DNA of 61,545 nucleotides, the filler included, from Sluysia triapertura (taxonomy: Eukaryota): the NCBI GenBank assembly GCA_046118255.1. It is 4 parts of 4 records of this genome, joined end to end, with 100 filler letters (N's around TTAATTAATTAA, not from the genome) between each part and the next. Parts side by side here need not be neighbours in the genome. Positions count along the whole stretch, not along the records: positions 1 to 15,455 come from JBJNIA010227791.1; positions 15,556 to 29,246 come from JBJNIA010024731.1; positions 29,347 to 40,923 come from JBJNIA010183202.1; positions 41,024 to 61,545 come from JBJNIA010000001.1. The stretch is one strand, 5' to 3'. Shown here one piece after another: positions 1-61,545 of the stretch. Positions within the stretch are counted from its first letter, which is position 1. Every line of letters starts with the position of its first letter. The notes below the pieces were generated by a model. It was not told where the DNA came from. It made no database searches and saw nothing but the letters and a program-made list of their open reading frames with translations. A program made the translations under genes and the position numbers.

Positions 1-1462
1 AATGCTGAGAATCACTAAAACGACAAAAATAACAATAGCGTTTATAATAAAATCAAAGATATTACAATCTAATTAAGTGACACAACAGACACTAACACCA
101 ACAATATCTAGAAAATTAATAGTAATTATGTTAATTAAATATTTTAGGTCAACGTAACAAGGAGTGATCACGATTACAATAAAATTCTTTGGTAACAATA
201 ACTTTAAAGAAAAATTTAACAGTAATTTCTAAAGATAAAACACTTAGTATTTTGATAAATTAAATTACCTAGGGAGTTCCTATTCAAAATGGCTGAAAAT
301 TCAAATTATTAAATAACATAACAGTGTTAGGCTGCCATCACTACATCTAAATTTACATAAAATATTATTAAAAAATTTTCAAATCATTTAAAAAATATTT
401 TAGAGTTTCCAAATATTCAAGAACACATTTATTTTCCAAGAAGAAAATTTGCTTGTTTAAATAGAATAGAAGCTTATAGAATATTCTAGAACATTCCACC
501 GATTTTCATTGGCTGATGACTAGTATATAAACTAGAATCGCTTTAATGAAAATCGCCATTTTACAATTTTATTTTTCAATTATAACTCACACACATTTTT
601 GTCAGGTGCTTTATCTGGTTTTTTGGATGCGAATATTTGGTTTAACGAATCTATTTACAAAATTCTTCGCTGGAATATTTTTTTCAAGATCATTTATTTT
701 CCATGCTTATGGTAATTTGTTTTTTGTGAAGAAATTTTATCTTCCTGGAGATAAAAATTTTAAAATATTACTCTAAAATCCTTAATTAAATATTGTTTTT
801 CCTCGAATTTTATATTATTAAAATTACTAATAAAATTAAAGATTCCAGGATAATTTTAATTATAACCTTTACTCTTTTTATTCTATTATCAAAAGTTTTA
901 CATGTTGTTAATCAAAGTTAAGTATTGTTCTTCGTTTGTGATAAATTGACATAATTGACATAAAATAGTTAATACCCTCGTAATAAAATTGTTAGGAACG
1001 TGTTAAAAATAGTATTTCTAAGATTAATGATAAGTCTAGCACATTAATCATTTGAATATTTTGTTCAGTTTAATAAAACAATGTTAATTAGAATAAAATT
1101 CTTTTCCACTTAAAACAATCTAATTTAAGATATTTTTTTAAAAAGCTATTCTTAATTTGACATTAATTACCAAACTGAAAATATTTACAATTGTTAATAT
1201 TATTACAAAAATTAATGAACATTAAAAAAACAATTTTCAATTTATTTATTAGTTCTAGTAATACCTCACAATATAGATTTAATATAAAATTCAAATTCAT
1301 AAATTTTTATTTTTAATTTAACAGTTTTTTATTAAGAGTAAAATTTGTATTAATTTTAGTCAATACAAATTTATTTACAAAATTAATTATATTTATCTGG
1401 TTAAAATTTAAATTTCATTTTTTTATTGATATTATTATTATTTGTTTTGTTATTTTATAAAT

Positions 1463-3066
1463 ATGTCAAGATTAAAAATTACTTTGACTGATGTAGTTAA
1501 TGCAGAACAGTTTTTTCCAAGTAAAGAAGATGTTGAGCTTGATATTTGGAAGCAATTCATATTTGGTACATCAGAATATGAAGGTGATATTTTAAGAACA
1601 AATTTGGGAATTGATAATTTCTTTAAAAGATTAAATGATCAAATAACATCTATGATATCTTGGGCTAAAGCGTTGCCAGGATTTGCTAAATTAGATGATG
1701 ATGTTAAACAACAGATCTTTGAAAAAAGTTAAACTTTTACAATTATAATTATTGATTTTCAAAATGTAGATTGGCCTGAAGTGCTAGTATTAACAATTGC
1801 TTATCGAACTTATCATTATTTTAAACAACCTCAAACAATAAACGATCAATACGTCATTTTTCCAGTATGTAGTTTACAGATAAATTGTTATACCTTTCTA
1901 ACACCACTGATGGCATATAATTTCAAAATGTCAAATTTATTGAAAATATGGATATCGGATATTGTTAAAGAAATTTGTCAAGATTTAAATATAGATTTAT
2001 TTGAAATTGCTATTTATAAAGCAATATTGTTATTTAATGAATGTTAGTAGTATCATATTTTATCAATTGTATATTTGAAATGAAATTTATAACAATTTTT
2101 TAAAATTGTTGCAATGAAACTTATTATATTTGATATATTTGAAATTTCGTTATGTGCTTTGGAATTTCGTGCACAACGATGCTGTTTGAAGTTTAATATG
2201 AATAAATTCAAACAGATTAAATTTTAAATCAAAAGATGCACACTTGTCGCCAAAGTTTTGTAAAATAGATAGTCTCCATAGGCTTATGTGTATCCCCAGA
2301 TGGAAAGTTTCCATAAATTGTGGTCTAGCTTTTCACAATCATAAATAAAATACATAACCAACAATTTCTTCGTTCTTGAATCTGTAATAGTTCATAAAAT
2401 AATAATGATTCAAACATCAAAACTATGGATCGAATTACACTATCAATATGTATTTATTTTTTTCATATTTCTAAATTTAGTTATTTGACATGGCCTCATA
2501 AATCCGATTGGAGGAGATTGGATCATTAAACACACATGCTTAATAAATTTATTTGTTAAAATATTACTATATATTGGATGTTACATAATTATTTTTGATT
2601 GAGATTGAATTATTTAATTCTAATATATATTTTATAAAGCAGTAATATATAAATCTAAATTGATTGAAGCGCTATAAATCCGGTAAAGTTTTTTAATTTC
2701 AATCATTTAATTTGATTAGTAAAAATGATATTTTCTCTTATTTCAGGTGCTAATGAATCAGCTCGTGTTATTCACTCGAATTTAATAAATTTATTATTTG
2801 AATATCAAGAAATTCAAATCAATAAGAAAAAGAAGAAGACTAATAATGATAATAATAATACCACAATAGATTCTAAACATATGAAAATGATGTTGGCCAT
2901 TACAAAAATCCAAAATGTCAGTAAAGTACTTTTAGATGCAATTGCACACGAAATATTTACTTGTGAAATAATGTACAGTTTTAATCCATTTCCGTTACAT
3001 ATTATTAAACAAACACTTCAAAAATTTGAAACATTAGAAGAATTAATTAAAAACCGTTATAAATGA
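1463..3066 (+). CDS. Nuclear hormone receptor, ligand-binding domain only; exons 1463-1727, 1770-2042, 2747-3066 (285 aa)
   Basis: LBD signature ISWAKALPGFAKLDDDVKQQIFEK joins NWPEVLVLTIAYR across a 42-nt GT-AG intron (1728-1769). LNIDLFEIAIYKAILLFN is followed by a GTTAGT donor (2043) and a TTTCAG acceptor (2746). Phases match and the spliced length is 858 nt. AATAAA signals lie at about 3088-3106. Confidence 0.85.
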
Positions 3067-3399
3067 TTGCTGTATTTTTTATACTTTAATAAAAATTTTA
3101 ATAAAACCTTTTTCTAAATCAAAACTTTCGTTGAAATATTACGTATGTTTACTAAGTAACTACGTTTGAGTAAATTGTTCCTTCAAATTATATTGAACTT
3201 CGTCATGTTCTTTCCAGTAGTGCGTAGATTGCAAACTTTTCGTCAATTTTAATTCTTAACTTGTCTCCTATTTTAAATGCGTTTCTACAATGATTTTAGT
3301 ACAAATGAAATATCAATTATTGATGAATGACTATGTCCATAATACTGATCTCTCTGATTAAAGTGATAATCAAAATGTCATTTTTGTGTACATTTAAAA

Positions 3400-3850
3400 T
3401 GTTTACATCACTCAATGTACACATTACATCAAAAAAATCATTAAATTCGTATTTAAAATATTAAAAGTAACAGTAATTTAAATGGAATTTCTTTTAAGAC
3501 CTGTAACTTCATTAATTCTCTATTAAAACTACTCTTTCATATTTTCTTTATTTTATTATTATTACCATCGACCAAGAACAATGCTTTAAATATTATGGAA
3601 TTAACATAAGTTACTTATGAAGATAGAGTCATGAAGAAAAAGGAATTATTAAAGAAAAATAAAGGAATTTAAGTATTATATATTTTACGCTAATACATTT
3701 TTATTAATATTACTTTTATCATTATTCATTTTTATTACTATGACAACTATTATTATCCAATTACTATTATTAAATGATTTAAACTGCCAATTTTGACACA
3801 TTTTTAATTTTATGCCGTTATTTACTGTCAGCTATTGACAGACTATAACA
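3400..3850 (-). mobile_element. Degenerate solo-LTR-like repeat (family B), partial
   Basis: Similar to 4858-4980 (CATCAAAAATCATTAAATT...AAATGAAATTTCT). Ends in the hairpin CTGTCAGCTATTGACAG followed by ACTATAACA, like the other copies. Confidence 0.5.
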
Positions 3851-4292
3851 ATTTAAAATTTTATATAAATAACCGCAGAGCAACAAGACATTTACTCCTT
3901 ATTTGTATTGAAAATTCACAATAGAATTGGCTGAGATAAGTAACAACACACAATGTAGATATTCACAATTTGTTCAGCTGCAATTTTAATTCAATAACTA
4001 TCACCGCAAAATAAATTTATTTCAGCCGCAATGGTAACTTAAAATTTAGAGACAACAAATAATTGCACACATTTTTATGAGATTAAAATTCTAAATGATA
4101 ACTTCAATAAATTAAAAATATTAATTAGAAAATGAAAATCAAACAAAGAAACAATTCTTAAAAGTAATACCACCTCGACAGCGAAATCATATGTTAATAA
4201 TAAGTTCAACAAACAAAATTCTCTATTATAACTCTCTTTCATATTTTCTTTATTTTATTATTATTATCATCGACCAAGAACAATGCTTTAAA
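3514..4292 (+). repeat. ~77-bp near-identical direct duplication (3514-3590 and 4217-4292)
   Basis: AATTCTCTATTA...CTCTTTCATATTTTCTTTATTTTATTATTATTA(C/T)CATCGACCAAGAACAATGCTTTAAA occurs twice. Confidence 0.9.
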
Positions 4293-4597
4293 GATGAACA
4301 TTTTCGAAATTATAAATCACCAACCGCCAAGTCATCAATATCTTATAATAATGTAAACTCAAATATTCAAGTTTGAAGTTAATTTCGTCAATAACAAACT
4401 ATTTGTGGATTAGAAAAATGAATATATTACACTCTACAAATTCGTATCTGAGAATTCATATTATTAGTTATCAGTACAATCTTATCAATATGTCTAATTA
4501 TATAACCAAAAACGTACCTGGTATTACACTTTTCATCTCAACGAGAAAACACTTTAATATTGAACAAAATATCAAATACACAATATTATCGTTCCTT

Positions 4598-4755
4598 TGT
4601 TAGACTTCATAAAATGGACTGACCGGGGATCGAACCCGGGCCCTTCGCTGCGCAGTTCGAATGCTCTACAACTGAACTATCAGCCCCATCTAACGATTTC
4701 ATTTTTATTATATTCAATTTTACCAAATGGCACTTTTAGGCCTTTTACCCCAACA
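4598..4755 (-). mobile_element. tRNA-containing LTR-like repeat (family A), full-length solo copy; tRNA-like core 4615-4686
   Basis: Minus strand reads TGTTGGGG...GTGCCATTTGG...GGGCTGATAGTTCAGTTGTAGAGC...CCGGGTTCGATCCCCGGTCAGTCCATTTTATGAAGTCTAACA. It has A and B boxes, acceptor and T stems, and a T4 terminator. Confidence 0.85.
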
Positions 4756-4780
4756 CAATAATCAACTTAGAAATCATGAA

Positions 4781-5221
4781 TGTGGTGGCCAACTTCTTCA
4801 TTAAGAATTTTAAATACATCACAACACACGAAAGTTTACAATTCTACAACATTATAACATCAAAAATCATTAAATTTACATTTTAAAATTCATTTTAAAA
4901 CAATAAACTAAATGAAATTTCTCTTAACACCTTTAACCACGTTGTTATGCCCTTTAGATATTCTTTCATAAACTTTCTTAATATTTTTTTATATTCAAGA
5001 ATTTTAAAGAAATAATAGAAAGAAAGATATGTAATTTATGTAATTTTTACATTGTTATTATTTATTATTATTGTTTTATTTTATTTTTGTTATTATTATT
5101 ATTTACATTACTACATTAACACCATTTTATTATCATTATTAATATTAGTAATTGTTGCTGCCATTATTGTCTAATAGTACTCGTCAATAGTTGACGTATT
5201 TCTGTCGTTTAGTGACAGACA
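4781..5221 (-). mobile_element. Solo-LTR-like repeat (family B)
   Basis: TGTGGTGGCCAAC at one end and CTGTCGTTTAGTGACAGACA at the other. Shares CACCATTTTATTAT and both termini with the reverse complement of 46523-47172. Confidence 0.6.
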
Positions 5222-5250
5222 TTTAATTAACATTGGTATAGTCACAATGA

Positions 5251-5277
5251 TGATTTTCATTGGCCAACCAATCACAG
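5251..5277. promoter_or_regulatory. Paired CCAAT-box-like motif upstream of the ACTR5 relic
   Basis: GATTTTCATTGGCCAACCAATCACAG; a similar GATTTTCATTGGC occurs at about 501. Confidence 0.3.
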
Positions 5278-5347
5278 TAATGATTACTCTTCAATACAGT
5301 AGATTCATGTTTATTAATTTTAATTAACGTAAATTTTTAAAAACAGA

Positions 5348-6441
5348 ATGACAAAAATTATATTTCTAATTAACTGAATGATAAATCTTCACCATATTCA
5401 TCAAATAAAAGTATTTACAATACATGTTACTATGATATTCCATTTGTTATCGATAACAATTATTATCACTTTGGAGTTGAATTTTCTGTTAACAAGAACT
5501 CTTTATTACAATTTAGAAATGTTACTGGAAAGTCAAAAACTAAAAAAGATGGTATTATATTTCGAAAATACATTAAAGGTTTTAGTAGTTAATTTATATA
5601 TACATTTGATAGAAACGTGTTGGTTAATTATGAAATAAAAGGATCTGTTTTTAATTATGCTCTTGACCAAATGTTTCGAGAATTTCCGTCATACCATCCT
5701 ATGGTAATTAATAAACCTCTTTATAATCAAAATATATGCATACAACAAATGTCACAATTATTATTCAATTATTATTATTATCACAATTATACTCTAAGTC
5801 TTACTTATTATGTTGATTACCTTGTTAGTTATGCTTATGATAATTTAGTTTATTTGCAGTGATACGCAACTGACACATCAGATAATATTTCTTTTAATTA
5901 TCAATAATTTCATTCAACTTATGTACTAATTGATCTTTTAGAACCTAGAATAGAATCAGTGGGATTCTATAATCAACACGAATCACGGAGTGAAATTAAG
6001 AATTTAGAATAAACTATTGAAAATCTACAATATAAGATCAAAAGAATTTTGAAGCAATCACTAATTAAAGAGTCATTTAATGACGTTAATAGCTATGACT
6101 TAATCGACATTACTGGCGAAGAATTAGATGGTGATCAAGAATTTAAATTGAACCAGCTACAGTTAATGATACAAACAATATTGATAAGACTCGAACAAAT
6201 ACTATTACTGAATAAACTACAAAATAAAAAGATGTTAACTATTATCAATGAGCCAGAAGAAATGATTGTAGATTGTCTTTGTATATCTATCAATAATAAC
6301 AAATGCATATTATTGTTCCACTTAGTCATTGTCACAAAATGGTTGTATCATCAAATACGAAACATATGTACCGAAATTCCTCTAATCCACATATTTGTAT
6401 TTCGTTTTTGCTCAAGATCGACTATTCAAGTATTTGCTTAA
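5348..6441 (+). pseudogene. ACTR5: Decayed actin-related protein 5 (INO80 subunit) copy
   Basis: Frame 1 reads IPFVIDNN...LLQFRNVTGKSKTKK...TFDRNVLVNYE...HPMVINKPLYN...QMSQLLFNYY...SLTYYVDYLVS, matching the Arp5 N-terminus (IVIDNG, FRN, FDRNV, HP, MSELLFE, YGVD). In-frame stops at 5371, 5590, 5860, 5905 and 6010; much shorter than Arp5. Confidence 0.75.
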
Positions 6442-7399
6442 AGGTATATCTTTATATTTCACTTTTATTAATGCATTTTTTAACTACGAAATATTGATTT
6501 ACTGTTCTTCATTAGTTTTAATTAAATGTCGTAGCATATGGACATTAATATGTCTAAAGATAAAACACCAATCAATTTTATATCTTAACTATTTTATAAA
6601 ACGAAATTTTAGGAATTTAATGTGCATTTAAAATCACTTAGACTTTATTTTTGTTATTTTATTTCCAATTTTAATAAAAGAGAATTTTGTAGAATGAAAA
6701 CATTTAAATTTAATAGATACTTATACAATTACCTTTTGATATTTAGACACATCTTTTGTAGCAATATTAATTTTGTCTATAATTTTAAATACAATTTTCA
6801 TATACGTTTAAGTCAATTATTAAAGCTAAAAATTAACAAGTCTTTTAACATCAACCTCCTATAATGAGGCTTACTCGATGATATCTATAAACATCAGTTG
6901 TAATCATCAAATTAGATTCGATAGGAGGTTGTACACCACAGTGTTACATGAAGTTTTGTGGCAGACAATGTATGCAAAGGTATACTATTTTATATGTCTG
7001 ATATTACATTTTGATTCTTATTATTATTCTTTTTTATTCAATTCATGGTTATGTACATACCTATTTAGTGTAAGACTCTCAATGTGTTCAAGCATGTTCC
7101 AACAGTTATTGTTCTATAGTCAACGTTTATCAAAGCATTTTCTTATAAATCTAATAAATTTTATACTTAATAAATGTCTTTAAAATTATTTTAATTCTTT
7201 TATTTTTAATAATCATCAAAAAAAGTTCCATAAAATTATTATATTAATGTTCATTAGTAAATGTTTGTTAAATAAATTCGATAACTCCAAGTATCATGAA
7301 TTTATCGTAATCAAACACAAGCTTTATTTCGATTTAATTAAATCTTATAAGTACTTGTTAAATAAACTAAGTAAATTTATTGATATAATTTTTCAACAA

Positions 7400-7764
7400 A
7401 TGAATTCAAATTTTATTGTAATATAATTACACTCAATAATTATTTATTTAACAATCATAATTTTAACTTCAATTATCCACCACAAAATAAATTACATAAT
7501 TTCCATCTAACTCCACAAAATGAAAATTATATTTTCTCACCAGTTGGACGCTGATTTAACGTTTTTAGATTGTTTGATTTGTCATTTATTGGGACTAGTA
7601 ATTCATTAAAGTTTGATATTTCGGGCAACAAAAACAATATATTTTGTTCTTCAAAAGATGGCATTTACGAATTTGTTCAAAGAAGGGCTGTTAAGGTCTT
7701 CAAAAATGAATTTAGCTCTGGTTGGAAAAAAGTTAAAATTATAAATAATCTTCTTGTTATATGA
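7400..7764 (+). pseudogene. WDR36: Decayed N-terminal fragment of WDR36/UTP21
   Basis: YIFSPVGR*FNVFRLFDLSFIGTSNSLKFDI resembles recalled WDR36 YVTTCVGKSFHTYDVQKLSLVAVSNSVPQDI. In-frame TGA at 7552. Confidence 0.55.
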
Positions 7765-7799
7765 GATGTCCTTTCAAGAGCTGATAAACATTTAAATAC

Positions 7800-8135
7800 A
7801 GTGGAATTGATGACATTGTTGATATAAATGAAATGAAAAGAAGACAACAAATTAGGAGGAAGAAACAGTCCTGGATAATATAGATCTGGACTCGGTCAAT
7901 CCTTCGGATTGACTATCACTGGGAGCAACAGAAGCGTTCTTCAGAGCAAGCATCACCAATACACACAACGTTATGCTGGATAGTGAATTGCTCAACTATG
8001 TCACAACGGCGGATGTGCAAGCAGTTCACAACAACTTCCCCTGCATAATCTGATCAACATGGACAGTTATTGGATGGTGCTTGTTGTCAATAACATTGAC
8101 AAGAGCTACTTCTACTTTGTTCTGGATCCAAACAG
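7800..8135 (+). mobile_element. GC-richer degenerate coding fragment, possibly Ulp1-like cysteine protease of transposon origin
   Basis: Sharp rise in GC. SYWMVLVVNNIDKSYFYFVLDP resembles the HW-x-L...Y-x-DS motif of Ulp1 peptidases. Frameshifted. Confidence 0.3.
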
Positions 8136-11100
8136 TTAAAATTTCACTTCTATGGATTCTTATGTATCAATATTAATAAAATAATTTCTATTTCTAATGA
8201 ATCCAAATTAAATAAATGAGACTACAGAGTAATAATAATTGCATTCCTTTTTGATTTCCCAGGTGCGTTAATTTTATTACGATGAAACATTAAATTTATG
8301 CACGTTTTGGCTGTAATTAATGATGTTTTTTCTTTTAAAATTATAAAATTGGTTTTATTAAATGCAGCTATCTAATATGGTGTAATGTAAGTAAAAATAT
8401 CACAATTTTATTTTTGTAATTAAATAAATTTAATGTAAATTGAGCCTTTTTGAAGTTTATATAAAATTTTATATTTATACAATAAGACTTACTAATACAC
8501 AAAATGTTAATAAGTTATATTTTCATAGTAATTTGTAAATTTTTATTTATGTTAGATTTTATTTTGTTTATTTAATTCAAAATACCTGTAAATTAATTTT
8601 AAAATAATACTTCCAGTGCCGTGAGTATTTAAATTATATTTATATTATATTAAAAAAATTTTCATATTGGTCTTTATTGTAATTTGATTTTTTAATTGTT
8701 TAACATTATATCCTATTAAGTATTTCAGCTGATAAAATAAATAAAACTGGCACATAGTTCAATTTCACTGGAATTTACAGTGACTTATTTGATGTAGAAA
8801 ATGCAAACGATGTCTCAATCATTATTATCTGTTTACTTTTTTCAATACATTTTTTGAACATCAAAACAGAAGTCAACATTAATTTTCTTATTAACTTGGA
8901 ATTATCTAATTTAATTAATTAAAATAAAAATGTATTTTCAAGCGAGAAAAGGAAGACTAAACAAATTAAGGAAAAAGTTTAAAATATCTTGTTTGAACCA
9001 TGACCAAAAAACTTTAATTTAATAATTAAATTTCATTTATGTATTATTAAATTTATTTAATAATATAATTATTAAAATTTCATGACATTATATAAATAAT
9101 CAAAAAGTCGCTATTTACAATGTGATGATCAACACAATTAAATAATTAAATTAAATTATGTTACTGTTAATTATAATTATAAAAATAATTTACGATTTAT
9201 TAAGTTATTTTATGTTACGATTTTGCTGAAATAATTTATTGAAATTTCAATACCGACAACATTGCTTACAAACGTGATTAACAATATAAGCTTCACATTG
9301 TTCATTTTCATTTAATATAATGCTTGCCCTAACAAGATGATTTCGTTTTATCCAATAACAATAAGCCAATCAAAATTTTTTTAGTTTAATACAATGACTA
9401 AAAGAGAGAATATTTCGAAAGTTGTGTAATCATCATAGAGCTGAAACAAGAGATAAAATTAAATCCAAACTTGTATTTTCGATGTAAATACAGAAAAGCA
9501 CATTTCCGCTTTTACATAATTGGTGGTATAAAATTATAAATCAAATTTACCATGAATAATTGAAAATACATATATTGCAATTACAATAATTTCAATAAGT
9601 ATTATAAATATGTGCACCATAATCACTATTATTTGTAACTAATGTTTGTAACTATCATTATTTATGTACTTTTTGATTTATTCCAAGATACCAATTTAAT
9701 ACATTTTAATGATATTCTTTGAAGCAATCTTTCGAGGTTATTTTAGAAAAATTGGTTTATGACTGCAATATTATTAATACATAATTACATCATATTCTTT
9801 TTGAAAACGTTTTAATAGTTTTCCAAACTAACTTTGGAGGTAATGTCAATCAAATATCAAATGAAAATCCAGATGTATGAGTAAGAAAATATATTTTTTT
9901 AATTTCATTATATTTTAACATAAACATTTACATAGTAAAATTTATTTTTGTCGTAATCTATTACATTTTAAAGAATATATTTTATTGAACTTATAAAGAA
10001 TATTGAAGATAGCTTAATTTTTTATTTTTGGAAATAAATGTATTTAAAAGATCATTTTAATACGCACAAAAAAATGATTAAATAAATCGCTATCTATTAA
10101 GTGTAACGTTTTGGAGATGTGAGAATAAAGCTAGAATAAGTAGTGAGTTCACCAACGTATTGGGCTTACAAACCTAATGGCAAACCGTTGGATTTTTTAT
10201 ATTAAAAATGGAGGCTAGTAATTCAAATTTTTAATAGTTTAATGGTTTAATAGTTTAATAAATTCAGTATTTTAAGGGGCTAATTATGATTTTAATGATT
10301 TTAAGAGTTTAAAAATAATAAGAATGATTTTTCTCAGGTTTGAATATACAAACCTTTTTTCAAAAAATTAGATAATTTACTAAGGTTCAGTATAAATGAA
10401 CCTATTAGATATTTTACTTAGATTCTCTAAGGAACCTGATTAATAAATATTTAAATTTACACAAATATTTAAATACACAAAAATATTTTATTAATACACG
10501 ATTTAATACAAATAATATGAATTAATACACGAGTTAATACAAATAATATGAAGTAATAAAAGGTATATATTACAATGGATTATTCTGTGAATAATCTCAA
10601 TATAAATTTAGAAATTGATTTTACTTTGCTATCTATAAATGATAGCTAATTTATTAAAATATAATTTATGTTGGATTTTACAAAAGCAATAATAAAAATT
10701 GCAGTAGACTTACGATAAAAAACTAACGATAACAGAAATCCAGAAATATAATGTTGTATCCACGAATGCAATTGATAATTCTACTGAGTGATAAAAATCG
10801 AAGGATTATGAAATTGAATTTGTCACTTGTAAAAGTTAAGCAGCAATTGTGAAACTTGCAAAAATTAAATAAGAATTGTGAGAAGTATAAGTTAATGTTG
10901 TTCCTTTTATATTTATTTTGAGTGACCTTGAGCAGGTACATTAAAACAAGGAATAAAATTAAAACAAGAATTAAGTTTTAAAATAAGAAATAATTTAATA
11001 TCTATAATTTTTTATTTTAAATTTAATATTTATAATTTTTCAATTTTAATATTTATTTTATAAAATTTTAATATTTATTTTAATAATAATAATATTAAAA

Positions 11101-11462
11101 TATCAAATAATAAAATACCAACCTGGATGATGATGAGCTCGATTAAATATTTCCAAAAATGATAAATTGAATTATAAGTTTTCCAATAATTAACAAATTA
11201 TAAATTTTCTAATAATTTATAAATTTTCCAATAAATTTTCCGTAATTTCACTAAATATTAATATATGATTTTCCGAAATGATTTAAATAAAAACTTTTAC
11301 GAAATATTTAAATTAATATTTACATATTTGAATTTACATTAGACTTTTTGAAAACATCTGCTTGCTTACAGGTTTTCAAAATAGATTTATACCACAATGT
11401 TACTTAATTTTGGTAAATTATACATTAAACTAGTATCCTTTTTAAATTTCTTTTTTTAAACA

Positions 11463-11463
<1 letters not shown>

Positions 11464-11500
<37 letters not shown>
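11464..11500. repeat. (TAA)n microsatellite
   Basis: Direct reading. Confidence 0.95.
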
Positions 11501-11502
<2 letters not shown>

Positions 11503-12312
11503 GTGCAAAGTGTTACTTTTAGAACTATAATTACACTGACACCATGCACAAATTCAAATAGAATAAAATTATAGTTACAAAAATAAATACAAAATTATAG
11601 ATTAAAGGTAATATCTTAATACTTTTTATAAGATATTTTAAAAAGATTTTATTGCTAACTTTAAATTAGCAGATGAAATGAGTAAGTCCTAATATTAAAT
11701 TAGGGCAAAACTTATGGTAATAAAACTTCGAGAAATTTATATAAGACAGTTTCAGTAAATACTACCCTAACCGAGCAGTAAATTTCGACTGGATTCATAC
11801 TTTTGATACTTACATATTAATATAATGTATCGTCATCCGAGATTAATATTGAATTTTCCAAGTAACTTACATTTGAACAGAATCGAACTTTAATCCAATA
11901 TATTTAAATTCTCAAGTTCTATTATTCTAATAACGTTTTTACAAGTTTTTAATTGTTTTTTATTGGCGTATTGTAAATTGTAACTATAACAATTCTATGA
12001 TCGTTTTATTATAAAAATTCATTATTTTTTACGTTTTCATTATGATTATTAAAATTAAATAGGATTTTATTACGATTAAATTTTATTATAATAATAATTA
12101 TTATTATTATCATATCAAATCATTAAAATTATTAAGTTTGAAATATACTTAAAAATGACGTACCTTGACAATGAGTTAAATCGATTTTTGGTATTTCTAC
12201 CTTTAACTGAGATTGTTAACATTATTATTATTTAATTATTATCATTATAATTACTATAAGAACATTATTATTAATATTATTTAATATTTATTAATAAACT
12301 TATAATATAATC

Positions 12313-12369
<57 letters not shown>
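12313..12369. repeat. (TTA)n microsatellite
   Basis: Direct reading. Confidence 0.95.
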
Positions 12370-12370
<1 letters not shown>

Positions 12371-14561
12371 ATTAGTAATTCCTTATAATTACAGGTGGAG
12401 ATTCAAGGCTTTAACAGATCCTAACATTGCTTCCCCATTCGAAAATTTTGTTCTCTAAATAAAGATTACGTAAAAAAAGAAAGGTGTTTCGTTTAAAGTC
12501 GTAAATTGGATTAATAAAATGAATATTTTATTATAATTTATATTTGTGAAAATGTAAACACGAAACAGTAACAAATATAAGTATTGAATATTTGATTTTA
12601 ATATTCAATTAAACTGATAAAGCAATTAATCAATAGTTAACAAAAATTGATAAATTAACTTAAATTAACAATTGGATAATAGTCAGTTCTATTAAATAAA
12701 TAATAATAACTTAATAATATAAATAGGCTAAGTTTTTAGTAAAACATACTGTCAATCAAAGTTATACAAAGTTAAAAATATATTAAAATGACAAATATTA
12801 ATGATTAGTATGTGTTTAATCTTCATTAATGTGCTTTTTAAAAATAGATTAAAGTTATTATTGATTGTAGATTATATGGTATTATTATTATTATTATTTA
12901 TTGTTATAAAAATTATTTTTATTACAAAAGTTTAAAAAATAATTCTTTAGAAAACATAAAAAGGTAATTTTTGAAAATAGTTGTTTTAACTAATTTCTCA
13001 AGGACACCCAAGTATCTATAAAAGCTACATTGATTTTACATTAATCATACAATTTTGTAAACACAAATTTTCAGACATTTTATAAACATCTATTTGGAAA
13101 ATTATTTCTGGACTTGATTACTATCGAGTTAAGTACAGTATACGTGAAGTTTATTCGGACATTTTTAAAATTTTTTTCTGGCAATACACCGTTTTTGGAT
13201 TATATACATACATCGAAATTTCTGTTGTTAATCGATAGTTTTATTTTTTAAGTTTCGCCTGTTTTCACTGTACGTAAAATCCACTTAAAATCATTAAATT
13301 TTATTTTAATCGCTCCTTTTAATTTGAATGATGTAAAATCAGATTTAAAATATCTGAATCTGATTATATTACAATGAGTGATATGACTGTCGAGCGATCA
13401 GCAATAGACAAAGAAATCATCCAAAAGTAAGCGTAAATAAAATTAAATAAAATGAAAAATTTAAAATACATAGTTTCCATAAATACGTCTATCGAACTAG
13501 TATAAATAGTATATTATAGGTAAACTCAAGTTGATAATACATTTATTCTGCAAGAACGTAAATAATAAATTAAAATTTTAGAGGCTACAAACTTTTTAGC
13601 AATAAATTTAATTTTACAATTAGTCAGGTTAAGTTAGATAACTTGTAGTGGCCCAGCTCATGCTGATAATTTTATTGTATCATTAGCATTACACAAATAC
13701 ACGATATCGCTCCTCGAGCACATTAAAATACACTTATTACCTACTATTACGTATGTTCGATTAATTTACAAAATGTTATTTCACTTTACCGAACAATTAT
13801 AATTAACTTACTGGGTTCGCCTATAATCTAAGATTTATTTCTCTCGGAAGACTTAGTTATAGGAAATGTCAAATGCTGTGAAAAGACTCCTTAAAGCTAA
13901 AGCAGTTATCACAATTGAATATTTAGCAATATTAGAGGGTCGTATATAAATAATTCCCCAATATTTTTCTTTTTCTATAAATGACTTCTAATGAGTCCGG
14001 TTGATAGTCATCAATACCGGGTTCCTCAGAATCATCTATTATATACTTAACTGAAAATGTATAAGACCTACGAAATTTTTTATTATAGTAGATACTGCAT
14101 TCAACAATGGTAGTTCTATACAATGGACAACTAGGTAGCGGAGATGGTGAACTATAAAAAAATCATATAGACAAAAGAAGTGAAAACGATGGAAACAAGG
14201 GGAAGTACAAGCAAAGTATTTACGGATAGATGGCACATGTTGAATATGACATTCTGAACTGAAAACAAAATATATAATAAGATAATAATTAAATAGTACA
14301 ATAATTTTAAAAATTAAAAAACCTAAACCTATACAATTAAGTAACGATTTTATTTCATGTATGACTGAAATGGATGGTGACCATCACATACAATCATTTG
14401 CACGATCCTTATTGATTTATTATCTAAGACTAAGCCTAACTATTTAATTTTAATTCTTTATAAATTTAAAATTAATTATCATTATTTAAATACTACATAT
14501 GACCCATCATGAATAGTAGAACCATTACATATGGTCAATTATGCAATATATAGTGTAACAC

Positions 14562-15321
14562 TTATATGAAGAAATGGGCTCTATGCCTAATAAACAAGTA
14601 GAATTTTGGAATAATAAAATTGATTACTAATGTTATTAAAGAAATTATTATTAAAATGTAGTTAATGGTTATGATGAAATTATTGTTGGATTTTACTATA
14701 ATTGGAAAACTAGTATTCTCCTTACTTATATTTATACTTAAACCGGTAGTGTTCGCACTTGTACTCCTGTTCCTATTGATAGTATTTGAACTAATATTCC
14801 TATTCCTGTCATAAAATATATTCGTAACATTGTTATTAATTTTAAACATTTTCGTACTTATCTATGATTGGTATTAGTACGTCATGGTATCTCATTGTTG
14901 GCCAAAATCCTTTTACATCATGTAATTCTGTTTTTCTTAATATCCAAAATTTGATAAACATGAGTGCATTAGTCGGAATATGATATAGACGAACAGTATC
15001 ATTATGCAATATCATTCCGTAACGTAAACCGTCAGATAGTTCATATGCAATTATCAATATATTATTGTATAATGGGTTATGAATACGTATAACATTTCCG
15101 AGATAGCGATAGATGATCATTGGGAACTCAATTACTGCTGAAGATTGTCGGAAAACAAATGGTTTAGTTCTTATCTTATAATATTGTATCAAGATAGTCC
15201 TGGAATCACTCTGAGAGTCATATTCTAGTTCCATAGTTATTGTTACACTAATTAATTCGTACTTGGAAAGATCAATGCAAGATATAAACCAATAGAGATC
15301 CTGCCCTTGTTTCAATTTCAT
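14562..15321 (-). CDS. Orphan coding-like region: 159-aa ORF overlapped by a 95-aa Asn-rich ORF with a C-terminal hydrophobic helix
   Basis: Long open frames for such AT-rich DNA. The second ORF has sequons NVT, NIS, NRS, NTT, NIS, NTS and then YILIIISLITLVINFII. No family recognised. Confidence 0.35.
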
Positions 15322-15455
15322 ACCAATCCATTATACAACATTTTATTTGAACGAAAAATAATTTAATTTTATCTGTTAATATTGCTGGGTTCTTTTCTAA
15401 CCTAAAGACTTACCTACAGCAAAAATAATCAATATTTATGAGTCCGTTTACAGTA

Positions 15456-15555
15456 NNNNNNNNNNNNNNNNNNNNNNNNNNNNNNNNNNNNNNNNNNNNT
15501 TAATTAATTAANNNNNNNNNNNNNNNNNNNNNNNNNNNNNNNNNNNNNNNNNNNN
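15456..15555. other. Artificial contig spacer (44N + TTAATTAATTAA + 44N)
   Basis: The 12-mer gives stops in all six frames. Identical spacers at 29247-29346 and 40924-41023. Confidence 0.97.

Positions 15556-15630
<75 letters not shown>
15556..15630. repeat. (TTA)n microsatellite at contig start
   Basis: Direct reading. Confidence 0.95.
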
Positions 15631-15632
<2 letters not shown>

Positions 15633-16454
15633 ATTTGAGAATAACTTATTAAATTTTGAAAAATGACCTTCATAATCAAAATAAATATTTTATATAACCT
15701 TTAGTCCTTTGAGATAACATATACCAGGCTTTGAGTAGAAAAATGATTGGATAATATCTTTTATACATTCTTAACTCAAATTATTTTCCGTTTACACCAT
15801 TTATCTATTGAATTCAAAAGGTAGTGATTAAATGACGTAATATCAGGATAATAGGATTGAATCCAAATAAAAATATGATTTAAAATGCCTTAACTCAGAA
15901 ATTTTTTCCATCAATTTTTGGAATCTATTTGGTTTGACTAGTTTTTTTAAAGATGTTTGTACTACGATGTTTGAACGACCTGATTTATTAAAATTTATAA
16001 AAATTTGATACCACATTTTCCTAGATTATAAATATTCTTTTTCAATATTGTTTTGAAATAACCAAAATTTTATTTAAAAAACTAAACTGCTTTGTTGAAA
16101 ATTTTAATACTTCAGGTATTTTGTCAAAATTAATTAATAGGTTAACATTTTAATAACTGAAAATTATTGAGTTCCAGGATTCGATGATATCCAGCTATCA
16201 TATTTAAGAACGCATATTGTTTTTGAAACTATTTTTGATATTTGTTTCTTAAAGGTTTTGTGAGATTATAAAATGTGTCAGTATTCCTAACACATTACGC
16301 ATCTCGAGCACATTGAGCTTTTCGGTAGTAGTTAATTTTCATCATACTTATTTTAAAAGTTAGTTTCTCATCTCATTGCAAAATTTTCAAAATTTCATAA
16401 CATAACTGCCTAGGATTAAAAGGAACAAATTTTCAATATTTAATATTAACTTTT

Positions 16455-16498
16455 TTTAACCGCGTAAAAAAGTACCGTGTAAAACGAGGGATAGGTGT
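16455..16498 (+). mobile_element. pogo/Tigger-type transposon terminus
   Basis: AACCGCGTAAAAAAGTACCGTGTAAAACGAGGGATAGGTG resembles pogo-type terminal repeats. Confidence 0.4.
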
Positions 16499-18145
16499 TT
16501 TAGAAAAATATCTTGCTTTTTGCTTATTCTCAATGTGTTTATCACTTTGTCTGGTTACAGCTTTATTTAATCTTATAAATTTTGAAAATACTTGTAATTA
16601 ATTTTAAACCTAATTTTTTATTTCTTAATTTTATTTGCGATTTTGTTATTTTGAGTTTCTTTCCTTTTAACTTAATATTTAAAAATGAATTAAAAACCGG
16701 CTTTAAGGCCTGGCAAACATTAGTTTAAAATTTAATAAATAAAGTTAAATAAAACAGAACAATATAACAAGAATAAATTTAATAAAAAAACAATCAAACA
16801 ATAACGTACATTGTAATCGTGTTGACTTTTAATTTGTCTCGTTAGATTTGTATTAAGTACAATATCTCCACATAGATATTTAGATTTCAGCACATTTGAT
16901 ACACTTGCGTCGGAAACACACCGTAATACATGAGAATTTTCAGAAATTTCTAATCATTGTAACAAACAACGAATTATAAATTTAAAGCTAAATTCGTCGG
17001 ATTTAACACGGAATTTAATTTCGTATCAATAAATAAATGAAATAATAAACAAGCGACAATATCATACTGTATTTCATCATTTTAGAAATATATCAATAAA
17101 ACGATATAAAAATGATGCATGAATGTAATCATCTAATTCTTTGCCATAGTGTGAAGTAATCAAATTAATAAAATGATATAAAGTACAATCTAAACTCTGC
17201 AAAATTTAAATAAGGTGTATGATGATTTAATTTAATTAGTTGTAAAGCATGAATTAATTATAAAAGTAAAAACGTATATTTGTAATTATCAGTAATTTGA
17301 TTAAATTCATCCTTAATGGCACATATTAATAGCTATTTTAATAAGACCTGCACAAGCCATGAAATAGAAATCATCTATAAAAGCTTTTCTGTCCTGATTT
17401 TCAGAAACTATATAACTTCTAGGATGAATTTGATAAGGATCCTCTTCAAATCACAACATATGACCAAAACTTTAACTAAGCCACTCTTACGATTTAAAAC
17501 TTGATGATACTGTAGATTATTTGTCTTAAATTGGCTAGTCTGCAAAGTCCAAGATAAATAAGGGTTAAGGTTATCGAGATGAATAGATGCAAATGCGTGA
17601 AAAACATCAAATTTTACTTTTCTCCTTTGAAATTCAATATATAATTTTCTTTATTTAATTCTTTAATTTTTCTTCATCTAAAAAATTAGCAATAATGGCA
17701 TAACCGATTTACCATAAATATATTTTTCACGTTTACGTAATGCTTTCCCAACTTTTTCATAGAAACCATAAATTGAAAAAACTTGTTTATTAACTATTGC
17801 CATTTTAACTAAATATTTAGCTTTTAACATTATATCTGCTGGTAAATGTTTCATTAATTCTTGTTTATCATTGTTTAATTCAAGTGACATAATATATTTT
17901 TCTGTAAAGTCAGCACGTTTTTTTAAGTATGAATGCTTTTTCTCCAACTATTTGTATTTTAAATGCACTGGTTTCACTTTTATCAAGAGAAGTCTCGTCT
18001 TTACAAAATAAATCACTTTGTCCACCGAAAAGGCACATTTTCAAAATTGATGATTCTATTAGAAATGTTGAAATAATTATAATTTTTTGATTCCAAATAT
18101 TGGTTTGTAATTATTTCAAATATTAATAATATTTATTAAAAAATC

Positions 18146-18300
18146 AGAAAACAGTCAAATGGTATAAAAAACTTTTCTGCGTTCTGAATCTTCTCTCTTG
18201 AATGCATAATGCCTTTACAAGATGCGAAATTAGGAAATAATTTCACTTATGGACTTCAAAAAAGAACTACTTAAAAAAGTTTTCGGAGAGTTTGACAGTT
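18146..18300 (+). mobile_element. piggyBac (PGBD4-like) transposase C-terminal fragment
   Basis: RKTVKWYKKLF...SLLNA...LYKM...ISLMDFKKELLKKVF, with frameshifts. Confidence 0.7.
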
Positions 18301-19650
18301 AAAAAGAAATATTGAGAAAACCACCTAAAAATCGTACCCAAATATACCAAGTCTCAGAAAAATATAAAATTAGTAAATTAAGAAGTAACCACAACACAAC
18401 AATAATAAAGTTAACAATAATTTTAATAATAAAGTTAAATTGTACAGTATCACATATTATTATGAAGTGTGAAATATTATAAATATTGTGTTTTATATTA
18501 CATTGCTCTGTAGTTAGTTTAAGATTTTATTTGGATTATATTTATGTTTGTCTATGATTGTGTTTATGATTAGTATGTTCACCACAACAATAGTGAGAAT
18601 TTAGCTACGTAATAATTATTTTAGAATGGAATGAAAAAATTTAATATGACAGTAAAAAAACGTTTATAAAAGGCAAGTTTTATATCGACACAATCACAAA
18701 TAAGAAAAACGGATTTATCTGCTTTCAATCCTCTAAAAGTAATTCAAAAGAATTTGAACATTTATTATAATATAATGTGGACGTATATTAAGAAATAATT
18801 CGGACTTATCTATAGTTTGCTTTTATAAGTTAGTCTGTAAGTTTATAGCAATATTTAGTCATCATTCTGCATCATAATAAATTAGTAAACGTAATTTAAG
18901 CTATAAATGACCAAATTAAAATTTATTGTTTAAAACTAATGTTTTTTTAAATATTTACCTAGTTAAATTATTTTTGTTTATAATATTTATTTTAATTTGA
19001 TAATAATAGACAACGACCTCGATTAAAAATTCGCTTATAATTACAATTATTTAAGAATCAAAGATGTTCTGTGCGAGTTGTAGTGTGAATTTTTTCTATT
19101 AACTGGAATTTGAAATTTGTAATTACAATATTTATTGGATTTAAAAATATTTATAGGAACTTGATTAAATGTTACTGTAAATTTACTATTAATGATGTAT
19201 TTAGGTTTAGGTTTTGTGAATTTGTTTTTTCGGTTTAGTGGTTTTATATAAACTTTCTTTGGTATTCCATTTTATTTTCAGAAGTTTGAAATTTTCTATT
19301 AAATATTAAAAAAAGATGTATGAATTTATTTTAACATTATTTTAATTTTATTTATAAATATTTAAATAAATAAGAATTACAAGTTGTCAGTTTATTAATT
19401 CTATAGAAGATTATTTAAATTTATAATATATTTATTACTATAAATCTTAATAATAATATCAATATGATACTATTTTAATATATGAATATCCATATAAATA
19501 TAAAGAAGAAGGAAATGTTAAATTAATCAAGTACAAGCATTTCTAATGTTTCTTTTAGTAGACAGATTCAATTAAATTAATTTTTGTTATATTAAATAAG
19601 AAATTATGTTTTATTATTATTATTATCATGTCATTATCAATACGTTTCAG

Positions 19651-22600
19651 GAATCTATGAAGCATTTGTTGGTCACAAGAATTTTTATATGGGTCGTCAA
19701 CCGAAACCGTTAGAAGGGACTGATATTGTTAGTCATTGCTTCTTTTACTATAAAAGTGTTTTGTATTTAAAGATAAAAATACTTTTATACAAAAATAATT
19801 AAAACAATTCACAATTGAATATTGAATATTATTTTAATTATTTATATAGTATCGGTAAATTATTTGTAGCTGGGTATAAATTTAAAAAACAATTAACGAA
19901 ACAATATGTTTTTCTATATTAATATCTGTATTAATTAATTAAATTAAAAAATAAAAATTCAAAAGTTTATAAATTTAATTGTACATATGTCTTTTCACAA
20001 AAATTAAACTTGCTTCATCAAAATATTTTCCTCGATTTTTAATAACCTCAGCTCAGATTTTGGCGTGCGATTAGTTAATTTTTGTAAAGTATCAGGCTAG
20101 ATTTTTCTCCAAGTGATATCTAATATGTTCAAGAGCCAATTTTTGGAGATTGGTTCTTTATTCACCGTTCAACCACAACTCGATGTGGAGATTGAAGTGA
20201 CAATTCCATAAGTTTAAGGATTTCGCGTTGCTCTAATTCTTCTAAATAATCTTTGCATATTTTACTTGTGTGATTAGGATCATTAACTTGCATAAGCACA
20301 AACTTTCCTGGAAATATTCTTTCTGCGGATATAACTTGATGTCTCCTTTGCTATGATTGTCACAATTCGATTATTGCTGCCAACAAAACCACAAACCACC
20401 ACTGACCCCCCACTAAACAATTTTCTGCAAATCATTCTAGAAATTTTCGAATTTCGACTCATTTGTGCAAAGGACGTTTTGCCATTGCCTAGTGGTCCAG
20501 TTTTTTTTGGCCAAATCAATCTTTTCTTTAGATCTTTCTGCTTTAAAAGTGGTTTTCGGCAACCACTCGACCGTACAAACCAAATTTTCGTAATAGATTT
20601 TTTATTGTAGAATTTTTTCCGGTTTTATTAGACAATGACACGTTTTTAATTTGTCTGTCTCGCCTTTCTGAAGTTTTTTTGGTCTACTAGACCTTGCTTC
20701 TGTTTGACAAAAACTCTTTAACGTCTTATGCACATAACCACATGAAATCTTCATCTTTTAACAATTTTGACTTGCGAATATCTTTCCTCACTGTAAACAA
20801 GAATTATTTCACGTTCTACTTCAATAAGTTCTTTTCTCCATTAATGGTACTAAAACCTTTTTTTTACGAAAAAGGAATAAAAAATTTTTAAACTAAAATT
20901 TAACTAAACTCTTCCAATTTGATATCATAACAATATCTAAGACTGTATAATCTAATAAAATTAAAAATGTGCCATTTATTTACTCGAAGGAATTTGTTTT
21001 ATTAGGAATCAAATTTCTTGCGATAAATCGGTAATTCAAACAAACTGAATAAAAATAATGTAGTTATTAAAATAATCAAAGTAATAGTTTATATTTTAAG
21101 ATAATATATTGTATTATGAAGATAATGACAATATGTATTATTATATTTTTAATATTGTACCCTGCTACATAACTTTGTCGGTAGTATATAGAAATTACCT
21201 AAATTGCAATGAAAGTTATTTATTTTGTCTTATTAAATACTGTAATTCTTTTGTTAAAAGATATTTAACTTTAAAATTTATTGTGTAAATTTTATTTCGT
21301 ATCCGGATTAAATCAATGAAACTCGTTTATTTGAATCTCACTGATGTGAATTGTAAGGTGGAGGTTAGTTCTAACTTGTCTATGATGAAATAATGTTGAA
21401 GATTTTATGACAACTTTATGAAATTTAAATAAATTTTAACTTTGATATAATTCAATAGTGTTTCAATAATTTAACCAAATTAAAACAATTCGAATTATTA
21501 AACTAAATCAGTATTCAATCAGTACTTTATTATGTGTCCTTTAGTAGAAACTACTACCTTTTATTTTCTAACCAATTAATTTCATTCTATAATAACTGAT
21601 CTATAGTTAATTTATTCCACTATAACATTAATTTCTTTATATAATTAACTAATTTCGTTCTTCGAATTATTATGATATGTTCACTTTATATCTACATTAT
21701 TTAATTTTGTGCTGTCACATTTGTTTGGGCGTTTAACAGAAAATATCAAGATTAGATTTCAGATATATTTTTCAAAATAAAACATTTCATTCCACATACC
21801 TTCTATACCTCTTTCAGTTTGAAACGTTTCACAATAAGCGTTAATTCATAAGTTTAAAATTTCTTTAATCTTAAGCACATTTTAAAGTGTTTGAACATTC
21901 AAAAATCACTCGGACTTAAGTCAAGATGTAGTGAGCCAACATCGCAAACGTTACGAAAACTAAATTCACTTTACATTTAAAAATTATGTTGAACTAAAGT
22001 GAGATATTTCCTTACTCATGTAATACACAACTTTAAGAAATCTTTTACAATTTACACACTTTCTTAAATCATCAAACATTCTTCATCCGAACCTAAAACA
22101 AATATGCAATTTATTTCTTATAAATTAAATTATAACTGGAATTATTAATTTTGGTAGTCTAATTATTAATTATTTTAATTCAAGTTGTCTTCCATTAATG
22201 TAATAGACGAAATATCTAAATTATACGATGTAGAGGAAGAAAAATTGTTTTTGCCAAAAATTCTAGTCTATCAAGAAACATACTATCTGATTGTTAATTT
22301 TTTTACTTCAATTTCATTACAATTTCGAAATTTATAAAACAATTTGTAGATTTTTTAACAAAAAGTAATATTATCGATGTTTATTATTTTGGTGTTATCA
22401 TTACGAGAGATTAAATGAATATCTAAGAGTATTAATTTAATTCAATTTAAATTAATCATATAATAATTAAAAAGATTTTAATTCAGACCGTTTTCGTTAT
22501 GCCATCCTCCAGTGCACGTTGTGCTCAGTTACCCCGAGCTGAAGATAAACTCCCATTTTTTGTAGCATTAAGAAAATTGAGAGATTTCGTTCGTGGAGAT

Positions 22601-22763
22601 ATTCCATATTTATCTGATGAGGATGTTATTTTTATGGATTATACAGAATACAGAGTAACTCAACCTGACCCTAAAAGTTTACGAAAGGCTGAACGACGTC
22701 GTAAGCGCAAAGCGGAACAATTGTTAAATGAAGAAGCAGCTTTGAATGGGTCCAATAATCATA
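19651..22763 (+). CDS. TDG: G/T mismatch-specific thymine DNA glycosylase, two internal exons (19651-19727, 22487-22763)
   Basis: Spliced product IYEAFVGHKNFYMGRQPKPLEGTDI|TVFVMPSSSARCAQLPRAEDKLPFFVALRKLRD carries the TDG/MUG motif VMPSSSARCAQ. Splice sites TTTCAG/GTTAGT and TTCAG/GTACGT are in compatible phase. The upstream catalytic GINPG exon was not found. Confidence 0.9.
19847..21186 (-). mobile_element. Full-length degenerate Tc1-family transposon inside the TDG intron
   Basis: Degenerate ~30-bp TIRs (TAGTATCGGTAAATTATTTGTAGCTGGGTA / TACCCTGCTACATAACTTTGTCGGTAGTA) flanked by TA. Transposase remnants RSSRPKKTSERRDRQI, GLYGRV..RKPLL, SGGSVVVCG, NDPNHTSKICKDYL, QSP..IELW, RGKYFDE. Confidence 0.88.
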
Positions 22764-25700
22764 GTACGTTTGTTAAATTTAGATTTGATAGTATGTGCTC
22801 TATTATATGCCAATATATTTTTTACTCTTATTCTGCTATTTTTATTATCAAATATCAATGATTGCGATTGGAATATGTAGTTAAATAAAAATATTTATCA
22901 ACAATAATATTGGTAATAAATTGGATAGTGATTAATAAAAAATTTACGTAAACTGCAAATGTCTTTATGCAATTAATAATTTGATTTTGAAACTTTACGT
23001 AAGACACGTTAAACTCGATCGCTAAAAGTTTCTTATTTTTATTAAAATTACTGTTTATCGTGAGTATTTTAACTTGACTCACGATGTTTCGAGATAGAAG
23101 TGTTAAATATATAAGGTGGTATTTAAAAACTCAAATTATATATTAGTTGTAAAAAAATAAAGTATCTTTATAAATAATTAGTCACTCAAAAATCGATTTT
23201 ACTGAACTTTAGATTAATTTTAAATTTAATGTGATAATTATATATACTACACTAGCTATATATACTACACAATGGTACTACAATTATTGTGTTATGTCCA
23301 CTAATTGATAAATTTATTTGTCAAAAATTACGTTTAAAATTGTTGTCTCATGCTTTAAACTCTTTCTATGTTGAACTTTTGTAACCAATAAATTCTTAAT
23401 TTTCATCGTAAAGATTCCTCTCTAACCATCCTATTTCTATAATATCTATATATAGTGGATTTTATACTATAGTTAATAGCCAAATTCTGCTTATGTGCTT
23501 GTTAATTACAGTTCATAATATTTAGTGATATTATTTAGTGATAGTATTCGCTAGCTAGTATTCATTTTTAGTGAATTTTTCAAATATTTCGACGTCCTAC
23601 ATTTAATCCGTGTGGGCAGGGTTTTTTATATTTTAAATTTAATAAATTGTAATTATTTTTATGTAATTGTAATTATGTAAAAATTATCGGAAACATGAAA
23701 TTTGGAAAAATTAACGAAATATTAAACTTATTAATTACTAAACTAGGCTTAAGGCCTTTTAAACGTGACAATTTTAACAAAAAACGACCAAATTTTAAAA
23801 TCTATTATAACAGATAAAAGTTAAAAAACCTGATTAAAAACAGGTTATCATCTACTTGACATAATAAATCTTCAGAATTCATAATTATACAAAGTAATGT
23901 GCCTCGTTTGCGCACGTTGATTCATAACAATGTAAGCGTGACTCATACGAAACAGTATAATTCAAGCATCAAGTATGGCAAGACATGAATTTGGAATTAC
24001 GCAGTACTTTATAATCACTCGTTTATTTGAATACATGTCATTTTGAAAAAATTTAATGCATTTAACAAAATTAGTTTCACAGAAGCAATTTTTCTTAGCA
24101 AAAGTACGATCTGCACTTCCATATATTGAATAATACCAATTTTGAAATACAATAAACATGATACAAAATTCAATGTATTTAACCAAATTAGTGTTTACAG
24201 TTTTTAACATGTTAAAAAATCGATAATTAAAATTCTTTTACCTCTATAATAATTTGATTTGTTTGCATTAATGTAATTTTTAATCTGTTTATCAGTGGCT
24301 AGAATTATTCTGGTTTGATCATATGAAAGAATATTTGTAAATCTATTTTTTCTACTGTTGCATTCTGACGATCCTATTCTTGTAGTAAGTCTAACTTGTC
24401 CTGCAATTAATTTGGCTTTTTTTAGTCAATTCCATATATTCTGCTATTAATAGTTTATTATTTTTTGGCATCGCTCATAAACTGCTCAAAGTGTTTAATT
24501 TCAATATCTTAACAGTGACGTTTAGGTAAAACATCGGGTACAACGTCAACAATTTCTGCCATAATATATCCATTTGAATTGTGATTAACATCTTCATGTT
24601 TATAATTTTTGATTTTCAATTGATCTTGTTTTGTCTTTTCACTTTTATAAGAATATATAACAGCAGCAAATAAGACAATCATACTTATTAGAATTATTAA
24701 TATTTTATAGCTCGATTCTGTAATACTTTATAATTTAAACTGTTTCTTAGTTGATCTTCATTCATCATGTCGCAATTCTTCAGGAACTGGTGAAATCGCT
24801 TCAGTCTGTGGATAATAATTAGGTTCTTTATTTGAATTAACGAATCCATTTGAAGTTTAAGGATAATTTGATAAGGAATCTTTATGTTGCGGAGTAGTGC
24901 TGCCACACGAAGCCTTTAAATTTAGATAATGACTGCCTCGAGAAACATTAGATTTTCAGTATTAGATTGAAAAGAATCTGGTGTAAAAGCATATTTTATT
25001 AAAAATGATGGAACACTTAATCCATAATCTCGCTAAACTTTCTGAAGATTAATTAAAGCGGAGTTAATATCCGATTTTTGTAACTGACTGAATCCCATTT
25101 CAAAAAGTACAAAATGTCGAATTAACAATCGCAGTTAAGTCTTCTGAATCTATGAATTTTTTAGTAGTTGGAAAAGTGCAACTTTCAAAAAGAATATTTA
25201 TAGTTTCTAGTTTTACCATAAATGAAGAAAATAATTTACAAAATATCATTGATAAAGCTGAAAACAAAAGAATAAAAAGAAAGGTTGATAATAAGAATAA
25301 AGAGATAATAATGATAACAATAACATGATTATTTAAAATAATGTTAAAATAATGTTTTAAAATAATGGTATTGTTGATTTTAATATGAAAGTTATTATGT
25401 GGCAATCGTGGCAATTATATTATACGACAATAATCCTAATAATTATTATATATTATAATACGATTGGATCTATAATAACGATAGCTATAGTTCATGATAA
25501 TTATGTACAATGGTTATGTAGTTTGTTTAATATTCTATGTAAGTAAGTGATCTTTTTATGTGATGATATGATTTCCCTACAATTAAATATTTAAATATAG
25601 TTAAAAAATACAGAAAAAAATGCTTTGGCTTTTCTGGACAAATATAGCACCAATTTTCTGTTAATACATATTGTGACATTTTTGTAAATGTATGTTGTAC

Positions 25701-27662
25701 AACAGTAAGTTCAGAAACGTGTCCGCAGAAATAGAAACTACGATGAGATATTAAATCAAGAAGTAGTAGTAACTGTTAGTACTATTTCAACCCAATTAGA
25801 CTTATATAATTGGATATGGCAGAAGTCGCAATCATTATGTCATCGTTATGAAAGTTAACGCTATTAGATTCAAATTTATGTTGGTAAACGCGCCTTGTTG
25901 TAATTTATAGTAATCACTGATAGTCTAATCTTAAATTTAAAAGCTTCTTTGTAACATAATCTTAGTATAAGATTAATCTTAGGATCTGCCTTAAAATCGT
26001 ATTCTATTTTATTTGAAATTTATCTAGTAAAAATTCTAAAAAGTTTGATTTGCCTGTAAGTGAGAGACTTACGATTTTGCGAATCGGCTTACCAATATGA
26101 TTTATTAAACATATTTTTTAACTTCTTGTGGAGGTTCTTTCATTGTTTGAGTCGCTTTAAACTTCTTATTAATAGTATCTAATTCACAACTCTCTCTATC
26201 AATAAAGACGATGAAAAAATATTAAAAATTTTTTCATTTTATTAGATGCTTTTAGTTACTATTTTAATCGACCTTAGTCAGCCATTTTGACAGATATAAC
26301 TATACTTAAATAATTTACAAAGAAAATATTATAACGGTATTTAACTCCTTTTGTAGAACTTCATACCCAAATTTAATGAGCGAAAAAAATAATATTTTAA
26401 AATTTATTTTACTGAATTAAATGTTTAAGATGCTTTAATTATCACATAGCTTTTTTTATATTTTGTTTACTCTATCTTACGTTAGTGGTGTTTACGTCTA
26501 TTATATTATATAATTTTTGTTGTATTATAAAACCAATATTCGAGTTTTTGTTATAGTGAACCAATTTTCGTAAATTATTTAAAGCAATTAATGTTAAAGA
26601 GATAAAATTTGAATTGAAGCATTAAAAACATTTAACAAGCCAAATTCAATAGATGAACGAATTAATATATGTAGGTAAAGTTAAATTATACGCTACACGT
26701 TATGACTTTTAGTTACAAACTCACCTACTACACATTTTAAATCGTGTACTGTAGCCGCATTTCGCTAAAATTTATTTTACCGTAAGTTAGTAATAAGAAA
26801 AACCACTGCAAATTTATAGCAATAACATATACTTATTTAAATAACTTTAAAATAAATTTAATTTCAAAATAATGTTCTAAAGATTGTTTTGATTACACAA
26901 CGTGCAGTAGATGAGTCTGTGAGTAGAAGATAAATTGCACTTGGAAACTAGAAATATAAATAAATTAATATTTATTAATTAAATTGTAAATGTAAAATTA
27001 TATAAATAAAAGGAAATCATTATTAATTTGAACTTTAATATTGATAATATTTATTTTACAAATCGACTTAATTGTCAATCAAATATTATTTATTAAATCT
27101 GAATTAAAGTAATAAATTAAAATAAACACTTAATTATTAAAGTCTAAACATTACAATTAAGAATTAGTTAATTAGTCGGTGGGAATTCTTATTCGTAGAA
27201 ACTAATAAGTATTCTAATCGTCTAATATTGTATCTTTTTCTTTATTAATAATTTCTTACTGATTCTTAACTTGTTTATTTATGGAATTTTTTGGCGATAA
27301 TCTAAATAATATTTATAATAATTTATTTTTAAATGGCCAGTAAGTAATTTTCTTTCTTTTATTTTGTTTTTCAGAATTTCAGTACAAATAATTAACCAAT
27401 CAGATTAATTATTTTATTTATTTTTAGATTTTTGGGTTCGTAATTTCCTATAATAATAATTATTATTATTATTAATTTTATTTTTCTTATTATTATTCTT
27501 TTTCGGATAATAACGCTTATTTATAGTGCCATCTTTTTGTTTTATGAGATTAAAAGGTCTTATAAATCTATTTTAAATTTGGAAAAGCTAACATTGTTTG
27601 ATTCATTATAATAGTAATAATAATTATTATTTTATTAATATTATTCTTATATTATTTACGTT

Positions 27663-28048
27663 TTTTAGAATTCAGAAAATTGACTGACCGGGATTCGAAC
27701 CCTGGACCTCTCTCTGCGCAGTTCGATGATTAAAAACATGTATTAATATAATAGTTTTAGTCTCTTTTTTAGAGAAGGAAGGTCTTCTTGTGCGGGGCAA
27801 TTTTCTTTCTTCTTTCAGGAACCTTGCAGGACATGGTGGCGGTATGCGTTGTTCGAGGACTCTACAGTTAGTCGTATCAGGGTCTTGATTTCGGAATCCA
27901 TTAACCCCAAGGCATTTTAGTTGTTCCTGCAGTTTGTCCTGGAGATCAGCATACTTCGCAGTATCCACTGAGCTATGAGCCCCATCTAACAATTTTAGAT
28001 TATTATAGTCAATTATACTAAATGGCATTTTGGGCCTGTATCCCAAAA
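27663..28048 (-). mobile_element. tRNA-containing LTR-like repeat (family A) interrupted by a 233-bp insertion
   Basis: The 5' half (28048-27962) ends at CTCAGTGGATA; the 3' half resumes at CATCGAACTGCGCAG (27728-27663). Confidence 0.85.
27729..27961 (-). mobile_element. Probable 3' end of an RLE-type (R2/R4/NeSL group) non-LTR retrotransposon
   Basis: GC-richer insert encoding AKYADLQDKLQEQLKCLGV, reminiscent of the K-x2-KY-x2-L...G-x-LG restriction-like endonuclease tail, followed by an AT-rich 3' end. Confidence 0.4.
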
Positions 28049-28536
28049 CATTATTGTTATTAATATTATAACACTAATATTATTAATAGTAGTAGTATTA
28101 TTATTACTTAAATAAATTTTGACACACTGCTAGTTTAAATCTACCTAATAGGCATGCCATATTACAACTTGACAATTATATTTGAAGCCATTTATGTTAA
28201 TCCGAGGATGTATTATTAAATGTGAAATATGTATGTTATTAGATGGAGTATTTAAATTATGTAACTAAAAGCATTTGTATATTATTTGTAGTGCAGATTT
28301 ATTAAAACGTGTAAGCAACTGCATATTTCGTAAAATAAACTCACTTCCTTGCATATTTACGACTGCTTAGTTTCAACCGAACTTTCAGCTTCGTATAACA
28401 ATTTTAATTATGGAAATTTTTAATCAATCCAATACATCCAATAGAATAAGTTTTTCATTTATGAAGAAGTAAAAATAGGGGAATTAAGTCTTAATTTTCG
28501 AAACAAAAACAAAATATATAATTAAATACATGAAAC

Positions 28537-28860
28537 TGTTGGGATACAAGCCTAAAGTGCCATTTAGTATAACTGACTATAATAATCTAAAAATTTTTAA
28601 ACGGGGCTAATATCTCAGTGGGTAAAGCAGCGAGAGGTTCCAGGCTCGATCCCCTATCAATCCATTTTATGAAGTCCAGCATTTGGTGAGCTCACACATC
28701 GAATACCTTTCTGGTGTTGAATTAAATGATTTATAAGATGTTTCAGATTAAAGATAATTGAATTGGGAGATATATAATGGGATACATGCCTACAGTGCCA
28801 TTTAGTATAATTGACTGCAATAATCTAAAATTGTTGCACGGGCTGATACCTCAGTGGATA
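28537..28860 (+). mobile_element. Two-LTR TRIM-like element with tRNA-derived LTRs: LTR1 28537-28681, PBS-like site from 28684, PPT-like site ~28760-28770, truncated LTR2 28775-28860
   Basis: TGTTGGGATACAAGCC...GAAGTCCAGCA, then TT TGGTGAGCTCAC, a 93-bp interior ending GGGAGATATA, then a direct repeat TAATGGGATACATGCC...CTCAGTGGATA. Confidence 0.75.
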
Positions 28861-29246
28861 TCCTTAGTCTTAATTTCAGTCCACAGAACATACGTCTCCA
28901 TCTTCCAGTAACATGTCGTGGTGTTTAAACTCATTTATCGTTCATGCTGGTTTAATACTAGAAACAAAATCATACATAAATCTGTAATAAAAATGTTGGG
29001 ATTAGTGAAGGATAAGGGTTGATATAAGGGTTAAAACATAGGATAACAGAATAAGTTGAACGTTATTAAAGAACTAAGACAAGATATTATGGTGAACTGT
29101 AATGGTGGGATAAGCATATAAAATAATTAAATCAAGATAAAATAATGAAACATTACGGGGTTTTATCTATTAAAATATTAAAGTACATTTGTTAATTAAT
29201 TTAATTATAATTTGTTTAATTTCATAAGTCAATAAAAATGTTTGCT

Positions 29247-29346
29247 NNNNNNNNNNNNNNNNNNNNNNNNNNNNNNNNNNNNNNNNNNNNTTAATTAATT
29301 AANNNNNNNNNNNNNNNNNNNNNNNNNNNNNNNNNNNNNNNNNNNN
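29247..29346. other. Artificial contig spacer
   Basis: 44N-TTAATTAATTAA-44N. Confidence 0.97.
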
Positions 29347-30200
29347 TTGTATTTTATTGTTTATGAAATGAGTTGAGTGGTGTTTTATGTTTGAAGGGTG
29401 TGATGAGTGGTGTTGTTTTATGTGCTGAATTTTTATTTTATTATTGAGTTAAGGGGTTGGCCACTACAAATGGTGATATTGAAGTAAATATTATGCGAAA
29501 TATTGAGATCGATATTAATTATTTATCAATCATTATTATGTTTATTAAATTTAATGAAACTTCGTTTTTCAGTTTGGCAGATATTAATAAAAATGAGTCA
29601 GTTTTATCAATAACAAATAAAACTTCAACTGAAAAAATAAAATTACTAATAACGTTTGTAAAATTGAATTTATGCAAATTAAGCGAAAAATAATGAGTTT
29701 TTGAATCAGATCTAAATAAAATTAAACTCATGTTAACTAGAATTTAAGAATGTTAATGATGTCTTGAAAAATCAATTCAAGTACTCCAGTGTGTAAAACT
29801 ATAACAAATAAATGCTAGTTAGCTAAATATCGGTTGGCTGAATTAAACGAATAATATTTTTAGTTATCGCACAAGAAACTACTTGCTATTTTCAATTTTA
29901 TTCTCACTCGAGTCAACAACAAAACATGATGCTAGTAGTTATCAGTCAGCAGTATTAAATGATTTAGATGATTTATGCGGAAAATTTGCGTAAAGTTCGG
30001 CCAGTACACCTGGAGCGAATACAAATCTCAATTTTCTATCTGATAAAATAAATCAATTAAAATTATATATCGATGAAAGTAGAAGAAAATGGTCCCATTG
30101 AACATTTCCAAAATAATCTCATGAACTATCTGTGATAGATGGAGGACTTCAAGATCATCTTGCATGATAGTCGTGTTTTAGAAATAATCCCTACTTAAAA
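29347..30200 (+). mobile_element. 3' end of a family B LTR (to 29468), PBS-like site and decayed internal region
   Basis: ...GGGGTTGGCCACTACA AA TGGTGATATTG: CA end, 2-nt spacer, TGG. Followed by broken coding-like sequence. Confidence 0.55.
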
Positions 30201-31332
30201 GTATGACAATAAGAAACAATAAGAAGAAAATGACATTGTTGACGATAATAGAATTATTCTGAAACGAAGTGTAAACAATTCTTAGAGAAAACAAAAGTGA
30301 TAGTACCAAAGTGGCAGTACTTAATATTATTTTATTAATATTATTTTAAAATGAAGATGTCCTTCTGATTCAATGAAAGCTCAATTTGCATCCGCATACT
30401 CCAAATATGTGAAAGATAGTTTAAATTTAATCATTTTTATTACTTTTATATCCATATGTGGTTTATCTTAGATACATGTGTCATTTGTCATTTGTTATTT
30501 GTCCAGGGAAGCCGAACCCCATTTTTCGTAAAAGTGAAGGTGATGCGTTTAAAAAATAATAATGAAATAAAATGTCAGGTTGAAAGAAATCTGAGTCGGA
30601 GACTAGTATCTCACTCTGACGTACATCAAAATGATAATAAATGTAATATTTGAAACTAATAAAGTTTTGAGAAACTCGATAATAAACACGATTCATGATG
30701 AAACAAAAAGATCAAGCATTTCTAACATTTACTTCACTATAGTAAGACTTGATTTTAAAGTACATGTAAATATTAGTAAGGTTTTGTCTTACATTCTAAC
30801 AGATATTTAACTCATCATGAAGTCGAAAATACTTTAAGAATTAATCATTGTTACAATCACTTGATAATGCATGTTCATACCATCCTACTGATAAACATAT
30901 AGCTCTTATTTTTGTTGATTAATTTAAAAATGATGACATTCAAACATTTATTGTTGATTATTGATTATTCTGATAATTCTCCCTTTCATTTATTTTGAAT
31001 ACTTTATAATGATCCAAAAACACAAATTACAAAAGTATTTAATGATATTTGTTATTTAAACGTGTCTTGGAGTTTGTTTTTCGAATATGAATATTTCTCT
31101 AGGTTCTCTTTTATCTCAGAAAATCAGAACGAAATAACTGAAAAAGAAATTTAGAAAAAAACCTTTGTCGAGGGTTAATAACATTTTATTTAATCGGTAA
31201 TCCATAAATATATGCATAGTGATCATTCAACTGAAATTCGAACTAATATCTTCTTTGTGTTTTTGGTATCACTTTTGACATCATACATCTTTATTTCAGG
31301 GTTCTGTTAGTCCTATTATTCGTTGTGTATCT

Positions 31333-31532
31333 ATGAAATTTATCCAATATTTTATCAATATCACTTTTATATTGTATATTTTCATTAAGAATTCTCATTC
31401 TAAAGCTAATCCATGTCGACTAATGTTCACAGAAGACAATGAATTGCAACCTACAGGTTGTTTCGCTCCTGACTTATCAGATATTACCATCAAATTATTA
31501 ACCAATAACGATTTGGATATAACATTGATTGG
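31333..31532 (+). CDS. Possible first coding exon of a secreted protein
   Basis: Hydrophobic N-terminus MKFIQYFINITFILYIFIKNSHS, TTTCAG acceptor at 31299 and GTAATT donor at 31533. Downstream exons not established. Confidence 0.35.
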
Positions 31533-31882
31533 GTAATTTATTTTTTATATATTAATTTTAACATGTTAATCCTATTGCTTGTATCCATGTGTCACATACA
31601 AAACACTGCACAACGTGTTAAAACGTCATTTAAAAATATATGTGGTGGGACGTGCATAGTTAGAAGACTGCGTGCTAATTTGTCAATAAGCGATACAAAT
31701 TAATTTGCATTATTTTTAAAAGATAGAGCGTAAAGAAATGTTTATACTGGATTTATTGATATACGTTTTTACTTTTTCACAAATTCAATGTTTAGTAGGA
31801 AAAGTTGTTAAGTTTTTGAAATATCTACACAAGTATTTTTATTAGATCTTTATGTGTATCATCAAAATTTGATGCATATTAA

Positions 31883-31954
31883 CACATTATAAGCGGGTAT
31901 TCTTAAGTGACAGTACATAAAACGGGTACTAATACCCGCCCCGCTCATAATGTG
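31883..31954. mobile_element. 72-bp piggyBac-type MITE
   Basis: TTAA|CACATTATAAGCGGG ... CCCGCTCATAATGTG|TTAA: 15-bp TIR with one mismatch and TTAA on both sides. Confidence 0.85.
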
Positions 31955-33241
31955 TTAAATTTAGTAAGAATTAAAAATTTCATACCGAAATAAGAATATT
32001 TTTAAGCGAATTTTCTGGTTATAATGATATGCAAAATAGTGGAGATATATCTTGATTTGTAGCCATCATATGTCTTTCTTATTTTATGGCATTAATATAA
32101 AAATAACAATAAATAAAGTTTGTAAGAAATTAACAAAATAAATCACTTTAAATATTGGTCTGTTATACTAAGTTATTTTACTAAGAAGAAACAAAATTTA
32201 ATGTATTAATATTATAAAATTACTAAATTTAAAATCTATTATTGTAAATAATATCAATCATTATATAGTTAATTTGTGTTTTATTTATATATTTATAGTT
32301 ATATAAACTAAATGCATATTTAATGTAAAAATAGATACTACAATCATTAATCTTGAATCGAATGAATTATTTTCTATATTTACAGTACTATTATAGTTTA
32401 ATTACATTAATTTTAATAGTATTTAATTTTATTTTACATATATTATAAGTTAATAATTTTAACATTTATTTTTCAAAATTAATGTTTAATTAAATAAATT
32501 AATTTAATAAACTAAAGAAAAATTTAGAAATTTGAAAATGGAAAAGAAATATATTCATAAAATAATAAAAGTAAAAAGGAGCTATAGAATACGAAAGACA
32601 TCATAGAAATGAAAAGATATGGATAAACTATAACATTATAAAATGAAAGCAGATGTAAATATAACTGTAGCACACATATATAACTATAATGTAGAAAATA
32701 ACAAATAAATGCAATGGATAAAATATATCCAGAATTATATTATCAAATGCACTTAAATATTATATAGAGAAAATTGGTCATATAGAGGTAAAAATATATA
32801 GAATAAGATTAAACTTAAAGTACAATATAAGTAAAAATATAATTAAAAATATAATTTATTTGTTTTTCTTTTTTATAAAATCGACTTTAGTTACATAATT
32901 TTAAAATTTTATCTGAATTTCCATCTCTTACATCAGAAATGAGTTAGAACTACGATTTTCTATGCAGAAATTGTTTATATTAAGGTTTTAAATTAATTTA
33001 ATATTAGTCAAAATATTGTAACGATTTAAGTTATTTATTATTTATTAATTATTATTTTAATTAATTAATTATTATTAAGTTATTTATTATTTTAAATTAT
33101 TTATTATAAATTTCAATCAGAAAAATATCAAAAGAATTAAAAATAAAAGTTTTATTTTTCTAAAGTTTATGAATAATTTTAAGGTGAGTAAGTACCATTA
33201 ATTATTAGTAAAGAATATGTACAAAGGCAATTTTAAAATAA

Positions 33242-33388
33242 TGTTAGACTTCATAAAATGGACTGACCGGGGATCGAACCCGGGACCTCTGGCTGCGCAG
33301 TTCGATGCTCTACCATTAAGCTATCAGCCCCGTCTAACAATTTTATTTTATTATAGTCAATTTTACCAAATGGAACTTTAAGCGTTTA
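33242..33388 (-). mobile_element. tRNA-containing LTR-like repeat (family A), 5' end lost; tRNA-like core 33259-33330
   Basis: Perfect TGTTAGAC...GTCTAACA inverted repeat around the core GGGCTGATAGCTTAATGGTAGAGC...GGTTCGATCCCCGGTCAGTCCA. Confidence 0.88.
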
Positions 33389-33499
33389 TTATTATTATTA
33401 TTGGATTATTATTATTAGATTTTCGAGTATGTTATGATTTAGATAAGGAGAACGTGTAAGATAAAAAAGAAAAAAGTATAGTGAGTGATTCTACAATAA

Positions 33500-33960
33500 C
33501 TAATCAGGATCTTCTTAATCAGAATTTAAAAACAAATTTTTTCGAATATAGTTATTACACAGAATCCTTAGGATGGACCCAAAATGAATAATGCTAAAAA
33601 TTTGCTTAATATTTAACAGGACATGTTTCAAATGCATTTAAGTTTACTCCAGAATCAGGAAAACATGATTGGGGCAAATCGATGATGATATCAGAAATTT
33701 TTGAGTAAAAGATTTTTTAGGAAAATAATATAAAAAAGAGAATAAACAGTTACAAAAAAATTGCGAGAAATTTATTACATGCTTCAAATGTTGAGAGATA
33801 CAAGTCTACATGAGAAAAGTTGGAAAATTTTCCAAAAATAAAAGTGTCAGCTACGACAATAATATATCAAGATTATTATATCAATTTACTAGATCAAATT
33901 GAAACCAAACTAAAATCTTGCTAGGATGGATGACAAAGATGATCAATTATTTGACCAAAA
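33500..33960 (+). mobile_element. Decayed Ty3/Gypsy gag fragment
   Basis: FFEYSYYTESLGWTQNE...YLTGHVSNAFKFTPESGKHDW fits the FE...W...L-x-G-x-A...W capsid pattern; stops present. Confidence 0.5.
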
Positions 33961-34836
33961 GTGCGGGTAGTTCAAAAGAAATATTTGTAGGAGAACTTGA
34001 TGAGAATTTATGAATGACTGGGCCGCCACAGTGTGAATGAACACCATTATTAATACTGCCAAACTTAAGCGCCAGAGTTCTACTTTTCTCTAATTCTTTC
34101 TTGTGTCTACTCAACATTTATAAATATTCTGATTCATATAGCGCTTTTTTATTAACTTCAGACTTAACGAAATTTGTAAAATTCTTGGGTTAAATGGACC
34201 TAACTTAATCAAATTAACGAATTATATTTTTTCTCAAGGACCAGCAGAACAAGAAGAAGATCACCGATCACATTTAATACTGATTTTTTGTGTTAACCCA
34301 GAACTCAGAATCATGATATTGACTGAAAGTGGAATATTTCCTTGTAACTAAATTAAATATTATTAATATTAATATAATTAAATTATAATATACTGTAAAT
34401 ATAGAAAATAATTCATTCATTTCAAGATTAATGATTATAGTATCTATTTTTACATTAAATATGCATTTGTATTTTGAATGGCTTATTAGTTTACGATTCA
34501 ATAAACAAATAAAAATTAAAAAATGTTTTTTATTTAATACAAGTCTTGCGTTAATTTTGAGGCACTCTTTATATAAATAAAAATACAAATTAACCATATG
34601 ATGATTGATATTATTTACAATAATATTTTTTAAATTTGATAATTTTATAATATTTATATATTATATTTTGTTTTTTAGTAAAATAATTTAAGTATAGCAG
34701 GTCAATATTTAAAATAATTAATTTTGTTAATTTCTTAAAACTTTATTTATTGCCATTTTTCTTTTAATGTCATAAAATAAGAAAGATAATAGATGACAAT
34801 AAATCAAGATGCGACTCTATTGTTATTCTTATTTTT

Positions 34837-35098
34837 ACCGAACTTCCTCAAATATAGGCCCACCTAAAAAAGCACAAGAATGTGAAATTTTGGAAAATTT
34901 AAAAATTCCAAATATAAGGTTGCCATGTCATTAAGAATTTTTCATTAAGAATTCATTAAGAATTTTTGATGATAGATTAACACAAAATATAAATAAATAA
35001 TCCTATAATTTCTTATTTTTTCAAAATACAAAAAATGTACTCGAATATAAGCCTATTAATTAATTTCATCCATGAGCTTATTTTCGAGTAGGCTTATG
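34837..35098. mobile_element. pogo-type MITE remnant
   Basis: Repeated (C)TCGAATATAAG(C)C-like motifs at the left and inverted GCTTATTTTCGAG at the right. Confidence 0.45.
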
Positions 35099-36659
35099 TA
35101 TTTTGTGCTTCAATAATTTAATAAAACTCATTGGAACTATTTTCAGTTCGAATATCGAAACTCAAAATAGTCAGAGATTAATTTCTATCACTATATTAAA
35201 TATTATGTTTTAATTTCGGACGAGAATGATCTACCCAAATAAAAAATAAGAAATCTTATAGAATAAATGTTGATATATTTTATTCGGAAACGAAAATCTG
35301 GGCACATCTGAACCATCTTCGATCTTTTGCTGGAATCTTCTGATACGTTACATTATTAGCAGAATTATCAAGATTCTACACAATTTTAAGTACATATAGA
35401 AAGATCATGCAACGGAAAACCTCAGTGAGGCGGATACTGTTATTTCAAATTCCGTACTGCCTTCGGAACTTCTAATGATTAGTAATCTTACAGTAAGTGG
35501 TCACAATATTTCAATGAGATGAAAATATTATGCTTTGTATATGTTACTTAATCGTCTTATTTGAGTTGCATATTCCTAAATTTATATATGAATAAATGAA
35601 TTTACATAACAAAAGATTTGTCAGACGAAAAAAGTGTGTGTAACTATAGAAACTTTAAGGAAAACGACAGAAATTGCTGAATATTAATTTATTTAATATT
35701 TGTGTTACTTCTAATACACATTTTCTTAAATTTAGTTCCGTAGGTAATGTAAAAATACCGATAACAAAACTGTTTACAAACCTTCAAAATCTTGTTCAAT
35801 TTCGTTTGTCATTAAAGAAAATCAAATACAAAAAACAATTATTTCAACAAGCACTAATGGTTTCGCAAAAAGAAGAAGTTTTATTGATTAATGACTGGAA
35901 CTTATTGACGTTAGTTGTACTATTTTTATAACGAATTTGTTAATTTATGATTGGTTCGAATTTAATGTTTAAATTTTCTACTCAATTCAATTTCTATCAT
36001 AGCGCACGAATATTTCGTTATTGGAGAGATGTAGATACTCGACTAGTTTACAAAATGCAATGATACCAATGGTACCAAGTGTAAATTTCACTAGTTATTT
36101 TCTAGTAATATGTTACATGAAGATTGTTATGACTTCCTCACTTTTTAAATAAATCTGTTTAATGAAAAAATTAACTTTTTTATGGATCAAATGGCACGCA
36201 TTGCGTACCTACTTTTTCTCTTTTAATAACTGCAACTTCTAAATAAAATGCAGCCGTTAAAATAATGGGGTCATATCACGTGCTCCATGAAAGTATTAAA
36301 ATAGTTCCGGTTGGTTAATACGAATTTAATTTTCTGTATTTTTGAATTCCGGCGAGTTGATTAGTCGAAATAATTTATTGTTGACCTTTTAAATATTTCT
36401 GATAAGACTTAACGACACGAAACATTTCATCATTGAAAACTTAAATTTTTATTGTTTGTAAGAAAGAATATATATCACATTCCCTGCGTAACGAAGTTAC
36501 ATATTGTCTGAATCTTGAAAATTAAATAAATTAAAAATAACAGATTAAATAAAATGACTCACACTTCCAATAATAATAGTAATAATAATAGCTAATAATA
36601 ATAATAATGGTAATAGTAATAATTATAATAATGTTAAATAAATATAAAATAAAAGATAA

Positions 36660-36915
36660 ATTGTTTCAAGAACTCTAATACTCAAGAAAGGATTGAAAAA
36701 TCTGAAAAGGGGAAAAATATTTAAAAAACTACAAAGTAACGAAATTGGAATAATAAGAATGAGATTGGAAAATGCCACATTTATTTAGACAGAAGAAAAA
36801 GCTACGGATTGAATAGAAACATCATAGAAATGAAAAACAAATACTGGCATACACACATTAGTGCAGATTAACAAATCAGATGTAAATAAATTATATGTGT
36901 TGAAGAAATTGTCCA
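36660..36915 (+). mobile_element. R4/Dong-like non-LTR reverse transcriptase fragment; related copy at ~32520-32830
   Basis: LNRNIIEMKNKYWHTHISAD...KSDVNKLYV resembles LDRK-x-R...HHPKADVDRLY. Lies just after a degenerate (TAA)n tract. ACATCATAGAAATGAAAA and CAGATGTAAATA are shared with the ~32600 copy. Confidence 0.45.
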
Positions 36916-39900
36916 TATAATTATTGATGGCGAGTAAAATTAACCAATTATAAATAATTATTATGGAATGTAATTAAAAAGTTATTTACAATGGTGCAAT
37001 ATCAATGTAAAAAACACAGAAGTTAACACGGAGTTTTCCTAAACAATTCTATTGGGTTTTATGATTATTAATTGGAATTCATTACTGAAAATTGGTTATT
37101 ATTTTAAAATATATTTTATTAACTAGTTGAAACTGAAATGAAATATCAATAACATTATAAGGATTATTTTATGTGACCTTATAAAACAATTAATTTTTGT
37201 ATTTGTTTTGTCCGATTGTAATCTAAGAACACATCTTTAATTCAACGTCTCTCTTTTCATTGATTTAGTAGAGTAAATTGAAACTTGAAGGAGATTTAAT
37301 TCTTATATAACGATTATTTAGAGTGTAATAATTTTAATCGATATTATATCGTAAATTTAAAATTTTTTGCTTCTGCTAAGTCTTTAAACATTTATGCGTT
37401 ATTTCTTTGTCTTTACTTTATTAAACTTTCGTCAAGTTAAAATGTCTGAATACATTATGAATTTTGTACGTACATGAAAAACTCCAAGAATTTAAATCTC
37501 TATAGATTCTTATAATATTCTGAACTTGTCTTATTAATGTTATTACTTTATATTAAACTAAACTAGAGGTATGAATTAATATACTCGTCCTTGATGTTCA
37601 GGATAGAAGTGCTTAACAAAATTATAATTCTCCAAGTTCAAATGTGTGTTTGAAAAATTTTAGTTGAACTTCTAAAATTAAATTTACCTAACTCAATTTG
37701 TGAAGTTCCTATTTAAACTAAAAATAATCTATATATACTTCTCAGTTTAATAATTATCAACCCCTATCTCTCTTTATACCTCTACTTCCTACCCCCTTTT
37801 TTACTCAACAAAAAGAAAATAAATTAAATTCAAAATTATATATTCAAAAATAATTTATGTAAATTACAAATTTATGTAGTATAAAAGAAAATATTTTATC
37901 AACACGTAAGTTTGCCAAAAAGTTAACAAATATAACCTCTATTTAGGATATCGTAGTGAATCATAATAGCTCGCTTAAAGAAAAATTGGCGTCTTCTTGT
38001 ATTCTTCTTCGAAATAAAATTGTAATCAAAATATTGTAGTCTTTTTAAAGTTGTAATGAAAATTCGCAGTTATTTCAATCCAAAAACTGTGTTGTCTCAA
38101 AAATTATAATCGCCTTTTATAGTAATTGATTAAATTCCAATAATAAATATTCCATATAATTAATTAGTATATAAAATAATTCTAATATTACAGTAATTTC
38201 AGTAATAGATAAATATTCAGTTAATATTTTATATAAAATAATTCCAATAAATATTCAGTTATTATACACAATAATGAATATTCATCCATTTAAAGCACAT
38301 GAATCACTATTATATTATTATTATTAACTCTTTGGCTAATTTTATATATGAATCTTTACTTTAAGTTAATTTTGATCGAGTTTTGTGCTCTTAAATTTTG
38401 ATTTCATATTGTTATTATTAATTCTCATTTTAGGATAATTTTTTGACTATAGTAGTAAGATTTAATATTTATAAATTCTGATTTCATATTAACTTTATAG
38501 AATCTAACTTTAAAATAATTATTTCTACATTTTTACTTTGAATTTAATTGTTATTTGTTATTAACAACCTGTTAAATGACGTCGAATTCTATAATATCCC
38601 GTTAAATGGGTGTTTCAAATTTAACAGTTAGAGTTTATATCTATTTTAACTGAACATTCTTGTACTTAATTGGAATGAGTTTTCTTCATAAATATGGTAA
38701 ATATTTCTCCTAAAGTTAGTAATTTTAATGTGGTGGCCAGCACCATTACACAATTTTAACACGCCAAATTTTACATCTATACAACATCAAAACTCATAAT
38801 CCAGGACTATTATTGCAAAGTTAACAATATCTAACAGATCAATTAACAAGATCTATAAACAGTGTAGAATACTGTTCGATATTTGAGTTTGGTAAAGTAG
38901 ATTCGATTTTAACATTAAAAGTGAAATATGATTTAATTTGCAAATAAAATTATTGTTTACTTCTTTATAAAATTACAAAACATTAAACACTTATGTTCAA
39001 TTGAAATTTGACTAATCAAATTTAGATAGATTAAACCGTAGTTGTTCAAAACTAAAAGATAAATAAATTCTAATTTATTTGTACCTAATTTTATAAAACT
39101 TTTACACAGTAAAAACATGTTGGTGTAACTTGATTTGTATAATCTAAAAATGTGTCAATAAATAAAATAAAGATATATGAATTAAGATTAAGTAAACATA
39201 GTTCGTCATTACTGACTCGTAAGGTGATCACCTTAGCATAAATATCTATAAGTTTAAATTGATCAAATAATATCATAGTTTAAACAATAGGTAGATTAGT
39301 TGTAAAATATAATTTATCCTCTTTGTACAGAAAACCACTTATAATACTCTTGTCCGGAAAATCGGAGTAGAGTTCGCTTATTGGAGTATCGTGATCAATT
39401 AACATTTTAAGATAAACATACAGCATTTCGTCAGACTGAGATTTAATATTATTCTTTGATTTAAATGTATAAACAGTTGATACATTATCAAGCTGAAAAA
39501 ACAACGTATTATCTGCCAGAATACGTTAGACATCGAATTGACATTAGCTTCATTGTATATCGATCGATTTGTAAGATCTTTACCTAAAACTTTAAAGCTT
39601 CTTTCATATTATTGATTCGATACTTTTGATCAATATCCGTGATTTTGACGTATTCATAAAAATTTCTGTGATCGTGGTTCAACAAATTATTTAAATAATT
39701 AATCTGTCGTCTTTTGTTAGCATGAAACATGAAATAGAAAATTTTAGTAAACTATTAGTAAGCAAATATTACGTTTGTACTATACATTAACTTCCCAATT
39801 TGTTGTGCCAGTTACTAATTTTGATTTTAATATTGTGGTAGACTACTAATTTTAGAAATAATGATATATACTAAATTGTATAGGCAACATCCTGCGTTGT

Positions 39901-39954
39901 CGTTTATTATTTTTATTTTTGATGAAATTTAATAATAATAATTATTATTATTAT

Positions 39955-40058
39955 TATTATAAATAATTATTTAAATTATTATTATAAATAATTATTTAAA
40001 TCATTATAAATAATTATTTAAATCATTATTATAAATAATTATTTAAATTATTATTATT
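39955..40058. repeat. AT-only minisatellite, about 4 copies of ATAAATAATTATTTAAAT(T/C)ATT(ATT)
   Basis: Direct reading. Confidence 0.85.
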
Positions 40059-40399
40059 CATTATTATCATTATCATTATAATTATAACGCATAATAATGA
40101 AGAGCAGTAATGTTTTAATTGAAGAACGAACATCACATAAACTTGTTTATTGTGGTGATATTTCTAAAATTGTGCACAAACATTTTATTCTGAATTATTT
40201 ACTATTCAAGCAGTATCATTCTTTGACCAAATAGCTTAAATTATATTTGAACAGTAGTTAAAATTTGCATTTTGTTATTTTATTCCACTTAACTTTATTT
40301 ATTCACTTTCACCAGTTGTAATAATTCATTTATTTTATTTAAAAGAAGATAATCCAATAATAATTTTCATACCATCTATCAAATAATGACCAGAAATTA

Positions 40400-40800
40400 A
40401 ATTTAACTTGTGCTTTTAAACATTTACAATGTTTTGGATTATTCTGTTTAGACATGTTTTCGATTATCTCGTTAAAGCCAAAACCTAGATTTTCAGTATT
40501 TTCGCTGTCTCTGTCAATCAATTCCATTGATGGTGGAATTTCTATATAGCAATTTCTATATAATTCATCTGTTTCAAATTGGTTTAAAAGTTGTTTTAAC
40601 AAATCCGATGATAAAGAATCACGATTGTTTTCAATCCATTCTGGATAAACCAGTTCTTTACAAAGATATTGCGTCATTAATATTTAAAAAAATGAGTTAA
40701 TGTCAGAGAAATTAAATTCTTCACGCTGTGTCAGTTTGGTTCAGCTAAGTTTGCTAAACCGTCTTTGTTTTCTAAAGATTGTCTTCTGTTAATTTGTGGT
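40400..40800 (-). pseudogene. PEX19: Decayed PEX19 (peroxisomal membrane protein receptor) C-terminal domain
   Basis: MTQYLCKELV-YPEWIENNRDSLSSD-LLKQLLNQFETD-EL..EIPPSM follows recalled PEX19 MQNLLSKDVLYP...YPEWLQSHRESL...ICEQFEAE...EL..EMPPG, with several internal blocks missing. Confidence 0.65.
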
Positions 40801-40923
40801 AGGGAGAAAAGAGAAATACGAGAGAAAGTGTTAATTTAAAGAATAATTTAACCTTTATCGTACGGAATTTGTTTCTTTTTGCAAACGCTGCCGGCCGGAA
40901 TTAATTTTGATGATCGTGCATAA

Positions 40924-41023
40924 NNNNNNNNNNNNNNNNNNNNNNNNNNNNNNNNNNNNNNNNNNNNTTAATTAATTAANNNNNNNNNNNNNNNNNNNNN
41001 NNNNNNNNNNNNNNNNNNNNNNN
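40924..41023. other. Artificial contig spacer
   Basis: 44N-TTAATTAATTAA-44N. Confidence 0.97.
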
Positions 41024-41124
41024 GTGGCGCCAGCTTTTTAATGGCTTTTCTCACATATATTTCATATAATCTCTCAAATAAATTTATGTTCGCAAAAATG
41101 TGCTCACCGGCGGTTAAAGGGTTA
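41024..41124. mobile_element. piggyBac-type terminus
   Basis: Ends CACCGGCGGTTAAAGGG|TTAA. Confidence 0.5.
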
Positions 41125-41602
41125 AAATTGTGAAGTTTAACAAATTAAGTTTTAAATGTTCAAAGAATTATGCATGCATGTTTATATTGTGGGTCACATA
41201 TTACTCTTTCTGGTCCACTGCTTAGGACATATTTCATTTACATACTTATAAGGATTGTTTTTAAATTTATTTTAAATTCTAAGTTCTAAAAATTAACCTG
41301 AAGACTGCAAATGGTTAAAATATCGATTTTTAATTATTTCTGTACTTTCAGATGTAAATATCAAAAGAACTTAATTTTAACTATTTTTAATCATAGCTTT
41401 GCTTTATGTTTTAAAAATTATTTTTAAACAATTTTGTTTTTTTTATCATGAATAATGTAGATTTAAAATTATCATTCCACAGAATCAATTTGAAAATACA
41501 GAGGGAACACCGAGAAATTTTTCTCGCAAGAGAAAAGTGTAAGAAGATCTAATATAAGAATCAAAAACATTGACAATTCATTAATTATATTCGCTATTTC
41601 AG

Positions 41603-43796
41603 GGTTTGAAAGCAAGAGGTAATGTCGAAGACTGGTTAGGTAAAGTAGAAGAAGCAATGTTTATGAATATACGTCGATTGATTCGTCAAGCAGCTTATGA
41701 ATATGAAACAACGAATCACGAAGAATGGTTAAAAGCAAATGCCAATCAAGTTGTACTAACAGTTGAACAGATAGTTTGGTGTCAAAACATTACAAAGATA
41801 CTTGAAGATCCAAATGTTGGTAAACGATTAGGAGAAATGGAATTGTTTGAAAAGAAAAACTTTCAGGTGAATTTATTTATTTTCATGTAATATTCTAAAT
41901 AAAGGATCTTAATGAATTGGCAACTTTAGTTAGAGGACAATTGCCAAAATTATTTCGTGCTACATTGTGTGCACTAATAACGATCAATGTACACGCACGT
42001 GACATGGTAACAGGAATGGTTTATAAGAAAGTGTCAGATATTAATGATTTCGAGTGGCAGAAGCAGTTGCGTTATTATTGGAATGAAAGGTACGAAAATT
42101 ATGTTGTCAATATGTCAAATTCGTCGTATACTTATGGTTACGAATATCTTGGTTGTTCACCAAGACTTGTCATTACACCATTAACTGATCGTTGCTATTT
42201 ATGTTTAATGGGTGCACTTCAGTTAGACTTAGGTGGTGCTCCAGCAGGTCCAGCAGGTACTGGTAAAACAGAAACTACAAAAGATTTAGCAAAATCTCTT
42301 GCTAAACAGTGTGTTGTGTTTAATTGTTCTGATGGTTTAGATTACAAAATGATGGGTAGATTTTTCTCTGGGTTGGCTCAATCAGGTGCTTGGTGCTGCT
42401 TCGATGAATTTAATCGTATTGATATCGAAGTATTGTCAGTTATTGCTCAACAACTCATCACAATTAGAAATGCCAAAGCTTCAAAAGTAATTCAATATTT
42501 ATTAATGAAATATTTAATCTGCGATTATTTTATTTAAATCAAGTCTAAATCCAAAATATTATCAATTTTTTAAAATAATTTTCTTTGATACTCTTTTAGT
42601 ATTTTGATCTTATTGGTCAATCTTCCTATAGTTAAAGTTTTTCACATTTAACTCTGTGTATAATAATAATTTTCTTATTTATACACGAATTCAATAATAA
42701 ATTATTCTAGTGAATGATGCATTTTAAATTCTGTAAAATAAAATGAATTTTATTGGTTTATGTTCTATACTTAGCGTGTATTTCTACATATTTTTTAAAA
42801 GTTTATCATTAGTTCCGCCTAAACTCAAAATAAATTTCACCAGCCATGGATAACTTGACTTGACCTTGAAAGTGGAGTATGATTGAATTTTGATTTGGAA
42901 GTGAAGAAACAATTTTAAGAAAAATAATACATACAACAGATGATAATTTTTATTGAATCTTTACATTCTGTAAATATTGATAAGTAGCATAAAATAACAT
43001 AGTTATAATAAACTGTTTATCATTATAGATTACACGGTTCATGTTCGAGGGTCGTGAAATAAAATTAGTGCCTACCTGTGCTGCTTTTATTACCATGAAT
43101 CCTGGTTATGCTGGCCGTACAGAATTGCCTGATAATTTGAAAGCTTTATTCAGACCTATATCTATGATGGTTCCTGATTATAGTAAGTTTCATAAGATTT
43201 CAAAAAATATCAAATAAAGTACAATAATTGCATGAATAATAATACACAGCTGCATTATCAATTTTGTCATGGTAGATAATTTCTAAAAAAAATGATTGCT
43301 ATTACAATAATTGTAGCAACGTAATAAATCGCATTGTGTTGGTAAATTTATAAATACAAATAATGAATGCATTTGGAATAACCACTTACACAGACACATA
43401 CAAACACCAATGAAGTAATACATTAACATCATGAGTTACTTATGACTCACCTGGTTCATATATTGAGAAGTAAATTAAGTAATTTTTAAAATATCAAAAT
43501 TTTAATGTTTATTGAAAATTTTAGAACTAATTGCCGAAGTGATTCTTTATTCGGAAGGCTTTGAATCATCAAAGAATTTGGCTCAAAAAATGACTCAAAT
43601 GTACAAATTATGTAGTGAACAATTGTCACAACAAGATCATTATGATTTTGGTATGCGAGCATTGAAATCAGTATTAGTTATGGCCGGTCAATTGAAACGG
43701 GAAAATCCTGATAAGCCCGAAGATGTGGTACTTATTAGAGCTTTAAGAGATAGTAATCTTCCTAAATTTCTCAAACAGGATGCAGGCTTGTTTACG
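41603..43796 (+). CDS. DNAH6: Axonemal dynein heavy chain 6-like, linker and AAA1 exons (41603-41866, 41905-42486, 43029-43182, 43525-43796)
   Basis: P-loop [45 protein letters not shown]6-type [18 protein letters not shown] and [13 protein letters not shown]. All GT-AG phases are consistent, including a 38-nt intron. Confidence 0.93.
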
Positions 43797-44040
43797 GTAA
43801 TTTGTAATTTGTTTTTAGTTTTGTAAAGATAATTTATCAAAAATTTTAGAAATATTGCTACAATAAAACAATGTTGAACAATATTTTAGGAAACATTATT
43901 GAAACAGAGCCTAGGTGACATTTCTATGGCATGTAAAAGTGAAAAATTCACTTTCTTGGAGAAAATTATTTGAATAGAATGTATTTTCTATAATGTTTTA
44001 TTTCTATTATAGTTTTTAAATGGAATACTAGTATGGTATT

Positions 44041-44080
44041 CAGTGGCGGACTAAGGCTAAAGCGGACCCTAGGCAACATT
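44041..44080 (+). mobile_element. hAT-type MITE terminus; similar end near 55263
   Basis: CAGTGGCGGACTAAGGC...GACCCTAGGC. Confidence 0.4.
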
Positions 44081-44896
44081 GTAATTCAGTCATGACATTT
44101 TAAACACGTGCATAGTAAAGGCTCGATCGCATTTACAGACATCAACACTCGCAGGCGTGGATGCATAAGCACGAGAACGCTCGTCCACACTTGTCGACTT
44201 CATCAATCAACGATTCGGCATAATTTGGATACGTTTCAGCAATAATTATGAATATCACATTTTTCTGTTAAATANNNNNNNNNNNNNNNNNNNNNNNNNN
44301 NNNNNNNNNNNNNNNNNNNNNNNNNNNNNNNNNNNNNNNNNNNNNNNNNNNNNNNNNNNNNNNNNNNNNNNNNNAAAGCTTTATAAACTAATATATACAT
44401 TATATTTAACTGAATTAACTTTGGGTTATGCTTACTAACAAAACTAAAATAAGAATTAAAATCCAATATATTTATTAAGCACACTAAATTAACTTTATTA
44501 AATCTAAAACACGTAGGGAAATCATTTCCTAAATATCGAAAAATGTTAAGATAATAAAATAAACCATCAATACTTTGCTAATCACATGATCTTTGTACAA
44601 GTTCTCCTAATCTGACTATTGAGAAATTGTTTATCAATTTGGAGATATGTATGTTAAATATGAATCTTTTATGTCAGTAAAATTAAAATTTTGATTAAGT
44701 TTAAGAATAATTATGTAAAATTTCTTTTTATCATTAATGTAAATAAAAATTTTAATATTTCGATTAATTTATTATTAAACAAAATTTGTTCTTGAAAGAA
44801 AAACATAAATTTATTATAGGAGTTATAAAATTGAACATATTTATTAATTATTGTTAAATTTTCGGTTGGGTTGACCATTGAGTTTGTTTTCGGACA

Positions 44897-45969
44897 TCAT
44901 CCAACTAATCCCAAATAGAGACTTCTATAAGAAGAATAACAAGGGTCAAATATTAATTTAAAATAGAAATTTAAAATTACTTCGTTAATTCCTAGAGATA
45001 CAATAATTCTGTTTATTCTTTCCATATGCTGATTAAAGACGTCCATCATGGTCCATTTCTTTGAAAGTGTGATAGTATTTAACACACATTCCAAATTCAT
45101 TGGTCAGATAAGTGCATTGTCCCAAACGTTTGTGAAAAACTAATGTTTTATTTGAATTGATAATTGTGGGACCAATAGTATCTTTATTCATTTGTTTGCT
45201 TTTATACGTCATGACTTGATGCCGGCAGGAGTTAAGTTTTCTTTTGAACATTAGAAATTCTTTTTCGACTTTTCCAAACATTTGAGGTGACTGGTAAATG
45301 ACCTCTTCATTTGTCATCATGTAAACCAGAGTAGTGTGAGCAACGGTCTTACAATAATGTTTTATGCGTTGGAATTTACATCTATATGATTACGCTTATT
45401 TAATGAAGTAAATAACTGCTTGACATATGAAAAATTATTAATTGTAATTGGGAGATTTCTGTATAACACTGTAAGCATTAATTTTAGTAATCTAGGACGA
45501 ATACTATTATCATTCTGATCTAAATATTTTACATCATTGAGACATCATTGTGGAACATGCCAATCTATCATTAAATTAATTAAATTCACTTTATCGCAGA
45601 CTAAATATATAAATTTTGTCTGGTAGTCGATCGACGAAGTTACAGAATATCTTGTACGGTAGTTTCTTCATCATACATATTATTTGTGATAATTCTGTTA
45701 AAATCAGATGCATAAATATTGTAGTGAAATTTTGGAGTTTCTGGTTTACCACTATGAGAACGCATTTTATTATCATATGATGTTGATGAAATTGATTTCG
45801 AGAATTTAACAATGCATTGTCGCTGAAAAGGTACACTTATCGATTCATGTACCATTCGATTATTATCATCAACTTTTAATTGAAGTAATGTTGGTGGAAA
45901 TAGAATTAATATAAAATCTTTAATACCTTGATTACGTGTATCTATCAAAAAAATATATAGAATAGGCAT
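44897..45969 (-). pseudogene. Broken orphan coding-like region
   Basis: A chain of same-strand ORFs (109, 95 and 67 aa) in shifting frames; no family recognised. Confidence 0.3.
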
Positions 45970-46522
45970 TGGTTTTGATCGATATGCTGATTCGATTTAG
46001 AGACACTAACTTTCACAAACATTTGAACAAGATCTAAAGCTATGTTTGAAAATGAATTATTACTGTAGAAGTCTATAAAATATATTAATTTAACATTACT
46101 CACTGACGATGACTTTAGTTGATTATTGATAAAACATTTTAATTTAACTGACTTTTTAAGTAAATCGGAATTTTTTGGGTATTTCTAACAAACTTGAACT
46201 AATCATAATTTATAAATCATTTTGACTTGATCTCTGGTTTAAAATTGTGCACTCTAATTTTGTATTATTTTTATTGTGAGTCAAATACGAATCTCATTAT
46301 CTTTTTATTCGTGTTCTATTTTTAGCATCAATTCTTCCAAGCAATCAGTGGAAAAGAAAAACTGCTCATGATTTGGCGTCCAATCAAATAAGAAAAAAAT
46401 AACGTGCAGAAAAAGATTTATTGGACGACCAATCAAGCTGAAACATTAGTGTATAATCATGATACAAGCGTAAAAGCATAATGTCTGACATAGAAACTAT
46501 GCAAGCAATAAAATAGATTTGA

Positions 46523-47172
46523 TGTAACTGTTAGTATATGACAGTTGTAAATAGTTTTACTTAATTAAAATATTGTTACTAGAGCTAATAATAATTATAA
46601 TAAAATGGTGATACGATAATAATTATGACAAAATAAATAAATAGATTAAAATAATAATAACAATAATAAAATTATAAAATTACAAAATGATAAAATACAT
46701 AAACTTTATTGTTTTATCAAATAATCTTGTTTTTTGTTTAGTTCTTTCTTAACATATAAATAAATGAGTTTAACTTAAGAAGAGTTTTATTGACCTAAAC
46801 TATTAAAAATGATTGAGAAGTGTGATATTAATGTTTTTCCAATGTGTTGATGACTAAGTGTGAAGTATTGAAAACTTGAAATGTTTTGGTAAAATTTTAA
46901 CATTTTTAATGATAATTTAAAATGTAAATTGTGATTAGAATATTGTAGAATTCTGAGTTAATGTTTTAAATAAAATTTGAAACGTACATTAATGGTTTGA
47001 ATCTAAGAATAATTTTGACGTTATAAATTTGTGAATTTAAAGTGTTTTGAAATGAAAATGGTTTTAATGGATCTACAAAAATAGGATGTAAAATATAAAA
47101 TATTGGTATTTGAGATATTATGAATGAAGTGATTATTTTGAATTTTTTAAGTTAAATAGGTTGGCCACCACA
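46523..47172 (+). mobile_element. Solo-LTR-like repeat (family B), ~650 bp
   Basis: TGTAACTGTTAGTATATGACAG ... GGTTGGCCACCACA; TG...CA ends shared with 4781-5221 and 29468. Confidence 0.6.
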
Positions 47173-50100
47173 TTACGATACAAATAACTGTGGTGTCCAA
47201 CGCTTATCAAGTTTTACTTTTCTTTCTCATCGCATATATACACTTAAATACTCAAATCCAGCTTATTGTTGTGTCTTTTAATACTTTTATTTTCCCAAAT
47301 TATTAAAATAAAAATCAATAACTAAATAAATTCAAAATATCGAGATTGCCTATGTGATTTTTACACATCGGAATCGTCTTTAACAATCTCAACTTTTGGA
47401 AGTGTCTTTTTACTTAGTCTAATAGCTGTAATTTTAAAATACTGAAACAAACGTAACGTCGCAAAACCAATAGAAAAATAAGGAAAGTTCAAATTATGAG
47501 TTTGTTTCAGAAAGCTTTATTATTGATGTTATTGCATCGGAAGACGGTTTTACGACTTTTAAAGTACATGGAGTTTTTATCGAATGTCCGGCAAATAAAT
47601 CTGGTGCTTATGAACCTCGGGAGTTTTGCCGATGGTTTATCGTTAAACACGATATTACAAGATAATATAGACATTATGCCAAATGATTATCAATTATCTT
47701 CACGGTACTCACGAAAAATATACATTATAGACATTAAAAGCGAAGATAATGTGAATAAGGATGACAGATTAGAACTAGACGTCTGTAATTTGGATTTACA
47801 AACTGATCAGGATGAAGACGATGGTGACTGCATTGTATTAGAACACCAAATTTCATATTATATAGGATCCACGTACGAACTCTAGCTAAGCTCCAGTACT
47901 GAACAAGACAAAGATTGTCATCCTTACATTTAAAAAAACTCCGGAAATTTTAAAAATGAACTATATAAACGATTTAAATTTAATATAAATTTTATTCACA
48001 TGATGAATCAGCACATTGTGCGTGTGACTGATCACCAAAGAATTTTACTAATTGCATTTTAGAAATCTTCGCTCCAAGCCCTACATGGGTACAAAATTTA
48101 AAATACAAAATCTCTCAAAGCGCGAAGTTTTGACCACGTCGTCGGAACGGTATAGATCAGAGCCTGGAATTCGGCTAGAACTGGTCAACACAAGATTCAA
48201 CAACATCTACTATAATTAAAATGAACTTTCTTATAAATGTCAATCTAAGTATTATAAATTTTAATGAATATATGTTTAATTAATGATTTTTAATTTTTGT
48301 TCTGCTTTAAGCACAAGTTTTTCAATCAATACAAATATTTTTGTTTAACCCGGCCAAAAAACCCTTTACTGAATTGAAGATATATACTAATATAATGCTA
48401 AGAATATTGGTGTTGCTTTATTTCCAGATTCAATATCAACGTTAATGTCTGCTGATGCTAAGAATTGTACAGTAATGACATGATCTTCTCTGCTAGCATA
48501 AACCTTTAAACGAAGTAATTGATCAAAACTGGATTGATGTCAGTCTAACAACTACTTTATAAAATCTTTAAGCGCTAAATTAAAGACTTTTATGATATCA
48601 TTAGTCCGGTACATATAATCAACATGAATAAAAGTAATGTAATTGTTCAAAATTATAAAATCATAAATATTTGTATTTATTTAAATAATTATAAATAATA
48701 TTTCCTTTTTTATTAACTTTTGACTATTAAATTGAAATTTTGCATTTTACTAAAATAGGTGGCGTTAGTAAAAATATTTTATCTAAAATTATGGTGCACT
48801 GTTAATTTTGATTAATTGATTGTGGTATTACTAATTTGTTACTTACTGATTGGCTTTTTGTTGTGTTACAAAAAATTATTTTTTGTCTATTGTGGTACTA
48901 CTAATTTTAATAGTAGTTATATATATTTAATTGGATAGACAACATTCTACGTTTCCGTTCTTTACTTTCGGATTTTATTATANNNNNNNNNNNNNNNNNN
49001 NNNNNNNNNNNNNNNNNNNNNNNNNNNNNNNNNNNNNNNNNNNNNNNNNNNNNNNNNNNNNNNNNNNNNNNNNNNNNNNNNNNNNNNNNNNNNNNNNNNN
49101 NNNNNNNNNNNNNNNNNNNNNNNNNNNNNNNNNNNNNNNNNNNNNNNNNNNNNNNNNNNNNNNNNNNNNNNNNNNNNNNNNNNNNNNNNNNNNNNNNNNN
49201 NNNNNNNNNNNNNNNNNNNNNNNNNNNNNNNNNTTTTCTTTAAAGAATATAGTTATACGGAAATAGTGACATTCTTACGTTAGAACCTTCACCGCTTTAA
49301 AATCCTACGCATTCGTCCATTTTAGGTAAATCGATTGACGTAGGCGAACCCAGCTTATAAACATAAAATTAGTATTTTATAATTGTTCAGGTAGTAGTAA
49401 AACCGAACATTATTAATTTATTTCATTAGAAAACAAGTGATAATTCTGTTTCAGTTATTTTCCCTCTAAATAATCACATCTGATCATATTTTTTATTATT
49501 GATCAAGCCATAGAGCTGTCTAACTTCCATGTTCTTGCATTTGCTGAAAATTTTCTCTTTATAACGTCTCAATATTTCTTAGTTTGCGATTTTAGCAAGT
49601 CTATTTTGTAGGAAACCAGTTTTAACTACATTACATATTTTGTTATACAAGCTCTCTGATTCGGTCCAAATATTTGAGAGGGTTTTTTTGAAGAGATTAG
49701 TAAATTTTGTACAACATACAAATTTAGAATTGAAATTGGATAAATGCTGGCAACATTTGTTCCATTTTATCATATATACCATCACTATTGTTTTATATAT
49801 GTTTTAACATTGTTTTTTCAATATATGTATTATATTGATTATATTTTAGCAATGTTTTTATGTTTGTATTTTCAAGAAAATGTCTTCAGTTTTTTGTCTT
49901 TGAATTAACATTGTTTACTAAAATAAAATATCAAAAAAATAGACATATATGTGAAATATTTATTTATACAAACATACAATTACCTGGAGCATTTAAATTA
50001 ATTATTAAAATAACTATAATTCACGTATATAAAATCAATAATTTTAACTCATTATTTACTCATTTTTATATTTAATAAAATTCACCCTAACAGTGTCAAT

Positions 50101-50959
50101 CATTATTTTTTATTATTCAATCAGGAAGGTTTGATCGAGTTGTAATCGTGCTTAGTATATAAACTATTTCAATGCTTCCCGTAAGTTTAAAGNNNNNNNN
50201 NNNNNNNNNNNNNNNNNNNNNNNNNNNNNNNNNNNNNNNNNNNNNNNNNNNNNNNNNNNNNNNNNNNNNNNNNNNNNNNNNNNNNNNNNNNNNNNNNNNN
50301 NNNNNNNNNNNNNNNNNNNNNNNNNNNNNNNNNNNNNNNNNNNNNNNNNNNNNNNNNNNNNNNNNNNNNNNNNNNNNNNNNNNNNNNNNNNNNNNNNNNN
50401 NNNNNNNNNNNNAATATGTAATAAACTTAGTTTAAACTATGTATTTTCCAGCAATAGATACACTAGGCCTCTTTCAAAAACAAAAGATGTATGTATCTTC
50501 CAATTTTTCGTATTAAAGCTTAGTTTTAAGAATAAATGGTGAAAATTAAATAAATAGTATTATTCAAATTTTCATTTTCATTTTTTAATAAAATATGTTG
50601 TAGTATTAAATAAGCTAAAATGATTAATAAATAAAAATCGAACTGAACAGCGAGAAGTATTGTACAAATAGGAATGATTTTTAAAACCGAATCATCCAAT
50701 TAAAAGTCAAATTTATATATAAGTATAGGACACCCTTATTTTTGCTGTAAAACAAACACAATTTATATTACAATAAATTAATTACACAATGTAATAAATA
50801 AACATGAATAAATTACTATTTATTTACAATTTCCATTTTAAATATATTTTTAACTACTAAATTGCATTTGGCCACATAAATTCTGTTTTAAAACTATAGG
50901 ACACATACAAACTATATAACGGTTTTTTTTACAAAATTAGTATTTTGTCATCGAATTAA

Positions 50960-51172
50960 TTAATGTATTTCAATCTTTTCCCGAGTATCCAATATTGCAT
51001 TTTTTAACTCAGAGATATAGTTATACTGTTTTCCTTGACTGTGCTTCTTAAAGGATAATTGAGACCATAAATTTTCTATTTGATTGAGGCCAGGGAATCT
51101 TGCTGGCCACTCTAAAGATCTATTTGATAAAGATCTAGTTTGATAATTATTTGACACACAAGAGAAAATCAA
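50960..51172 (-). mobile_element. Tc1-family transposase C-terminal fragment
   Basis: LEWPARFPGLNQIENLWSQL corresponds to WPARSPDLNPIENLW. Confidence 0.85.
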
Positions 51173-51329
51173 GAGACTAAATAAAATTTTAACATTAACG
51201 TTGGAACGTTTTAACTTGGTATTACGATNNNNNNNNNNNNNNNNNNNNNNNNNNNNNNNNNNNNNNNNNNNNNNNNNNNNNNNNNNNNNNNNNNNNNNNN
51301 NNNNNNNNNNNNNNNNNNNNNNNNNNNNA

Positions 51330-51760
51330 TTCTATATAGATTATTATTATGTCTCAATGAAATATTCATCTTCATTTCCAATTTTCGTATCATTTCCAAA
51401 AGATATTCAGGACTTCTGTAATGTAAGCATTTGTAAATTATTGTCACGATTTTGAATTATACTCTTTGCTTTTATTTGAAACCAATGTAATTCCTTAAGA
51501 TAAGGTGTTACATGCAATCTTTTTCCAAGGTGGAAAATTAGTCTTGCTGCTTTATTAATTATTAATTGTAATTTTTTTTACTTTTCTATACGAAATTGAG
51601 CGCAACATACAATTGTTAAAATCAGTGTTATTAGTTATCAATGAATGAACACTTAGTTTAGCTATTTCTTTATTAATAAATTTTCGAATATTTGATGTGT
51701 TCTTTAATTGATATTTATACCTTTTAACAATACAAATAACTATTTAATATAATTATCCAA
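51330..51760 (-). mobile_element. L2/CR1-group LINE reverse transcriptase C-terminal fragment
   Basis: LKNTSNIRKFINKEIAKLSVHSLI...INKAARLIFHLGKRLHVTPYLKELHW...FKIVTIIYKCLHYRSPEYL. Confidence 0.85.
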
Positions 51761-52570
51761 TTATTTACATTATAAAGTTTATATCATAAATAAAAGAAAA
51801 CTGAATATTTCTTAGTATCCATGTCCTTATAACAGTTAAATTATAGTAACGTCACCAGTTACAAATCAAAAATTTAATCTATATAACTTTTATTTTCACC
51901 TTGCTCTAAGTGAAACTAATTTCAGTATTAATAACATAGCCTATTCTCAATAAAATATACTATAAAATTCATTTTCGAAGAATAATTATCACTGTCATTA
52001 TTATTATATTTGATTGTAATTTGAAAAACAAATTCTTCATAAATAATAATTCAAAAATAATTGAAAAATATTTTTAATGATACTATAGACATAAATGAAG
52101 TATATTTATTAAAAATTGGTCGTTAAAGTCGTAAATCGAACAAAAACAATAACTACATGAACAAGATTGTTATCACAAGAAGTATTAACTGATTATTAAA
52201 AGCAACTTTAGCAGAAGAAAATAGCTTATTAAAATATTGTTATTTACATTAATAAGACAATGTCTTTCATAAACATTGATTTGTAAAAAATATTAAATAT
52301 ATATATTTTATTTACTTAATAAATATATTACTTACTCGAAGTCTATAGATAATGAGTTTTAATTGGTTTTTTCCGAGAAAAGCATTTAATTAACAAAAAT
52401 ATAAAGTAAACACATGAATATATTTTAAATTTTAAATTTAAATTTCTTTTTAATAAAATTGTTTACTTAATTATTCTTTCTTTATTTATCTCTTCAAGTA
52501 ATTCTTCAGAGTATAAAACTATAATTTTCATAGCATCATAAATTAATTTAATAATTAAAATAAATTATAC

Positions 52571-53227
52571 CTTAAATTCTTTTTCTATTTCTGCCAATTT
52601 CATCATTTCTTGTCTTAATTCAAATGTTGTCATGATAGGATCTGGACTGGATAAAGCCATGAATGCTGGACTAGCCAAAGCTCGATAAGCATTTAATCTC
52701 GATCTTGATCTTTTCAATGAATCATAATCTTGTTTCACTTGACAATCTTTACATTGACACGAAATTGGATGCGGTTTTTCAATAGTATGTTGTCTCGATA
52801 GAAACATTTGAATCATCTCGTGATTATTATAATGAGCTGCTAAGATAAGTGGACTTATGTCGGGACTAAATTGACTTTTTTCTGTTATTCTGAAAAATGC
52901 ATTATTAAAATCCATGCGTCGAATTTGATCTTCATGAGCCATAAAATTCGGATGTTCAATAATAATACGTTCGATTTTAATATGGCCCTTACTAATGGCA
53001 TGCAATAAGGCTTCTTCTATACATTCGAAATCTAATTTATCTAACAATAATTCTATGGATTCTGCATTTTCAGAATCTACTGCTAAATGTAAAGCATTTC
53101 GACCCATATAATCAACACAATTTACATTCAGCTTATCAGCAGGTGTATCTCCATCTAAGAACATTCTCAAAATACCAGCATCACCCAGCGCGGCTGCATT
53201 GAGGTACACTCGTTCTTCATCTGTGAG
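52571..53227 (-). CDS. TRPC-family cation channel, N-terminal exon (ankyrin repeats and TRP_2 domain), 219 codons
   Basis: LTDEERVYLNAA, NVNCVDYMGRNALHLAV, FSPDISPLILAAHYNN, HPISCQCKDC, DSLKRSRSRLNAYRALASP, EKEFK. TAG acceptor and GTATAA donor, phase 0 at both ends. Confidence 0.93.
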
Positions 53228-54396
53228 CTATAATTATTTTGTTTATTATTTAATAATAATAATAATATATTAATGTTTATTTGTTAAATAATTTATATTG
53301 TTTTTATAGTTTTAATAAAACTTATATTTATTGTTCATTGTATTCTAAAAGATGTATCATAAGTAATGCACAATTTTTATTCACAATAGCTAATCATAAA
53401 ATTTCTAATAAACTATATTTTCTTAATAAATAAAGTAGGAATATTTACTGACCGAATTTATTGTTAATTTATTTTGTATGTAAGATAAAGTTTTCTATTA
53501 CAATTAATAAGGAATAACAAGATCTCATATAACTTTTTATTTTAAGGATTTACATTTTGTTACCAATATACCGTTTATGTTTCAGAAATATAGAACCAGG
53601 TAATGCCAAATTAATGAAATATTTAAGCAAAAAAGTAAAGTTATTTCTGTTTCAGAAATATTATAGTGAGCAATTTATTTTAAATNNNNNNNNNNNNNNN
53701 NNNNNNNNNNNNNNNNNNNNNNNNNNNNNNNNNNNNNNNNNNNNNNNNNNNNNNNNNNNNNNNNNNNNNNNNNNNNNNNNNNNNNCGCATTAATTTTATT
53801 GTTATCCACAGTGAGTTCGACATATATCGTTGATAATTAAACTAATTTTAAAGTTTTATGTTCGGTCGCTTTGTATTCAGTTTCAATTCTTACAACACGA
53901 TGTTTACGTACCTTGTTATGCGGGAGTCCTCATGTAACACGAATTCATACATATTACGTTTTTTGTAAATCTCAAAGTTTATGTTGTTTATTATTTGTGA
54001 AATAATTGGATTTCTATTATTAAAGTTTTAACACGTGTATAGAGTTTGACTCAGAACAAATTATACTCCAATTATGTTCATTACAAGTGCTAAAAATGTC
54101 TTTACCTTTATCTTAATTTTTATCCTCAAGATTGAACAAATTTAATTAAAGATTTTTAACGCATTACCCATCATATCTCTTTTCAGGACCTGTGTTGATA
54201 TGTATTTTTAATAATCGCACATTTCAAATGAAACCTAATCAACTTGTAAACTTTATTTAAACCAGACGCTTTATAAAGATTAAACAAATTGCTCATTTTT
54301 GCGTTAGTCATAAAATTTAATTTTGAATAGTTTTATTTTTAATAATATAAAGTTATTATTCGATTGAAATTAATGTAAAAGAAATTCTTTATTTAG

Positions 54397-54896
54397 GATT
54401 CAGTTGACATCTTGGAAAATCTTATAGGTAATATAGTCGGGAATGTTTTGGTTTCAGCGGGTTATGTCGCTTATTTAGGACCTTTTACTGGTGAATATCG
54501 TTTGAATTTACAGCAACATTGGGTTAAAACGATAAAAGAAAACCACGTACCTGTGGCAGACAAATTACAACCTACTTTAGTAGATACATTCGGTGATCCG
54601 GTAAAAATACGAAATTGGCAAATAGATGGTTTACCTCGTGATCAACTTTCAGTAGAAAATGCTGTTATAGTACAATTTTCAAGACGATGGCCACTTTTCA
54701 TTGATCCACAAGGACAAGCTAATCGATGGATAAAAAATCTTCAAATGGAAAATAATTTGGAGGTTATTAAATTATCTAATAAAGACTTTTTAAGAAGTCT
54801 TGAAAATTCAATTCGATTTGGAAAACCTTGTTTATTAGAAAATATTGGAGAAGAATTAGATCCAGCATTAGAACCGATTCTATTACGTCAAGTAAA

Positions 54897-54971
<75 letters not shown>

Positions 54972-56810
54972 TAAATAATGATAAAATGTCACAAAAGTAA
55001 TAAAAAATTATTTATTTATCATTAATTTTGGATTATATCATATTAAAGTTTTACACTGTTCATATCTGCTAAAACTGGTAATTTTTACTAGGTAGTGTCA
55101 TTTTCATCTTGAAGAAAATTTGTAATGTTGCTTTAGGAAAAGAACATGAGATTTCAAATGTTATAGTTCCTTTATTCTTATTTATATTACCATTCGGAAA
55201 GATGTAAAGTTGGATATTTACATAAAGATAAAATCCCATTTCGTGACTGACTAAAATCCAATCTGTGCCGGATTTTGGCATTTTGGGCCCAATGAGTCCA
55301 CGCCTAGAGGGCTCTGCATTCGAAGTGCAACCAATCAGTAAAATTACATTCTTATTAATAAAATATGGTAAATATATAAAATGCGAGGCCCTTTTAAAAT
55401 ATGTGTAATATGAGCCATAATAGATGCATAAATTTATTCATTATTATTTTGAGATATGGTTTACATTTGTCGACTCACAGTAAATGTTACTTAATTTCTA
55501 GGGAGATATTTATTGATTTTACATGTATTATGTGTTTATTGTAGTAAATATTTATCCGCACATTGTGACTTTTTCTTAAAATGTTATTTTAAACATACTT
55601 ATTCATTTAATGCAAATTTCTTCTGTTAATATTTTTATTTTTGCTACGGTTCATATTCGTGATCGGTGTAGAACAAGAACTAGATCCGGACCTGAATACA
55701 AACATACATAATTAGCAATAACTTTTCCAAAGATATTTAAAACAATGTATGTGGTAATTATATATGAAATTCATTAATTTATTTAAATTTTCTTAAACTT
55801 TTTATTGAATAGATGAATTATTTGTTGATATTAGATTTATGCCGATTCATTATTTTTAAAGATTTTCTATAATCGTAAAATATTCCATTACTAAAGAGTA
55901 CTTCAATAATTTTTACCGAAAATAAAATTGTCAATTAATAGTTTAGGTCAGAAGTGCCACAAAACTATAAAAGCAAAATGTATTTTTGTATAAAAATTTT
56001 GTATCACTATATTTATAAATAAATACCTACTGGCATCTTAATTTACTAACAGATTATATATTAAACAACACACTTATTGCGACATTCAAACAAACCTAAA
56101 CGCTTAAATCATGAATTAAGTATAACTTTATGTAAAATCATCACTTTTGAATTACGAGTATTGATGGATTAATAATCTATTATTTTCCTATTATTTTGAA
56201 AATTTAATTGACAATATTTTTCTTTAGGTGTTCAAAGATCAAGGATCTAATGTTATTAAACTTGGTGATTCAATTATTCCTTATCATGATGATTTCAAGT
56301 TTTATATTACAACAAAGTTACCGAATCCACATTATACACCTGAAGTGAGTACTAAAGTTACTTTAGTTAACTTTACATTATCACCTGGTGGTCTAGAAGA
56401 TCAATTGCTTGGTATGGTTGTAGCTGAAGAAAGACCAGATTTAGAAGATGCAAAAAATCAGTTAATTGTTAGTAATGCAAAAATGAAGCAAGAATTAAAA
56501 GAAATCGAAGATAAAATTTTATATCGACTTAGTGTTGCAGAAGGATCACCAGTTGATGATATTGATTTAATACAAACATTAGAAGCATCGAAATTAAAAT
56601 CGAATGAAATCGAAGCCAAAGTTATTGTGGCTGAACAAACAGAAAAAGATATTGATGAAACTCGTAGTCGTTATATACCAGTAGCTGTAAGAACACAGAT
56701 CTTATTTTTCTGTGTAGCTGATCTAGCAAAAATTGATCCAATGTATCAATATTCATTGGAATGGTTTCTTAATATTTTCATTCACGGTATTAACAATGCA
56801 GAAAAATCCA
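54397..56810 (+). CDS. DNAH1: Axonemal dynein heavy chain 1-like, end of stalk and AAA5 exons (54397-54891, 56228-56810)
   Basis: RRWPLFIDPQGQAN, RFGKPCLLEN, KLGDSIIPYHDDF, EERPDLEDAKNQLIVSN, ILYRLS..EGSPVDD and VAVRTQILFFCV are DNAH1-type. Splice phases are consistent. Confidence 0.9.
54898..54970. repeat. (TTA)n microsatellite at the start of an intron
   Basis: Begins 6 nt after the donor at 54892. Confidence 0.95.
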
Positions 56811-58019
56811 GTATGTTATTTAATAAACACATTATCTTATTTCAACTTGTATTTTTAGGTTTAAATTTTTGTAAAATTAACCATAAATGTATTAAAATAT
56901 ATTATATGCAGTAAAAGATTGTATACATTTTGAAAGCGATAAATTGGATGTTTGTGTAATTTATTACTATTTATATTATTAATGCACAAAATCCTCAAAC
57001 CTAATTTTTGGAATATGATATATTAACTTTATTGGATATTGTTAATAAAGAACAATAAATTGTAACTATTAATACATTATCTTTCAATAATTAAAATAAC
57101 TTTTGCACCGTTTTAAATGTCACCTGAAAATATTTTCTGTAAATTAAATATTTTACAAATAATATAATCTATAATATAGAAAGTACGTGTATATGGGAAT
57201 TCTAAGAATTGGTATAGCAATAAAAACAATTGCCTAGAGAATGTGATTGTGAGCTTTTGAGATAATTAAAATATTTTAATTACAAAAACCCGAAGATTTA
57301 TGACAATATTTTAAGTGCTTCTTGTAACTCAATACCATAAATAAACGACGAAATAAAGATTTTTATTCATTTCTTAAGCATATGCTGTAGAGGTCGGTTT
57401 GTTTGAGTTTATTGATAGATTTAATTGAATTAAAGTCGTGGAAAGCTTCGAGGGCTTGATTTTGTGTAAAAAATGACGATGTTGGTGTAATTCGATCTCG
57501 TGAACATTATATTTATCTATAGGACAAGCAAGGTACAAAAGCTTAAGAAACTCAAAATTAGGTTGAACTAAATTATTGACTTTTAAAATGTTTTCAAGTT
57601 CGATTATGTATGGGCTAATTATGTCTTCATTATGTAAGNNNNNNNNNNNNNNNNNNNNNNNNNNNNNNNNNNNNNNNNNNNNNNNNNNNNNNNNNNNNNN
57701 NNNNNNNNNNNNNNNNNNNNNNNNNNNNNNNNNNNNNNTGATCAATATATTATAACCTATACTAAAATACTATATAGCTATATTTGAAGATATTTTGTTT
57801 GGCTTTGTTTCATTTGTTTACTTTTAATATTATCATATGTTTCGTTTAAGTATTCTTCTTTAGCGAAGGAAGATTAATAAATTGTTTCTTGGTCATTATA
57901 TCTTGTTTTCTAGCCGATGGATTAAACTAGTATGGAGCATCAGAGTTGTGAAGCACATTAGTACTACAGAATCAGGATTTTCTGACATTTTTTAAGTTCG
58001 GGATTCTGATATAAATATA

Positions 58020-58345
58020 CATCTCTAAAATCTTCAAGCATATTCAATATCTTTGGAGTTTCACCAATAGTTATGTAGTTTTCATGACTTTCATTATATG
58101 GAATTCTGCATTTCGAGATTTAATGATGTTTGCTGTCAAAAAATGATTTCGATATGAACTACATTGGTATAAAATATCATGTGGTACATTTAGATACACA
58201 AAAATATGAACTTTTAATGCTGAACAAGCACAGAAAATGTATTTACTTTCTAAGTTTTTAATGTAATTTCAGATACTTCTTAGCCATTGTAATCTGTCTT
58301 CATCGTTCAAATAAAATATTAATTTTCAATTTTTTAAGATTATTT
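58020..58345 (-). pseudogene. IDNK: Decayed gluconokinase
   Basis: LNDEDRLQWLRSI*...IFCACSALK-VHIFVYLNVPHDILYQCSSYRNHFLTANIIKS matches gluconokinase LND-x-DR-x-PWL, ACSALK and R-x-x-HFM. One internal stop and a deletion after ACSALK. Confidence 0.75.
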
Positions 58346-58389
58346 TAATAATTGATTATTAATAATCTATAACTTATTAATAATTGATC

Positions 58390-58880
58390 CAATATGACAA
58401 TCGCAAACGTTCAGCAAGTGGTTGCTCAAGGATGAATCATCAACACACACTCCGAAGTACAATATTAATCAAAAAGTTGATGATGTGTTTGGTAGCCTAA
58501 CGCAAGTATAATCCATTACGATTTCATGAAACATGGCTCATCGATCGCAGCAGAAATAGACTACAACTAACTGGACGAAATGATTTAAAAACTTAAAGAA
58601 TAGTCAACGTTAGACCATACACTGCAGAAATGACTGGGGCAAAACTAATGGAAATGTAGTTGGAACTTTATCATTATCTTCCATTCTCACCAGAATTAGA
58701 GTCCAGTAACTATCACTTCTTCCTCTAATGGACAACTGTTTAATTTCAACAATGCTGTAAAACCGACCTTCCAAGAATTCATTGAGTCTCCTCTGCCAGG
58801 ATTTTATACAGTGAGCCTGAACAACCTGTCGCTTAAATGGCAAAGTGAATAAACAATGTGGATGCATGCTTTGATGTATA
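58390..58880 (+). mobile_element. Degenerate mariner (DD34D-type) transposase
   Basis: NVRPYTAEMTGAKL...YLPFSPELESSNYHFF corresponds to DNARPHT...HPPYSPDLAPSDYHLF, followed by FQEFIES..PGFY...KWQ. Confidence 0.85.
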
Positions 58881-59884
58881 AAACTATTCCTTACATTTGT
58901 AAGTTATCAATCAACTTTGCCTTTTTAATACAAATTTTATTAATGTAGCAATGAAAACATTACATAAAAGAAAATAAAGTCTAGACTATAAATTCAATAG
59001 CTCAGACATTTAATAACTAATTAACATTTTAAATGCTTTGATTCTAAGTAATATATACATTTATAAATGAATATATATAATAAAATATAACGATTTACAA
59101 ACCTCATTTTGTGATTTAAAACAGTGAAAAATTTTTAACTTAAATTCATATACAATTTACAGTTCGAAAAAGGTAACTTATTACTTAACATAAATTAACT
59201 ACACAATGCACACAATTTATAAACACATACACAACTTATCTTCTTGGCACACTTATAAAACAATATTCACCAATTAAAATATAGAACTATTCTTATTTAT
59301 ATAGCACCTGAACAAGCACACAAACAAACTTAGATTTTATTGGTAAATAATAGTTACAAATTTCAGTTCACTACTTTTAAAGAATTTTCATTTATTTTTT
59401 GATACCAAGCAACGAAGAAAAGAATTGGATATTACTTTAATAATATTTAAAATAATTCTTTCATTTTGATATTAATTATAAGAGGAAATCAATAATTTTA
59501 ATTTTTATGGATAAAATAAAGTGAGTTTTTTGGATTCAATTTTACATTCTGAAGGAGAATTCAATCTGAAGTAATTAATGAATTAATAGCATAAATCGGA
59601 GTTAACTTTCATTTCGTATTATGCTATTATTCATGAGTTACAATAGTTTTATCATCAATTTTGTGTTTATTTTAAGGAAGTTAATCAAATAAATGATTTT
59701 GAAATTGTGTACTAGAGCAATTAATATTTAAAAATATAATTACATGCAATTAATAGTGCTATAACTACTATTTTTATACATGTAAAATAAAATAAAATTT
59801 GTTTTAATATGTTAAAAAATATTATTGTTTATGATTATTTTTAAATCAACCAATCATATTTTTGTTTTATAAAATTTGTTATAA

Positions 59885-60313
59885 ATGATTCGTTTTATTT
59901 TAATACAAAATAGAGCTGGTAAAACACGTTTAGCTAAATGGTATATGCCTTTTGATGATGAAGAAAAACAAAAATTAATTGAAGAAGTTCATGCTTTGGT
60001 TACTGTGCGAGATGCTAAGCATACTAATTTTGTGGAATTTCGTACATTCAAGATAGTTTATCGTCGTTATGCTGGTTTATATTTTTGTATTTGTGTTGAT
60101 GTAATGGACAACAGTTTAATGTATTTGGAAGCAATTCATAATTTTGTAGAAGTTTTAAACGAACTATTTCACAATGTTTGTGAATTGGATTTAGTCTTCA
60201 ATTTTTATAAAGTATATTCAGTAGTTGATGAAATGTTCTTAGCAGGTGAAATTCGTGAAACTAGTCAAACTAAAGTACTTAAGCAAATGACTCAGCTCAA
60301 CTCTTTGGATTAA
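59885..60313 (+). CDS. AP2S1: AP-2 complex subunit sigma, complete and intronless (142 aa)
   Basis: [20 protein letters not shown]...[11 protein letters not shown]...[17 protein letters not shown]...[19 protein letters not shown] box at about 59850. Confidence 0.98.
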
Positions 60314-60779
60314 TGTGATATTGTGTTTATTTCAATTTAAGCTGTTTATTTTTTTTAATTAGAATTTAGATATATTTAAATTACGAAAACTAATTGTGTA
60401 ATATATTTTTGAAAGCTTAGGTTTTTTTTATTGGAATTATACTGAAGGGTAATATTTTTAAATGACTTAATTTTTAATTTATGTATTGTACAACCGCATA
60501 TTAAGTTACAATGCTTACATTTATTAGATGTATTATTGATGATACATGCGTTGCGAAATTTCGTAAATAAATAAAACATTTATTTACAGCAATTGTGTGC
60601 TTGATTTTATAATTAACAAGTCGCATTCATGTATATATTTTATTTTTTTTCTTACGAAATGCTTAATATTTCACTTTTCATGATTGAAATTAAAATTTGT
60701 TAAATTTTTGGATATTTTTAATTGTGGGATGCATAAAAGTACTAACATGTAATACATTATGTTTTAGAAAAGGAATCTT

Positions 60780-61432
60780 TTGCATCCTCCTGCTTTACGC
60801 TGTTTCTTTATAACAGCGTAAATTTAAAGAATTAATTTTTTCGAAAAACACTATCACAAATATTTAACTAGACAATGTCATTTTGTTTAAACGAAATTAT
60901 TTATCTTTGAAGCTAATATTGTACGAACAATTAAGAATAATTTATAAAAATGGTTGCTTCATTTTAGTACTGCATCGAACTCTTTTAATGATAATAAATT
61001 AATACACAAAAAATTAGAAAATTTTAAACTCATAAAGGAATTGAAATAATTAGTGAAGATGATCCTGATGTGGAATGCACTATTAAGTGTAAAAGAATCA
61101 TTGAAGATGCTTTACACCCTTATCAAGATATAAAGAGAATTGAAGAAAAACTTTACTAACTACTCTTCATACTTATTTTGAGCTGAAAAAGAAACATTGT
61201 AAATGTTTTAAAATTTATGTAAACATATAACTATATATTTATTTTTCTGTTTTGAATAAATAAATGAATAAAACATACATAACAATAATAGATATAATGC
61301 TTTCATGTCGAGTTTATGACTTTAAATATTTCTTAACTGTAAAAATTATGCAAATTTTAAATATCATGTGGTGTTTTGGATTACGTTGCGAGTTGCTGGA
61401 ACGGATTAACGACGTAAATGAAGGACTTCTAT
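60780..61432 (+). mobile_element. Internally deleted pogo/Tigger-like element
   Basis: GIEIISEDDPDVECTIKCKRIIEDALHPYQDI resembles the Tigger transposase tail. Right end GGAACGGATTAACGACGTAAATGAAGGACTTCTA; left end TCCTCCTGCTTTACG. Confidence 0.6.
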
Positions 61433-61446
61433 ATTTTAGATGAATA

Positions 61447-61545
61447 TGTTAGACTTCGTAAAATGGAGTGACCGGGGATCGAACCCGGGACCATCGTCTG
61501 CGCAGTCGATATGCTCTACCACTGAGCTATCAGCCCCGTCTAACA
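61447..61545 (-). mobile_element. tRNA-containing LTR-like repeat (family A), cut by the window end; tRNA-like core 61464-61536
   Basis: TGTTAGAC...GTCTAACA flanks GGGCTGATAGCTCAGTGGTAGAGC...GGTTCGATCCCCGGTCACTCCA. Confidence 0.88.

Follow-up and report, generated by a model that had tools for sequence, protein, structure and literature searches.

A probable Helenus-type miniature LTR retrotransposon carrying a tRNA-derived unit in its LTRs in the flatworm Sluysia triapertura

LTR copies and their tRNA-like unit

The DNA analysed here (hereafter the window: the whole stretch of 61,545 nucleotides, filler included) joins four parts of the AT-rich genome of Sluysia triapertura. In a TRPC protein tree (with no orthonectid in the tree) the host groups with named flatworms, which disfavours an orthonectid; an AP2S1 search at E 1e-80 returned a single hit that was not informative. 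The window contains six copies of a long terminal repeat (LTR), accounted for by five insertions and 72–90% identical in pairwise comparisons. The initial annotation had placed six copies of a tRNA-bearing repeat across all four spacer-delimited segments, and rechecked coordinates and BLASTN bore this out: the copy at 4591-4760, used as query, matched five other stretches (E-values from 7e-48 to 5e-5, vs. 0.028 for the next match).

Three of the six LTRs are complete. The first (c1, 4598-4755, minus strand) is an unaccompanied LTR of 158 bp flanked by CCTT and CAAT, whose tRNA-like unit (4615-4686, minus strand; Rfam RF00005, 46.3 bits, also called by ARAGORN) comprises an A box, a B box, and acceptor and T stems, with a T4 run at 4611-4614. 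The second (c2, 27663-28048, minus strand, flanks CGTT and CATT) is interrupted by a later insert of 233 bp (27729-27961), a separate repeat which is skipped in other copies (joints 27728-27962) and reaches a summed depth of 1,864-4,882 in one public run, vs. 19.6 in unique flank. This insert has no Pfam match above cut-off and no Rfam match, which leaves its identification as a Penelope or piggyBac fragment unsupported. The third (c3, 28537-28681, plus strand) lacks ~12 bp across the anticodon arm and has its T4 at 28665-28668. Among the incomplete copies, c4 (28775-28860, plus strand) extends just past the A box, where another repeat cuts it off; c5 (33242-33388, minus strand; tRNA-like unit 33259-33330, Rfam 47.8 bits) has its 5′ end replaced by an (ATT)n run; and c6 (61447-61545, minus strand; tRNA-like unit 61464-61536, Rfam 43.7 bits, ARAGORN) is the 3′ part of an LTR that ends at the window end. 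The copies had been described as bounded by a fixed TG...CA, and the 5′ edge is indeed sharp, but both termini are exact in only two of the three complete LTRs.

The tRNA-like unit scores above the Rfam gathering score of 29 in three of the six copies (43.7–47.8 bits), and ARAGORN calls two of the six, one as Ser(cga) and one as of undetermined type. The acceptor stem forms 7/7, 7/7 and 6/7 pairs in the three Rfam-scored copies, where the T stem folds as well, and T4 follows the tRNA-like part in all five copies that reach that far, so that the stems and terminator originally described as kept are confirmed. A standard anticodon arm does not form, and the anticodon stem differs in every copy. 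The palindrome CTGCGCAG, around which the anticodon stem had been reported as broken, occurs in four of the five window copies spanning that site but is decayed in other copies among the public-run records, which qualifies its conservation. Beyond the unit, 17 bp lead to unrelated flank or to a primer-binding site in 5/5 copies with no poly(A) or simple-repeat tail, and upstream of it the copies share 67-69 bp up to the sharp edge, both in agreement with the first reading (~65 bp and no tail).

As for its ancestry, the D and anticodon arms match planarian tRNA-Cys(GCA), and the T arm and the outer pairs of the acceptor stem fit Ala, with G3:U70 and A73 kept in the fully paired acceptor stem and inner pairs unlike those of the planarian Ala and Cys tRNAs compared. 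The unit thus appears to be a mosaic of Cys and Ala sequence, and the alanine-like character first assigned to it holds for the Ala-fitting parts but not for the D and anticodon arms. The probable source of the palindrome is the Cys anticodon loop, enlarged by two bases. A decoding function is unlikely, given the missing standard anticodon arm and ARAGORN calls of Ser and of undetermined type within one family.

A whole element and its genome-wide repetition

The initial annotation had treated 28537-28681 and 28775-28860 as two single copies; they are instead the two LTRs of one element, on the same strand and separated by 93 bp, the 3′ LTR being incomplete. This is the one whole copy among the five insertions. 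Its internal region (28682-28774, plus strand) is non-coding and repeated in the genome, as indicated by depth and by a bridging record. Two bases past the CA of the first LTR, starting with TGG, lies a 10-nt primer-binding site (PBS; 28684-28693, plus strand) complementary to the 3′ end of Schmidtea mediterranea tRNA-Trp(CCA) plus CCA, as compared by eye with this planarian tRNA. The PBS of the window copy includes one U:G wobble, and the Watson-Crick base is present at 28692 in most other copies (3,164/4,810 depth, 59 contigs). For reference, TGG occurs within 0-3 nt at 3.0% of window positions, and none follows the LTR in the four other window copies whose 3′ flank is present. The tRNA-like 3′ end of the element is not complementary to the PBS (again by eye), which led us to reject self-priming. 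A short, imperfect, putative polypurine tract (28765-28774, plus strand; 8/10 purines) precedes the 3′ LTR, with equal or greater purine and G richness in 2.9% of window 12-mers.

Pairwise identity is 73/88 between c3 and c4, and 76/88 and 73/87 between these and c2; the two LTRs are no closer to each other than to c2, so identity alone does not pair them. No reverse-transcriptase ORF was recognised among the 15 window ORFs of at least 120 aa (Pfam was applied to 9 of the 15), and no autonomous partner element was seen in the window. Target-site duplications were compared for two copies, neither of which goes beyond chance: the c2 flanks agree at 3/4 positions (mismatch at a CpG; chance 9%) and the c1 flanks at 2/4 (chance 37%). 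As c1 is younger (89.5% identity to c5), its two flank mismatches exceed expectation. With flank matches at this level, the solo-LTR status first given to the single copies is putative.

Genome-wide repetition was evaluated from the same public run (6,682 records aligned to the window), from which the assembly may itself derive. The internal part reaches bin depths of 33,405 and 21,658, or ~1,100–1,700 times the background of 19.6, with 34-91 contigs at each of its variant sites, and the LTR depth peaks at ~16,000 times background. Abundance may be of the order of 10^4 LTRs. A separate record spans the internal part into the 3′ LTR (28705-28816; 70 and 42 letters on either side of the junction, with 25 other letters), and other copies carry the canonical LTR start at c4 (2,143/2,350 depth at 28776, 2,251/2,350 at 28777). 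The LTR 5′ edge is sharp with unrelated flanks, as seen from 169 loose ends at 28537 (agreement 0.41) and 151 at 28046. Among the 8 pieces listed out of 6,923, none links the 5′ LTR to the internal part, and none of the 6 loose-end rows listed out of 563 lies at the LTR 3′ edge. Exact-pattern scans returned 0 stretches in metagenome contigs and 0 in viral contigs. The high repetition of the internal part, its linkage to the 3′ LTR in another copy, and LTR 5′ ends that break off sharply into unrelated sequence exclude a plain SINE or an array of tRNAs.

Taken together, the repeat is very probably the LTR (~158 bp) of a non-autonomous miniature LTR retrotransposon (TRIM) of the Helenus/TRIMp3 type, ~410 bp long, which would be transcribed by RNA polymerase III (Pol III), then packaged and integrated by a Gypsy-type element of the host. 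The core of the first reading, an LTR with a tRNA-derived unit rather than a SINE or tRNA gene, is thus strengthened by the whole LTR-PBS-purine tract-LTR copy.

Transcription model and rival readings

In the proposed cycle, Pol III would use the A and B boxes of the 5′ LTR and initiate at the tRNA-like 5′ end, with some transcripts passing the first T4, traversing the internal part and second LTR, and stopping at the second T4. The product would be an RNA of ~330 nt, terminally redundant for the tRNA-like unit, which a host Gypsy-type element could package, reverse-transcribe from tRNA-Trp as primer, and integrate; LTR-LTR recombination and later decay would then reduce most copies to lone or broken LTRs. 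In human cells, Pol III is reported to terminate leakily at canonical T runs. Gypsy elements make up over 90% of planarian LTR elements, and animal Helenus PBSs resemble those of Gypsy (Kojima, 2024; PMC10886601). The 192-nt read-through path is free of T4, a property shared by 1,920 of 23,388 windows, by 880 of 6,403 windows matched for T content and by 21% of shuffled sequences, so that T4 avoidance is not significant (8–21% by chance).

It is tempting to go further, although we regard this extension as quite doubtful, and to imagine that the flatworm TRIM, besides providing a promoter, mimics a tRNA through its RNA. Thousands of T4-ended LTRs, in a family of the order of 10^4 copies, would yield a 75-nt RNA that is processable, alanine-chargeable and non-decoding, the loop palindrome would act as a kissing-loop dimer packaging signal, for which retroviral dimer signals offer an analogue, and the leaky terminator would toggle between abundant tRNA decoy and transposition intermediate.

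An unlikely reading retains the TRIM but has Pol II start transcription in the upstream LTR part, the tRNA-derived unit being a passenger with no promoter role. The T4 directly past the unit would halt most Pol III transcripts within the 5′ LTR. Among window copies, conservation of the A-box region does not exceed that of the upstream part (180/249, or 72%, vs. 326/444, or 73%). Pol III transcription of the described Helenus elements is unvalidated in Kojima (2024; PMC10886601), and the LTR of the cestode ta-TRIM gives rise to transcripts, with spliced read-through RNAs (PMC4558846). However, the A and B boxes are spaced as in a tRNA, and variability is highest in the anticodon stem that separates them (18/56 and 46/80, partly through one deletion), a pattern also described for Helenus, and the recurrence of the same layout across unrelated Helenus families suggests function.

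The remaining alternatives would replace the TRIM altogether. A non-autonomous DNA transposon (a MITE, Ginger-like or Helentron-like) with a captured tRNA gene, its ends and inner inverted 8-mer serving as terminal repeats, is very unlikely: such transposons can begin with TGT, the inverted 8-mer TGTTAGAC / GTCTAACA brackets the tRNA-like unit in c5 and c6, and neither copy compared has a clean target-site duplication, but the outer ends share only four inverted bases, and a tRNA-Trp PBS and two direct repeats around a conserved spacer would serve no purpose there. Slightly less credible still is a tRNA-derived or composite SINE copied by a LINE, the upstream part being captured flank; it would account for the tRNA-like head, the high copy number and flanks with no convincing target-site duplication, but not for the 67-69 bp that the copies have in common ahead of the tRNA start, nor for the TG edge, sharp in 169 and 151 records, nor for a repeated, PBS-bearing internal region connecting two copies, and it would require a SINE with no tail and, given T4 right after the head, no body. 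That real tRNA genes were amplified, or tRNA pseudogenes spread by segmental duplication, is likewise very unlikely: half of the copies pass the Rfam tRNA cut-off, with T4 and both the acceptor and the T stem preserved, but the anticodon stem is unpaired and different in every copy, flanks are unrelated past a fixed edge, and the LTR is at ~16,000 times background depth. The TRIM with a Pol III promoter in its LTRs is the reading that we compare with known elements below.

Comparison with known elements

Like tRNA-derived SINEs (SINE2), the element combines a tRNA-like unit having A and B boxes with dispersal and high copy number, but the unit here is internal, with neither body nor tail, and lies within an LTR pair accompanied by a PBS. 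With Cassandra and Ajax it shares the presence of a predicted Pol III promoter derived from a small RNA in the LTR of a non-autonomous TRIM (PMC7215508, PMC10886601); theirs, in plants and nemerteans, derives from 5S rRNA, whereas the one here is tRNA-derived. Among such TRIMs, Pol III transcription has been validated for Cassandra only (Kojima, 2024; PMC10886601). A search of the literature on flatworm elements returned none with a tRNA-bearing LTR, and one flatworm TRIM, ta-TRIM of taeniid cestodes. ta-TRIM similarly has TG...CA LTRs, a PBS, a polypurine tract and many solo LTRs but differs in its 198-bp LTRs, ~590-bp internal part, tRNA-Leu PBS and 4-bp target-site duplication (PMC4558846); the term "polymerase III" is absent from the main text of that paper, and no tRNA-like LTR is described in the passages considered.

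The closest resemblance is to Helenus (TRIMp3), a kind of element known since 2024 from other animals and from fungi, with total sizes of ~310–1260 bp and, in animals, LTRs of 104–323 bp and internal parts of 43–621 bp (Kojima, 2024; PMC10886601). The element is likewise a non-coding TRIM (~410 bp) whose LTR and internal lengths fall within the animal Helenus range. An A/B-box tRNA-like unit with a broken anticodon arm occupies the 3′ half of the TG...CA LTR and is followed by a T run; a PBS sits just past the 5′ LTR and a putative purine tract ahead of the 3′ LTR; and LTRs outnumber internal parts. The order of TG, spacer, tRNA-like unit, T run and CA is that of the fungal Helenus consensus LTRs compared, and a motif similar to the purine tract ends the internal part of a fish Helenus. 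The PBS class (tRNA-Trp) is that of the wasp Helenus-2_SyJa and of Gypsy-32_NVi, the planarian tRNA-Trp end matched here differing from that of the honeybee shown in Fig. S2 of Kojima (2024). Exact motif searches of the Kojima (2024) supplement gave 0 matches for two tRNA-part motifs and unrelated matches only for the palindrome and PBS motifs, which suggests, as far as exact motifs tell, that no listed Helenus family is closely related.

tRNA-like LTRs of this kind matter for annotation, as they get through tRNA finders and swell the number of tRNA genes counted; in S. mediterranea, ~4,100 raw tRNA predictions compare with 1,372 retained loci, a gap to which elements like this may or may not contribute. 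With a family this abundant in a planarian-like animal, Helenus Pol III transcription could also become testable, including passage of the first T4 and use of the second. Compared with Helenus as described, the differences are the flatworm host, as no Platyhelminthes appear in Table 1 or Table S1 (PMC10886601), flank matches of 3/4 and 2/4 in two copies vs. the 4-bp target-site duplication of animal Helenus, and an LTR abundance that may be of the order of 10^4 vs. at most 5,575 in Helenus Table S3 (the counting methods differ). This looks like a new host phylum for Helenus rather than a new kind of element, and would add Platyhelminthes, with a family of very high copy number and probably independent origin, to the hosts of Helenus/TRIMp3.

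Structure and copies of the element

Six LTR stretches (4598-4755, 27663-28048, 28537-28681, 28775-28860, 33242-33388 and 61447-61545; c1 to c6 in that order) are borne out where the initial annotation had placed six copies of a tRNA-like unit in a TG...CA-bounded repeat, with similarity far beyond chance; three of the six are complete. That annotation had counted c3 and c4 as separate copies, a view we abandon because they lie on the same strand, only 93 bp apart, with a primer-binding site in the spacer. Together they form one miniature LTR retrotransposon (TRIM), with c3 as 5' LTR, an internal part (28682-28774) and c4 as 3' LTR. The two LTRs are 83% alike, so neither is nearer to the other than to c2, which fits an old burst and gives no proof of their pairing.

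The internal spacer opens with TGG two bases past the CA of c3, a triplet absent at that place from the other four copies whose 3' flank is present, and closes with a short purine tract. By eye, ten bases (28684-28693) pair with the 3' end plus CCA of the Schmidtea mediterranea tRNA TRP-CCA_tRNA_1, with one U:G wobble (Table S1 of PMC7962491, available part). In that part the matching ending occurs in at least five rows: one carries the label Trp, and the other four have different labels but bodies like that of tRNA-Trp. Honeybee tRNA-Trp differs at one of these positions (Kojima Fig. S2, available part of PMC10886601), so the primer-binding site fits the planarian form of tRNA-Trp.

Two subfamilies are apparent, c1, c5 and c6 (about 89% alike) and c2, c3 and c4 (83-86% alike), with c1 showing 67-76% identity to the latter over its 5' half. 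No target-site duplication was demonstrated in the flanks of c1 (CCTT/CAAT, a match arising by chance in 37%) or c2 (CGTT/CATT, 9%); at a guess, c1 may have arisen when two elements recombined, or may be an assembly error. One further weak LTR fragment (28363-28408, minus strand, E 0.009) was recovered with an nhmmer profile built from all six copies; it shows no contig pile-up at 80% likeness in the public run X1 and is perhaps an old copy. The 233-bp insert in c2 (27729-27961) is secondary, since joints occur in other copies: it is a separate, GC-richer repeat whose depth is about 100-250x background. It has a minus-strand open frame that matches nothing in Pfam or Rfam, and three LTR bases are apparently missing where it entered.

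An 80-bp direct repeat (3514-3593 and 4217-4295, 95% identical, ~700 bp apart) lies just before c1, and an inverted pair of AT-rich repeats (32022-32429 and 34350-34837, 85% and 93% blocks) flanks c5 on both sides; these may be a DNA transposon's long terminal inverted repeats, or simply another repeat present twice. Another abundant repeat starts where c4 is cut (28866-28911, depth 16,863 vs. about 20).

Abundance in contigs

Run X1 contains 83% of the words of 21000-29200 and is possibly the assembly's own source, so it is not independent support. Its contigs placed on 27624-29003 at 80% likeness (6,682 records) gave a depth of 19.6 in unique flank, up to 193,332 in LTR bins (317,906 at one position), and 33,405 and 21,658 in two bins of the internal part. 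The internal depth is not spill-over from the LTR because the peak falls within the spacer (33,333 at 28714 vs. 4,810 at 28692). Abundance is established along with structure and primer-binding site. Summed contig depth is not equal to copy number, and the depths suggest only roughly that LTRs number in the order of 10^4 and internal parts in the order of 10^3.

Another record runs gap-free across 28705-28816, and other copies have the canonical start of the LTR at 28775, as well as a Watson-Crick base in the primer-binding site. Beyond the 5' edge of the LTR, unrelated AT-rich sequence follows in 169 records at c3 and in 151 at c2. No bridge from 5' LTR to internal part occurs among the 8 pieces listed of 6,923, and nothing marks the LTR 3' edge among the 6 loose-end rows listed of 563.

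Host and gene setting

The window's four pieces, with spacers between, have a GC of 20-29% and code exons of a dynein heavy chain, a TRPC channel and a clathrin adaptor small chain. Among the named relatives listed, the TRPC exon is most like its counterparts in a cestode and in trematodes (81-82% identity), followed by a snail (79%). In a quick IQ-TREE run with 64 of 120 listed hits, the window protein groups with every one of the four named flatworms in a clade of 10 rows (SH-aLRT 99) and branches outside the 7-row group containing these four. The host is a flatworm, and the tree, low GC and primer-binding site together suggest a free-living, planarian-like one. The TRPC exon (52565-53227, minus strand) sits between dynein heavy chain exons (41899-42537 and 54397-56914, plus strand) and may be a nested gene on the opposite strand, with N gaps intervening. 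An AP-2 sigma-type adaptor gene without introns lies at 59885-60313 (plus strand, 142 aa, PF01217), and a short frame adjoins an N gap at 50960-51331 (minus strand), its end resembling by eye the C-terminal motif of Tc1/mariner transposases.

The tRNA-like unit and comparison with known elements

G3:U70 is the alanine identity element, and palindromic dimer signals occur in retroviruses. As first described, the acceptor and T stems of the unit are kept and fold, T4 follows it in all five copies reaching that point, and the anticodon stem is broken, its arm failing to fold; the unit scores above the Rfam tRNA cut-off in three of the six copies. Among five copies (c4 omitted as truncated), the upstream part and the A-box region have pairwise identities of 73% and 72%, the palindrome of 80%, the T arm of 82%, and the acceptor 3' strand together with the tail of 86%. 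The two anticodon-stem strands reach 32% and 57%, values lowered by a single deletion and by the site of the insert. A perfect inverted 8-mer, its arms at the LTR 3' end and just before the tRNA start, encloses the unit in 33242-33339 and 61447-61545; in c6 the inner arm coincides exactly with the window end.

Compared by eye with the S. mediterranea tRNA rows available from PMC7962491, the unit is only partly alanine-like: it resembles tRNA-Ala(TGC) in its T arm, its discriminator and the outer pairs of its acceptor stem, whereas the D and anticodon arms follow tRNA-Cys(GCA) (in c6, 20 of 20 bases counted from position 7) and the inner pairs of the acceptor stem are similar to tRNA-Glu. The unit is therefore of mixed or blurred origin. 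The Cys loop plus two added bases yields the palindrome singled out by the initial annotation, which therefore need not be selected, and in other copies a CpG-type change breaks it (one loose-end consensus, X1).

Under the Helenus/Cassandra model (PMC10886601, available part), Pol III would initiate in the 5' LTR at the tRNA-like 5' end, and part of the transcripts would cross the first T4 and end at the second. Reverse transcriptase and integrase would come from a Gypsy-type element, with tRNA-Trp as primer. In the available parts of the sources, read-through occurs at canonical T runs in human cells, although T4 terminated efficiently in vitro (PMC3141230), and Cassandra transcripts are able to cross intervening LTRs (PMC7215508). 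T4 absence on the read-through path was tested and not significant, and Pol II may instead drive the element.

In our literature search, which lay outside Repbase and Dfam, no flatworm element of this kind was found. The flatworm ta-TRIM, in the available part of PMC4558846, differs in size and has a Leu rather than a Trp primer. Helenus, in the available part of PMC10886601, shares the layout and size range, and its host lists there span six animal phyla, fungi and one plant, with no flatworms. Six of its defining features were tested; at least five were found, including paired LTRs, a tRNA-like LTR, TG...CA ends, a primer-binding site and a non-decoding unit, and none was contradicted; the short purine tract and the partial flank matches around c1 and c2 point neither way. 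The element is thus probably a new Helenus-type family, for which Pol III transcription and a Gypsy partner are predicted by analogy.
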